A stretch of 58,417 bases of DNA from Phoronis australis (Eukaryota > Animalia > Phoronida), in the NCBI GenBank assembly GCA_002633005.1, contig NMRA01000444.1, positions 1 to 58,417 on the forward strand. Reading direction: 5' to 3'. Positions 1 to 58,417 of this stretch are shown in pieces (within the stretch, counting starts at the first letter, position 1; each line of letters begins with the position of its first letter). The notes under the pieces are model-generated. The model ran no database searches, was not told the DNA's origin, and saw only the letters and a list, made by a program, of their open reading frames with translations. A program made the translations under genes and the position numbers.

Positions 1-906
1 AAATTACACCAGATAATTGAGCCAGGTGTCGCCAGTGAATAATGACGTAAAGGCTTGTGCGCAAGCTCACAGATTTTGTCCATTGAAAGTATACGGAGTT
101 GGCGGTCCATGTACTATAGTCTATGGTTGAATTGAGTTCCCTGTGCATGTTTTCCTGACCAGTAACAAACTCTATACCAAGGATTAATTATACAACTCCA
201 TACTTCAGTTACGTGTTAATAATATCCATTGCCAATAGTCAATTTATCCTATATTGATTTTCTCTCATTCTTTTCTTCCTGGTTGTTCCTGATTTAAATT
301 TGTTAAAAGAAATTATTTTGCATCTCAGGAAAACGTGAAACTGGACTTCATAAGTTAGTTTGACCATGTTTTTCAATTCACGCCTCCAGCAGAGATTGGT
401 TTGCGGTAGACCTACTAATTAAAGCAAACCAGACGACCACGAAATCTTTACCCATGTAATCACAGCTTTCACATACAGTGCATTTCGTCTTGTTTATCCG
501 AAAATTGAAATAGACCTATTACTCTCATGGAATCAATTTCGTAAAAATGGTAATCAAATTTGAAAATTAAGGTCACGCTATTGTCAATAACAGTGATAGC
601 CCTTTCCTAGCTACAACCAGTCGTGCGGACTTTGATAAAAGTGTCCATATTTTTAAAGAACATGTCATGTCTTCGCTCTGAGGATTACTTTTGACACTAA
701 CAAACTTACTACGAGAGCGACCTAATCTTGGTCTTGAAAAAACGATGATTCGAACGACAACTGATGTATTACCTGATAAACAGAGAGTAGATTTAGTAAT
801 TGTGTGTACAATTGTGTTATTTCAACGTTTCCGTGATGAGTAATTAAGATTCACGGTGAAGTTAATGATTGTGAAGTTTGCTATAACTTGTTCATTGTTT
901 CTGCAG

Positions 907-999
907 GGCACAGCACTACACCGTGCAGCAGAGCTGGGACGTACAGAGGTGGCGCGTGATTTGTGTGAAGCAGGCGCTAAGGTCAACAAGCAAGACAGG
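907..999 (+). CDS. Ankyrin-repeat exon ([31 protein letters not shown])
   Basis: ctgcag acceptor, gtaata donor, 93 nt, phase 0-0, matches ankyrin consensus TxLHxAAxxG...GAxVN. Confidence 0.92.
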
Positions 1000-3900
1000 G
1001 TAATAGAAACTACTTGAGACGATTTTATAATTGAGACAATGATATCTTTGTTACAAAGCTGTAAACTATCTGAAGTTTAACTAAACATGTTGTGTGTAAA
1101 TACACTTTCTATTTCTCATGATTTCGACATGTATTTTTCAATCTGTACCCGGTACATGCATCTTAAGAAACAGTGAGGTTTGAATTGTGTCAACAATATA
1201 TTTGGCGACTTAATGTTGATATTTTTCTATTCTTAATGGTAATCGTCCATTCAACATTACAACTTTATATTAAACAGGAAGCCGTTAAACCGGTGTATAA
1301 ACACAACATGGAAGGGTCACTGTGAAGTTATGGAGGCGCTCAGTAATTTCTGACAGTCGACGTCTACACCATGTTCTGTTCTTACTTCAACGTTTTAAAA
1401 TCACCTGTAACACTTGAGTGTTGAAATCATTACAAGTATTGTAGCGTCTTAGAGGGGTCAGTAATGTTTCATTTATGTCACCTTACAAGTTCACTTTGCC
1501 GCGTGTATGTTAATTTGCTCTAAACGTTGATCGTCCATTCACACATCTCCATTATATATTACATAGGAGGGCTGGACACCGCTGCACTGTGCAGCAGAGT
1601 GGGGTCATACACAGACAGTGAAGTGTCTTGTGGAACACAACGCTACTGTGGATGTCCGTACACAGGTAATTAATGACACACGGGTTGTTTAGTTGAACTA
1701 GTTGTTTACACAAGAGATGATTAAAACTATTGAGTAACAAATTTTGTTGATATTTTCCCAATTTAATATCCTTAAACAATTTTAAATTAAATGTCGTCTG
1801 CTTTCCAACAGAGAACTGCCAAAGCTGCAACCGAACATTTCAGTTGATTCATTATTGTTGTTTTATTTACCTATATATATTCTACATTTCGTCAAACAAT
1901 AGTTTCCTTCAGACGATCTGGATCGCCTCATTTAGTTTCAGATTTATTTTCTACGTTATTTTGATTGTCCAACACTTTACAGTGCACAATTACTTGCTGT
2001 GTGTTACCAGCCTGTAACGAGACGGGGAACACTGAACACGCTCTGTTGGTTTGTTCTAAAACTCAACATTTCCCTGTTGAAATCATTACAAATATTTTTA
2101 GCGTCTTAGAGGGGTCAGTCATGTGTCATTTATGTCACCTAACAAGTTCACTTTCCCCCGTGTATGTTAATTTGCTCTAAACGTTGATCGTCCATTCACA
2201 CATCTCCATTATATATTACATAGTGGGGCTGGACACCGCTGCACTGTGCAGCAGAGTATGGTCATACACAGATAGTGAAGTGTCTTGTGGAACACAACGC
2301 TACAGTGGATGTCCGTGATAAGGTAATTAATGACACACAGGTTGTTTGGTTGAACTAGTTGTTTACATAAGAGATGATTAAAACTGTTGAGTAACTAATT
2401 TTGTTGATATTTTTAGCATTGTAATGTCTCTAAACAATGTCAAATTAAATGTCTTCTGCTTTCCATAGCGGGGCCAAACACCGCTGCACTGGGCAGCAGA
2501 GGGGGGTCATACAGCCGTCGTACAGTGTCTCATCGAACACCGGGCCAACGTGAATGTCTGTGATGAGGTAATTATTGACACACAGGTTGATGAACACAAT
2601 ACGTGACTAGGCTAATTATTGCGTGTTTTAATCAAATATTCACAGATTTTAATTTTGTTTGTAAACGTTGAATTCACGGCACGTGTAGTGACGTGCACGT
2701 GACGTGACGTGCTCGCGACATTAAGTAATTAGAAACAGTTTTCACTTCACGTGGGGTTGTACATTGAGCAATGGTTCTTTACTTGCATTTTCATAGCACC
2801 CCCTAAATGAATGTGGCTCAGTTGTTATGTATAACATAAACTTGTGATATTTCAAATCATCTTTTCTCTCGTGTAACTACAACAGATCCGCATTGAAGAA
2901 ATCTCGCTCATTTATATCTGAGTTTAAATGCAGTTGTAGTCGTGCTTTGTTGAGTCGCCCGCTTTATACAGTAAGTATGCAACTGAAGGCGAAGTTCTGA
3001 AACAGAAAGGTATAAAGCGTGGCGCTCTGTTGGCGCACCCACTTCGCTATACATCATGCTGACCAGCATTCTATCATTTTTGTTCATTTACTGTAGGATG
3101 GAAACACACCCTTACATCTGGCATCCCAGACAGGACGGGCAGCAATCGTGGAGCTGCTGGTCCATGAAGGCAGCTGCGACGTGGCTGCCGTAAACAAGGT
3201 ATCTCAAGAGTGCTGTACTCAGAATTTAGTTAATGCTGCAATAAATGTGTATTCAATGAACATTGAGTTCGTGGAAATGTTCACTCATAATAAATATCTG
3301 ATCAAAAATGAACAACCTCTTTACGTGGAGTTATACAAAGAGTCACTCCTTCACTGCAAGTACCTTCCCACAACACGCAGTGAAACCAATGCCGCTGGTC
3401 TCATCCTACTATTGGGACATAAACTTAACAAACCAACGACGCCATAAGGCGCCAAACACAGGCACACATTTTGATATTCTCACTTCATAAAAAGATGCAA
3501 ATTTTTTATCAGGTCAGTGCTTCCAATCAGGTGTGCCCTTAGGGACCTCAGTAAAGAATTTTTGTTAAGGTTGCATTAAAATGCGATTATTTTAACACTC
3601 AGTTTTCAAAGTCTTGTAATTTCGTGGTTTACTTTTTTAATGTCACTACATTGCTGTGTAATATGTTCCTGTCATGATCTGATTTATATATTCTGTGATG
3701 GGGTAATGTGGGGGATGAGTTAGTCAAAGCCCAGGCTTTTGGAAGGGCACGTCCTGTTTTCACAATTCCAGAAGTCTGCCTTAAACTACATGTAAACCCT
3801 GGAAAAAGGAGAGCGCTGTAAACCTAAATCACGCGCCGTGATCTTTTGTGCTCCATCGTAAATCCAGGGTATTCGAATATGTTTGGTTTACCCCTGACGC

Positions 3901-6900
3901 GACCATCGTACATGTACATGTATTTTGGGTACCGGTTCAGGGTTCTCACCGCAGAGCATCACACAATACCTTTTGGAACAAAGGTTTCTGGTCAAAACGT
4001 TAGAGTTACGATTTCATAGAAATACGAATACGCAACAACTTAAATCTTTGTATCTTCTGAATGGATACATTGTAAGACAAACTCCTGTTTATCAAGGTTG
4101 AATTTACGTTTGGAGTGAGACTAAATCGAATCGAAAAAAATTAACACTTGCTGAAATTTCAACACTAGCGAGAACAGTTCGAGTTCTTGAACATAACATT
4201 TTCCATGATGTTTGCTATGAATGTAATCAGTGGAGAATGTGGAAGTTTTAAAACTCTTTCGTTAATAACGTTTAGGAATGTTTTGTAATAAAAATTTTGT
4301 TTCGCTTTACACCTGATAGACTTAAATGTACGAACTAAATTAATTCACTTTCCTTTTCTATGTGACTTTTCGGCAACATGTACTTTTATCTATGGCTATG
4401 GTGCAACATACTTTAATTACTTTGGTGTGAGCATTTTAGTAACTGAAACTATTTAGTGAACGAAATATCTACCAGAAAAGAAAAAGGTTCTGCTGAGTAT
4501 TTAAATTTCCAATAACCTCAATCAAAATTGCTTAGTATTGATCCGAGTGCACGACTGTGTATGTTCCTGGCGTGGACTGATTTATGTACTCTGTAATCGA
4601 CGGGTAAACTTGCGAACTCCATACGACGTCATTTGGCAAGGGTTTGTAAAATGTATTTAAAATTTGCTCCCGGTCCGGGCATAACCACCGTCCGCCACCA
4701 CTTGCACAAGTGACACGGTGTCGGGACCTGTACAACGTGTTTGGACTGGTCATGAGGAGTACGGCGTCGTCTTGAGAAATTTGATGCACATGTAGGAATA
4801 CAACACTGAAAGCTGCTCACGTTCGCGTGACCAGCAATGACGCCCAGTGTGACTCGATGGCCGTGGTGTTGTAAAAAAATCAGGAATATCGGTGAAAGTT
4901 TGTTATAAATTGATCCATTATGTTGTTGATTTAATACATTTCATACCGTAAGTAATACTTTATGAAGATGTGCAAGTGCTGCAAAAGTTTCAGCTAAAAT
5001 TTTGCTTGATTAACAAAGATATGCAAAGTTTAAATACAGTGTAAGGCAGTCAGACAAAACGACTGTACGGACTCGCCTGAGCCAACTGTACGGACTCGTC
5101 ATGAGCAGATGTTTGAAAACTGTACGAACTCGGCAGTGAACTGGTTAAGAATTAAACAAATCTTAACCAGAATAGACCGTTTAACTTGATAATTAGCAAT
5201 AGTTCGCGAGGAGTCTAGTTGGCTAATAGGTTATTTGAGAAAGATTGGATGTATTTGCAATTGATGTGTAAACGTGAGAATGGCACAGATAAGAAGTGTT
5301 AGGCCATTGTCATCAACCATTTTGGACTGCAAATGAAATTGATGTAGGAACAGTTTACGCATTTTTCCGATCAACCAACTTCAAGTACTGTGTTGGCACA
5401 CATCACTTTGAAATGTTGAAGTAATTGGTCACGGTATCGAGATCACGGCGATCAAGTACAAAGAATTAGGTATCTAGCCTTGTATGAACACAGCGGTTTG
5501 GAATGTTTCAGAGTAAAAAATATGGGTGCATTCCCAACACTGTTTTGGAGGTGGGCTGCGAAACCAGGTAAAGCAAAACCTGTCTATACGACATAATGAG
5601 TTTGATCACAAGAGTCCATTTATATAGAAGTCAAACGTAAAACGAGAAGGCAAAGATAAAGAATACACCGACAGAAAAGATTGCGAAAGGGATATAGAGA
5701 TACATGTAGATATAGCACGAGAATACAGTGTAATACACGAAATATGTGATGGGAAACAACGCTTTGAAAACAGTAGGGATGTCACACACGTTGGCCAAGT
5801 TTAATAGGATAACAGCTGATGGAACGTTCCCTTTAGACAATTTAGCGTTTATACTGTTTTTAGATTTGGCAGAATCGTTACCCACGACAACACCCTAACA
5901 ACGAGGTGCTCGAACATCTTTATGAAGATTTGGCGGAAATCAATGTGTTGATCATTCTCGAGCCAAACCTTGCGGTCTGCTGTATGGGAATTTTAGATAT
6001 TTCCTCCAGTTCGAAGTCGTTGCAACAGTCGGCTAATTTTGAAGTTTCGTGCTGGGCAATTTACGTGGTTTACGTGGCAGTAACCAAAAAATCTGTTATT
6101 TCTGGGAGATACATGTGTAGTCCGTGCAGTATGTCGGACAGCAAGTTTTTGGCCGGGAATCCGATTGAAAAGTCATTTGACATTATTTATCAAGATACTG
6201 ATTGATACGTACCGGAATGGGTTACTTTCTGCATGTATTGATGCATAATTAGACGACAACAATTTGAAAACACCGCCGGCTTAATGCTAAACCTTACAGT
6301 TGCTAAAGACGATTTTGGACAGTCACGCGAAACTGAGTATGACGAGTCCGTACAGATATTTTGAGAGGAGATGCCATAAAATGCAACATAACTTGAACTA
6401 CACATTACAAATACATGTAAGAACTGTACTTATCATACGCGTTTCCTATGGTTACATGGTGGTACTCATACGCAAAAATTTAGATAAACAAGAAAAACTG
6501 TAAAAAATTGACGCTCCAAGTTCATCGTTGTGTAAACAATTAGTGAAACCTCTTGAGCATAGTCAGTATGGGGACCCTATTAATGTAATTAAGGTCACAT
6601 CCAATCACTACCCTTCCACTGAATGCATGCCAACAGTTTCGTTGCAAAAAGTCATGTGTTACAAAGTTTACGATCTCATAAAGTACGCCTTGACGGTGAT
6701 TTTTTGCCGATTTTTCTCCTGACGACGCCGAAATCCTCATGACCAGTCCAAATACGTAGTGCAGGTCCCAACACCGTGAAGTGAGTTAAGTTGCAGAATG
6801 ATCGCCAACTGGCAAAAGTAAAAGGTAGCCTAGCTTCATTACCACCATTTTTTATTAACGTGTACTAACTCTAAACTACTATTATGTTCATTGGGCCGGT

Positions 6901-9900
6901 TCAAAGAGTCAAAAATAAAATTGACCGGAACTAAGTTCCAGCTGATTTTGTAATTCCATCAGCAATAGATTAGTCACAATTGCTGCGTTGTTCGACAGCC
7001 TGAAAGTTGCATGCCGTGCAAGTGCAATAAAATACCAATTATTGGAAATGGTAATCACAATTCTAATGCGTCCAAATAATGTTTGATTGGACACTCAAAA
7101 GATTGGTATCCAAAACACTTAACTTGCAAGCAAATCGATTCGATAAAAAACGTTAAAACTCAGCTATAGGTGCTCCGTGGGGTAAAGTTGGAATATCTCC
7201 ATTTCCTGAGTCCCAGCTAGCAGTCAAATCAACGGGCGGCGTTGTTTGATTTTGCAGCATCTGGTGGATTTCAGTTAGTCAGCCGACATGAACTGAAGTA
7301 AACTAAAAAGAGTACGTGAGTGTAACTTGACTTATCCGTTACAAATTTTTAGACGTTCATGAATTCAATTCTGAAATCAAGTTTCAAATAGAATTTACTA
7401 GAAATGTGAAAATCGCGAAACGGAAACACTCAGAGCTTAAGGCAGGTTTCGATTGCAAGTACATGTACATGTGAAATGTTTTAGCAATTTTTCTTTGAAC
7501 AAACGTATTACAGTTCGTGTACGCTGACCTAAAAGTGCACGGATACGGAAACGGCAAGTCACCGCAACGTGCAATTCGCAAAGTCTTTCATAAAAGGGGA
7601 TCTACGCGTATCGTCATTTAGATAATGAAGAGGTGCCTTGATGCCTGTGTGTGGTTGGTAGGCAAAGGATCAGGCAGCAATTGTCCCTGAATTAAGTAAA
7701 AATACAGGAAATTTGGATTACCAAAAGCAAAGACACCAATGCATTCATTGCTAAACTTGGAGACGTTTGAGAATTCTCATGGGCAGTGAAATGAACAGAA
7801 GATAACGTTCGGGGGAAAGGTCTGGAATAATCGTATATGTAACTGCTTCAGCTTGATTTCCCTTTATTAGGCTTTTTTGTCACTTTCCTTTTACGTTTTG
7901 AGTGAACATTCTACGCCACTTTCAATTTCACGACCCTGCTCAGCACTGGAAACATACGGTTCTTCTCTTCTTTGTTTTTTGAAACCTGAACCATTTTATT
8001 TCTTGTGATGGTGACATATCACTTCACACCGCGTCTGAGAATGCCAAGCTAATTGTCGTGAAACGTCTCGAAAGGGTGTTGGTGTCACGTTTGTCAACAG
8101 GTAAAACAGTAAATTAAATCAATTTGTCTAGTAAGACGAAACTTTACCAGAATAGTGAAAATATCGTCTAATTTTTTATAACTTTCTATTGTTGTGTTCT
8201 CTCCATCTTAGTGCTAAATGTCTAAGTATGTTGGTGTCTATGTTACAAGTTCCAGTGGGCAGCAAAAGTTATATGTCGTATAATTTATACTGCCCTTCAA
8301 TATTGTCAATTTTTTTGATAAACCTGACCGCATTTCCGAAATATTCACTTCGATGTACAAAAGAGATGCGTTAATGGTTGCTGGCGTGTTTTTGTTTTAC
8401 CTTTTCTTACGTATTAATTAGCATAAAATATAAATTCCATCTGCGCTTGTTGAACTTATCGTGTTCAATGATAAGCTAAGGTGCAGACATAATAAGTCTT
8501 TTTTATGAGCCTGAATTAATTCAATAACTACATGAAGCGTAAAGCATGACTATTCCTTTCCCCATTGTGTGTATTTGCAGTTTTTACGATGTTTGTTCTT
8601 TACCGTTTGATTGTAATCTCTTTTAAGGTTTGACTATGCCGACCTTACAGTACATGTTCGGATTACAAAAATTTCGGAACTCTAGTAACGTGCTCTGTTC
8701 TTGTCAGTTTGGGATCAGTAAAAGTTTCATTGCCGGTTATACGTAACTTGTTTACATATAACCCGTAAGCCAATGTGACTGATTCTGTTTTTGTACTTTT
8801 ACGGCATCTGCAAACATTTACGTGGGTATTTAGAAGTGAAAACTACAAAATCACGCAAAAACTCAAGCACACATACATGTGGATTTCCAACAGAAATCTA
8901 CATGTATTTATGCCTGTTGTATAGGGCATGCTTCTACACTGTATATGAAACACTTGAGTACAAAAAAGCTCCTCGATCTTGTCTGTTAGTTGGGAAAATA
9001 CCTAACTCCTTTTCTTTTAGACGACCCTGTAAGGAATCCAGATGTTGCCGAGGTAGTTTTTATTTAATTGGTCGCTAAGTATTAATTCTTAGAATTTTGA
9101 TGTTTTATGGCATCTTTACCGTGGGAAATAAAATTCTGGCATTCTATATTATCATTGTTACTTGGACTCTTAAGTCTGCATTGAATATACTCTTATTTTC
9201 TTATGGTGCGTAAAAAGAGTTCAAAACGAAGTCGGTTACAGCTGCAAACCCACGTTTCAAAACACCGTATCAAATTTGACACCGTTCCTAAGTAAAGTCT
9301 GCAGGTAGATGAGGTTTTAATAGAAGTTATGCGGGATAAATTTCTGGATTGGTGAACTTTTTCTTTTCTGTCACATTTTGAATCCGAATTTTGTACATGT
9401 ATGTTTTGAAATAAAGTCACGTGGTTACGAGCAATTGGTTGACAAATTTACACCTTAAACGGCGTGGATCCAGATGTAAGGGTTGATTTCTCGAACATTC
9501 ACATTTTCATAACAACGGTATATGCAAGTAAAAATACTCGCCACTAGCTCTGCCAACGAAATGTTCACAGCTTACCCACGTGTTTCTGTTCGTGTATTGT
9601 GAGTGTGAGAGTGAGTCCGTAAACTGGAGTTACTAAGTTTGTTAGCCGGGTTGTTAGGCCATCCTGCACATTGCGTTCAGCGTGCCATGACCAATGCATT
9701 GTCTAATTTGTAGAAACAATCCTCACGAACTGGAGAATTCACCGGTTTTATTTCAGAAATGCTTTTGCGCGCTAATCAGTTGCAAACTCGTCCTGTCCTA
9801 TAACAGCCACAATACTCGACACTGATCTTATCGACGACGAAGAAATAGTTGTATTGCGCAAACGACGAGTCGCAGGTGTAGGCAGCTGCTAGTGAAATTC

Positions 9901-12900
9901 GAAATTATTGCAACTCATAGTGTACATTGTAATAACAACGAAACAGATTTGTTATTAGTTAATTTGCTATTTCATATATCATGTCCTTTCAAACTTTTAC
10001 TGAAACTGTTGCATCAATGTCATTTCATACTCTGTTGGGAAATTGAAAATCGTTTGAAATCCATCCTCGTCGTTTGCTTTGATTTCGGTTTGTATTTTGA
10101 AAGTTCGTTAGGATACTTTTCACTGAAATTGCGACGGAATTTCTCTTTCCCAAACCTGTTCAACTATTGAAAAACGTCGGCGTCAGCCTTCAACTTTGCA
10201 TTCTTTAGTCATACTTAATTGTCCAAGATTGTTTGCGTCCGCTGGGAAATTTAGTGTAAGATGCATGCTGCAGAGTCGAGGTGTCAGCAAGTTTAATTAT
10301 TTTTTTTTTTAGTTTCCTAAAAGAAAGTTTGACCATTTGTGATATAAGCCAATGTGTCTATGCGTTCCATGTATTTTTACCCGATCTGCCCGTATTACGT
10401 GGAATTAATAATATACAAAAGTGTACAAAACTCATGCTCATGAACAAAGATGTCCAACTGCGCAAATAAGAGAAGCCTAATGCATTCGTACAATGTACAT
10501 TTTGCATATGTGAAACGTTTGGGTGGACACTTTCCTTGCAGTATTAATTCGGATACACAGGTTCCTAAATACAAAAAGCTTACACTGCGCTGCACTGGGT
10601 GACACTTTACTTTGTTTACGTACTCGAAAAGTTTTGCTTCCTCTTCCTCTTCAGAAGTAAAGTGTGTTACGATGTGCCAAATAAAGAAATCACATACAGC
10701 ATGTGCTCTAGTGGTCGAACAAAGGTCAGTGGCAATCTGTATACGTATTGTGTATTCCTGAAACACAGAGATTTAGTTTCTGATACCTATTCCCACAGCG
10801 ATAAAAAGTTGACCCAATTCAGTTGACGAGATATAGGCTGAGCATGATCTGATACATGTATATGATAAGGCATGTTGAGATGCGAATCACTGCTTGTCCG
10901 ACATTCCTTACGCGAAGACAATCAGAACACATCGGCCGCGCCGCGCATCAACCGCTCATCAGTCACGTGACGGCCAGCCGATGTTGGGTTGGGTGTCACC
11001 GGATCAGCAACAGATAATCTTACGATTTAGGTTTCCATCAAGAATCGAAAAACACTTTGCCTAATGGTGCTTCAGTTGCTGATTGTTGACATCGACGTCA
11101 CGGTCTGCCCTCCCGAAAATGTGCAGACCACAGTCCGCCTGCCATTGACATGAACAATAGCCATCTGTTTGTATAACACAATGCTATTTCAACGGTGATA
11201 GTGCCTTGATACTACCCACCCATATCTCTGTTCCTGTTTCGCTTTCCATATACGCGTGTGTTTAGGTTTTGGAGGCCCTAACTGACCAGTCTGCGTATTT
11301 TGAAAAACAACTATGGATTTTAACACAGCTAATATTTCAATGTTTCTGAAAGTACATTCCAGAATTTTATTTTTTACCTTTTTACTACTCTACAATTATG
11401 TGCGTTACATGATTTAACAAAAATGGTGGGTGTGTTGATACCAAAACATTGGTATGAAATTTCCTTTCATATAGACCTACCAGTTGAGCTCACAAAAGTG
11501 CTGTTAGTGTGTTCTAAAATAACCTTTATTTTCTTTATTTTATAACTTATTTGAAAATCGTGAAAAGTCTAATTGGACAGCTTTTTATGCAAGAATGCAA
11601 TAATTATAAAATAACTCCGTACTGTATTTGAACAGTGCGCATAGAATAATAAGTGAGAGTTTCATCTAAGTACTTGCATAGCTAGGCCCATATCCAGACG
11701 GTACATATTCGAAAAATGTTTGAGTGAAGTCAAGGAGCAAAATTTAAAAATCAAATGAACAAATAGGTTACGACACCTGCTGGTGTCTGTTGCCAAAGAG
11801 AAACACTAGCCTCCACGTGATGCGTGCACAAAGATTAGGGCAAATCACATTGACTCATAAAAATTTTATCATATATGCTATCCTTTTTGTTTGTTGTCTA
11901 TTATTCACCTATAATGTAGTCAGGTCACAATGTTAATGCTTAAATACAGCTAAAAGAAGTCAGTAACTTAAGTGAAGTTACCATTTCATTCTCTAGATTT
12001 GTGTAATCGTCGTCTTTCATGTTTAGAAGGTCAATCCACCAGCCTCAAATTTCTCAAGGAGCGATATACATGTACGTAAGTGTCCAGTTCATAGTGGTGC
12101 GGTTCGCTTGCTTGTTACTGTGCAGTGCATTTTTTGGTAAGAAGTAAATTTTCAAAGTTGTGTTACTCTTCAGGATTGACTTGAAAGTTAGTAAATCCTG
12201 TTTTGCAGGAAGGGCAAACAGCTTACGATGTTTGTGACGAAGAGGAAATCAAGACCGTTCTTAAGGTATGAAGTGGTGATAAAACAGTCGATCCTTCTTG
12301 TGAAATCCAGGTCGCTGTTTATTATGACTTATTTCATAACCGTCGTGTCAGTATCAGCAATCTGAAGGAATCTCATTAGCGTTGTCATTAATCAAACCTG
12401 CAAAAGCAACAATTGGCTCCCTTGTATTGAGGTGTCTCACTCCAAAAGATGACGTAGGCGTTGTAAAAGTAGCAGAATGTGCACTCCAACTTTTGCTCAC
12501 ACGGTAGTTACATGACGTGCATTACTGCAGGCACTGCAAGGGAACAAACAACAGATAGTGCATAATATTAACATTGCATTTCTTCTAGTTTAGCTGGTTT
12601 AATTGAAAATTAAGAACACTATCATAAAAGACATTTACTTCAAATAACTTAGATCTGACGCAGTATTGTTTTCCAGTAGGATTTTACATGTACTTTAGAG
12701 TATCGAGTCTACGGCACACCCCAAGATAAATCAAACAACGCCGTTTCCGTCAGTTCCGTTTTTATTTACTTCACTCTAGTTATTCCTGATGAAATGACGT
12801 GCCATAATGACTGTAGTTACACAATATTTCATTTTTTGTGTAGATCTACTGAAAACGTCCAAATTTCCAGTCCATAGTGTACAGCGCACTTAGCGGCATA

Positions 12901-15900
12901 ATAGCAACGACTTGATCGTCGTTTTTCATTATTGTGTAAAGACATTTTGTAAGATTTTTCATGAGTCACTGACTGCCTTCCTTGGACATTTTACTATTCA
13001 TATAAATCAATCTACTAATTTTCGTATTTTTTATACCATTTATCACTCAAGAATACGACCGACGCCTGCCGCTAAAACCAGCAGCCGTCGCATAAATCAT
13101 TATCTTGATCTAACCTGACAACAAATTCCAAGGATATGCATTATGGTCCGTGGTCGTGGGCTGTACAGGTTGTGATCTATATTAAATGATACCCAAAGTG
13201 GATATGGTGCCTATTAATTCTTTGAAATTCAGCGCTTTCTGTACACATTTGCCCTTGAATGTAGCCTACTATATTCTGGAAAACGCTTCAAGAACGAATA
13301 TTAGAACCCTCTGAAATGAAAGATTTGCAACAAAATTAACATAGATTTCTTGTACAGGTGTTTCGCTTCAGTTGTATGAGTGGTGCTAAAATTATCGTCA
13401 ACGCCTATCGGATTTTATCACCAAAATGTAAAAGGGCCAATTTTATTAAAAATATTCCGGTTATTAACCATTCCATCTAGGTGTAAGGCTAATCTATGTA
13501 ACAAAAATCTGTGATATGCCAAGTTACCACTTTTTCCTGACTTTCTGGTGCAGTCACTCTTGTTGTTCTTTGCGATTAATTACCAACGAATGTCTCAAAT
13601 ACTATATATCAACATGCTACTCTATATTTAGTTGACATCTACAGTTCTACTGCAATAACCTTCAAGGTGATGTATGTGTCCAGAAGTCCGTGTTTTGCAA
13701 ATTTTTCAAGATTCGTAGAATTTTCCGCAAATTTATTTTGATCAAATGGTTTGCTCCAACACCCGACAAGAAGTTTTAGTGCCTTGAGGCAGTAAACACT
13801 CAATATTTGCAATTATCGGTTGTACTACGTTATAATCATGGAATAGTTAGAGACATTTGATCGATGAGCGCTGATTGTTAATGCTTAGTTCTTATCACAT
13901 TGTTCTGAATGGGTATTTACGATGCCCTTCTAATTCACTGTAATTACCAGAGACACATGTGGCAAAAAGGTCAAGCAAAAAAACGGATTCAAAGAGGTGG
14001 TGGCGGTGAAGATCGTGCGCATGCGACTGAAGGAGCGAAAGGGGGTTCATCCAGCCAACGATTAAGACCGTTTGGTGATGAGTCGGGAGGTCAGTAAGGA
14101 GACACTCAAAAATTTTGCTGATTTGGGGCTAAAAAATCCACTAGTCTTTTTCACAAGGTGTACAAGACCTGAAAATGTGAACAATATGCTAGGCTTAAAG
14201 TGTGCACAACATGACTCTAGTACCTCAAAATAAATGAAATTATTATATCTTACTTGATTTCAATGCCTATAGTGCACAGCTCATAAAGAAACGCAAAACT
14301 TGAAAAAATAATAATTATGTAAAACGTCATGGGTTGAACCCAAGTCGTTCACCATACTGTTCGGATTATAGACAAATTGTATAGGGTGAAGTGAAAGCAA
14401 AGTATATTTAGCGTTGAGAAGGTTCGTAAAGGGATGAAAAGGTGTGTTTCAGGAGGCTGCATGACGTTTTACATAATTATTATTTTTTCAAGTTTTGCGT
14501 TTCTTTATGTGGGCACGCAAGTTATGTGAATCTTGTAGGCACACAACAGCCCGATACCCAGCAGTCAGATAAATCCTCATGAAACCCCAAAAAATCAGGT
14601 TTGCTGACAACAATTGTGTAGCAGTCCTAGGTGTACAACGGCAACGAGGAGCGCTTGAAAGACTCTTTTAAAACAAGATGGGCAGCGCGAAAGAGTTGTT
14701 TTTTCCAACTCGTTCACAGTGAGTCTCAGGCAATGAAAACAAATAGCCTCGAGAGATTTACAAGACCAAAGTTTTGTGAACAAAGATCAAATTAAAATTA
14801 GCATGAACATTTATTAGTATACTTAAGTAACGTGCACTGTGTTCAACCAGATGTAAAAAACTCGTGACAAGCCGATGTCTGTTTTGATTTCATTCATTGT
14901 CACCTGATTATTGCTTTCGTATCTATTGAAAACTGTTGGCATGTTTTTCGATTTGCTCTGATTAGAACTACATGTATGAAAGGAAGCAGAAGATAAAGTT
15001 GTTGTTTGCACCGGCTGTCAAAGTTGCTATTCTACTCTTAACTGTTCTGAAGTTAGTGCTGGTGGATAACAATAACTGACTTTCGAAATGTCCGCGGCGT
15101 GTTCAAATTATTCTTGTTTAGTTTTATAATATCTGGAAAAGTAAATATGCAATGTCTGTGGTATCATTAAAATCCATCTTTCCTCTCATTTCTGACTCAA
15201 TGTTGGAGTAATTGCATTCCTTGGTGTCTGGGATTTTTTTATTATACTCTACTCTCATGTCACAGATTACAACGTAATCTGAAACGAAACTGTGTTTACA
15301 GAAAAAAATCGAATATTTATATCATATAACTTTGATTTTCTTCATCAGAAATCTGATGAAAGACATCTTTTTACCTATAGTGTAAGTCTTTGTTTTGTGT
15401 AATGTAAGATTTGTGACGAACGTGAATTCGGCCACATAAACATGTATAGCCTTTTGTCGCAAAAACAGCTTCAGGGGTGTCGAGAAACTATAAGCCCAAA
15501 GTCTTACTTTTTCCATCTTAGCAATTTTGTAAGATCGTCCTTGCACAACACATGGCTAAAATCATCACCTAAACACAGCAATAAACTTCAATAACGCACT
15601 GCGTTGAAACACTCTCACGACTACACCACAACTAGTATGATTCTAAGGATGTTTATCAGTACATGTACATTTACATGTACATTTACATGTACATGTACAT
15701 GTACAAGTACCATGAACTGGCGACCAGACTGCGCAGAATGCCTCAAACCTTTACGAAACTCAAAATGCGTCGTCTCTTCAAACAGGCCTGGTACGTAAAA
15801 ACACACCAAATTCCGTTATCCACAGTGTTTCTCTGTTGCTGAAACAAAATTCAACTTGAGTACAAAGTATTGCTTTACGATTTGTTCACAAAGATTTTAA

Positions 15901-18900
15901 AATTCTATTGATGTCAAAGCATTTTTCTTTTAGTTCCAAATTTCAAAAACAAACGACCTGTCAACTGCTCGTCACTTCACGCATGTTTCTCCCACATTCC
16001 AAGGTCCCTCTCAGAGAACGAAGAAGTCCGAGAAAACGAGGCAAAAGACCACTAAAAAGGCAGGAATTCGGTTAATTCACAATTCATACATGTAGTTCAG
16101 AACCAACCCCTTGTGTTTTGTTCTTTTTGTAATCAGTAAAAGGTTGACATTCTCAAACCTTTGTCCCCCCTATATTTAAGGCTACATGCCCGCATACAAG
16201 GACGTTTGTTAACACACACGTATGCTTGAGTAACTTGAAAAGACTTCAAAAACAACTATTACTTCGATTGCGCACATGAGCGCTGACTCAGCGGATAAAG
16301 TTGCGGACGGTGAGCCCTTTAATGTACAAGTAAAGTACGGTCTTCACGACAACATCCTTTGGTTTCTTAATTGTTATCCATATTGTTCGGAAAAATTTGC
16401 TTGCTCAGCCGTGTTTATGTGTGATGTTTTGCCTTCAGCACAGATTTCCCTTCGTGCATTTGCTTGAATTTTAGAGATGATGTATTAAAAACAAAATAAA
16501 CTTACGATGAAATGTTATTCACCAAAATGATTTCAAGGGACAATAACTTAACAACTTCCGAAATTTGACCCATTCATGTTGAAAAAGTGCCGACTAAGTT
16601 AACAAAGATCCTGAAACAGGTTTACAACCGTTGATGCAAAGAAGAAACAAATTTACCACAGTACTTGGACGCGTTTGAACATCAACATTACCCGTGGTAT
16701 CAGCAGGAACACACCGGTTGATTTTCATTGTGGTCCTTATCAGCAGATGAAGAGGCGGACGACAAAACAGACTCGGCCATAGCATTTCTGCTAGGTTAGA
16801 CGGAATACGCGAAGTCCGTTCAACCATAGTCTATGGTTCAACAAGGAACAGGCGAAATCGTCCCAAAGGGTGACAGCCTTACACATATTTGCCGAAAACA
16901 GTAACATTTTTACCAATGAAATAAAAGTGTAGTAAATTGCACTCAGAAGTGTAAATATACTACCGCAGATTTAGAAAAACGTAATAACGCCTTAGGTGCT
17001 CTGTAAGGACGTGTGAAGGCGCTTGTGGGATCACTAGTACCGTTGTACGACCAAAAAAAATCAATGCCTCGATAATGTTTCAAGTTTTCGTTTTAGTCGA
17101 ACGTCAGTTGCGAGAACTTTTCAAGTAGGTCTTCAGAATCTGTGCTGTCTCCATAATGTTTGCGACCTCCCGAACTGAGTGTGCTTTGTACGAATCCATT
17201 TTCGTGAGCATCATCGCAACTATAAAAACCTACAATACAAACCCAAATTTAAGGTCAATCTGATGCATTCTTTTGAGTCCGCAGACGATTACTACATGTA
17301 AAGATGAACCAAAAAGGATCTCAGTCAACTAAAAATTTGCGTAATGAGTCCTCTTGAAGAACGTTTGACAAAACCCCCAGAACAAACTTACATGATCGAT
17401 GTAACGAGAAAACTGGTAAAATTAATCAATTTCAGCTGCCAGATCACCTAGTTTTAGCACAGAGCACGATGTGGACCGTGCTCAACTGCACGATCTGTCT
17501 AGAGAGACGGAGACTTGGCAGCGATCGCCTGTGGAAAAAAAGCAGAGTGGTGAGTAATTTTATCGCTAGTCCAACAGCTAGACTCACACACTTTCATAAA
17601 GTATATTAAATCTACTTGATATACACTAGAAATGAAAACTCCACGTCCTCATTACGACGACACCACGTTGTGTATTTTCAAGAAACACTTCTCATAGTTT
17701 TTTCAATTTCATTACACGCCAACGTAGTGGACGGCCTACCATCCTCATTTGGGTATAACTACTGATGATGCGCATGCAAAATTATGAGTGCAATATGAGC
17801 TGAAGATTTATGGAACATTGAAGTGAATGGTAATGTATACTAAACCACTATTACATAAGAAATCGATGTTTTATTCGACTGTTACCCAAATTTTGATAGA
17901 CGTCACTTCTGTTCCTATAGCAATCATTGATGGAGCATCTGGCGGAGATTTTCGGTGCGAAGGGGTGCAAGTTACAGTACCGCCAAATGCAACACCTGGA
18001 TCAATAAAAATTGCAGTAGTAGACCAGCCGTTATTAGGGCAAGCAATACATGACAACACGAAAGGCAATGCTTACCTCCATCGTCAGGGAATACAGGTGA
18101 CTCATGGCACGGATGAAAATGCAGTGCTATCAAAACCGGTGGAAGTGCGAGTGTCTGTTAAATCAATATTGGAAGAAGCAGGGGTTCGAGGACTAGACAG
18201 ACCAGATTTTCTTATACATTTGTTTCTGGAAAAAAATGGGACAGTAACCGACTGCAGTTCCGAGAGTCATATCGAGCGACGTGGGCAGGAAATATCCTTC
18301 TGCACCAAGATGTTTGGTTGTTTTCACATTGTGTGGGGTCTCGCTAAAAATGCTGTCAAAACAATCATAGAAACTATCAAAAAGTCATACGTGTGCCACA
18401 TATGCCCGTTCTTAGAAGGCGAAAGAAATGGGTTCATAGTAAATCTATATTGTCATGGCGTAGGCGTGGTGTGTTCTGCTGAAGCTAAACACGATTGTGT
18501 ATTTGAAGGAGAACAGGTGCGCGTGACAGATAAAACTGTGCTCCAGTTTGAAGTTAAATGCAGGTGTATTAAGAGTAGTGGCACGATAAAAATTCCCTCC
18601 AAAAGGTTTGAGCTTCACAGAAGTCGTTGCGAAAGTAAAGGCATACGGTTTTCGGAGGCTGAGCCCGATGTCAAACCACTTGTAGGTGAAAAGGTTCAAC
18701 TGGAGGTGAAGGAGTTAACCTGGGGTAAAAGGCTGCTATACAAAGCTGTGCCGGTTCATGTAAGTACTTTCCAAATTACTTGGGTGCTGTCACGCTTGAG
18801 CACCACGCTTGTGGTATATTACTAGTGTACCATGAGTCCGCATTTCTGGAACTTCGATTAAAACAATTTGACTTGGGAATGGTGGACATGAGATATAACC

Positions 18901-21900
18901 ATTCAATCAACCCTGCTCCCTGATCCAAATTCAGTTTGCTTGATCAATCAGGCTCATAAAAATATGAATTAAATGCTGTAACCCACAATGTAGCAGGCTT
19001 TGCACAGAATCAACCACATAGGGCTATGTAGATACATGTACATTGCGGGTCATAGCGGTTTTTGTGGAAAACCGCTTACAGTGTTACCTGTTTGTCAGTC
19101 TAAGGGTGTATAAGGGTTATGCAACGTCATCTCGCATGATGAAACACAACTCTCAGTCTTAATTGCCAGTTAAATTTTTGCCTGTGTAAATGGTGTTTTA
19201 ATTTCTCTTTCTGAATACTGAGTGGTGCACGGTGGTGCAAGCATCACTTCTGAGAGGAAAATGCATGCATTTGGGATGCAAAATGTTGAACTTATAGAGT
19301 TGTTACGTAATGAGGTGTCTTAAGGGAGAACCGACGTATTTGGAACAATACAACGTTGTGTTGAATGTGATTGTTACACTTAAGGAGGAATTTTTATACG
19401 TTACAGTATAACTGACAAAGTTTAAGCAGAGTAAACCCATACGATAGTGAACATTAGTAGGGGCTTCAAACCAATGGCATTTCACCAAGTTTTGCCACGT
19501 TCTTCCATCTGCTCTGTCCCTTATTTCAAATTATTCCCTTTCGCCTCTTCTTCCGCACACTGTTCGGCGTCAACAACACAAGTTTTCACAAAAGAAAGCA
19601 AATCATAAATCTATTCATACATGTAAACTGTAATAGGTCTGAGGTTTTCACTGGGGCGTGTGTTGCCCTGTTTGACTGATCTACCGAGAAGGGATGGAAC
19701 TGTATTAATAATTATTAATCTGTGTGCAATTTCGATTGGTTATAGGGGCAGTCAGCCTCCGGGACGGAACCTGTTACACCTTTTACACGCCATATTACTG
19801 GTAAGAAAGATTTAAAGTGTTCTTAGGTTGAACTTCATTCCGCTTCGTAGAGTATTCTGGGAAGGCATTATATTGATATAGATTATTGCGAAAAAGGAAG
19901 ATCTCTCGAGACGCAAAACCAAGCGCTTGACAATTAGAATTTTGCGAGTGCGATCGGAAGCTTACTTTCTGGCCTGCCGTAGAAAAGTCTCCTTTATCTG
20001 GAGTGATTCTACGGCAACACTGGAATGTTAAAATATATAATTGTGGATAATATTACCTTTGTTAAAAAATGGGTTTTCTCTGCGAGAGCAGCTCAAATAG
20101 GATTTAGCGGTTCACAAAACACACTCCGGTACTGTGTTCGTCACACAGTGCCCCAATAACTTGACCTCGAAACCAAAAATCTTCGCTCACGGAACGGAAG
20201 CGATCATTTCAAGACGATAATCCAATTTCGGTAAATTCCCAATGTACGAATTAGGTGATCATATAGGCACAAGCCGTATGGCCACTTCGCTAGGTGCGCG
20301 GGTGGGCGTTCAGTAATGCTATGTTAGATGCTAGGCCCTAGCTAAAATGTAGCCAACGCCACGTGTTCTCTTTTAAAATGCGCTGCGATATCTCTCGAAA
20401 TTTTGCGAAGTCTTTCTTTTTAGCGAGGTCGTAGTGTTAGTGAACGGGAGGTATATCTTAGTTCTAGCAAGTACGTCGTGGTCGATTGATGTGTGGTCCG
20501 TTGCTGGGACACACAATCAAAATGTAAAGACCTAAACGTCCACAAGATTGAAAGACAAAAAGAAAAAAATCAGATAGTGAGATATGTAAACAGGATAGAC
20601 AAATTATTCAATAGGAAAAGAGCATTTAGTGGTTCTCGACATGTCGAGAATTAGTAGTAGTACGTGTTTTAGTGTATGCTTTGGGCTAATTGTTACATGA
20701 ATTCTGTCTTAATAAAACATGCAATTTTCTTTATTACGTATGAAAATTACCAGGTGGATATTTTCACGATAGTGAACCGTGAATTTTCGTCCCAACAAGC
20801 AACTCCACTAAGCCTATCAGGTGAATAACACCAATGAGTCATCTTCGCTTGCCCTTGTCACACAGTGAATACTGTCAGCAGAATGTACATGTATACACTG
20901 TGTAATTTCGTAGGGATTTGGGTCTGCGATTTTGCCAAACTTGTACCATTTAACATTTTTGGACTCCAAAAAAGGTTAACTTTCGAAATAGACCTCAAAT
21001 TAGTACTACGGAAATATCCACAGGGTCTTCTCAGGATATACCTTGCAATTACAGCAATTCATATGCACGTACTCCACGGGACGTTTCATTTTTAGCTCGA
21101 ATGCACGCTGTTCTCACATTTCACCCCACGTTACTAAAGTCTAGTGAAAGTTCCGCCAACTAAGAACTTCCGCCTTCTTTGCACATCTGCAGCAAGTACG
21201 AGAAAGTTGTGCGAAGGTTGTTTTGACACAACTATTAATAAGTCAATTTTTTTGTAATCGGGAAAATTATTTTAAAAAATTCGTCGTAAGTCGATACTAA
21301 TTTGAATTTTTGATTTCACAATGAAAATTCTACGACAAAAGAATTTTCTTCCACTGGTTCTGAAACACCAATACAACCTTTGAATAGTGCACCCAGCCTG
21401 TATGACTGGCTACCATAAAAATGAGATAGATTACGTTGCTACATGTTTTTTCTTCGTGTTGACGAACTTAAGCCAGTGAAAACAATCCAGACATGAGCAT
21501 AGGCGGTGACTTTCAAAAGTCAATTCGTTGTCCTGTTTGTCTGTTCTTTCTTACTGCCATCTTTGTTTTGACCATTGTTGATGAAAACTTGAAAGAAGAA
21601 GACCTTCAATATTTGATTGTGCAGGGTATAGTGTGTGATTTATGCTGAATTGTTCAGTAGTTCTTTTAAGGACCATTTCTCAGTTTACACAGCGGTCACT
21701 TTACATTTGACAGAAAAAATGTTCACTTACAGACATTAAATTATAAAGAAACCGATTTTGGACTAGTAGCTTCGTTGCCGTCGATTATTTTTAATCAAAA
21801 ATTTCAAATGATTGAAACGAAAACATTTTTTATATACATATATACACACACACACATATATATATATAGTACAGTGTACATTTAGTTTAGTTTCCATGAC

Positions 21901-22094
21901 AATGCCTTCTGTAATTGCGCTCTTATGTATGCAACCTTATATTCGTGTTTAATGTCATTGTTCTTGTTTCATGTATCTTACACGATAGCGTTTATGATTT
22001 TTAAATTTATTTGCCTTTGAAGACTGATGTATAGTCGAAGTACCGCTACTGTTTTATTATGATATGTTTTGTGCAAAGTTTTATTATATATTTA

Positions 22095-22156
<62 letters not shown>

Positions 22157-22320
22157 CGTGATGCCACTTACACTGGGCGATCTATTATATCAACTACCAT
22201 CCGATGAAAGACACTTGTGTTGACACTACGAAAGTTTGTTGTACAAACTAATTAAAGCAAAGAACAGCTTACTTTTCAATGCAACATGTATAAAAGAAGG
22301 TCTGGTACCCAAATACACAG

Positions 22321-22368
<48 letters not shown>

Positions 22369-22376
22369 AGTTCTCT

Positions 22377-22421
<45 letters not shown>

Positions 22422-25400
22422 GAGTGCCCAAATACGATTTTGTAATAGCATTAATGTATTAGAGAGGCGGACTTAGGGCGGCAGGGCAGGCGGCACGGGC
22501 ACCCACCATTTGACAGACGCGAAAAGTAAAGCACCAAAAGCGCGGGAAACATTGCGTTCATTAATTAACCCCTGTAATTATCATATTGCCGAAAATTGAT
22601 TAGAGAAAATATGGAGTTTTAGTCTGTGTGTGGGGGGCGAAGGGTCCGATTTAGACCAACGTAGTTGTAACTACCTATACTGTATGGCTAAGTAATGTCG
22701 CTCCCGGTCGATATGCTCGTGGTATACCAGGTGGCTGCCAGTGGTGCAGCGCACCACCATCGTCTGCTCCATTGTGCATTTGTTCTTTCAAAGTAAACGT
22801 AAGCTCAGTGACAATGAGGAAACAGAAACTGCTGGTAGCATGTAAATTTTAATCAAATTCTCAGTGTAACAATCAAAATCTCATAATTGTTTATTTGTAA
22901 AACATTAAAACCAAGGCGATTTGCAAATCAAGCGCTAGTTAATGCCATCCCTAAAAACGGATTTGGTCTTTTGGTCAACTGAAGACTGTTTTAATCTTAA
23001 CTTCTGCTACGAACTGTGTGAACACTGCGGAAAAAGCAGGTTCTCGCCAAGGCTGTGGACCATAAAAAAGTTTATCTCCTACAGTACCTCAGTAGTTGAA
23101 GCACTGTGGACAATTGAAGACCAGACGCGCTAGAGTCAATAGTTTGTTTGTTTGAATCCGTACAGTTTCAATAATTATTCAGGTTTAAATCACCTTGCCG
23201 TCGAAGGCTGGTTATACCTAAGAAATCATGAAAAATGCTTGTTTTCAGAGGAGAAAACAAAATCTTACCATGGACGGAAGGGCGTGAAAGCCTCCTCTCT
23301 TTCGGCGCCTCTATAATGGCGGAAAAAATGTTGCCCTCCACTCGATACCCTAGATCCTCCACTGCATAAACTTTGAATCAAAACAGTTCTGAATAAGTTT
23401 ATGCAAGCAGACGACAAAACTAGTCAGCACAAAAGTAAGAGCAGGCGTGCGTTCAGTAGACGCTAGGACCTACGCTAGGGCCTGGCTACAATCTAGTCAA
23501 GGTCACGCGTTCTTATTTAAAATACACGGCAATATCTCACGTAATCTCAAGACGTCTTGCTTTTTAGGGAGGTCCTAGCGTTACTGAACGGGAGACAGAC
23601 CTGTGTACCATAAGCAAAAAATGCAAATTCGTACGGAAATCAAGCCTCCAGTACCCAAGTACGCACGGCCAGGCAAAAATACGCAAATTCAGCAAATTCC
23701 AAAGGGATTATTAATTCACTTGTTTATCGCAGATTTGTGGTCTAAACGGACGGGAAAGGAGGTTTTCAAGTTAGAAATAACAGAACATATTGTAAAATCA
23801 TTATTTTAGCCAAAAAGTTGAGCTACAGACTCGGAAAACTTCCTTCGTTTCATTCTCGAAATAGCCTGATAATCGGCGAATCGCGAGGCCTCTTCTATCG
23901 GTATGCGTGTCACAGGCCTAACCTATAAGCAACAACTTCTGTTATTTGTTGATTACTTACTTCGTTTAATAGTCCTTTTGCGAGTTGATAACAATAACGC
24001 GAGATTACGTGAGATTTAACTGTGACGTCACGGGAAGTAGGGCAAAAGCTTGTTGTTTGGCTCATTTGCCCAATACGTTAGCAGAGTGTGTTCTGTTATT
24101 TTCTTCCACTTTTTGGCCGTTAAGTTCGAAAAATGCCAAACAAGCATTGCTGTTATGGCAAATGAAATTCAGATTCGCACTACAATACGTTCTATCGCGT
24201 TTTTTTTACTAATTTCGTTTCGTGTATTTTAAACGGGCGATAGGCGAAATCCGCTCACTGATTATGTTTTCACCACGTCAAAAATACATTCTACATCTAA
24301 AATTGTCACCTAAAAAGACGCTTACTTTCCCCAGTGGTCCTTTCTGCTTCTAAACATATCTTCGATGAAGCATAGCTACGGGAATTCAATTGACTTTGGC
24401 GAAGAATTCCAACTCCACGTTAAGGTTACTGTTAACTTCAACCGCGCGCGCGATAACCGCAAAGTAGTTAACTGGTCAGGTGAGTATGAGACAAAGGCTA
24501 GCGCGAGACTGAGTGAAGCGTGAGACCTGGCGCGTGACACTTGCAAAATAACATGAGAACATATCAAGTGAATTTGTAAGATTTGTTTTCCTTGGACTTA
24601 TTGTTCGTGATTTCACGTAACTTCCTCAAAATGGCGCACTGTTAGAGAAACTTGAGCGAACCGCGAGGTTTTCATGGATAGGTTCAAGTTATTTGTATCC
24701 AGAGTCAGGGTATGTGTTAATTCATTATAACTCCATGTGCGCATATGCATGTTTCATTTGATTTTATTTGCTGTATTTTGAAGTGAGTCAGTTCTTATGG
24801 GGATAAACTATCGCTCCTGTACGCTTGCGGCATTCGGCCTAGACCGGGTTGAGTTCCAATTTCAGTCCGTTCACAGCTGCGCACAACATAACAAGTTCAC
24901 ATTTTCTTCGTCCATTCACAGTTATTCCACGATCCATCTACCATCTTTTAAGTTGTGATAGCGTTTTAAGCGTAAAATTCACCATAAGAACTCCAGTAAA
25001 ATTTAGCGTGTGTACATGTAGCAATATGGCGGGTTTTGCCCCTTTTCCGGTGACGTCACATTGACTAACGAGAAACTCGCAAGTGAGCTATTCCGGCTAT
25101 TTGCGGCCAATTACATATTGTTAACAAAATGGCAAAGCACGAGAGGTCGCACATTCCGAGCTGTGAAGAAAGTAGCTTCTGAAAGAAGGGAACGCCTGTT
25201 TTGAGACGTTATTCCAAAGAATGACAATGTCTTATTCAAGGGACCGTGGAATTTAGTGACTACAAGTTGTATAGCGTGTTTTTTGCGGACATTGTGACTG
25301 CACTGACTTCGTAGCTTGTTGAACTGACGATAAAACTCGAGCCACAGTCGAGCATGAAGTACGGTGGTACGTGTTCACAGACACTTGCATTGAATAATTA

Positions 25401-28400
25401 TTCAAAACTTTTGTGAATGGTTAAGAAAATATCGGTGCAAAACATTGTCCAGTGCAAATTCATCAGCACATTTTTGCAGATATGTTTTTGTGTTAAGAGA
25501 CGAGGTGTACATAAGGCATGTATTAACATAACTAAGTTCAGTAAGGACATTTTGTGTTGAGTAACAGGATCTTTTCGCTAAGCGCATTGTACTTCAACTA
25601 AACAATTTATATTATTTTGAAAATTGGTGATCAATTCACTACATGTGTTTTAGAAATTGAAACTGTTTGAGAGGCAAGGAAAAGTACCCATGCGCGTACC
25701 CGGGGGGCTTGAATGAGTCCATATGTGCCAAAGTGGGCGAAAAGGTCCCGAGAGAAACCAAAAGTGCGATAAAACTAAAGAGGCAAGAATTTGGCGATGC
25801 TAAGCAGCTAAACTAAGCCCCCTCTTTTTTATTTTTTATTTTTATTTTTTTAGTCGGTAAATTTGTTCTGTACGTGGCGGAAGTCTGCAAATTTACTGGA
25901 TAATCTGCAAATCTGGCGTTCAGAGTACCCTAATGTAGTTTGTAGAGGATAGTGGCATAACATGAGCACAAACCTTTCGAGACATTCAGTTTGAGATAAA
26001 AAAGAATGAGAATTGAAACGAACACTGGAGCTTTCAACTAACAATTAGCAACGTTTGTCGTCTAAGTGTCAGCAGGAAATGTGGTTTGGTGACAAATCTA
26101 TGTAACGTCGCCAAACATGTAGCCAGTCCCCTATTGAAGGAGAAAACTTCTTGTCAAGTTGTTTTTAATAAATTCCGAGAACAGAGTCTTTGCTCCGGAC
26201 GAGGTTGTAACATCTATCTTTATCATTGCGCAATTTATGAATGAATACTCCTCCTCAGAAAACTCTGCTGGTGGCTTAGAGTTTTCTTGCAAAAGATCCT
26301 GTTCCAGACTCGAGAAGTTTTTTGTATGAAGCTCAAATTGGAGACCGTTTGTATTTGAAAATTATTCAGAGTTAGGTAGGTCATAGACTCATTGGCAAAC
26401 AACATTAGTGCCAAGCCGTTGACGATTACACTTACAGGTGTATGTCACCATAGCGACATGTAAAGACCTCTATTTTGAAAAATCATCTTAAAAATTTTTC
26501 AATGGAAACGTCTCCTGTGTCGTCTGGTCTTTTCGAGTATAACAGCAAGTAGTAGAACATTATAATTTAATACTGGAGCATGTGTAACTTGACACAGCGT
26601 TGGATCCTGTGCAAACTAGTAGAAGACAGCTACAGTACCAGCCTGTTAACTTATAATTGTGTCAATTTGTTCTCAGGAATTACGGACCCGGCAACCGAAC
26701 GTCATCACCAGCTGTTACGAGAGATATCTGACCGTCTCATTGAACGGGATTTTGACAGACTAAAGCAAGAGTGTACACGTTGGATAAAGTAAGAAAAGCA
26801 TTTTTATTGTGAATTATACGTGCACCGTGCATGTCTGCTAATAATCGCTACGCTTTAAAGTCCTGCTCTCACACGTTGTTAACCCTTATTAAATAGTTAG
26901 AGAATGTTAAAAGGATCCAAGAAGTACCTACCACATAACTAATACACGATCCGTACTCGAAAAAATTCTAAATGAACGCGCCACTCACGATTCGCACCCG
27001 AAGAACCACCGCCATTTTGAACTTGCCACGAACCCGGAAGTACAATTTATTCAGGAACCCAGGCCGAAAAAACGCCGTCAGTGCGACTGGAGCAGTGCCT
27101 GTACTTTTACCAGCCAGCAAACGGGGATAAAATAATCGACAGGGTGCCTTAATTTTAATAAAATCAAACTACGGAAAATTTTATCGAATTTGCTGATGAA
27201 ATATGGCGAATAAATTTTGACAGAAATTATTTTGCCAGACTCGGGACCGCAGCCTATCGGACCCGGTGCAGATCGAGACCAGACACTGGCGAACGGTAAA
27301 TGCGTGCGGTTGCAAGCTGTTTTGTCGAAATAAAATGGTCAAATCATCAATGCTGCATATATTCAAGGGTAGTTTCAGACACTTGCATGAAATTACTTGC
27401 TGGTTAGTCATTTGTCACACTGCCGTGGCAGACCTTAGTTAGCCTCAGTCACCAGCTACCAGTGAAGACTATCGTCAAAATACACCTTGTTAGTAGGCCT
27501 ATACAGTTTTGCGTGAAGGCTACCCTTAGGCCTAACTCGCTCAAACGAGGTTTATTTAGAACTTGGGTACATCTAGCGAACTGTGCAAAGTTGTTGGCTT
27601 TCAATAGACATTTTCCCAGACTTTATATGAGCGCACCAAGCCTAAAAGAATGGGGGGCTGGAATTTTTGGGAATGTTTATCTTTTACTGTAAGATTCTTA
27701 ATTTTGGTACTTCCTGTCTCTAGTGGAATATTGTCTCATTTTCTACTTTTTTCGAAATTCGTGCTTCTGTGACTGAGGCAGACCTTTTTCTAGTTCTCCA
27801 AAAAGGGGGCTCGTTCGAGCACATAAGTATGACAAGTCCAATACAACATGCTATCATTTTTTATTCATTAACCCAAAATGATTCAAACTTTTAACATAAT
27901 AAGTAACTTAAAATGCACAATACTTTACAACGTTTAGCATTACAAACACTATTCAACAGCAACAGTTTCCATGATATGAAAGTGGACATACATGTAACTA
28001 TTACCATGGTGACGGAATAGTGTTTCCTTACACCAGAATTTGACAAGCATCATTTAAAAAATACGAAGTTGCAAGGAACAAGAATTAGAGGCTTGAAGCT
28101 TCACAATCCAACATAGCTTATTTCTCAAATTAAGATTATTCATATTGTTGACTTGAGCGATAACCTGAATTAAGAAGCAATAAGTTACAAAACATGACTT
28201 GAAAGCAATTGAGACTTAAAATTTTGAAAAATATGAATCATTTTGTGACACCGAATCAAGTCTTGAACAGCAGTTGACAGTCAAACAAAAAACCATTTCA
28301 AAATTATTTCAATTATTTTTTTAGCTTAGTGTAAGATCACCTGAATGGGAAATTTACAGTAAAATAATTCGAATATATCTTATTTTTTTGCACAAAAACA

Positions 28401-31400
28401 CGAAAATTGAACAAAGTTTCTGTTTTGTAGCAACGTTTGTCAAAATGTATCAAGTTAAATCTTCACAAATTACATTGAACATGCCTTTCAGTTCAGCAAT
28501 AGTCGCCATGTTGTCGGTGCCGCCAGAAATGAGACAAAGTCCAACGGTAATTGTGAGTTCATTTATCACTTAATGAGTAACAACTGCGAGGCTGAAATTT
28601 GGTGAACACTGTTAAATCGTGCAGAATAGTGAGTAAAGATATGTCTAACTAAATTTCACCGTAATTTGTTGGCGAAAACAATTTACACAAAGTTTTAAAC
28701 TCGTAACTTTTCCCGCTGTCCTCCAATATGGCCGACGCGATCCAAACAAAGTGACCCAAATTTCGCCACAAAACTTGAAATAACTTTCCACTGCTTGCCC
28801 CAATTTTGATACTTTTTCGATTTTTACTGAGTAGAATGTACTACGTTTCCGATGATAGCAAAGTATTTTTTTAAAACGAGAAAAAAATAAAACCGAAAAT
28901 AGATTGGTTCGACTCATATTGGTTCCTAGGTTCGACCGGCCTACGTAAGGAACTAACAACCAATGCTATTTTTACAGACTAAGTACGCGTAACATTCCAA
29001 AAAAATCAACGACTACTAAAGTCTACAAACTATAAATACACTACACATGCAAACGAATCACGAGATATTACTAATAAAACAAAATAATGAGGACTTTTCG
29101 AGCAAGCCATAGCACATTCAGTTACAAGGAAAAAATAGCGGCGTTCAGGACAAGTTCCTGAACTGATGAGCCGGAAATGTGGGTACGGAAATAACCAATG
29201 ACAGCCGGTAATTATGCGGTCACAGAGAAGGGTCAAATACTGTTAAAAACCGCTGTTGGCAAGAAAGACGAAAAGAATATAAAGAAAGGGTGTAGAAAAT
29301 AAGAATTTATGTAGTAAGTATTTTTTGGTACTGGAACCACAAGGGCAGTTTGAGAGCAGGACTTTAAAGTTATGCTGAGCTCTGCTTTGTCCAATTAAGA
29401 ACCGCAAATTGCTACGTGAAATAAAATGCGCATCCAGCTTTGGAATAAGTCAAAAACAAAAGATATCCTCTCCAATCCCAGGATGAACAACAGTAAATAA
29501 AAATTGTCAATCTGCCGTATTTCACGCTTCCATTTTTGTCAGAGACGTAAAATGAAGCCAGTCTCCATTACGTTAAGCATGGTGTCTTAAGCTTATAGTC
29601 TAATTCACATAAGAGCTCCCAATATTGCTTTAAATCTCAACCAGAGGACTTTTTCGAGATTAATACACAGGCGGCGCATCATAGGCTGTTGGGGGGATAT
29701 AGGCCCCCACTTTTTTCAGTGCTTTACCGCCTATGTACTCGTGGAAAAATTCAGTAATGTGTATAGGTTGTGTGTAGGCTCAATGGGGCAGACTGGGTAA
29801 GATTTCGTACTTTCATGTGCCCGTTCATCAAATGCTTTTAGAAATGTTCCATTTCTCCTCTCAGTTTCCAATCTTTAAGAAATTTAGATTGGGGCATCAG
29901 ATGAACGCCAAAATGTTATCCAGTTGTCAACGATAAAACAACTCTGTTATACAAATTATTTACATGTATGGTTAACGGCTGAATATGGCGGGTGAGTAGA
30001 ATATGAGCTTTTTAGGGGTGATTTTAGAATCACGATGTTTGCGTCTGCATACACGTGCACGCAAATTCTTCAACTGTAAATGAAGTGAATGGAAATGTCT
30101 TGATTAAAGGCCAGCAACACTGCAGGGTATAACAAGCACTCATGAACTCCTCGAACAACTCGAGAGGCAAGGAGTTATTAGATCTGGAGAGTACAGCAAT
30201 CTAATTGATATACTGGGCCTGCTCGATCTGAACGCTCTTAAGGATACAGTGGAAGGCCTATCACGTGAAATAAAAGCACAAGAAATGAGAGGTAATTTTG
30301 CCCTATTACTTGCAACCACTCAACTGTTATTAGTGACTAAAAGTATATGTTTTCTATGAGTTTACTTTGAGTGTCTTTATGGTTTCAATGCTATTGTAAC
30401 TGCAACGGCTGGTGAGTAAAACGAGCAATGATACTCGTTCTCCATGCCAAATTATAAGGCCATTGACAGCCCTTGATGTTAAGACCAGGGTCGACCTCGT
30501 CCGCCTGGTGCATGACAAACCTCCAATAAGAAATAACAATGGTTTAACTCCTGAATGATTTCGTGTATTTCTGACGTGGCCATGATTAATGTAAATGGTA
30601 AACGTCATTTTCTTTTGACAAAAATGGCCTCAAACCGACATTTCCCGTGGCTCACTAGTTTAAAGTCCTTCTCTCACGCGTTGTTAACCCTTGTTACATG
30701 GTTAGATGATATTATAAGGATCCAAGAAGTACTTACCCCGTAACTAACACACAATCCGTACTCGAAACAAGTTTAAATGAACGCGCCACTCACGATTCGC
30801 ACCCGAAGAACACACCGCCATTTTGAGCTTGCCGCGAACCCGGAAGTTCAAATCATTCAGGAAACCAGGCCGAGAAAACGCCGTCAGTGCGACTGGAGCA
30901 GTGCCTGTACTGTTACCAGCCAGTAAGCGGGGATAAAATAATCGACTGCGCGCCTTAATTTTATTAAAATCAAAGTACGGACAATTTCATCGAATTTGCT
31001 GAAGAAATGTGGCTAAAAATTTTTGACAGAAATTATTTTGCCAGACTCGGGAGAGCAGCCTATCGGACCCGGTGCGGATCGAGATCAGACACTGGCGAAC
31101 GGTAAATGCCTGCGGTTGCAAGCTGTTTTGTCGAAGAAAAATGGTCAAATAATAAATGCTGCATGTATTCAAGGGTAGTTTCAGACACTTGCATGAAATT
31201 ACGGGCTGGTTAGTCTTGTGTCACACTGCCGCGGCAGACCTTAGTTAGCCTCAATCACCAGCTACCAGTGAAGACTATCATCAAAATACAGCTTGTTAGT
31301 AGGCCTATACAGCTTTGCACCAAGACTACCCTGGTCACTGGCCACAGCGCTCGCTCAAACAAGGTTTATTTAGAAATTGGGTACTTCTGGCGAACTGTGC

Positions 31401-33928
31401 AAAGTTGTTGGCTTTCAACAGAGATTTTCCCAGACTTTGTATGAGCGCACCAAGCCTAAAAGAATGGGGGGGGGGGTGGAATTTTGGAAATGTCTATCTT
31501 TTACTATAAGATTCAGTGGGTATGTTCAGAGATAGGAATTGCAGACTCTAAATTTTGGTACTTCCTGTCTTCTAGTGGAATATTGTCTCATTTCTTACTT
31601 TTTTTCGGAATTCGTGCTTCTGTGACTGAGGCCGACCTTTCACCGAGTTCTACAAAAAGGGTGCTCGTTCGAGCACGTAAGTATGACCAGTCCAATACAA
31701 CATTTTATCACTTTTTATTCATTAAGCCAAAATGATTCAAACTTTTAACATAATAAGTAACTTAAAATGTACAATACTTTACAACATTAAGCATTACAAA
31801 CACTATTCAACAGCAACAGTTTCCATGATATGAAAGTGGACATACATGTAACTATTACCATGGTGACGGAATAGTGTTTCCTTTCACCAGAATTTGACAA
31901 GCATCATTTAAAAGTATGAAGTTGCAAGGAACAAGAATTGGAGGCTTGAAGCTTCACAATCCAACAGAGCTTATTTCTCAAATTAAGATTATTCATATTG
32001 TTGACTTGATAACCTGAATTAAGAAGCAATAAGTTACAAAACATGACTTCAAAGCAATTGAGACTTAAAATTTTGAAAAATATGAATCATTTTGTGGCAC
32101 CGAATCAAGTCTTCCACAGCAGTTGACAGTCAAACAAAAAACAATTTCAAAATTATTTCAACTATTTTTTTAGCTTAGTTTAACATCACCTGAATTGGAA
32201 ATTTACAGTAAAATAATTCGAATATATCCTATATTTTTTGCACAAAAAACTCGAAAATTGAACAAAGTTTCATTTTTAGCAACGTTTGTCAAAATGTATC
32301 AACGTTAAATATTCACAAATTACAAAGTAGCCGATTGAACATGCCTTTTAGTTCAGCAAATCGCCATGTTGTCGGTGCAACGAGAAATGAGACGAAGTCC
32401 AACGGGAATAGTGAACACATTTATCACTTAATGAGTAACAAGTGCGAGGCTGAAATTTGGTGAACACTGTTAAATCGTGCAGAATAGTAAGTAAAGATAA
32501 ATCTAACAAAAGTTCACCGTAATTTGTTGGCGAAAACAAGTTACACAAAGTTTTAAACTCGTAACTTATTCCGCTGTCCTCCAATATGGCCGACGCGATC
32601 CAAACAAAGTGACCCAAATTTCGCCACAAAACTTGCAATAACTTTACACTGCGTTCCCCGATTTTGATATTTTTTCGATTTTTACTGAGTAGATTGATGA
32701 TAGCAAAGTACTTTTTCAAAACGAGAAAAAAATAAAACCGAAAAAAATTGGTTCGACCCATATTGGTTCCCAGGTTCGACCGGTCTACGTAAGGAACTAA
32801 ACACCAATGCTATTTTAACATACTAAGTACGCGTAACATTCCAAAAAAATCAACGACCACTAACTACAAACTATAAATACACTACATCAGCAAACGAATC
32901 ACGAGATATTACTAATAAAACAAAATAATGAAGACTTTTCGAGCAAGCCATAGCACATTCAGTTACAAGGAAACTATGGGGGCGTTCAGGACAAGTTCCT
33001 GAACTGATGAGCCGGAAATGTGGGTACGGAAATAACCGATGACAGCCGGTAATTATGCGCTCACAGAGAAGGGTTAAATACTGTTAAAAAATCGCTTTTG
33101 GCAAGAAAGGCGGAAAGAATATAAAGAAAGGGTGTCGAATATAAGATTTTATGTGGTAGGTATTTTCGGATACTGGAACCACATGGGCAGTTTGAGAGAA
33201 GGACTTTAAGCTTGCCTTGTCAATCAGGACCAGTCCAGATTATCGCAGTCACTGTTTTTAAGCAAGAGGTGGATAAAACTCATCTGAAATAGTCACCTAT
33301 AACTTTACTAAATGGTTTTGCCCTCCTTGCAGTTAGAAACCAGGACAGTCTCAATATTTGGGTTATGCATTCGGGACATAGTAAGAACAACTGGACAATG
33401 TATAGACAATACATAACAACACGATGGACCCAGTGCCCTGTTAAATTGGCAAAACGTACACTATTGAGAAACTGTTCAAGACGCTTTTAGAATAAAAATA
33501 GCTGTTCGTAAGTCCACACAGTCAAGTGGGCTTTTTGGAACGTCTTTGATCTCGTGTACAAATTATACAAATTAGCAACGAAATATACCCCTAACCAAAT
33601 CCGGACTTATCTGTTGGGGCGGACATAACACACCCAATACTATGTCTATCCGAATGTAGGCGTGGCATAATTGTACTGCCATAACCAATTGCCACCAGTC
33701 ATCAATTCCATGCCCACACAGGTTGTCAATCAGCCACCTTTCTCTTGCCATTATTTTTGTCTATATGTTGACAATTCGCGCACCATACACATAATCAAAT
33801 CAGCGATCACATTGTCAACATACGTTATACGGTGTAGACCTCTCAATTTATTAACAGGACCACCGGATGAGGCAGTCGAGTCCCACAGCCAGAAGTTAGA
33901 GGAGGATACTGAAAGAGTCATTACGTAA
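907..33928 (+). CDS. Multi-exon gene, 5'-partial: ankyrin repeats - ZU5-like - possible UPA-like - DED protein. Exons 907-999, 1567-1665, 2224-2322, 2469-2567, 3097-3198, 12209-12265, 13951-14089, 17900(or 17921)-18759, 19746-19800, 26677-26788, 30110-30291, possibly 33333-33380, 33858-33924/33928
   Basis: All exons are AG/GT-flanked, and intron phases chain without a stop (0,0,0,0,0,0,1,0,1,2,1). Translations give ankyrin consensus, ZU5-like and DED-like sequence. No start codon in the window; 3' end unresolved. Confidence 0.8.
1278..1345 (+). pseudogene. Decayed ankyrin pseudo-exon (..[11 protein letters not shown]..)
   Basis: Upstream intron (atcgtccattcaac...tatattaaacag) is paralogous to the acceptor regions of the 1567 and 2224 exons. 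The GH-E-V-x-x-L remnant is out of frame with the acceptor and followed by a stop. Confidence 0.55.
1567..1665 (+). CDS. Ankyrin-repeat exon ([33 protein letters not shown])
   Basis: 99 nt, catag/gtaatt boundaries, canonical GxTPLHxAAxxGH. Confidence 0.95.
2224..2322 (+). CDS. Ankyrin-repeat exon ([33 protein letters not shown])
   Basis: 99 nt, catag/gtaatt boundaries, ankyrin consensus. Confidence 0.95.
2469..2567 (+). CDS. Ankyrin-repeat exon ([33 protein letters not shown])
   Basis: 99 nt, ccatag/gtaatt boundaries, ankyrin consensus. Confidence 0.95.
3097..3198 (+). CDS. Ankyrin-repeat exon ([34 protein letters not shown])
   Basis: 102 nt, tgtag/gtatct boundaries, ankyrin consensus. Confidence 0.95.
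4714..6778 (+). mobile_element. Decayed about 2.07-kb DNA transposon with about 66-bp TIRs (CACGGTG termini), 6-bp TSD AAGTGA and a THAP-like coding relic
   Basis: 4714-4779 is the reverse complement of 6713-6778 (8 mismatches). AAGTGA lies at 4708-4713 and 6779-6784. Relic peptides ILDCK..SLRIFP..W and GAFPTLF (5280-5546) and [15 protein letters not shown] (about 5824-5868). Confidence 0.85.
8007..8100 (+). pseudogene. Decayed ankyrin pseudo-exon ([21 protein letters not shown] / frameshift / KGVGVTFVN)
   Basis: Ankyrin-like translation, 94 nt, intact cag|gtaaaa donor, acceptor AG lost (ttcttgt), internal frameshift. Confidence 0.7.
12209..12265 (+). CDS. Ankyrin C-capping exon ([19 protein letters not shown])
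   Basis: ttttgcag/gtatga boundaries, phase 0-0, typical terminal GxTAxD motif. Confidence 0.85.
13951..14089 (+). CDS. Low-complexity linker exon ([21 protein letters not shown]...DESG)
   Basis: ttaccag acceptor and g|gtcagt donor; phase 0-1 is needed to join the ZU5 exon. Confidence 0.7.
14282..14509. mobile_element. MITE with perfect 50-bp inverted repeats
   Basis: 14282-14331 is the exact reverse complement of 14460-14509. Confidence 0.85.
15660..15710. repeat. TACATG/TACATT hexamer microsatellite
   Basis: Direct tandem repeat. Confidence 0.85.
17900..18759 (+). CDS. Large exon encoding a ZU5-like domain plus a beta-rich (possible UPA-like) domain
   Basis: Only long real ORF in the window. 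[25 protein letters not shown] and LSKPVEVRV match ZU5 hallmarks. Phase-1 acceptors at 17900 or 17921; cat|gtaagt donor. Confidence 0.8.
19746..19800 (+). CDS. Short linker exon ([18 protein letters not shown])
   Basis: tatag acceptor and g|gtaaga donor; phase 0-1 bridges the ZU5 exon to the DED exon. Confidence 0.7.
20301..20450. mobile_element. About 150-bp MITE (TIR CGTTCAGTAA..), copy 1
   Basis: Imperfect terminal inverted repeats; homologous to 23444-23594. Confidence 0.65.
21831..22418. repeat. Cluster of (TA)n/(CA)n microsatellites (about 21831-21868, 22098-22153, 22321-22357, 22380-22418)
   Basis: Direct observation. Confidence 0.95.
22462..23364. mobile_element. About 0.9-kb non-autonomous hAT-like element
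   Basis: Ends gaggcggacttagg...cctagatcctccactg resemble the CAGTGGCGGATCTAGG termini seen elsewhere in the window. Internal 22683-22780 is homologous (inverted) to 58279-58372. Confidence 0.5.
23444..23594. mobile_element. About 150-bp MITE, copy 2
   Basis: cgttcagta...tactgaacg inverted ends; homologous to 20301-20450. Confidence 0.65.
23862..25099. mobile_element. About 1.24-kb non-autonomous TIR element; core about 24159-24830 shared with 56119-56825
   Basis: TAGCC..GGCTA ends; internal inverted pair tgtgacgtcacgggaagtagggcaaaa (24021) and ttttgccccttttccggtgacgtcaca (about 25034-25060); long dispersed homology. Confidence 0.65.
26677..26788 (+). CDS. DED exon 1 ([38 protein letters not shown])
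   Basis: ttctcag/gtaaga boundaries, phase 1-2; matches the DED helix 1-2 pattern LLxxISxxLxxxDxxxLKxxC. Confidence 0.85.
26859..29363 (+). mobile_element. 2.5-kb non-autonomous Kolobok-like DNA transposon, copy 1
   Basis: TTAA on both sides, AG...CT termini, 13-bp perfect TIR AGTCCTGCTCTCA; end-to-end homologous to 30664-33205. Confidence 0.85.
30110..30291 (+). CDS. DED exon 2 ([60 protein letters not shown])
   Basis: taaag acceptor and g|gtaatt donor; phase 2-1 joins DED exon 1 in frame; matches DED helices 3-6. Confidence 0.85.
30664..33205 (+). mobile_element. 2.5-kb non-autonomous Kolobok-like DNA transposon, copy 2
   Basis: TTAA TSD, TIR AGTCCTTCTCTCA...TGAGAGAAGGACT, same orientation as copy 1, unrelated flanks. 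Confidence 0.85.
33333..33380 (+). CDS. Possible small phase 1-1 exon ([16 protein letters not shown])
   Basis: ccttgcag acceptor and gtaaga donor, frame-preserving; no homology support. Confidence 0.3.
33858..33928 (+). CDS. Post-DED exon ([22 protein letters not shown]); ends at TAA or at a gtaaga donor after 33924
   Basis: ttaacag acceptor, phase 1 compatible with the previous exon, coding-like composition. Confidence 0.6.
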
Positions 33929-34340
33929 GAAATACAACATAGATTTAGGTCTCAACAATGAGATTGATAACCGAAAAAACCATCATGCATTCCACTACTG
34001 GCATCACCTTTTGCTAAACGTGTTCCAGTTGTGTATATAGCATGTAGGTTCAGTGGGATTCTTTGGGTTATGTAAAACAATGAACATTGTATTAAACAAA
34101 ATTTGGATTCTCAGGACTTTGTCTTCTTACACGACTGAGCATTTTTATTTCATGATATTAAAAAAACTGTCAGTTGCCCTCATAGATTCCATCGTTTTAA
34201 ATAATTTTGATTGGGACACTGTAAGTAGTCTAAAAAATATACTGTCTTTTATTTTAATTGGACTGCCATTGAATACTAAGTACACGTAACCTGAATGGTG
34301 AAGGTCAAAACAACCTTTTAGATAAGGTTTAAGAATCTAT

Positions 34341-35829
34341 CAGCCGATTTGATAAAGGTGGTTTAAAGTTAAACCTGTTTTAAACTGGACTTAGACCAGG
34401 TTTAAAGATAATCTGCATTTCACAAAGGTGATTTAACTTTTAGACCAGTGGTCTAGTAAAACCTGGTTTAACTCAAGTTTAGACCTGGCCTAAGTTAGTT
34501 TTCATTTCACCAACGAAGTATACATGTATATAACTTAGACCTGTATTAAGATCTTAAACCAGGTTGAACTTTAGGCTTGGTTAGACCCAGGTTTAATACT
34601 ATTGAATATGGCAGACTTGTACGATATTGGTGCAAATGAATGATGATGTGGTGTATATTTACGACGCAGTTTTAGAGCGAGAGCGGACAATTTTCAATAT
34701 TTAGTTTTAGGACGACACAAGATCAAACGTAACAGGGAGGAGCAAGTGTTTTTAAAAGGGGAGGGGGTCGGATCAAGGATTTTTAAAAGGAGGATCTGGG
34801 TAAAGGATTTGAAAATTATAGATTTGATATCAATAAAATCAAGGGAAAAAGGGGTCCGAACCCCTTGAATCCCTAAATTCGCCTCAGAATAGAACGGTTC
34901 GAGCAGAGCGTCATCGTCGCAAGCGCTACACGTATGACTATAAAGGCATATAATGATTATTCTGACCGATTTGCATCTCATTTGGTTCCCAATTTAAGGT
35001 TGCCGGGCAGGGGTCCTGCCTCGATCAGTGACGGATTTAGAGGGGAGCAAGGGGGCCATGGCCACCTAAAATTTTCCCATTTTCCATTTGGCAGTTCGGG
35101 GGTACAAATGTCTGATGACAAAATCCTGGCTAATACTCTACCCTGGCCCATAACTCAAATTCCTGAATCCGCCCCTGTGCCCCCTTTGGCCCGCAAAAAA
35201 GTTAAATGACACGGAAATAAATGAGTGAATTTACTATGTTACGGGTATTCGAGAGCAAGTACTTTAATGTATGTATATGTGTTGGACACAGATAATAGAA
35301 AATGAAAAATATCTCCTCATGATATCCTAGATCCATTTTTCAGGGCAAATTTTTCACTGAGGAAATTTTCTTTCTGCCCTTCATTCTGGAGCATTATCTC
35401 TCCAAGCCTGCTGCTTACGTTGACTTGATTTGGTACAAATGTTCTTGTTGTTGACTATGACATTGGCTTTTTCTCTGATCAGTTATGATTGGAAACATTT
35501 TTTCTCTTGAGAAAAGCTTTTAGCCCTTTTTGCAAATGTTTGCACTGATTCTACAGCTGTGTGCCATTGTGTACCCACGTGATCAAGGTTTCATTGAAGC
35601 GCTTCAATAGTTTCTTTGTTGGGTTAATCTGGATCAACACAGTAGGGTGGCTTGGACACTTTAAATCTAGTTTTACTAAAACCACTTCATGGTCTAACAA
35701 AACCAGGCTTTCAGACTTTTAAACCATGTTGGTGAAATGCAAGTTAGGTCTAAAATTAGACCAGGTTTAGGAAGACCAGGTTTAAGTCTTAAACCTGGTT
35801 TAATTAAACCACCTTTATAAAATCGGCTG
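34341..35829 (-). mobile_element. PIF/Harbinger-type deletion derivative with a Myb/SANT ORF relic
   Basis: 26-bp TIR CAGCCGATTT(G/T)ATAAAGGTGGTTTAA with many subterminal AAACCTGGTTT/AGACCAGGTTT palindromes. Minus-strand relic KRAKSFSQEKK..LIREKANVI..RKQQAW (about 35400-35530). Confidence 0.8.
35026..35177 (+). mobile_element. About 150-bp hAT-like MITE nested in the Harbinger element
   Basis: CAGTGACGGATTTAG...AATCCGCCCCTG ends; homologous to 50147-50278 and 51998-52145. Confidence 0.75.
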
Positions 35830-38754
35830 AATATGTCCGATGAGTAGAATTTTATTGATTCAAATTTATAAAGGAAAATAAAATTTAATAATAGCGTTCT
35901 TATAATTTAACGTAGTTTGTATTATTTATAACTCTCTATTGATTCCACTGCAACGCCATTGCTAAAATGTAATCACTTTTAAGAATAAGGTTTATATTTG
36001 AACAGTAGTAATTGACAATGGCAATCATTTCTGTAAGACTTTAAGTATTTTAACCTCAAACATTTGTCTTTTCGCGCTTTTGACATCAATTTTTGACAAT
36101 TCACCATGAAAGTCTTATGCAGATTTGAAAATTAAAATATTAAGTGATTTGTTTTCAAAAACCATTCACTTGGCAGATCTGCGTCGCGGGTTTCTTTGTG
36201 ATATTGTTGATTATCACTTGTTGAAGTGTACATTTATGTGATGTATTGCATTACGTGAATCAGACCTACACAAAACAAACTATCCGACAATTGTTTCGTT
36301 ATTCGGAAATCCATGGTTGTCTTCCAATTTTTGTTCCAGCCTTTTGTGACACAGTGCTACCCAGTTCCCAAACTTCTTTTCTGTCCGGAAGCACTTGACC
36401 CCAGGTGGCGTTGTAATTCAGTTCTGCGCGCACCAAGCACCCAGTGTATAAGCTATTGGTGACGACTATCACACCATAGGTCCGCATTACAATCAGCCGA
36501 AATAATAACACGAGAACTCGAGTACGACCTATGACCATGAATATACAAATTCCTTCTTTTAGTGCATAGTAAAATAATGCGGCCATATGTGGATTCCCCA
36601 CACATATTAAGGTTACTTACATGTACATTTTCGTAATAATGACACGGTTTGCGGAAATTTTGAACAGTCAGTAATCAGTTGCTCGGAGCAAGTATGCCAA
36701 ACTTATGTCAAATGGCTATATCAAGCGTGCCGATCGCTAGAAATTGGGTCGCAAAAGTTGTGTCCAAGTATCGAGCGTTTCGTCTACAGAACTGACATAA
36801 ACGTCTTTTGGTCATGTATTTTTATTGTAATCATCGTACTTCCAACACCAAACATATTCCTCTTGGCAATTGTAACTCTTAGTGCTACGTCTTTCACATA
36901 AGTTGGGTCAACTCTGGTTTTGTGATTTAACAGTTTTGCACTACAGATGATTTCATTTTTTTTTTCAGGTCCACCAGTGACATGACCACGAATTTTACAC
37001 CGTGTGAGCTAACCGTGTGCTCTGTAGTGGCAATTTTAGTTTTATGTAGTTTCCTCCGTCTCATAGGTGCTCTCTGATAGATCTCCATGAGTAGTGGAAG
37101 ATAGGTTTCTTTAAATAGACGGCGATGCTTTTCCATTTTCCGGCGGTTTTGACCATTTAGTGATATATGTATGCAGTGTATGTATCTCCCAAACAGCTAG
37201 AAAGGATCGTAATGACAATTGACAAGTGTGTCTGATAAGGAAAGCACGTCTGCTAGTTGGTTTTTTGCCCCGTTGATGTAATCTCTTTAACCTTGCCTGG
37301 AAGTTAGCATATTTGCTCTTTCGGAGCTGAAAACAGAAGGTGAGCTCTTTCACACCATCCGGACGTCTGATGTGGTCCGTACTTGTGTTATAATAGATTA
37401 ATGCCTTTTACATTTTCGAAATTTGTAAGTGTGTTTGTGTGAAATTTGTCAAGAATATTTCTACTAATGATACGTCAACACTTTTCCAGTTTTGGACGTA
37501 TTTGCGCCATTTCCTGATTATTGTTTATTATCCCCTCAAAGTTTAGTTTAAGTCAACAGATGTGTTCTTAATGAGATCGTAGCTATATATTTTTGGACGG
37601 CTTTGGCAGTTGTGGCTGTCTCTACTGGTTACTTTGGTGTTCACAGATGTACACGTATCTCCTTAAAGTCGGAATAAAAATTGCCAAATTCGTTTTAGAC
37701 ATGTGAAATATATGATCTCTTGTACAACACTGTTGTTTCGTTTATTCCATCCAAACACAAATTAATTTCAATTCTGATGCCCCTCTCCGTATCATCCTCT
37801 TCATCGGAAAATCTCCTCATTTTCTTGATCAATCAGCGACGATTAATATACTGACATCTTTGTGGGACCACGCCTTTCCACACTAACCACAGTCTAAACA
37901 GTTGAACGCCAGTTGCATCAGTCAATAATAATTACGTTGCCCAAGGAACGTTAACAGTTAGAAAGATCACCGGCTTTCGGGATATATGCATTGATAACGT
38001 AATCATGAACAAAAATAATGGTGCAAACATGTAAAGCACCCTTCAAACCCAACAAATTGAACATCAGCGTAGATGTGAGATTGCTATCAAGTCTGAGGGC
38101 GCTGAAGACATGCTATGACCGTCGTTTTTTAGTGCTTGGGTTGGCATTTCCACGTTTTGCGATAAAATTGAACCGCTCGTTTACAGAGAAAAACTTGTCA
38201 TTTACTAGTCAAAATCTTCTGCCAGGTACATCTACTGGCGCGCAAAAAGTGGATCTGAAGAGTTCCGCAATGCGATACTGTTGTAGAAATTGTTTGTGGA
38301 TAATCCGGACGTCTTGCAAGAACAATAAATATATTTCCACAACGGAGTTTGTTAAGCTCGTTGTTTTCAGAATTCGCTTAGAATATTGGGTTAATAACAT
38401 TTTACATTGGGTCAATAACCAGCGAACTGATTAATTTTAAGTCGCCAAAATACTCAATTTCTTGTTTCGTAGGCTGTTCGGGCAAAATATCTTTGAGCAA
38501 TCTCACCCATCTGCCACTCACATGCTGCCGAAAATGTATGGCGTGCTCCAGCGATTAATGTGTGTGAACTTTCGTGTGCACTCAACTTCCAAGCCGCACA
38601 TCAAAATAAAATGTTGACAGTCTGAAATAAAACCCGGCTTGGCTCCATGAAGGGCTTGAGTGGTCCATACACATGCACCCTGTCCTTAGCTACTCGAATG
38701 GATGTGCCGATGAGAGAACGCTGATTCAGCTTTTGCGTTGGCATCTAGCCTTTT

Positions 38755-39780
38755 CATAGGCGGATTTAGGGGGGGGGGCCCAGGGCGCCCGGGCCCCCCC
38801 CCCTTGGCNNNNNNNNNNNNNNNNNNNNNNNNNNNNNNNNNNNNNNNNNNNNNNNNNNNNNNNNNNNNNNNNNNNNNNNNNNNNNNNNNNNNNNNNNNNN
38901 NNNNNNNNNNNNNNNNNNNNNNNNNNNNNNNNNNNNNNNNNNNNNNNNNNNNNNNNNNNNNNNNNNNNNNNNNNNNNNNNNNNNNNNNNNNNNNNNNNNN
39001 NNNNNNNNNNNNNNNNNNNNNNNNNNNNNNNNNNNNNNNNNNNNNNNNNNNNNNNNNNNNNNNNNNNNNNNNNNNNNNNNNNNNNNNNNNNNNNNNNNNN
39101 NNNNNNNNNNNNNNNNNNNNNNNNNNNNNNNNNNNNNNNNNNNNNNNNNNNNNNNNNNNNNNNNNNNNNNNNNNNNNNNNNNNNNNNNNNNNNNNNNNNN
39201 NNNNNNNNNNNNNNNNNNNNNNNNNNNNNNNNNNNNNNNNNNNNNNNNNNNNNNNNNNNNNNNNNNNNNNNNNNNNNNNNNNNNNNNNNNNNNNNNNNNN
39301 NNNNNNNNNNNNNNNNNNNNNNNNNNNNNNNNNNNNNNNNNNNNNNNNNNNNNNNNNNNNNNNNNNNNNNNNNNNNNNNNNNNNNNNNNNNNNNNNNNNN
39401 NNNNNNNNNNNNNNNNNNNNNNNNNNNNNNNNNNNNNNNNNNNNNNNNNNNNNNNNNNNNNNNNNNNNNNNNNNNNNNNNNNNNNNNNNNNNNNNNNNNN
39501 NNNNNNNNNNNNNNNNNNNNNNNNNNNNNNNNNNNNNNNNNNNNNNNNNNNNNNNNNNNNNTTTTTTTCTTGGATAATACTTCAGGAATCAAGGAAAATG
39601 CTTGATTTTTAGAGGTAAAAACAAAAAAATTTCCTGGGCGGGAGGGGGGTTTGCCCCCCTCCCGACCTCCCCCCATTCGGTGCTATGCGCATCTACAATC
39701 GTGGTTCAGTTTGCGCAAATGCTTCCAGCCGGACAAAATGTTGGGCCCCCCCCCCTTGTGATATCCTAGATCCGCCACTG
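38755..39780. mobile_element. hAT-like non-autonomous element spanning the assembly gap, 5-bp TSD CTTTT
   Basis: CATAGGCGGATTTAGG...CCTAGATCCGCCACTG termini; CTTTT at 38750-38754 and 39781-39785. Confidence 0.75.
38809..39561. other. Assembly gap (753 N)
   Basis: Run of N. Confidence 1.
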
Positions 39781-42700
39781 CTTTTGACTAATTCTTTGAA
39801 CTCAAAATCGTGAAGGAATGTACCTATGCAAAGAATTTGCAAAAAGTGTCAGAATCATGCGCATATACAATAGGATATCCACTCGCGCCTACCACAGAAG
39901 CATAAATTATGTGTTTATATGTGGAATATTTGAGTAGTTGTATGCGTATCCTATACACTTACCTATAATTCGGAAAATGCATTGACCCTGTTCATCAGCA
40001 CCACTCTTCACCTAGACGACCCTGGATAGTAATCTAATCCTTATCTGGGCATTTCATGTTTAAATTGACCACTTGTTACAGATGTACTTCCTTTAGGATG
40101 GCGACACAGATATTGCATGCTACAATGTACATTGTTGAATGTCAGTTGTGGAGCTCCTACTTGAACAGGTTGCTGATGGACAGTAGTGTATAGTGTAAAA
40201 TAAAAGTCTGTTGGACTGCACTGTGGTAGATGTTGATCTCAAAAGTAAAAGAAACACATAACATTGCAATTTAGTTCAACTCAAAGGCAGATAACGTTCA
40301 AGTTAGTTATAAATCAACAGCACAGTCTGCATGTACATTAGACTACTGACCACGGAAATGTCACCTGGAAATTAAGCGGAAACGGTTACAAGTAAATACA
40401 GTGTATAGTCGACTTTTGTAGGACCTGGTTGTATTGCTGAAAACTTACGAAATAATCAAGATGCTTTCGCAGTGGAGCTGAAGGTGCTCTGGCCCGTCAT
40501 CCAATCGACAATAAGTGCTCCTTCAGGAAAACTAAAGATCATTAAGCGCTCGAAAACACAGGAGACGTTGTTTGATACCTACTGCAGATCGCTCACTGAT
40601 CTGCAACTTCTGTGCAGGGCAAAACCGGAGAAGGGTCCCCTTTTTCACCAGACAGTCATTTCAATTGTTTAGAAATTGTAGCGTAATCTGGTATGAAGTC
40701 AAAAAATGACAACACCAAGAAAAAATCCTGCCTTGCTCACGTTTTGCTGGTCACTCGCTTTCCGAATGTCTTCAAGCCAGTCAAATCAATAAGGCTATAT
40801 TATTTACATGAGTACAGCTTTTTAATGCCGAACTGACATCTTTCACCGTTCAAGCTTAGTCCATGGTTCTCTAATCGTTTCAAAACAATCTGAGCGTACG
40901 AAAGTTCTAAGCCTGTAACGTGTAGGCTATACTATGATGTCCACAAAATTCTCGATTCCCTTGAAATTCCAGATAACACTCTAACTGTTAGATAAGTTTA
41001 GTTGTTTTGGGGATTCCAGAGACATTTAAGGTTTACGACACCCCCACTTCAAGTCTAGATAGGTAAAAATCATAAGGCTATTCCTGTTCTGCAGAATCTC
41101 ACTTACGAGTGACGTTTACTAACTACTTCATTAGCGGATAAGTGAATATCATCGTTTTCCTTTGCAATGACCATGACTGGAATAACCATGGAGTACATGT
41201 AGGGCTAGTAATAGGAGCTAGATCTAAATACTCGGGAGTCACACCTTTCCAAATAATACTGCTCCAGAGTAACCCACACCGCCTGCAAATATACATGTAA
41301 ATGCATATGTTTTAGTTTACAACAATATCAAGGTGCTCTCTCGAAAAAGGGAACCCCGTGAATACAAATATCCTATAGTAACAAACAAAAGCATGCACGT
41401 TCGAAACAGTTAACGAGCCTGTAAATCAAGACCCCCGCCCTTTGAACCAGGAACACCGGGGATCGGACAAGAAACCTTGACTTTTTCGGTTTTTTCATTG
41501 TCAGTTGCCTCTAACACCGAGTTAACGCCTTTTCAAGTACTTTCCTGATGATTTTTGCATATCTTTTAAAAGTCAACAATAAAACCTTACCTACTTTATA
41601 AAGAGTTTGTTACGGGATTTGTATCGGAAAAACTCTTGAAACTTGTCTGTGGGTCAACTTCATTATAATCTATACACCTAATACGTTGCTATTTCGGTGA
41701 ATCTTACTGTCATTCCAGTTAATTCAATAATTTTTAACTTTCAACAACATTTGACAGAAAGTGTGGGGTGATGTTTCAGCGTATGGTCCTATCATGAGGT
41801 TAAAGGTTGGGGTTCATGTTTTTCAGGTCGGTTACAGTGTAGCTGTTTTGAAGGTGAAGTAATATGTTTTCGTCTGCGGGATATCCGTTTTCACGAAGAT
41901 CCCTGTTTTGATGGAACACGCTGAATATGATACATGCATTATCTTTTGGTCAAGCAGAAGAAGCTAAGATACAAGAGATCATGAAACTCATCTGGCGACG
42001 AGTTGCTGTCGTCAGACGACTCGTCGCTGTCACGAAATTCCTCCTTGTCTCCATCAACAAATGTGCTCTTTGATGAGTTCAGTTAATTCTCACTGATCTT
42101 GATACGGCAGTCAGAGGCAAGAGTTAATCACTGAGATATCAGCTACACGGCGACCAGTCATCTTACTGTCTTGAAAACATGCCGTGACCTCGCGACCCCA
42201 CAGTTTCACACCCACTTAACTAGTTCTAGCGAATGAGGTCAGCGATGCATTGGGTTAAAAGGTCGTTGCTAGCTAAAAGACTGGTGAGTGACACTTCTGT
42301 TGAAAATACCCCGAATGCAAAAAGTGAAATAACGACTGTTGATTGGACAAAAAACTTACTACATGCATAATGAGCAGAGTTTGACCTTTCTGTTGATGCA
42401 TTTACGAGCGAATTGGGTCATCGGAAGACTGAGCAATGAGGACACGAAAACCGGCAAATTTCGATGAAAATTTCACGAGATATGCAGTCGTGGAGAAGGT
42501 GATGTATTTCAAAATGAAATAAATAAGATTTAAAATGAAGTTTGCTTGTTTGAAAGTATTGTTTTGTGAAGTAGAATGAATAAATAATCATAATCTGCAA
42601 TAAAAAATTGACCTAATTTTAACCGATAGCGACTGTTTGCAGTCTGGTCGGGAAATAGAGTTTCCGACTTAAGACTCATTTTGTGGTGGTGGGTCACATA

Positions 42701-45700
42701 TTTCTATTGCACGGTTAAACACGAATTGATACTTTATCGAAGCTTTGGCTGAAATAATTAGCACCGTTTGTCCCCTTGCTGTCAATGATTTGTTCGACGA
42801 ATAATGAATACTTGAAGACACTCTGTAGAATTTAAGTGATACTGTGATCATTTTTGGGGATTGCGTTTTAAATAACGCGTCCCACGTGTACTCATCTGAA
42901 ATGTAGATGGTTTCTGAGTTTTCGCCAGCAGAACTTTACCTATAGTTTTTTATATTTGTTAATTAAGAATTTGCAACAGCTCACCCAACTATTAGCAAAG
43001 AAGCATTAGCTGGAATGAACAATTTTGGCACATTTTATCACGGTTTGAATGTACATGTAAATCTTCATCTTCAACATGAAAGTGGAACTCTAACTACCAC
43101 TTTGTTCCCCAAACATTAGGTATAAGTGGCGCGCGGATGCTTTAAGCATAATGTGTTCACCCTTACAAAAGAGGCTTCTTTTATGGCACGATCCCTTTAT
43201 TTTGACCGTTGGATGCAACTGATAAATAAGACATTACACCTCACAGTTGTCACACGAGTTAAGCTTCCAATATAACAGTCAAACGCCATTAGTACAGTGT
43301 ATATGACTTGAAACTGAGGTGTACCTGATTGGTCAGGTCTGAGTGACAAGCACTGCAAACTGGCTTTAGTTGGATGATCCGTGTGGGCGGAATAGAACAG
43401 CAGCAAGCCAGCGGACGGGGCCACTGTATCCTTAGTGCAAGACGGGACCTGTCACATGAAGCGCTGCAACTTCTTGTCATTTGATCAGAAAACCCGTCCT
43501 GAAGGAATTGATCTATCGCCAAGATTTTGAGTGACGGCTTAACTGACCATTTAGAAAGAAGCATTATTGACACACCTTCGTTTTCAAGCCGCCATTTTAC
43601 CCGACAAACAACACATTGCCTAGTAAAACATACAATATAAATCAAATTGTACTATTTCGGAATTCCCCTCTATTTGCACGTAGTTTCGTAAATATTAAGG
43701 GACAGCATGGTTCAGGGGAATGAATAAGACTTTCGCACAGTTGTTTGAACCTGGTATGATCTACTATCACAGCTAATACATTTGGAATTCCCTGACATCA
43801 ATACCTGAATCAGATAGGTTGCCTGAATCCCGAGAACAGTTTTGATTTCGCATCTTTTCTGAGTGTTATTTTTGGCGATGAAAATACAAAACCTATCACA
43901 GTTAGGAATTTCAGGACCAAAATGGGAGTGAATATGCCCAGTTTTGATTTTTATGACAGTTGAACAAGGAGGGTAATGTTTCAGTAATTGCATAATTGTC
44001 TCAGGAGATCCATTTTCGATTGAGGATATAAAGATGAGCTTTCATCATACATGTCGCCTTGGGTTTGTGTCACAGTTGTCGTTACATGCCATGATATCCC
44101 TTTCTGGGCAAAAAATTCATTGCCCAATCCATAGTCACTGGCGCCTGATATGTTGAAAGATTGCTGACAACATCTGCTTTAGCCTGATCCTGCTTCAAAT
44201 ACCTATAAATTTGTAACAGCGAAATAAAACAATACAATTTTATAAGAACTCGGTGTATTTTTAATCATTTTACACCAAAGTTTGATGATTTATTGGTATT
44301 AAACGATGAATTTAAGCGCTAAGCTGACACCAGTAACGTGTGTTATGAACTGCGGAACAGATTGTGTGTGAAACCAAGGATGTCATCGGATAATTTCAAC
44401 ACCTCACTCCGCCCTCAGGTCAGTATCACGTAACGAAACCGAACATGCCTTTATCGTGAAGAACCACTCGGTCTAAATTGGTACAAAAAAGGTGTATTTT
44501 GGGGTGGCATGCTCCTTTAACTCTGGGTAGGATTCCCACGCGAAAGAACTGAACTCCATACATGTAGTTGCCCCAAGTGCGAGAGAGAGATAGAGGGCAA
44601 ATAGAGACAGTACGTATAATTCATAACAATAAGAGAAATAAAATAAAGCACATTTATATGTCAGTGGTTTAATAAAAAGGGCCTACCCAGTAAATAAAAT
44701 ATAATAAAATAAAATGAATAATTTTTTGATAAGCTGTTGAAATAACTGTGTTCAGTGCTTTCAGCACATTATGTTTTTACAGTCATGGTACACGTAAAAG
44801 AACACAAAGCTCCTATAAACCATGTCCTATTGTCAAGTACAACAGCAATTTTGTACAAAAAGGTTTCTCACCAAGAGCACTACAACAGCAAGTGAAGGGT
44901 CACCCGTAGAATGTTAGACTACCAGTTTGACAGCAGAGACATCTATTGGGGAACAGGGCAACACACGCAATGCACTGAAGATCATTCGGTATTTAAAATC
45001 ACAAATTTTTCTCAAGACAAACGAACATTTTTTGCCACTCGACCTTCAGATCTTGCGCAGTGTGAGTGTTTTCTAATGACCGGAGGTCGAGTGAAAATAC
45101 TCACATGGCGTATCAACCATAAATGTGGAAAAACGCGCACTCGTGATAACACACGAATCCGTGTGTTGTTCAGCCTCACTTCAAAGGGTAACATCTTCAC
45201 ATCAATTGATAGGTGGCGTTGTGACAAATGGTAAGAACGATAGAACGTAGTCCACACAGATGATTTTCAAACTTGTTGATTCGATGACATCGTGTAAAGT
45301 ATTAGCATGCAGCGCCATCTATTAAGAATATTAATGCCAATGTGACATTGGGATTCTGTGGCCATATTCTTTATACACATTAGGTCTCGTGATGTGACTA
45401 AACAGACATCGGGTTAAAACATGTAAACTGATTGCAACTTCAAGACGTCCTATCTTTTGCCTCACGACAAAATTAACAATTTAATATTTACGATTGTAAT
45501 CTCCGACGTGACAGAGCTCTGTCTTTACCATGTGACTCGAAGAAAGTGACGTTTGATTGGTTTTTAAGACTCCCGTTATTTCTCACTCGACTTAAAAAAC
45601 ACAGTAGTGCGCTGTCAGGTGTGATGTCTACCTTTCAACAAAAAGGCTGTCGATTTTTTTGTGTGCTTTTGTGAAAATATCACTCTTGTATTTTGGCATG

Positions 45701-46199
45701 GACAAGTGACCCAGATATCCAGCTCTTCAATTCAGTGTCTTTCATTGTCTAATGTTGACAACTACATATATATATATATATCAGATGTGGCAAATATTGC
45801 AATAATTCCAGAGTCCACTTTCTTTAGTAATATCACAATCCTAAAAGGTGTTCCAATATATCTTGCTTTAAGTTAGTGTAACACACTGCCGCGGTATGTG
45901 GCAGGACAACTAATTGTTTGATGAAGAAATGATTTTATTTATCGAGTGATACAGAATGTCCTATGCTGACACCCAAGTAGTGATCTATCTGCAGTACATC
46001 GTAGTCATGAATGTAAAATGCATTTCTATAAAATAACAGAGTTTTAACACCACTTGTGAAGAGTAAAAGCACAAACACTCACATTAACACTTCCCAATTT
46101 CGTCTGATTTCAATCAACGATAAATCCATAAATGTCACCAGAGGATTATCCTACTTCATATCCTAACGACATCATTTTCATTTCTGTAACTCCCTAAAA

Positions 46200-47620
46200 T
46201 GAAAGACTACAAGTACAGTTATACTTAATTTTGTATGCTAGGGTTAATATGTGATTAATTCATAAAACAAAGTATACAGACAACATTAGCCTCACATTCT
46301 TATCAACTAATAAAGGGTTGTTGTATTCCATATTTGAAAACCAAGATTGTTTTTCGTTCCAAAATGCAACTGCATGCCCAAATTCCAAAAACATGTGATC
46401 AATAGTCCTCGATAGTACACAAAGCTGGCACTTGTCATTTCGCATTGTTCTCATTTTATTTAAATGTATCTTATGTACATCAGTAAATTTGCCAACACGT
46501 TTCAAACCCTTCCTCGACAGTCTGTTTAAATCAATGAGACTATAGACTTCCTTATGAGTCAATTGTTTCAACACGTCTCGAAACATGCCTCGGCAGTCGT
46601 TATAATCAATATGGCGATAATCTTCCCTATGAATAAATTGTATCAATTCTCTTCAAAACTTGCCTCGCCAGTATGCTATAATCAATATCGACTAAAAACA
46701 ATCTTATGAATCAACTGTTCCAACACATTGCAAAACGTCCCTTGCCAGTTTGTCAATCAATATTGACATCGACTGGAAATTTTTCTGATTGATTTAGACT
46801 TTGTCTCATTTTTGCATGTGTCATATTTCTCGACGTCGGTAAACAAGTGTCATCGATCAGGTGTTTCCCCAAGGTATGAGCCTTTTTGATCAATAGGCTG
46901 GTCGATCAAAGTCAAGTGGGATAAACACTTTGAAATGGACCCACACTGCGAAGCACCTTTTGTTGCTTAAATTCCTAAGATATCACTGCATGGAAAATCG
47001 ATGAAAGAAATATTCAATCAGTCAGTAATATTTTTGCTGTCACATAGTCCTCGCTGTGAATATTTCATTAGATCATGTCATTTTTATACCAATGCTGTTA
47101 ATATATCTTCGAATCTCTTGACCTTTTTAACTTGACGTTTCATAGCTAATGTGGGGCTTTAGAACATTCCAATTCTACAGAGAATTGCAAAAATAGGTTC
47201 ATGGGCCGATATTCGGAAAAGGATTTTTTTAAATCGTCAAATTAACCCAATTTTATTTTCGGATAGGAATGATTGAATTCTCAGACTTTGCCAAACATCC
47301 TAAACTAAAAAGGATTTTAAACCAAACATTCTTTTTAATACTATATTTGTAATGGTATTACAGTAAAAGGCATTTTATTTGCTCGTTCTCAACTATTTCA
47401 GAACAAACTATACAGATTCTCAAGACATGTAGACATTAATTTAAAATATGCCCATAAGCATACTATATGAATTCTTCCAAAAATGTGACACCACAGTCTT
47501 TCTTTTGGGTACACGTGTTCCACGTGATTACTTTTTTCGGAATTAGTGTGTAGTGGAAAAATTGGCTGCTTATCTGTGACATCCTAGCCTTCCGTGGCAG
47601 TAGTGTGTCAAGATTTTCAG
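46200..47620 (-). mobile_element. Degenerate L1/Tx1-type non-LTR retrotransposon, ORF2 3' part
   Basis: LNKM..NDKCQLC..TIDHMFLE..FWN resembles the ORF2 C-terminal Zn-knuckle; KKVITWNTCTQKKDCG resembles the post-RT W..C.PK..GG motif. Confidence 0.7.
46552..46770. repeat. About 76-bp degenerate tandem repeat x3
   Basis: Units start (t)tatga.t.aa.tgt and contain gccag/ggcag..aatcaatat. Confidence 0.6.
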
Positions 47621-50146
47621 AATGTCATACATGTATACCTAGATAAATGTATACAATGCTGGCAAATTTAATAGTTTTGAGGCATGAAAGTTAACACTAA
47701 TTTTACACCATTCGGTTTAGCTAAACTAATGTAAATAAATCACTTATCACAAAAATATTGTACCTTGCAGACACCTTGCATTGGGAAATGAGTATTTTAA
47801 AAATGGACAGCTCTATTCACTTAATCCGACAAAGATAACTGGTTGCTTATTCGTCTATCGTTTTGTGGGATTAATAACGTGGTGAACGATTTCAGTGCAT
47901 ACACCTGAACGATTACGTTACTAGGAAGTCCTTGCACAATGTTCATGTTAAATTCATTTTTGAAAAATATTAGTGTGCAAGTGTTGTTTATTAAAATATG
48001 TGAAGGTCTCGTGTACTTTTTGCAAAATATTTGATCGTTTATGTCGTTTTATAGCCTATTGTAAACATGATGAAGCCCTATGTAACATGTATATTCTACC
48101 CGTTTTTTGTTTCTTTCACAAGAGTTTTGTGAAAAAAGAAGATCAGAAACAAGATAAAAAAGCAAATTTAAATTAAAAATTCCTGTTTCAAAATCGTTAT
48201 AAGCCACTATCATTCACAAAATGTTCTTGAGGCTGAATTGTCCAATTAGATTTCGGTCTAGTTTTCTAACACATTGCTCTGCCTAAGAATTTCACTAAAG
48301 GATAAGGCGACTGTCCACTTCCGTGAGACCTAATAAAGATCAAATAAAACAAAAAATAAATAATAAGTGCTTCGGAATAAATGCATACATGTATGTATCC
48401 AAACCCGTCGTTTGGCTTGAAAGAATATCTATTAGAATCAACACAGATCAGCAAAGGGAAATAATGATCATCAATGTGTAAACAAGGAGACAACCAAAAA
48501 CGTCGAGTCAAGTAGAGTTGTGACATCCTACACCTGAATAGAGGTATATTTTGTTGTATCAGCCAGCGTTCTTTCTCTACTCAACTTCTGTATTGATCTC
48601 AAACAACAGCAAACGAATTCGTTATTGACCTTGTCGATTGTAACCGCTGGCGATAGTTGAATGAAAAATTGAGTGAAACTGTAAACAACGATCTCCAACG
48701 GTCATATAATCAATTTCAATTTATTCTGTTTTTATTCTATCTGAAGCAAATCCTCGTGTTTTGTTGAACTTTTTTAACCAAAGAACTGCATTTTATTAAT
48801 GCTACGTGTTGTGTATGCCACGTTACCTTAGCATACGGACAACAACCTTGAAAGGGGCAAATGTGACGTTTTGGGCAGGAAAGGAAGTAATCGTTTACCT
48901 TCAAAAATTATGGCAATTGAGAAAATCACACTTTCTGGTTTCTTGAATTCATGTAAAGGGCGTGTTTCATGTATGGCGACTGTTTTGGGGAATGCGTTGG
49001 AAAAAATTCTAGGAAATACAGTTTCTTGTTGCTTTTGAATGAGAAAAGCCAAACTTTCTAACCGTGACCTGTTTTGATGGAAAATCTGGGCCAAAGGTTT
49101 AGTTTCAACCCCTGTCGCCTCCTGTTTGATAAAGTAGGTATGGTTTATTGTGGCTGACCAACATATCAAAATTGCCAAAATGTGGCTGCTAATAGGTATT
49201 TTGCTTCAGCATTTTATAATCTAAAGAGAATGGGCATTCTGGATGTGTAGTCATATTACTTAACGCTTGGATATAAGTGACAATTTTGGAAAAATATCAC
49301 CAAAGTTGGCTATTTTCCCTTTTTTATATGCCCGAATGTTTTTGCTGTAAATTAACAGATAAAATTGTAACATTATCAAGTTTCGATTATCTTGAGTAGT
49401 GAGTTGGAAATGCTGCAAAACCCTTTGGTTTTTCAGACAGTTGATACCGATGTGCAGAATGGACTCTTTTCCAATAAGGTGTGTGTCAGCAGTCAAGACC
49501 CTGTGATACATGTACCTGCAGTCTGGCACTATAAGAACACAGCGCAATGTATATAATGTACATGTAACATCCTGTGTAAAGCGCCTCGTAGTATGCACTG
49601 ATGGTGACGTGAGGATGAACTGATGTCAATTTTTTTCCGAGGTATTGCGTTGTTGTCGGATCGAGAAATGAATTTTTCGGTGATAGTTGAAAAAATATCA
49701 CCAAAAGAAGTTTAACATTTTACTAACAAAACATAAATTACCAAGTGACCAGGTTGGTTTTTGTTTCATAGTCAGAAAACCACTCTGATCAACGCAATTT
49801 AGTCTGTTTTGTATTCCAAATTAAATGACACTAATTGAAATCACTTGAAAAGAGGCAAACAATTCGCATACTGACATGTAAATACGAAACTCTGCGCCTA
49901 AAGGAAAATGTTGAGTACAGCATTGGAATACATGTACAACGGAACGAAATTTGTGAGCTTTGGAATTTTTAAAGAAAACGTGGATGTTGTCAATTTCCTT
50001 GACTTCAAAATGTGCACGTGGACAAAAAACACACATTACATGTACCTATTGATTCTACATGAAGGCTTAGTAAACATTTTGAGCAATGTGCATGTTATTC
50101 CAGCTTAGCTCAAAAAATCCTAAAAGTAAGCAGATTAATTAATTTC

Positions 50147-50278
50147 CAGTGGCAGGTATAGGTCGGGGCCAAGGATATTCCAATTGGCATTTTGAGGGTG
50201 CGAATGTCGGACGGGCAAAAATTCTGGCTAAAACTTTGCCCTGACCACCTCTAATATAAAATCCTGAATCCTCCCCTG
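50147..50278 (+). mobile_element. hAT-like MITE (older copy)
   Basis: Homologous to 35026-35177 and 51998-52145. Confidence 0.7.
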
Positions 50279-51997
50279 ACATCTACTGTCCGTACCCCAA
50301 TGGGGCGCTGTGTGCCACTTCTTTGTACATGGGGCAAAAAGTGCGTGTCTAACGAAATATCGTAGCCTGATTTTTTTAAGATAACTGTGATTTTGAGATT
50401 TAGCCAGTCACGTCTCTTTCACTCTGTCTGATGACCCCAAGGTCGATTCGCAATACGCACATCCTTTTGTTTTCGACACAGCCAAATACTGCACTCTTTG
50501 GCTGTATGAAATAATATTTTGGCAATGACGTGATAGCGTGTCACGATCTCATTCCTTCTCTTTTCCTCAAGTGCAGGCAGGACCATGCAGAGTAAAGGGC
50601 AAGTGTGGGAAATATGGACCCAGTAATGAAAACGCGGTCGGTTGAAACGTTGAAGGCAGGGAAAAGGGGTGAGACCGGGAGGGGTCGAGACTAGGAGACT
50701 CAGCAAAAGACTGGCAAAAGAACCTTTTCCAAGAACCAGGACATTTTCATTATTCAGTTACCCAGTTTTTCACAATACGTCTGAACGCACTTCAGCACGT
50801 ATTGTTTGTCTCATGTACTTCGAGAACATAATATTATGCATAAGATTATCTAGAGCTTGGAAAGTTTCAAATTGATGATTCCACTGGCTTAGTTTATGTC
50901 AATGTGCTGACCAACAAATTGACAATAGATTCTAAGTACAGGCCACGCTCTAGCTCCTCACGTACTGTATACTGTAATGTTTTAGTATCCTGTGCAGCTC
51001 AAGTTAATGCATGTCCACCAAATGAAAAGTAAGATGGAATTAGATGTTTATTTTTAACGTAATGTACCTGTGCATGTTCAAGATAAAACAGCCTATTTTT
51101 GGAGATAAAGCAACAGAAAGGAAACTTTAATTTACATGTACTGTTGGCCGCCACCGTGCAATAAATAAACGAAAGTGTTTCATTGCCCATTCTAGAACTG
51201 AGTACCTGATAGACGGTTTTGTACAACTTCATCAACTCGTTTTTACAATAGTAGAAAAGTTGGAGGCAGAACAACCAATGGGTTGGCCATAGCGTTGGCC
51301 TTTCATGAACTGTATCGCCAGTCTACGGTTGCAGTCCTAGATACATTTGTAGTCTTGTCAAGTGCCTGCTCAATTAGGGCCAATTGAATGATTGTAGGCA
51401 CTTGACCGTAAATGTGAATCGGCTAATTTAACAAGGCAATTTAAGCATAAAAACAGATATTAAAACGAAGGTTGAGGCAACAGTGTTGCAGTAACATTAC
51501 CAAGTGTGGACACGTGGAATCTGCATGTAGCGCCACATACGTGGTTTTTACGTGGTTATATGGTGGTGTGTGATGTAATTAAATGATGAAATGGAAAATT
51601 TTATAAGAGTTTTTATTTGATTTAACAACTTATCTGGGTCTTTTTGAAATTTTGAATAACTCTATTACTTTTACGTACGTTGACTACTTCACTTGATATT
51701 TTTATATAACCAATAAAGTGGATATAGTCAGGTATGGTCAAGAAGGAATCGTGAATTAATTCTGATAAGTCATGTCTACAGGCTTAATATTCGTGCGAAT
51801 AATTTATTTGTGAACTTCACGGCTTTTGTTATGATTATTAAAAACGCAATCTCCCTATTGTAGGTACGTGACAAAACGCATTTTAAAGTTAAAACAGGAT
51901 AAGGTTGAACTTATTAGGTTAACCAAGACGTACATGTATGAAGAATACTTTTGCTGGCTTTACTAGTTAAAAATGTTTAATATACCTCGTCATTAAT

Positions 51998-52145
51998 CAG
52001 TGGCAGACGTAGAGGGGCCCAAGGGGACCATGGCCACCCCTAAAATTCCATTTGGTAGTACGGGGGTGTGAATGTCTGTCGGGCAAAATCCTGGCTAATA
52101 CTTTGCCCTGGCCCCTCTTAACTCAAAATCCTGGATCCGCCTTTG
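51998..52145 (+). mobile_element. hAT-like MITE with 5-bp TSD TTAAT
   Basis: CAGTGGC...GGATCCGCCTTTG ends, TTAAT on both sides. Confidence 0.75.
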
Positions 52146-55100
52146 TTAATCGAGTGGGGTTTTGCTTTGCAGGGCGCTAACATGCGATCCCAGGGTCGCA
52201 CATTCTAGGGGCTACTCAAATCAGGAAATCACAAATGTCGGCGCTTGTGCACATATGAAATATCAAAATAATAAGTGAGAACCCACAACATTGGTATATT
52301 TAGATGGCGCTGTCTGCTACTTGACGTGGTCACTGCCTCAAGATTTGAATCATGTTTCTTTGTTGCAAAAGCACAACACATTGTAAGTCGTCTTACAGTT
52401 TGTGTGACATGTTTGCTTAATCCTTGTCCGTTGGGTAGACTACATGTACTTTTGAATGTCCTTTTACATCTGCGCATGAAGCGCCGTTGAAGGTCTAAGT
52501 GTGTTTGAAAGGGACATTTGAGATTCGATTTCTTCGGCTATGCATTACCATAATGATGAGGTGCAAAATCATATGAATTGATCAAATAAACGCACTAAAT
52601 AGAAGACGATGTTGAAAACTGAAAGCAAGTTTGAAATTGTAAAGACCCACGGATTGACTTTAGATTAGGTCTACTTGAAATCTGTCTACTTAATTGAATT
52701 CAATTAAAATATCGGCAAACAACTCACATACATGTACGTGTACGTGTATAGTTAGTTTCACCAAAACTTCTCATTAAAGAATTGCAAAGTTTAGTGTGGT
52801 TTAAAGTAACGATGGGCGTCAGGGAAGAAAATAACGACATATTAAGGCTTGTCATGTTTTGATGTATGCAACAACATCATTAGAAATAAAAAGAGGCTAC
52901 CTCATAACGCCATCATAATAATTAAGAGGACACATAAGGCCACAACAGGGTGAGAGTGACCTATGTACAGTGTCGTTGTAGGCTTAAGAGACCAACTACT
53001 GCCCAACATCATAGTGAGACATCAGTGATTGTAATTCACCAGCCTGTTGAGTACATGTATTGGCAACCTGCTGCGAGCCGATTTTGTGTATAAACAGACC
53101 TTGATCAATTGCTGTGTATTGATCTCGTACATACTTCTATGTCCGCGTTTTCCCTTTGATCCCAACTTGTTCGATTCTATTCGTCAACAGTAAGGTGGGA
53201 AGATGATCCTGTAGCCAACATTTGACACAACTGTTTAACTCCAATCTACCATTCATTGTTTGAGGACCAGTTCTAATCTCCAATAAGATCCTATCAATAC
53301 CGTGACTGAGCTGGGTTGTTAAAACAACGTTAAATTACAACATACTTGAACATAAACCAATTGTATTTCTGAATTTATTGTCAAATTCTTATCATGTTTA
53401 GTTTTTGTGTCGCCAAAATCGCCCTACTACATCCGTTTTCGAACGTACCAATTCCCTCCGGGTTTGACGGTGTTCTCAAGGTGGTTTGTAATAAACCTTG
53501 TAGATAATTGGTCTGCCTGTTGTCATACCAGATAAAAGACTGTCCGTGGCAGTTAACAGAGGAGCTAGATGTTTGCACAGGCTCACAACCCTCTACGTCT
53601 GGTAAAGTCACTGAACGGGAGAACGCCGTGATGTCCTTAGCTGTTGCTTCAGCCTGATCAACGATATTGAAAGATTTGCTGAGTGTCCATTCAAAATTAC
53701 AGTGAATCCATGTTCATTAATGTGAGATATGTTGTTAGTACCAAACTCATAAGTACTTGGCGGTAATGAAGTATATCTTAGAAACATAACCCCAAAAGTC
53801 CCATTTAGCGTAACGCCAGTCATTCTAACCCCTGGTCTATTCTCCTGTACAGAAGAGTCCACACGCCCATGCGGTCAAAGCTGCGATATTGGCAACAAGC
53901 GAGGATTAGTAACATTGATTGATTGTTGGTCATAGGGGGAATGAAATTTATATCGGCTAAAAATACACTAATGTTACGAGTCGGTAGGCCAGAGAGCACA
54001 AAAATTTTAATTTGTCAAAAACAACGCGGTCAGCACACTAGGAGGTCCTCTAGGTAAAGGTTCATTTATGCATTTTTCTTCTTCGACGCTACAATGTTTA
54101 CACAAAGCCATATGACGTCAATGGATTTTTACAAAGACGAATCGAAACCTGGAAAAACTGCGGTCACGTCGCTAACCTTGGCACAGAACCTAAGATTTAC
54201 TTTGATAGAAGATGGCTACGTCTCGTTACCTCCTAAGTGCAGAAGAAAAAGAGAAGGGAGATACAGTCCATTTTTTCATTATAGTGTCTAGGCCTTTGCA
54301 ACTCCGTATGTCGCTGCTTTCGTGCATAAATACCTACATTACAACTGGCCTCTGTTAATCTATAAATCTGTACTTCCTTTACCAATCAGAATATCGAAAC
54401 CACCAATGACCCTAGACAACGCTTCAGGTTGTGGTGTAGGAAGTTGACACGAAAGGGTACATCGCCTTCTCAATTTCCCCAGCCTTAACGTAGCTTAGCA
54501 CAGAGACGCATTATATGTATCAATTAGGTTGTCGCTTCAGAACTGAGAAAAAGCGACAAAGATGACAAATCGAGTTTACATAGCAATGACGATAGTTTGG
54601 ACTGTGTGTCTCAATTTTGTCTTCTCCTCGAACCAAATACATAATAAGGTTGTATTGGTCAGTTGAGATCACCTGCAGCAGAATACACCCGTGCACCAAG
54701 CAAGGTGCCATGCGTGTTGTACTTTAAACCAAAATTAGAGACTGTTTTAATTTGCTCATTTCAAAACTGTTTAACACACGCACATACATGTTTTTAGGCT
54801 GTAGTGATGAGGGTACATGAAAATTTGAGAAACAGTATTGGTGGAGGGAATTAGGTCCGGATATATGTTACACTGAGGTGTCCGTCTGTAAAAACGTGTG
54901 TAGATATTAACGACGTACAGTGCTGATCGAATCCAGCTTCCCGTTGAACGCACTTCAGCCTTAGTCAGGCCTCGGGTGACCTTCAACCGGAGTGAGGTCA
55001 GGCTTCGCCCGGACGCGTTCTGAACTCGGTTGGGTTGTGAGTCATTAAATGTCCGGGGGGTTACCCCTGCATATGCTACCACTGACCGCTGAACCTGCAC

Positions 55101-55794
55101 TCATGGCTTGATTTCCTCGCAGGTTTTTGTCAAGGTTGTGCTTTTGTGTCGAATGTGTTTCTTAATTACATTGAGTGCTAGGATTTTCGGGGGAGGAATT
55201 AAATTAGACTTGGCATTTGACAAGGGGAACGGTCGCAAAATTGATGGCGAAAGGTTGAAGGACAGACTGCGAGTGGCATGACTACGGCACCGTACAATTC
55301 GTAATGGCGAAGGGGGAGGAAAAGACTGCAAGTGGTATGAATGCCGCGTGATTCTCTTCGGAGTTCGTGGTATCAATATTAGCTGTGCGGATTTCATTCG
55401 ATCTAGTGGTGTAGAGGTGATAGTTATTAAACATATTGTTGACGAGCGACAAATAAATCACGTCTTGACGCTACTGAATGGAAGTGACTCAGAATCTTTT
55501 AAAAACTGGAGTATCCCCACAATTTTACAATGCAGTACGTGACCCCTTGCAGTAGTCCATGGGGCCATTGATGAATTATGCCTCGTTTATAGCTTACTGT
55601 TTTGTGTTCATTTTGCCTTTTGACACCATATTAAAGTTGTAGACTACCCCGGGTTACACAACAACTGCTTATCAGATTTCGCCGTATAAGTTACAACTAG
55701 TGAAAGGGCCATCAATACGCGGCCGCGTTGTGATTTTATTTTTACGTACGCACAATGGCGAATTTCAATATGGCGTCGCTGCAAATCCGCTATT

Positions 55795-57307
55795 AGCGGA
55801 TTTGCAGCGACGCCATATTGAAATTAGGTTAAAATGGTGCATTGTGGGTGCTGTGGTCAGGATTCCAAAAGCGGCCATAGTGACAAGCATAATACGCGGT
55901 ATGAGCGCGAAGAAAACTTACGGCGGATACACTTGTGTTCCTGGTAACAAGACAGATAAAAATATGAGTTTTTATGTGTTCCCTGCAAACCAAGAACTTC
56001 GTGAAAAATGGATAAACAACATTAGGAGAGCTGGGAGTAAGGGAAGATTTAGCGCATTCAAACCAACGCAGGGCTATCTAGTAGGCAGCACGTAGCCCCT
56101 CGGTTGGCCATATAGGGGCTACAATACTCCAATTCGCTTTCTGTACTCATTTCGTTACTTCAGTGTATTTTAAACGGGCCGCGACCGGATTTGGGTTACC
56201 GATTTCGAGTTTTCACCTCGTCAAAAATACATTCTACACTTAACTCATTTAAAAAAACGCTTACTTTCATCATTGGTCCTTTCTACTTCTATACATATCT
56301 TTGAAGACTAGTTGTGAGAATTAAGTTGACTTTGGCGAAGAATTACAACTCCACTTTTTTGGTTGCCGTTAATTTTATCACCGCGTGAGCCGCGATAACC
56401 ACAAAGCATGTCAACTGAATCGGGTGAGTTAAGCAAAGGTTAGCGCGAGACTGAGCGAAGCGCGTGACGCTAGCGTGTGACGCTAGCACGTGACGCTAGC
56501 GCGCGACACTTGTAAAATAGCATGAGAAGGTATCGGGTGAAACTTGTAAGATGTGTGTCCCTTGGACTTTTTATTCGTCAACATGCGTAATTTCACTAAC
56601 TTCCTCAAAATGGTACCCGGTAACTGAGAGAAACTCGAGCAAACCGCGACAGATTTTCATCGATTTGTTCAAGTTTTTCTGACTAAATTGTATCCAGAGT
56701 CGTGGCATGTGTTAATTTTAACTCCGTGTTCCTACATGTATGGTTCATTTGATTTTATTTGCTGTATTTTGAAATGAGTAACTTTTTGAGGATGTACATG
56801 TACTATCGCCCCTGAATGCCTGCGCCATCCCCTGCGATGTAATTGCCTAGGGGCCATCGTGTGTGCAGCGAACATTTTCCTGGTGGAAAAAAGACGTATG
56901 AGAACAACATTCCGACGGAGTTTCCTCTTAAAATTAACGCCTCCAGCATATCCACCGCGAAAGCTACAAAAGTTAAGCAACCCAAGAACTCTCAACTTGT
57001 CTGAAACCGGAGGAGATTTCGAAATCAACGCCGATAGCCCCAATACTGAACGTCATGATGACAGTTGTGCCCTCGGTCACACGGTCACTGATCGTAGCTA
57101 TGCTGTGTTTACAAACGAGAGAGAGGACTTGCTTGGTAGTATAAAGCAAAAAAATGAAACATGGGTTTTAGTTTGCAAATCACTCCAAATGCACACACTA
57201 TCCAGCCTGCTCAAGACATGCCTGACCACAAGCTATCCCATGAGCCTTCGCGCAGGAAGTAACTCGCACCTGCGCAATGCGTAGTTCGTTTGCGCTGCAA
57301 ATCCGCT
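55795..57307 (+). mobile_element. Harbinger/ISL2EU-type internally deleted transposon with a split THAP ORF
   Basis: 15-bp perfect TIR AGCGGATTTGCAGCG, 3-bp TSD ATT. THAP relic CVPG..SFYVFP..LREKWINNIRR (55901-56074) continues as GHRVCSEHF..IPTEFP after 56851. Confidence 0.85.
56075..56850. mobile_element. About 0.78-kb insertion interrupting the THAP ORF
   Basis: GGGC on both sides, TAGGCA/TGCCTA near the ends, core homologous to 24159-24830, 13-bp minisatellite at 56460-56505. Confidence 0.75.
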
Positions 57308-57696
57308 ATTGGTGGTTCAGCAATGAGACCTGAGGCAATCTTCGCACAAAGGAGCTAAGCCAACGCGATCAATACAGGCCGTGACTGGTCCATGTGATCT
57401 GAAAGAATGTCTCCCTCTTGCTTTCCTTAGCGGCTATACTGAACGATCGTGTTTTGTGTTGGGTCTAGCACGAGTTAGGTGCAATACAGCCACTGACGAA
57501 ATATACTAATAATTTCACGTACGCTGGTCGAAACACAAAAAAACTGTTTTAATTAGATGAGAAGCCTTGTCTTACCACAAAAAATGGTTCGTTCGTTAGT
57601 TACTGATATAGTTTCGTGCTGGCAATAATACAAGTACCGGCCATTGAGATGTGTCGAAAAATATTATAACCGAGGTTCATAGCGGACTTGTTATAA

Positions 57697-57815
57697 CAGT
57701 GGCGGATCTAGGATATCGCGAGCCCCCCTCCCGCTCAGGAAATTTTCTGTTTTTACCTCTAAAAATCAAGCATTTTCCTTGATTCCTGAAGTATTAACCA
57801 AGAAAAAAAAATCAC
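57697..57815. mobile_element. Truncated copy of the gap-spanning hAT-like element
   Basis: Reverse complement of 39562-39780 with internal deletions. Confidence 0.8.
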
Positions 57816-57849
57816 GGAGAACGTGTCAAACAGGAAAAACTGAACGTAC

Positions 57850-57910
57850 TAAAGACTCGAACTCACGACCTAGCGGATAGCGAGCTCGTGCGTTACCACT
57901 ACACCACCAC
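57850..57910 (-). mobile_element. tRNA-derived SINE head / pseudo-tRNA
   Basis: Minus-strand A-box TGGTGTAGTGG and B-box GTTCGAGTC at tRNA-like spacing; no full cloverleaf. Confidence 0.6.
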
Positions 57911-58417
57911 GATTTAACTGCTACTATCATACTAAAAGACCTACTTGTTTATGGTCCACAGCGGTTGCGCGCGAAACCTACTTCTTTTCGTAATGCTTAT
58001 TACATGTTTTATATTTTGTGCCATCAATTCTTAACAAATTTGTCGTATTTAAAATAGTCTTCAAATGCCCAATAGACCAAATCCGTTTTTCGTGTTGGCA
58101 ATAATGACGGGTTGCTTTCGAAATCGTCTTAAGATAAGGTTTGACAAAGAGAGTATTGCGAGTTTCTGAGTGATTCACTACGGCTTCGATTCAAATTCAC
58201 ATCTTACCAGCAGCTTGTGTTTTTTCATCGTCACTCAGGTTCCATTCTCTTTAAAAAATGAAGTAAAATTTCTTCATCGCACAGTGGAGCAGACGACGAA
58301 AACGGAGTCGTAGTGCGCAGCGCCACTGCCGGTCGCCTGGGATATCGCGGGAGAGCCAAAACTTAGCCATAGTTCCGTTACGAATGCGCCGTGTTCCGAA
58401 TTTGACACTTGAAATTG

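Follow-up and report, generated by a model that had tools for sequence, protein, structure and literature searches.

The window analysed here, a 58,417-nucleotide stretch of Phoronis australis DNA (contig NMRA01000444.1), holds 12 plus-strand exons within 907-33928 which, joined at their AG/GT borders, give 655 open codons followed by a stop (Table 1). Exon phases run, in order, 0-0 (six times), 0-1, 1-0, 0-1, 1-2, 2-1 and 1-stop; GT-AG is kept at all 11 introns, and the 655 codons are free of frameshifts. The chain as read within the window contains no start codon, and the 5' end of the gene lies upstream of the window. Two further candidate exons were rejected: 9021-9052 has a stop in phase 0, and 14539-14598 combines a poor donor and a phase mismatch with a lack of codon bias. 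Both transposon copies are intronic, and no Rfam family was found in the window. Judged from the letters of the DNA, the 12 exons likely form one gene that would encode ankyrin repeats, a predicted ZU5-UPA and a likely DED, an ANK-ZU5-UPA-DED order that is the best reading of the DNA.

Table 1. Features of the proposed exon chain (positions within the window; the slash marks the usual place of cleavage).
Feature	Position	Strand	Length and phase	Remarks
Ankyrin repeat exon, first in window	907-999	+	31 codons, 0-0	Pfam Ank 28.5 bits
Ankyrin repeat exon	1567-1665	+	33 codons, 0-0	Pfam Ank 41.3 bits
Ankyrin repeat exon	2224-2322	+	33 codons, 0-0	Pfam Ank 46.1 bits
Ankyrin repeat exon	2469-2567	+	33 codons, 0-0	Pfam Ank 44.8 bits
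Ankyrin repeat exon	3097-3198	+	34 codons, 0-0	Pfam Ank 39.9 bits
Putative half-repeat capping exon of ankyrin stack	12209-12265	+	19 codons, 0-0	
Low-complexity linker exon	13951-14089	+	46 codons, 0-1	
Large exon, predicted ZU5-UPA	17900-18759	+	860 nt, 1-0	286 open codons
Predicted single ZU5	~17900-18340	+		followed by a short helix
Met-Phe/Gly at usual cleavage place	18310-18318	+		residues 137-139; register by eye
Predicted UPA	~18385-18759	+		
Candidate short linker exon	19746-19800	+	18 codons, 0-1	one of two 0-1 candidates
DED exon 1, predicted first two helices	26677-26788	+	1-2	length fits Pfam DED positions 1-32
DED exon 2, predicted remaining helices	30110-30291	+	2-1	Pfam DED positions 33-82 of 82
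Candidate terminal exon (acidic tail of 23 residues, then stop)	33858-33928	+	phase 1	good acceptor, coding-like bias

The ankyrin repeats named in the first-pass annotation were borne out, all five repeat exons passing the Pfam Ank (PF00023) cut-off of 21.1 (28.5-46.1 bits). From its likeness to a repeat start, we infer that the exon at 12209-12265 is an ankyrin cap; its G1 bias falls in the top 0.4%, its donor is good and it lacks a stop. The 1567-1665 exon with its flanks reads as a recent tandem duplicate of the 2224-2322 exon, 1419-1807 and 2075-2465 being 91% identical. Nine of the ten differences between these two exons fall in changed codons. Diversifying selection on the ankyrin exons was considered and rejected (pN 0.112 against pS 0.066 and 0.076 in the intron; p 0.5-1.0): among exon pairs pN/pS is ~0.8-1.7, not a significant departure from neutral. 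It is likely that this ankyrin part is one of a lineage-specific family in which repeat arrays vary through the duplication of exons. A broken ankyrin-like piece lies at ~1278-1350, and a 2.5-kb duplication excludes the DED exons.

Expression was followed in four RNA runs chosen by species label and mapped to 1-19,000, about 18-19% of each raw run being sampled; no RNA data set was listed as containing the ZU5 exon. Depth is ~91-388 at position 959, within an ankyrin exon, and 0.15-0.62 over the ZU5 exon, about 100-fold below the ankyrin exons. Reads over the ZU5 exon are sense-strand, matching the ankyrin exons in direction, and occur in all three raw runs; the two bins before the exon are empty in all four runs. 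Upstream, a GT-AG joint from 2322 to 3097 is present in 8, 4 and 17 reads, and the 2224-2322 exon has joints at both ends in reads whose letters differ from the window, some running to the 2469-2567 exon. The joint from 3198 to ~12216 (7, 3 and 8 reads) also differs in its letters, and the reads that cross it, which cease to fit after 21 letters, are probably from paralogues. Paralogues are indicated as well by the ankyrin reads, mostly 90-95% alike to the window, together with two different cap-exon junctions; over the whole of 1-19,000, reads at least 99% alike make up 39-52 of the 2,024-3,403 mapped per raw run.

A possible explanation for the gap in depth is that the window holds two separate transcription units. 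One would be a gene with ankyrin repeats only, belonging to the expressed family; the other would be CARD8-like, with the layout ZU5-UPA-DED, and might or might not start with the 13951 linker exon. The misfit of the 3198-12216 reads points the same way, as do the lack of an ANK-to-ZU5 joint among the 15 joints listed of 89 in 1-19,000, the in-frame ATGs no more than 73 bases 5' of the ZU5 acceptor, and introns of 9.0, 6.9 and 3.8 kb, which leave space for other ends and starts. However, an ankyrin signal derived mostly from paralogues would account for the difference in depth, as the scarcity of closely matching reads allows; the cap exon has a good donor and stays open, and the phases of the linker exon are those that continuation needs. 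The stretch around the upstream ATGs is moreover intron-like: the 73 bases 5' of the acceptor have a GC of 0.29, which fits an internal exon, and the ATG at 17827 was rejected as a start on its intron-like surroundings. We consider two units unlikely.

The large exon is predicted to encode one ZU5 followed by UPA. Its 286-codon open stretch has a chance probability of 7e-8 at the intron stop rate. In the ESM Atlas, its three best clusters are ZU5 (0.94, 0.94 and 0.93; Pfam shares of 39, 47 and 85%), and nine of the ten best family-bearing matches, in a list of ZU5, UPA and FIIND clusters, belong to one clan, although on the tool's own gauge the match is weak (recognition 2071, below 2300; shared features 154-158, below 170). 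An unscored comparison by eye with the UNC5B and ankyrin-B rows in supplement 2 of PMC8195603 also matched: in common with UNC5B and the ankyrin-B ZU5B, the exon runs from a GG start through a P-x-A turn and KPV to an SF-x-T strand, followed by a helix and two UPA strands ending YC. Pfam returned no family at E<=10, ZU5 (PF00791) and UPA (PF17217, PF17809) included, for the whole exon or any of its four sub-pieces, and a PDB sequence search gave no solved chain at E<=10. A word-indexed search confirmed none of 2,263 longer and none of 737 similar-length candidates as homologues, and HMMER found no homologue among 1.84 billion representatives, its sole match, P0001, being rejected as a summed match of query residues 6-44 to bacterial Calx-beta repeats. 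None of 112 metagenome-contig matches to the exon's pattern was confirmed, and ZU5 sequences were absent from one prokaryote genome and 14 controls. Because no homologues were recovered, no alignment of the exon could be built. The single-sequence models of the region (pLDDT 31.4 and 34.1) are unusable for reading a fold, so the fold searches made with them, without a match at E<=0.001 or Z>=5, are uninformative on the fold. The ZU5-like exon of the first-pass annotation thus resembles ZU5 plus UPA by weak ESM features and by eye, and was missed by Pfam, HMMER and the fold searches.

In self-cleaving relatives the cleavage site precedes the last ZU5 strand (PMC3210808). In the by-eye register, Gly and not Ser occupies the nucleophile position of the predicted ZU5, as in UNC5B, and the exon contains no His-Phe. 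Its only Phe-[STC] sites are at residues 133 and 250; the first, Ser-Phe/Cys (residues 132-134), was rejected as a cleavage site, being mid-strand and matching by eye the non-cleaving Ser-Phe-Thr of ankyrin-B. We predict that this ZU5 does not self-cleave: Gly at the cleavage position makes self-release of the PIDD/CARD8 type unlikely, and an UNC5B-like adaptor passing from a closed to an open state would fit better.

Scanned singly, exon 30110 matches DED (PF01335) with 19.5 bits (E 0.0012) over half the domain, below the cut-off of 35.9, and exon 26677-26788 gives no DED match, only a sub-threshold Myb match; the two-exon DED proposed earlier is thus backed by its second exon and not by its first taken alone. 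No other death fold (Death, CARD or Pyrin) was returned for exon 30110 by Pfam at E<=10. For the same exon the two top ESM matches are unnamed bacterial clusters, and the best named cluster is DED; scores order as DED (0.87, 0.84), Death (0.83), Pyrin (0.80) and CARD (0.78), all below 0.9. DEDs carry an RxDL motif at the last helix, where exon 30110 reads L-L-D-L, with Leu in place of Arg. Its acceptor (AAG) is weak, yet scores best of the two open phase-2 acceptors, and a homologue search confirmed none of 80 candidates.

If the last domain were instead a divergent death domain or another death fold, the gene would be an ordinary ANK-ZU5-UPA-DD variant. Such a reading could draw on the sub-threshold, half-domain score, on the ESM margin of 0.04 between DED and Death, and on the frequency of ZU5-UPA-Death in the invertebrate lists of PMC8195603 supplement 4 (in part). 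Against it, Pfam offered DED and no Death, CARD or Pyrin, and the match reaches the end of the DED profile while the length of exon 1 can supply positions 1-32. We hold this variant to be improbable, and conclude with moderate confidence that DED is, by a narrow margin, a better match for the domain than DD, CARD or PYD.

The joining of these parts depends on the linkers. Between 12266 and 17899, 13951-14089 is the only 0-1 candidate, and it is coding-like, with a GC1 reached by 0.3% of open non-exon stretches, though it takes part in none of the 15 joints listed. The 19746-19800 exon is supported less well: its codon bias is not unusual, and a 0-1 candidate would occur by chance in its interval with a probability of 0.66 without a GC filter and 0.09 with it. 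It is needed for the frame from UPA to DED, since the chain without it stops at codon 545. A further linker candidate, 24335-24479, was rejected as lying inside a dispersed repeat, and the last exon is one of six phase-1 candidates 3' of DED exon 2. The phase-consistent chain claimed at first reading accordingly holds in that its 12 exons are open and bordered by GT-AG, with its consistency hanging on two linkers that are low in complexity and were selected because their phases suit.

The locus might also be a paralogue that was shuffled not long ago or is in decay, with hardly any expression and little selective constraint. The very low depth over the ZU5 exon, the neutral-looking divergence of the duplicated ankyrin exons, the broken repeat near 1278, the weak 30110 acceptor and the failure to find a homologue would all be expected of such a sequence. 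Against this, 655 codons persist without stop or frameshift, with every intron GT-AG, both transposon copies in introns and sense-strand reads in each raw run. We think this reading quite unlikely.

Several known systems come close to the predicted protein. Canonical ankyrins (24 ANK, ZU5-ZU5-UPA and DD; PMC5135030) share its order of ankyrin repeats, linker, ZU5, UPA and death fold, and by eye the large exon follows the second ZU5, helix and UPA start of ankyrin-B, neither having a self-cleavage motif there. They differ in their tandem ZU5 and DD, against one ZU5 within 286 codons and a likely DED here; in their 24 repeats, against five and a cap counted in the window only, the 5' end being outside; in the ten exons of ZU5-UPA in a Ciona ankyrin (PMC5135030), against one; and in their high conservation, against the lack of any PDB match. 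UNC5B (3G5B; PMC3210808, PMC9162469, PMC8195603 supplement 2) resembles the predicted protein in its single ZU5, UPA and death fold and in Gly for Ser, but has an ectodomain and membrane helix, neither present in the window, where ankyrin repeats stand in front and a likely DED behind. CARD8 and NLRP1, in which FIIND (ZU5-UPA) is followed by CARD (PMC3210808, PMC7794386), likewise have a single ZU5-UPA, a disordered stretch before ZU5 and a C-terminal death fold other than DD, the linker before it being ~20 residues in CARD8 (PMC3210808) and ~26 here. They are cut at Ser-Phe/Ser, the freed fragment leading to caspase-1, whereas here we find Met-Phe/Gly, ankyrin repeats and a likely DED; a C-terminal CARD had no Pfam match here and the lowest ESM death-fold score for DED exon 2. 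Their CARD ends correct the earlier statement that ZU5-UPA modules end in a death domain, and give a death-fold swap a precedent.

PIDD1 also sets a repeat solenoid before a ZU5-UPA-death-fold tail, and the first-pass annotation had called the locus PIDDosome-like. This comparison did not hold: PIDD1 has LRRs, two ZU5 domains, His-Phe/Ser and a DD (PMC9162469), while the repeats within the window (5' end outside) are ankyrin and not N-terminal LRRs of the PIDD1 kind, one ZU5 is predicted, His-Phe is missing and Gly stands at the site. With a likely DED instead of a DD, there is no basis for recruitment of RAIDD and caspase-2.

Shuffling of such parts is already well described in marine invertebrates, and ours is one locus. 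Sponges, corals, echinoderms and amphioxus have shuffled proteins of immune type in which ZU5-UPA, ankyrin and DED are each found, in combinations such as TRADDN+ZU5+ZU5+UPA+Death, Ankyrin+DED and UPA+CARD (PMC8195603, PMC2575513). Neither 'UPA+DED' nor 'ZU5+DED' is among the matches listed for the accessible parts of 13 supplements, the lists in supplement 4 of PMC8195603 being centred on TRADD-N and GT4 proteins. A literature search, with subscription journals mostly outside its coverage, found no published ZU5-DED, DED-ZU5, UPA-DED, ANK-DED or ANK-ZU5.

Our preferred reading, to which we give a probability of roughly 0.4, is that of a one-gene cytosolic adaptor with at least five ankyrin repeats, a predicted single ZU5-UPA with Gly at the cleavage position and a likely C-terminal DED, opened without cleavage and with DED output. 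The ZU5 would hold the DED closed, as it holds the death domain in UNC5B, until the module was opened, without self-cleavage, either by a partner or foreign protein that binds the ankyrin stack or through clustering on that stack. The UPA, which promotes filaments elsewhere (PMC7794386), might bring down the oligomerisation threshold, and the DED, once released, could then seed a DED assembly (of the sort treated in PMC11874512) with a FADD-like or caspase-8-like protein, its output being death or inflammatory. A repeat sensor coupled directly to DED signalling, as first proposed, is thus a fair inference from the layout, resting on a ZU5 call that has no Pfam match and a DED call below the Pfam cut-off.

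A single gene need not signal death at all. Its DED might act as short cFLIP or PEA-15 do, serving as a decoy or simply as a scaffold, or the whole protein might be an ankyrin-like adaptor outside death signalling: there is one DED and no enzyme domain, the RxDL Arg and a self-cleavage site are absent, PEA-15 binds ERK2 through its DED (PMC11874512), and ankyrins share the domain order while the function of their DD is uncertain (PMC5135030). The fast divergence, the paralogues and the duplication of repeat exons nevertheless look more like conflict genes than like the conserved ankyrins. In the latter, identity between cnidarians and mammals is still ~50% (PMC5135030), whereas the ZU5 exon finds no solved chain at E<=10. 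This alternative is unlikely, if one to be taken seriously.

Should the adaptor reading hold, a combination of UPA with DED would add a third output beside the death domain (PIDD1, UNC5, ankyrins) and CARD (NLRP1, CARD8), and would reveal a module able to drive the FADD/caspase-8 branch. With the cleavage serine missing, the protein may be a test case, outside UNC5B, for a ZU5-UPA that gates a death fold by shape alone. More doubtfully, the locus may represent an invertebrate sensor family in which the ankyrin arrays are exon-shuffled and a non-cleaving ZU5-UPA switch nucleates DED filaments that directly activate a caspase-8-type protease; such a family would be to DED what the UPA-DD (PIDD1) and UPA-CARD (NLRP1, CARD8) platforms are to DD and CARD.

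Twelve forward-strand exons with AG/GT borders join into 1,968 bases, that is 655 codons and a single terminal stop, in DNA with a G+C content of 36-44%, long introns and plentiful repeats. An acceptor site precedes the first exon, which lacks a start codon, and positions 1-906 contain no additional ankyrin exon; the 5' part therefore lies outside the window. Two low-complexity linker exons were chosen to complete the chain, and we therefore computed the chance of such exons from a null of 81 kb, taken from the opposite strand and from sequence further downstream: For the two linker intervals, the chance of a 0-1 candidate was 0.53 and 0.66 by splice scores alone, and 0.07 and 0.09 with a GC of at least 0.50 added. 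The longer linker is strongly coding-like by codon position. Since the shorter is easily matched by chance on splice scores alone and is not set apart from non-coding DNA by the same test, the UPA-DED link is the model's weakest joint. The phase-consistent chain of the first-pass annotation thus keeps its open frame and splice borders, but with two linkers chosen to fit, one of them weak; the twelve exons probably form one gene.

Positions of the predicted gene and of other features
Feature	Position	Strand	Remark
Gene model	907-33928	+	12 exons
Ankyrin repeat exons	907-999, 1567-1665, 2224-2322, 2469-2567, 3097-3198	+
First intron	1000-1566
Ankyrin-like piece	1278-1350		good acceptor; one frameshift, one stop
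Cap exon (half-repeat)	12209-12265	+
Longer linker exon	13951-14089	+
MITE-like element	14282-14509		perfect 50-base inverted repeat; reads on both strands
RNA-empty stretch	16485-17752
ZU5 exon	17900-18759	+	860 bases
Met-Phe-Gly	18310-18318	+	in place of cleavage site
Shorter linker exon	19746-19800	+
Dispersed repeat pair	22723-22994, 58049-58344		69% identical
Dispersed repeat pair	24180-24833, 56119-56828		72% identical
DED exons	26677-26788, 30110-30291	+
Non-coding element, two copies	26853-29369, 30657-33211
Assembly gap	38809-39561		753 N, downstream of gene model
zf-RVT match	46260-46652	-	weak (E 0.076); possible LINE fragment
Surroundings of THAP match	~52200-57300		broken frames
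THAP domain	55643-56095	+	24.0 bits, barely above Pfam cut-off 23.9

The ankyrin repeats proposed earlier are confirmed, all five repeat exons passing the Pfam cut-off. The second and third are a recent tandem duplicate, flanks included (91% identical), whose differences mostly change residues; the rate of such changes does not significantly exceed that of introns or of synonymous sites, and therefore neither diversifying nor purifying selection is shown. The decayed-looking ankyrin piece in the first intron matches none of the five intact exons at the DNA level.

Three raw RNA runs and one contig set under the same species label were mapped to positions 1-19,000. The ankyrin exons are covered to depths of tens to hundreds, with exon-exon joints, and most reads are 90-95% alike to the window, their loose ends carrying ankyrin exons absent from it. 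The joint from the last repeat exon to the cap exon occurs in 7, 3 and 8 reads, and the contigs show it in two forms, every one of these sequences differing in letters from the window; we take them for paralogues or very divergent alleles. The first intron is itself covered by sense-strand reads (depth ~20-250) and by a 577-base contig, probably either because it is retained or because that stretch is exonic in a paralogue. The ZU5 exon is transcribed at low depth (0.15-0.62 in all three raw runs), solely on the strand of the ankyrin reads, and is uncovered in the contig set. Several bins between 3,800 and 12,700 show intronic depth of similar size, which is compatible with pre-mRNA of a long transcript, yet weakens the ZU5 signal. 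No joint from ankyrin to ZU5 exons appears among the 15 listed of 89 joints.

The ZU5 exon is open over 286 codons (7e-8 by chance). Searches of Pfam, PDB and by HMMER returned no relatives. In the ESM Atlas, three ZU5 clusters rank on top (0.94, 0.94, 0.93), followed by UNC5B, FIIND (the ZU5-UPA unit of CARD8/NLRP1) and UPA/ZU5 clusters, although both recognition (2071) and the number of shared features (154-158) fall short of the tool's marks; Porifera and Echinodermata are the commonest neighbours, which together with the character of the sequence suggests a marine invertebrate. Set by eye, unscored, beside UNC5B and ankyrin-B as printed aligned to FIIND in a supplement (file 2) of PMC8195603, the exon follows their succession of features: GG early on, then a P-x-A turn, KPV, an SF-x-T strand, the last ZU5 strand, an ankyrin-B-like helix and two UPA strands that end in YC where UNC5B reads RVYC. 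A ZU5-like exon is thus favoured by rank and order, but less firmly than first claimed.

PIDD1 cleaves itself between His-Phe and Ser (PMC9162469), and CARD8 and NLRP1 between Ser-Phe and Ser, directly before the last ZU5 strand, requiring Ser, Thr or Cys at that position (PMC3210808). His-Phe is absent from the ZU5 exon, and the predicted position, in a register set by eye, holds Gly after Met-Phe, much as UNC5B has Leu-Gly there. Self-cleavage therefore appears unlikely from the sequence; it would become conceivable were the register off, because Cys directly follows the Gly and Ser-Phe-Cys lies five residues upstream.

For the last domain, Pfam matches the second DED exon to DED positions 33-82 of 82 (19.5 bits, E 0.0012, below the cut-off of 35.9) and to no other death fold. 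Counting 32 residues back from the match reaches residue 9 of the first DED exon, whose length therefore suits the first two helices. In ESM, DED narrowly outranks Death, Pyrin and CARD, with two unnamed bacterial clusters ranking higher still. RxDL is a DED motif, and its Arg is absent from the candidate. Among death folds a DED is probably the right one, if less firmly than the two-exon domain first described, being a sub-cut-off match to half a domain.

The introns after the two DED exons each hold one copy of a non-coding element (89.6% identical over 2.58 kb), TTAA-flanked, starting AG and ending CT, with terminal inverted repeats of ~14-20 bases. By sequence, one non-autonomous DNA transposon has inserted here twice, its ends presumably Kolobok-like. 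The broken frames around the THAP match may be DNA transposon remains; the pieces scanned there matched no family.

Domain order is shared with ankyrins (in passages of PMC5135030); on the features tested, the predicted protein falls outside ankyrin, PIDD1 and FIIND. Shuffling of ankyrin, ZU5-UPA and death-fold parts is described from sponges, corals, echinoderms and amphioxus (PMC8195603, with ZU5 occurrences 1-90 of 96 in its supplement 4; PMC2575513, PMC3482391, PMC12909245, PMC11463336, PMC7883297). Neither UPA+DED nor ZU5+DED occurs among the entries listed in the survey supplements (PMC8195603) or in the published papers searched.

The original interpretation holds in part: the protein would be an adaptor whose output is likely a DED, but probably not one of the self-cleaving PIDD type. 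By analogy, the protein would work most like a soluble UNC5B tail in a CARD8-like layout. The chain would be one protein whose ZU5 closes over the DED, as over the UNC5B death domain (interface in PMC3210808); ankyrin engagement would open it, UPA would then help oligomerisation, as UPA does elsewhere (PMC7794386), and the DED would enter assemblies of the FADD or caspase-8 type (PMC11874512), a reading to which, as a whole, we give a probability of roughly 0.4.

What the first reader, a model, noticed from the sequence alone, without database searches (positions are those of the whole stretch)
1567..2322. Hypervariable binding-surface codons in recently duplicated ankyrin exons
The two 99-nt exons differ at 10 nucleotides: 9 fall in amino-acid-changing codons (E/W pos1, W/Y pos12, T/I pos17, T/D pos32, Q/K pos33) and 1 is silent. 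The 65 intronic nt upstream of them are identical. Positions 1, 12, 32 and 33 lie in the beta-hairpin and helix-1 end that form the ankyrin ligand surface; 1, 12 and 33 match DARPin randomised sites. This looks like diversifying selection, as in variable ANK/TPR/WD repeat sensors of fungal NLRs.
Basis: partly seen in the sequence, partly recalled or inferred. Interest (0 to 1): 0.85.

Follow-up and report, generated by a model that had tools for sequence, protein, structure and literature searches.

The report
Natural DARPin-like hypervariable ankyrin exons
In what is likely an invertebrate animal, a gene builds its ankyrin binding surface one exon per repeat, and across copies of these exons six binding-face codons vary widely while the silent sites between them barely change, which points to selection for variety in a likely immune-type sensor predicted to be linked to a cell-death domain.

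Summary
The pair alone does not show selection (9 nonsynonymous: 1 silent, p=0.30). Same-species reads laid on exon 2 do support it. 25 of 37 listed exon variants fall in codons 1, 3, 8, 11, 12 and 33, and only 3 of 37 are silent. Diversity at the codons randomised in designed ankyrin binders is about 0.44, against 0.03-0.04 at fourfold sites. 28 of the 37 variants also occur in DNA contigs. Downstream lie a weakly supported ZU5/UPA-like exon, a DED-like domain and a hydrophobic tail; their splice link to the ankyrin exons is not shown. It works like fungal NLR ankyrin sensors and brown-algal exon-per-repeat receptors, but no NTPase domain was seen in the window. My searches found no paper on an animal case. 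This scan noted similar ANK-ZU5-UPA-death-domain genes twice in sea-urchin DNA. Ligand and immune role are untested.

The parts
907..999 (+). Ankyrin exon E0 (31 codons). The gene's 5' part was not found and may lie upstream of the window.
   Evidence: Pfam Ank E=1.6e-6; joint to E1 in 10 reads of X8
1418..1807 (+). First copy of the tandemly duplicated intron-exon-intron block (holds E1)
1567..1665 (+). Ankyrin exon E1, 99 nt, phase 0/0
2074..2465 (+). Second copy of the duplicated block (holds E2, runs to the E3 acceptor)
2224..2322 (+). Ankyrin exon E2, 99 nt. Hypervariable codons 1 (2224-6), 3 (2230-2), 8 (2245-7), 11-12 (2254-9), 33 (2320-2).
2469..2567 (+). Ankyrin exon E3, 99 nt. Framework identical to E2 over codons 1-15; second half diverged.
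   Evidence: joints E2>E3 and E3>E4
3097..3198 (+). Ankyrin exon E4 (34 codons)
   Evidence: Pfam E=3.7e-10; joints
3240..3271 (+). Candidate intronic polyadenylation site (AATAAA at 3240-3245; read ends pile at 3271), which would give an ankyrin-only transcript
   Evidence: table 6 (7 molecules at depth 19 in X6, 13 at depth 51 in X8)
12209..12265 (+). Capping half-repeat exon E5
   Evidence: joint 3198>12216 in 7, 3 and 13 reads of X6, X7, X8
17921..18759 (+). Large exon, predicted ZU5/UPA-like (280 aa), no His-Phe-Ser motif. Link to E5 inferred, not shown.
   Evidence: Atlas top hits ZU5/UPA at 0.94 but recognition score below threshold; no Pfam, PDB or homologue hit; weak HMM match
19746..19800 (+). 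Predicted linker exon (phase 0 to 1)
   Evidence: phase-compatible open chain
26677..26788 (+). Predicted first exon of a DED-like death fold
   Evidence: open chain; no DED hit on its own
30110..30291 (+). Second exon of the DED-like death fold
   Evidence: Pfam DED E=0.0012, 19.5 bits, below the 35.9 cut-off; Atlas rank 3-4 DED clusters at 0.87/0.84
33858..33924 (+). Predicted linker exon
36969..37077 (+). Predicted last coding exon with a hydrophobic 19-residue stretch before the stop (possible tail anchor)
   Evidence: mean hydropathy 2.51; open chain

Best explanation
These exons are one-repeat cassettes of an ankyrin array whose six binding-face codons (1, 3, 8, 11, 12, 33) vary widely among copies while the framework and silent sites stay nearly fixed, likely through diversifying selection plus gene conversion, in a gene that likely works as a variable intracellular non-self sensor signalling through a predicted ZU5/UPA-DED tail. 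Shown: symmetric phase-0 exons; a recent tandem duplication; sense-strand, spliced transcripts; site-specific nonsynonymous diversity in RNA and in DNA contigs; several exon classes sharing the first half of the framework. Inferred: conversion or unequal crossing-over homogenises the framework, and selection keeps new residues at the concave face. Exon duplication, loss or skipping would change the number and order of binding modules. Ligand binding would cluster or release a UPA-DED module that recruits a DED partner such as a caspase-8- or FADD-like protein. With no His-Phe-Ser motif, the stalk would act without PIDD-type self-cleavage. My odds: diversifying selection at these codons about 0.85; ankyrin array and DED tail in one protein about 0.7; immune or non-self role about 0.55.
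For: (40 of 56 variant rows shown, 37 in the exon): 25 of 37 lie in six codons; 34 of 37 change the amino acid when taken singly in the E2 codon; 3 are silent (7-14% of reads); mean heterozygosity at first/second positions of the six DARPin codons is 0.448 (X6) and 0.431 (X8), vs 0.042 and 0.026 at 16 fourfold sites. Codon permutation p=2.5e-5 in both runs. With every unlisted fourfold site set to a 10% variant, p=0.001 and 0.01. With the position set taken from a paper (ANK-N5C library, PMC4308713 section 12), p=1.2e-4 and 3.8e-4. Positions equally variable in generic ankyrin repeats but quiet here (15, 16, 19, 23, 24, 27, 31; entropy 2.9-3.6 bits over 379 repeats) show 0.04 and 0.02 vs 0.51 and 0.48 (p=0.0013; the six-codon set in this contrast was chosen from the data). 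In X8, depth is flat along the exon (about 830-900 over 2235-2314), so the contrast there is not a clipping effect. 28 of 37 variants are also in contigs of run X1 (kind guessed as DNA). E2 vs E3: no silent change at codons 1-15, 8 nt changed in codons 1, 3, 8, 12. An amphioxus protein (P0006, 18 repeats extracted) differs between its similar repeats mostly at the same positions, 11, 1, 12, 3, 8, 33. Fungal NLR ANK repeats show positive selection on the same hairpin and inner-helix surface (PMC4986451, passages).
Against: The reads are unphased, weighted by expression, and mix alleles, paralogues and at least three exon classes. In X8, only 37 of 1081 laid reads are 99% or more alike, and 16 variant rows were not shown. 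No codon model was run. The E1/E2 pair alone is not significant (p=0.30). Codon 31 (DARPin position 33) shows no listed variant. No joint from E5 to the 17921 exon was among the 15 of 106 joints shown, and my splice scan found no convincing bridging exon for the phase 0 to phase 1 step. The 17921-18560 bin has depth 3.2, 1.7 and 0.4, against 49-450 at ankyrin exons, so most ankyrin reads come from genes or isoforms whose tails are unknown. ZU5/UPA and DED assignments are below curated thresholds. There is no direct evidence on ligand or immune induction.
Confidence: 0.6

Rival explanations
1. Relaxed constraint and pooling of old paralogues: these codons are simply the freest positions of any ankyrin repeat, and newly duplicated repeats drift quickly.
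For: Positions 2, 3, 5, 10, 13 are the highest-entropy sites of natural repeats (PMC4308713 section 12). Within-protein repeats evolve under strongly relaxed purifying selection, with mean dN/dS below 1 (PMC5120217 passages). Reads were accepted from 80% likeness and include other exon classes (loose ends).
Against: Relaxation cannot lift nonsynonymous diversity about tenfold above fourfold sites in the same reads. Equally free off-face positions are quiet. 0 of 8 fourfold sites in codons 1-15 have a listed variant, against 10 of 10 first/second positions of codons 1, 3, 8, 11, 12.
Confidence: 0.1
2. Selection is real, but the changing partner is not a microbe: allorecognition, gamete or cell recognition, or a conflict with a selfish element.
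For: The sequence signature does not name the partner. Fungal repeat sensors of this type act in allorecognition (PMC4986451 passages; abstract start of PMC12222747).
Against: No signal peptide or extracellular module was seen in the exons found, and a DED-like tail fits cytosolic death or immune signalling (PMC11874512 passages). The 5' end is unknown, so this is weak.
Confidence: 0.2
3. The ankyrin array and the ZU5/UPA-DED exons are not one working protein. The variable array is mostly expressed as short ankyrin-only forms or joined to other tails, and this locus may be a weakly expressed or decaying copy.
For: Large drop in depth after E4/E5, and a pile of read ends 26 nt behind an AATAAA in intron 4. 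Many sense reads cover the introns at 982-1559. No bridging exon or joint was shown between 12265 and 17921.
Against: All exons are on one strand in order. From 17921 to the stop at 37077 the chain is open and phase-compatible. The 17921 exon is read on the same strand as the ankyrin exons. No start of a separate gene was identified.
Confidence: 0.25
4. Somatic diversification or RNA editing targets these codons.
For: Multi-allelic sites within single RNA samples. Somatic shuffling has been proposed, not shown, for brown-algal exon-per-repeat receptors (PMC3341825 passages).
Against: 28 of 37 variants occur in contigs of a run guessed as DNA. 11 of the 12 kinds of base change are seen in X8 and all 12 in X6, not one editing type. 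The assembled copies E1, E2, E3 already differ at these codons.
Confidence: 0.05

Closest known systems
ANK/TPR/WD repeats with high internal conservation in fungal NLRs (e.g. [quoted passage not shown] 2014, PMC4986451)
   Same: Near-identical ankyrin repeats; variable and selected sites on the hairpin and inner helix; likely concerted evolution with diversifying selection.
   Different: Here each repeat is its own exon, the array is followed by further domains rather than ending the protein, no NACHT/NB-ARC was seen in the window, and the host is likely an animal.
Ectocarpus ROCO-LRR and NB-ARC-TPR candidate receptors (Zambounis et al. 2012, PMC3341825)
   Same: One repeat per exon, exon duplication and loss, selected sites on the concave face.
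   Different: Ankyrin rather than LRR/TPR repeats; no Roc-COR or NB-ARC seen in the window; predicted ZU5/UPA-DED tail.
ZU5-UPA-death-fold proteins: PIDD1, UNC5, ankyrin-R/B/G, NLRP1/CARD8 (PMC9162469, PMC11874512)
   Same: Predicted order repeat sensor - ZU5/UPA - death fold, as in PIDD1 (LRR-ZU5-ZU5-UPA-DD).
   Different: DED-like rather than DD/CARD; no His-Phe-Ser cleavage motif in the exon; possible C-terminal membrane anchor; a hypervariable ankyrin array instead of conserved repeats; no detectable sequence homologue.
DARPin / ANK-N5C designed libraries (PMC4308713)
   Same: Five of the six positions randomised in ANK-N5C (2, 3, 5, 10, 13) plus position 14 are the natural hypervariable sites here.
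   Different: Natural and germline-encoded; position 33 is quiet and position 1 varies moderately.
Branchiostoma belcheri LOC109479344 (P0006; ANK, Roc, glycosyltransferase and CARD Pfam families)
   Same: Animal protein whose similar ankyrin repeats differ mostly at the same six positions.
   Different: Roc-type GTPase and CARD instead of ZU5/UPA-DED; annotated as uncharacterised; selection not tested here (protein only).

Membership tests
Ankyrin repeat (PF00023) | 33-residue repeat above the Pfam cut-off, helix-turn-helix | tested here: met
   5 of 5 ankyrin exons scanned pass the Ank cut-off; helices 5-11 and 15-23
Fungal NLR with high-internal-conservation ANK sensor | NACHT or NB-ARC domain N-terminal to the repeats | tested here: inconclusive
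   None among the ORFs read or the 10 stretches scanned, but only 906 nt lie upstream of E0 and the 5' end was not found
Fungal NLR with high-internal-conservation ANK sensor | Repeat array is the C-terminal domain | tested here: inconclusive
   The array is capped by E5, which ends in a splice donor without a stop, so more coding sequence follows; its link to the 17921 exon is not shown
Fungal NLR with high-internal-conservation ANK sensor | Highly similar repeats (over 85%) | tested here: met
   E1/E2 90% nt, 85% aa; E3, E4 and E0 are less alike (61, 44, 42% aa to the E2 query)
Fungal NLR with high-internal-conservation ANK sensor | Diversifying selection on the concave face | tested here: met
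   By a read-diversity proxy only; no codon model
Fungal NLR with high-internal-conservation ANK sensor | Repeat-number polymorphism between individuals | tested here: inconclusive
   Reads joining an E2-type exon straight to E4 (8, 4, 18 reads) could be alleles, paralogues or exon skipping
Fungal NLR with high-internal-conservation ANK sensor | Non-self-triggered cell death | not testable with these tools
   needs experiments
Brown-algal exon-shuffled ROCO / NB-ARC-TPR receptors | One repeat per symmetric exon | tested here: met
   99-nt phase-0 exons E1-E3, 102-nt E4
Brown-algal exon-shuffled ROCO / NB-ARC-TPR receptors | Inactivated repeat exons in introns | tested here: inconclusive
   The intron end at 1200-1277 matches the E2 acceptor region (0 of 2000 shuffles reach it), but the exon-like stretch behind it does not beat shuffles (314 of 2000), nor does the remnant at 1806-1836 (121 of 2000)
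Brown-algal exon-shuffled ROCO / NB-ARC-TPR receptors | LRR or TPR repeats with Roc-COR or NB-ARC | tested here: not met
   Repeats are ankyrin
ZU5-UPA-death-fold proteins (PIDD1/UNC5/NLRP1/CARD8) | ZU5 and UPA domains | tested here: inconclusive
   Atlas 0.94 to ZU5/UPA clusters with recognition 2085, below 2300; an ankyrin-ZU5 HMM ranks the exon 2nd of 501 against shuffles, hhalign probability 1%; single-sequence fold failed, pLDDT 33
ZU5-UPA-death-fold proteins (PIDD1/UNC5/NLRP1/CARD8) | C-terminal death fold | tested here: inconclusive
   DED E=0.0012 on a half domain, below cut-off; Atlas DED clusters rank 3-4, behind two unnamed bacterial clusters
PIDD1-type self-cleaving ZU5 | His-Phe-Ser motif (PMC9162469) | tested here: not met
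   No HFS in the 280-aa exon; the likely equivalent place, aligned by eye, reads Met-Phe-Gly
Canonical ankyrins (ANK1-3) | About 24 diverged repeats plus conserved ZU5-ZU5-UPA-DD | tested here: not met
   Five repeats and a cap in the window; no real match to a profile of 15 ankyrin ZU5 regions

The most novel reading that the evidence does not exclude
An invertebrate carries a germline 'natural DARPin library': a multi-copy pool of one-exon ankyrin cassettes, reshuffled by conversion, duplication and splicing and selected for new binding faces, wired without any NLR ATPase to a membrane-anchored UPA-DED module. With the amphioxus and sea-urchin look-alikes, this would be an undescribed, widespread class of variable intracellular immune receptors in animals.
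Probability: 0.3. Interest if true: 0.85.

Novelty: new variant of a known kind. Interest (0 to 1): 0.62.

Why it matters
Variable repeat sensors under diversifying selection are documented in fungi (ANK/TPR/WD NLRs) and brown algae (exon-per-repeat LRR/TPR). My searches (open-access library only) found no paper on an animal ankyrin equivalent. If it holds, invertebrates have a further route to a diverse recognition repertoire, using much the same positions that engineers randomise in designed ankyrin binders. The question of how invertebrates get specific, fast-changing intracellular recognition then becomes testable: allele series, ligand pull-downs and DED signalling assays.

Tried and rejected
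No whole genome is held for this window, so paralogues could not be counted. A metagenome scan with an exon pattern found 0 loci. Protein searches found no relative of the 17921 exon (0 of 2196 candidates; 2 irrelevant low-complexity hits) or of the second DED exon (0 of 80). The ankyrin profile search returned only generic ankyrin proteins, at most 70% identical over part of the query among the 120 listed. The single-sequence fold of the 17921 exon failed, so no fold search was run. The PDB sequence search for it gave 0 hits at E<=10. The look-up of sequencing runs listed no holder on record as RNA; the RNA evidence comes from laying raw-read runs of the same species label. 'Goes back 99' joints are not taken as proof of extra copies, since the window's own E1-E2 tandem would give them. 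A decayed exon at 1278-1360 and a remnant at 1806-1836 did not beat shuffles. The candidate exon 14539-14598 has a weak acceptor and does not solve the phase gap. Four papers searched for the numbered Binz DARPin positions did not give them in the passages seen, and one search found none. The set 2, 3, 5, 13, 14, 33 is therefore recalled, and is supported only by the DARPin repeats aligned and by the ANK-N5C set. Of 17 proteins examined for similar repeats, 13 had 4 or more extractable repeats and 4 had any pair at least 70% alike; only P0006 had enough pairs (67) to show a pattern. The fungal HET-ANK proteins fetched did not test it. No supplementary files were read.

Full report
OBSERVATION. 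The two exons are as described: 99 nt each, AG/GT bounded, phase 0, 10 differences, 9 in codons 1, 12, 17, 32, 33 and one silent in codon 27; 65 identical nt upstream and 16 downstream. They sit in a tandemly duplicated block of about 390 nt (1418-1807 and 2074-2465) whose intron parts differ at 23 of 291 aligned nt. On its own the pair is weak evidence: 9 of ~77 nonsynonymous against 1 of ~22 synonymous sites, p=0.30. Five of the 10 differences fall in the six DARPin-randomised codons, p=0.016.

THE GENE. Five ankyrin exons (907-999, 1567-1665, 2224-2322, 2469-2567, 3097-3198) pass Pfam Ank, and a capping exon follows at 12209-12265. Raw RNA reads of the same species label (X6, X7, X8) lie almost wholly in the orientation expected for a + strand transcript. 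They show joints E0>E1, E2>E3, E2>E4, E3>E4 and E4>E5 (15 of 106 joints shown). Further downstream, on the same strand, six exons from 17921 to a stop at 37077 form an open, phase-compatible chain. It holds a 280-aa exon whose nearest Atlas clusters are ZU5/UPA (0.94, commonest phyla Echinodermata and Porifera; recognition score below the reliable level), a DED-like fold (Pfam E=0.0012 on the second half, under the cut-off) and a hydrophobic tail. The step from E5 to 17921 is not shown by any listed joint and needs an exon I could not identify. The 5' end was not found. Spliceosomal introns, the DED-like domain and the ZU5/UPA neighbours suggest an invertebrate animal; this is inference, and no homologue was found.

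I laid two RNA runs (467 and 1081 reads) and two contig sets (34 and 48 contigs) on 2200-2346 at 80% likeness. Forty of 56 variant rows were shown: 37 in the exon, 3 in the downstream intron, none in the 24 upstream intron bases. Twenty-five of the 37 fall in codons 1, 3, 8, 11, 12 and 33, with two or three alternative letters at many of the positions. Codons 2, 4-7, 9, 10, 13 and 15 between them have none listed. Only three variants are silent (7-14% of reads). Mean heterozygosity at first/second positions of the six DARPin codons (1, 3, 11, 12, 31, 33; numbering recalled, checked against DARPin repeats) is 0.448 and 0.431, against 0.042 and 0.026 at 16 fourfold sites and 0.052 and 0.040 at other first/second positions. 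Codon permutation gives p=2.5e-5. A worst case in which every unlisted fourfold site carries a 10% variant still gives p=0.001 and 0.01. The set taken from a paper I read (ANK-N5C positions 2, 3, 5, 10, 13, 33; PMC4308713 section 12) holds 62-63% of the diversity, p=1.2e-4 and 3.8e-4. As a control for 'these are just the free positions', codons 15, 16, 19, 23, 24, 27 and 31 are as variable across 379 generic repeats but show 0.04 and 0.02 here. Twenty-eight of the 37 variants also stand in contigs of X1, a run guessed to be DNA, which argues against editing. Independently of reads, E3 and E2 differ over codons 1-15 at 8 nt, all in codons 1, 3, 8 and 12, with no silent change, while codons 16-33 differ at 19 nt including 3 silent codons. 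That is the pattern expected if the first half of the cassette is homogenised between exon classes while the contact residues are kept different.

LIMITS. The reads are unphased and mix alleles, paralogues and at least three exon classes (loose ends); most are only 90-95% alike. This is a family-level signature, not a measured dN/dS for this locus, and X6 and X8 are from one study. Depth at ankyrin exons (49-450) far exceeds depth at the 17921 exon (0.4-3.2), so most ankyrin reads belong to genes or isoforms whose tails I do not know. Copy number could not be counted without a genome. Codon 31 is quiet although randomised in DARPins. Codon 17 is a T/I dimorphism in helix 2, not a contact site. 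Codon 32 is a framework Asp that varies moderately.

MECHANISM. Shown: exon-per-repeat cassettes, tandem duplication, splicing, site-specific nonsynonymous diversity. Inferred: conversion or unequal crossing-over plus diversifying selection, as described for fungal NLR repeats (PMC4986451, passages); a change in module number by duplication, loss or skipping; and signalling through a UPA-DED tail. In NLRP1 and CARD8, UPA promotes death-fold filament formation, and DEDs assemble caspase-8/FADD/cFLIP complexes (PMC11874512, passages). PIDD1 cleavage needs His-Phe-Ser (PMC9162469, passages), which this exon lacks. Ankyrin repeats next to death-like adaptors in expanded invertebrate families have been proposed to recognise invaders (PMC8195603, passages), but the passages I saw do not analyse repeat hypervariability.

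COMPARISON AND NOVELTY. It works like fungal high-internal-conservation ANK sensors, and in gene structure like Ectocarpus exon-per-repeat receptors (PMC3341825, passages; PMC11378527 seen as listing only). It is not shown to be a member of either. An amphioxus protein returned (P0006) differs among 67 similar repeat pairs mostly at positions 11, 1, 12, 3, 8, 33, so the pattern is not unique to this species. Eight searches of the open-access library listed no paper on hypervariable ankyrin arrays in animals; I read listings, not all the papers, and subscription journals are not covered. This scan's own unchecked notes e1-9898587 and e1-7810322 describe similar ANK-ZU5-UPA-death-domain genes in sea-urchin DNA; I saw them after forming my reading and did not test them. 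No look-alike of this DNA was indexed.

VERDICT. Observation confirmed; interpretation supported at family level with a corrected set of sites; new variant of a known kind; interest 0.62.

Noticed in passing
window 3240-3271: AATAAA followed 26 nt later by a pile of read ends in two runs: a possible intronic poly(A) site giving ankyrin-only transcripts. The frame behind E4 is open past this point in the window's allele.
   Followed up: partly
window 982-1559: Sense-strand RNA reads cover the intron between E0 and E1 at depth about 25-250, a large share of exon depth: heavy intron retention or unspliced transcripts of the family.
   Followed up: no
window 36969-37077: The predicted last exon ends in a 19-residue hydrophobic stretch (mean hydropathy 2.51): a possible tail anchor behind the DED-like domain.
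   Followed up: partly
window 26854-29367 and 30659-33209: Two copies of a ~2.5-kb intronic element, 86-96% alike, on either side of the second DED exon.
   Followed up: no
window 14282-14509: Perfect 50-nt inverted repeat with 128 nt between the arms, read on both strands in RNA: MITE-like.
   Followed up: no
window 55643-56095 (+): THAP-domain fragment (Pfam E=7e-5); nearby 56245-56787 resembles 24306-24796, probably a transposon family.
   Followed up: partly
window 1200-1360 and 1806-1836: An older copy of the E1/E2 acceptor region precedes an exon-like but non-significant stretch, and the first duplicated block ends at a lost E3-type acceptor: possible dead cassettes.
   Followed up: yes
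window 46260-46652 (-): 130-aa ORF that resembles the zinc-binding end of a LINE reverse transcriptase (recalled resemblance, not scanned); overlaps a 75-nt tandem repeat.
   Followed up: no
window 38809-39561: Assembly gap of 753 N, downstream of the predicted stop.
   Followed up: no
protein P0006 (Branchiostoma belcheri LOC109479344): Uncharacterised ANK-Roc-glycosyltransferase-CARD protein with two alternating repeat types that differ mostly at the same six binding-face positions.
   Followed up: partly
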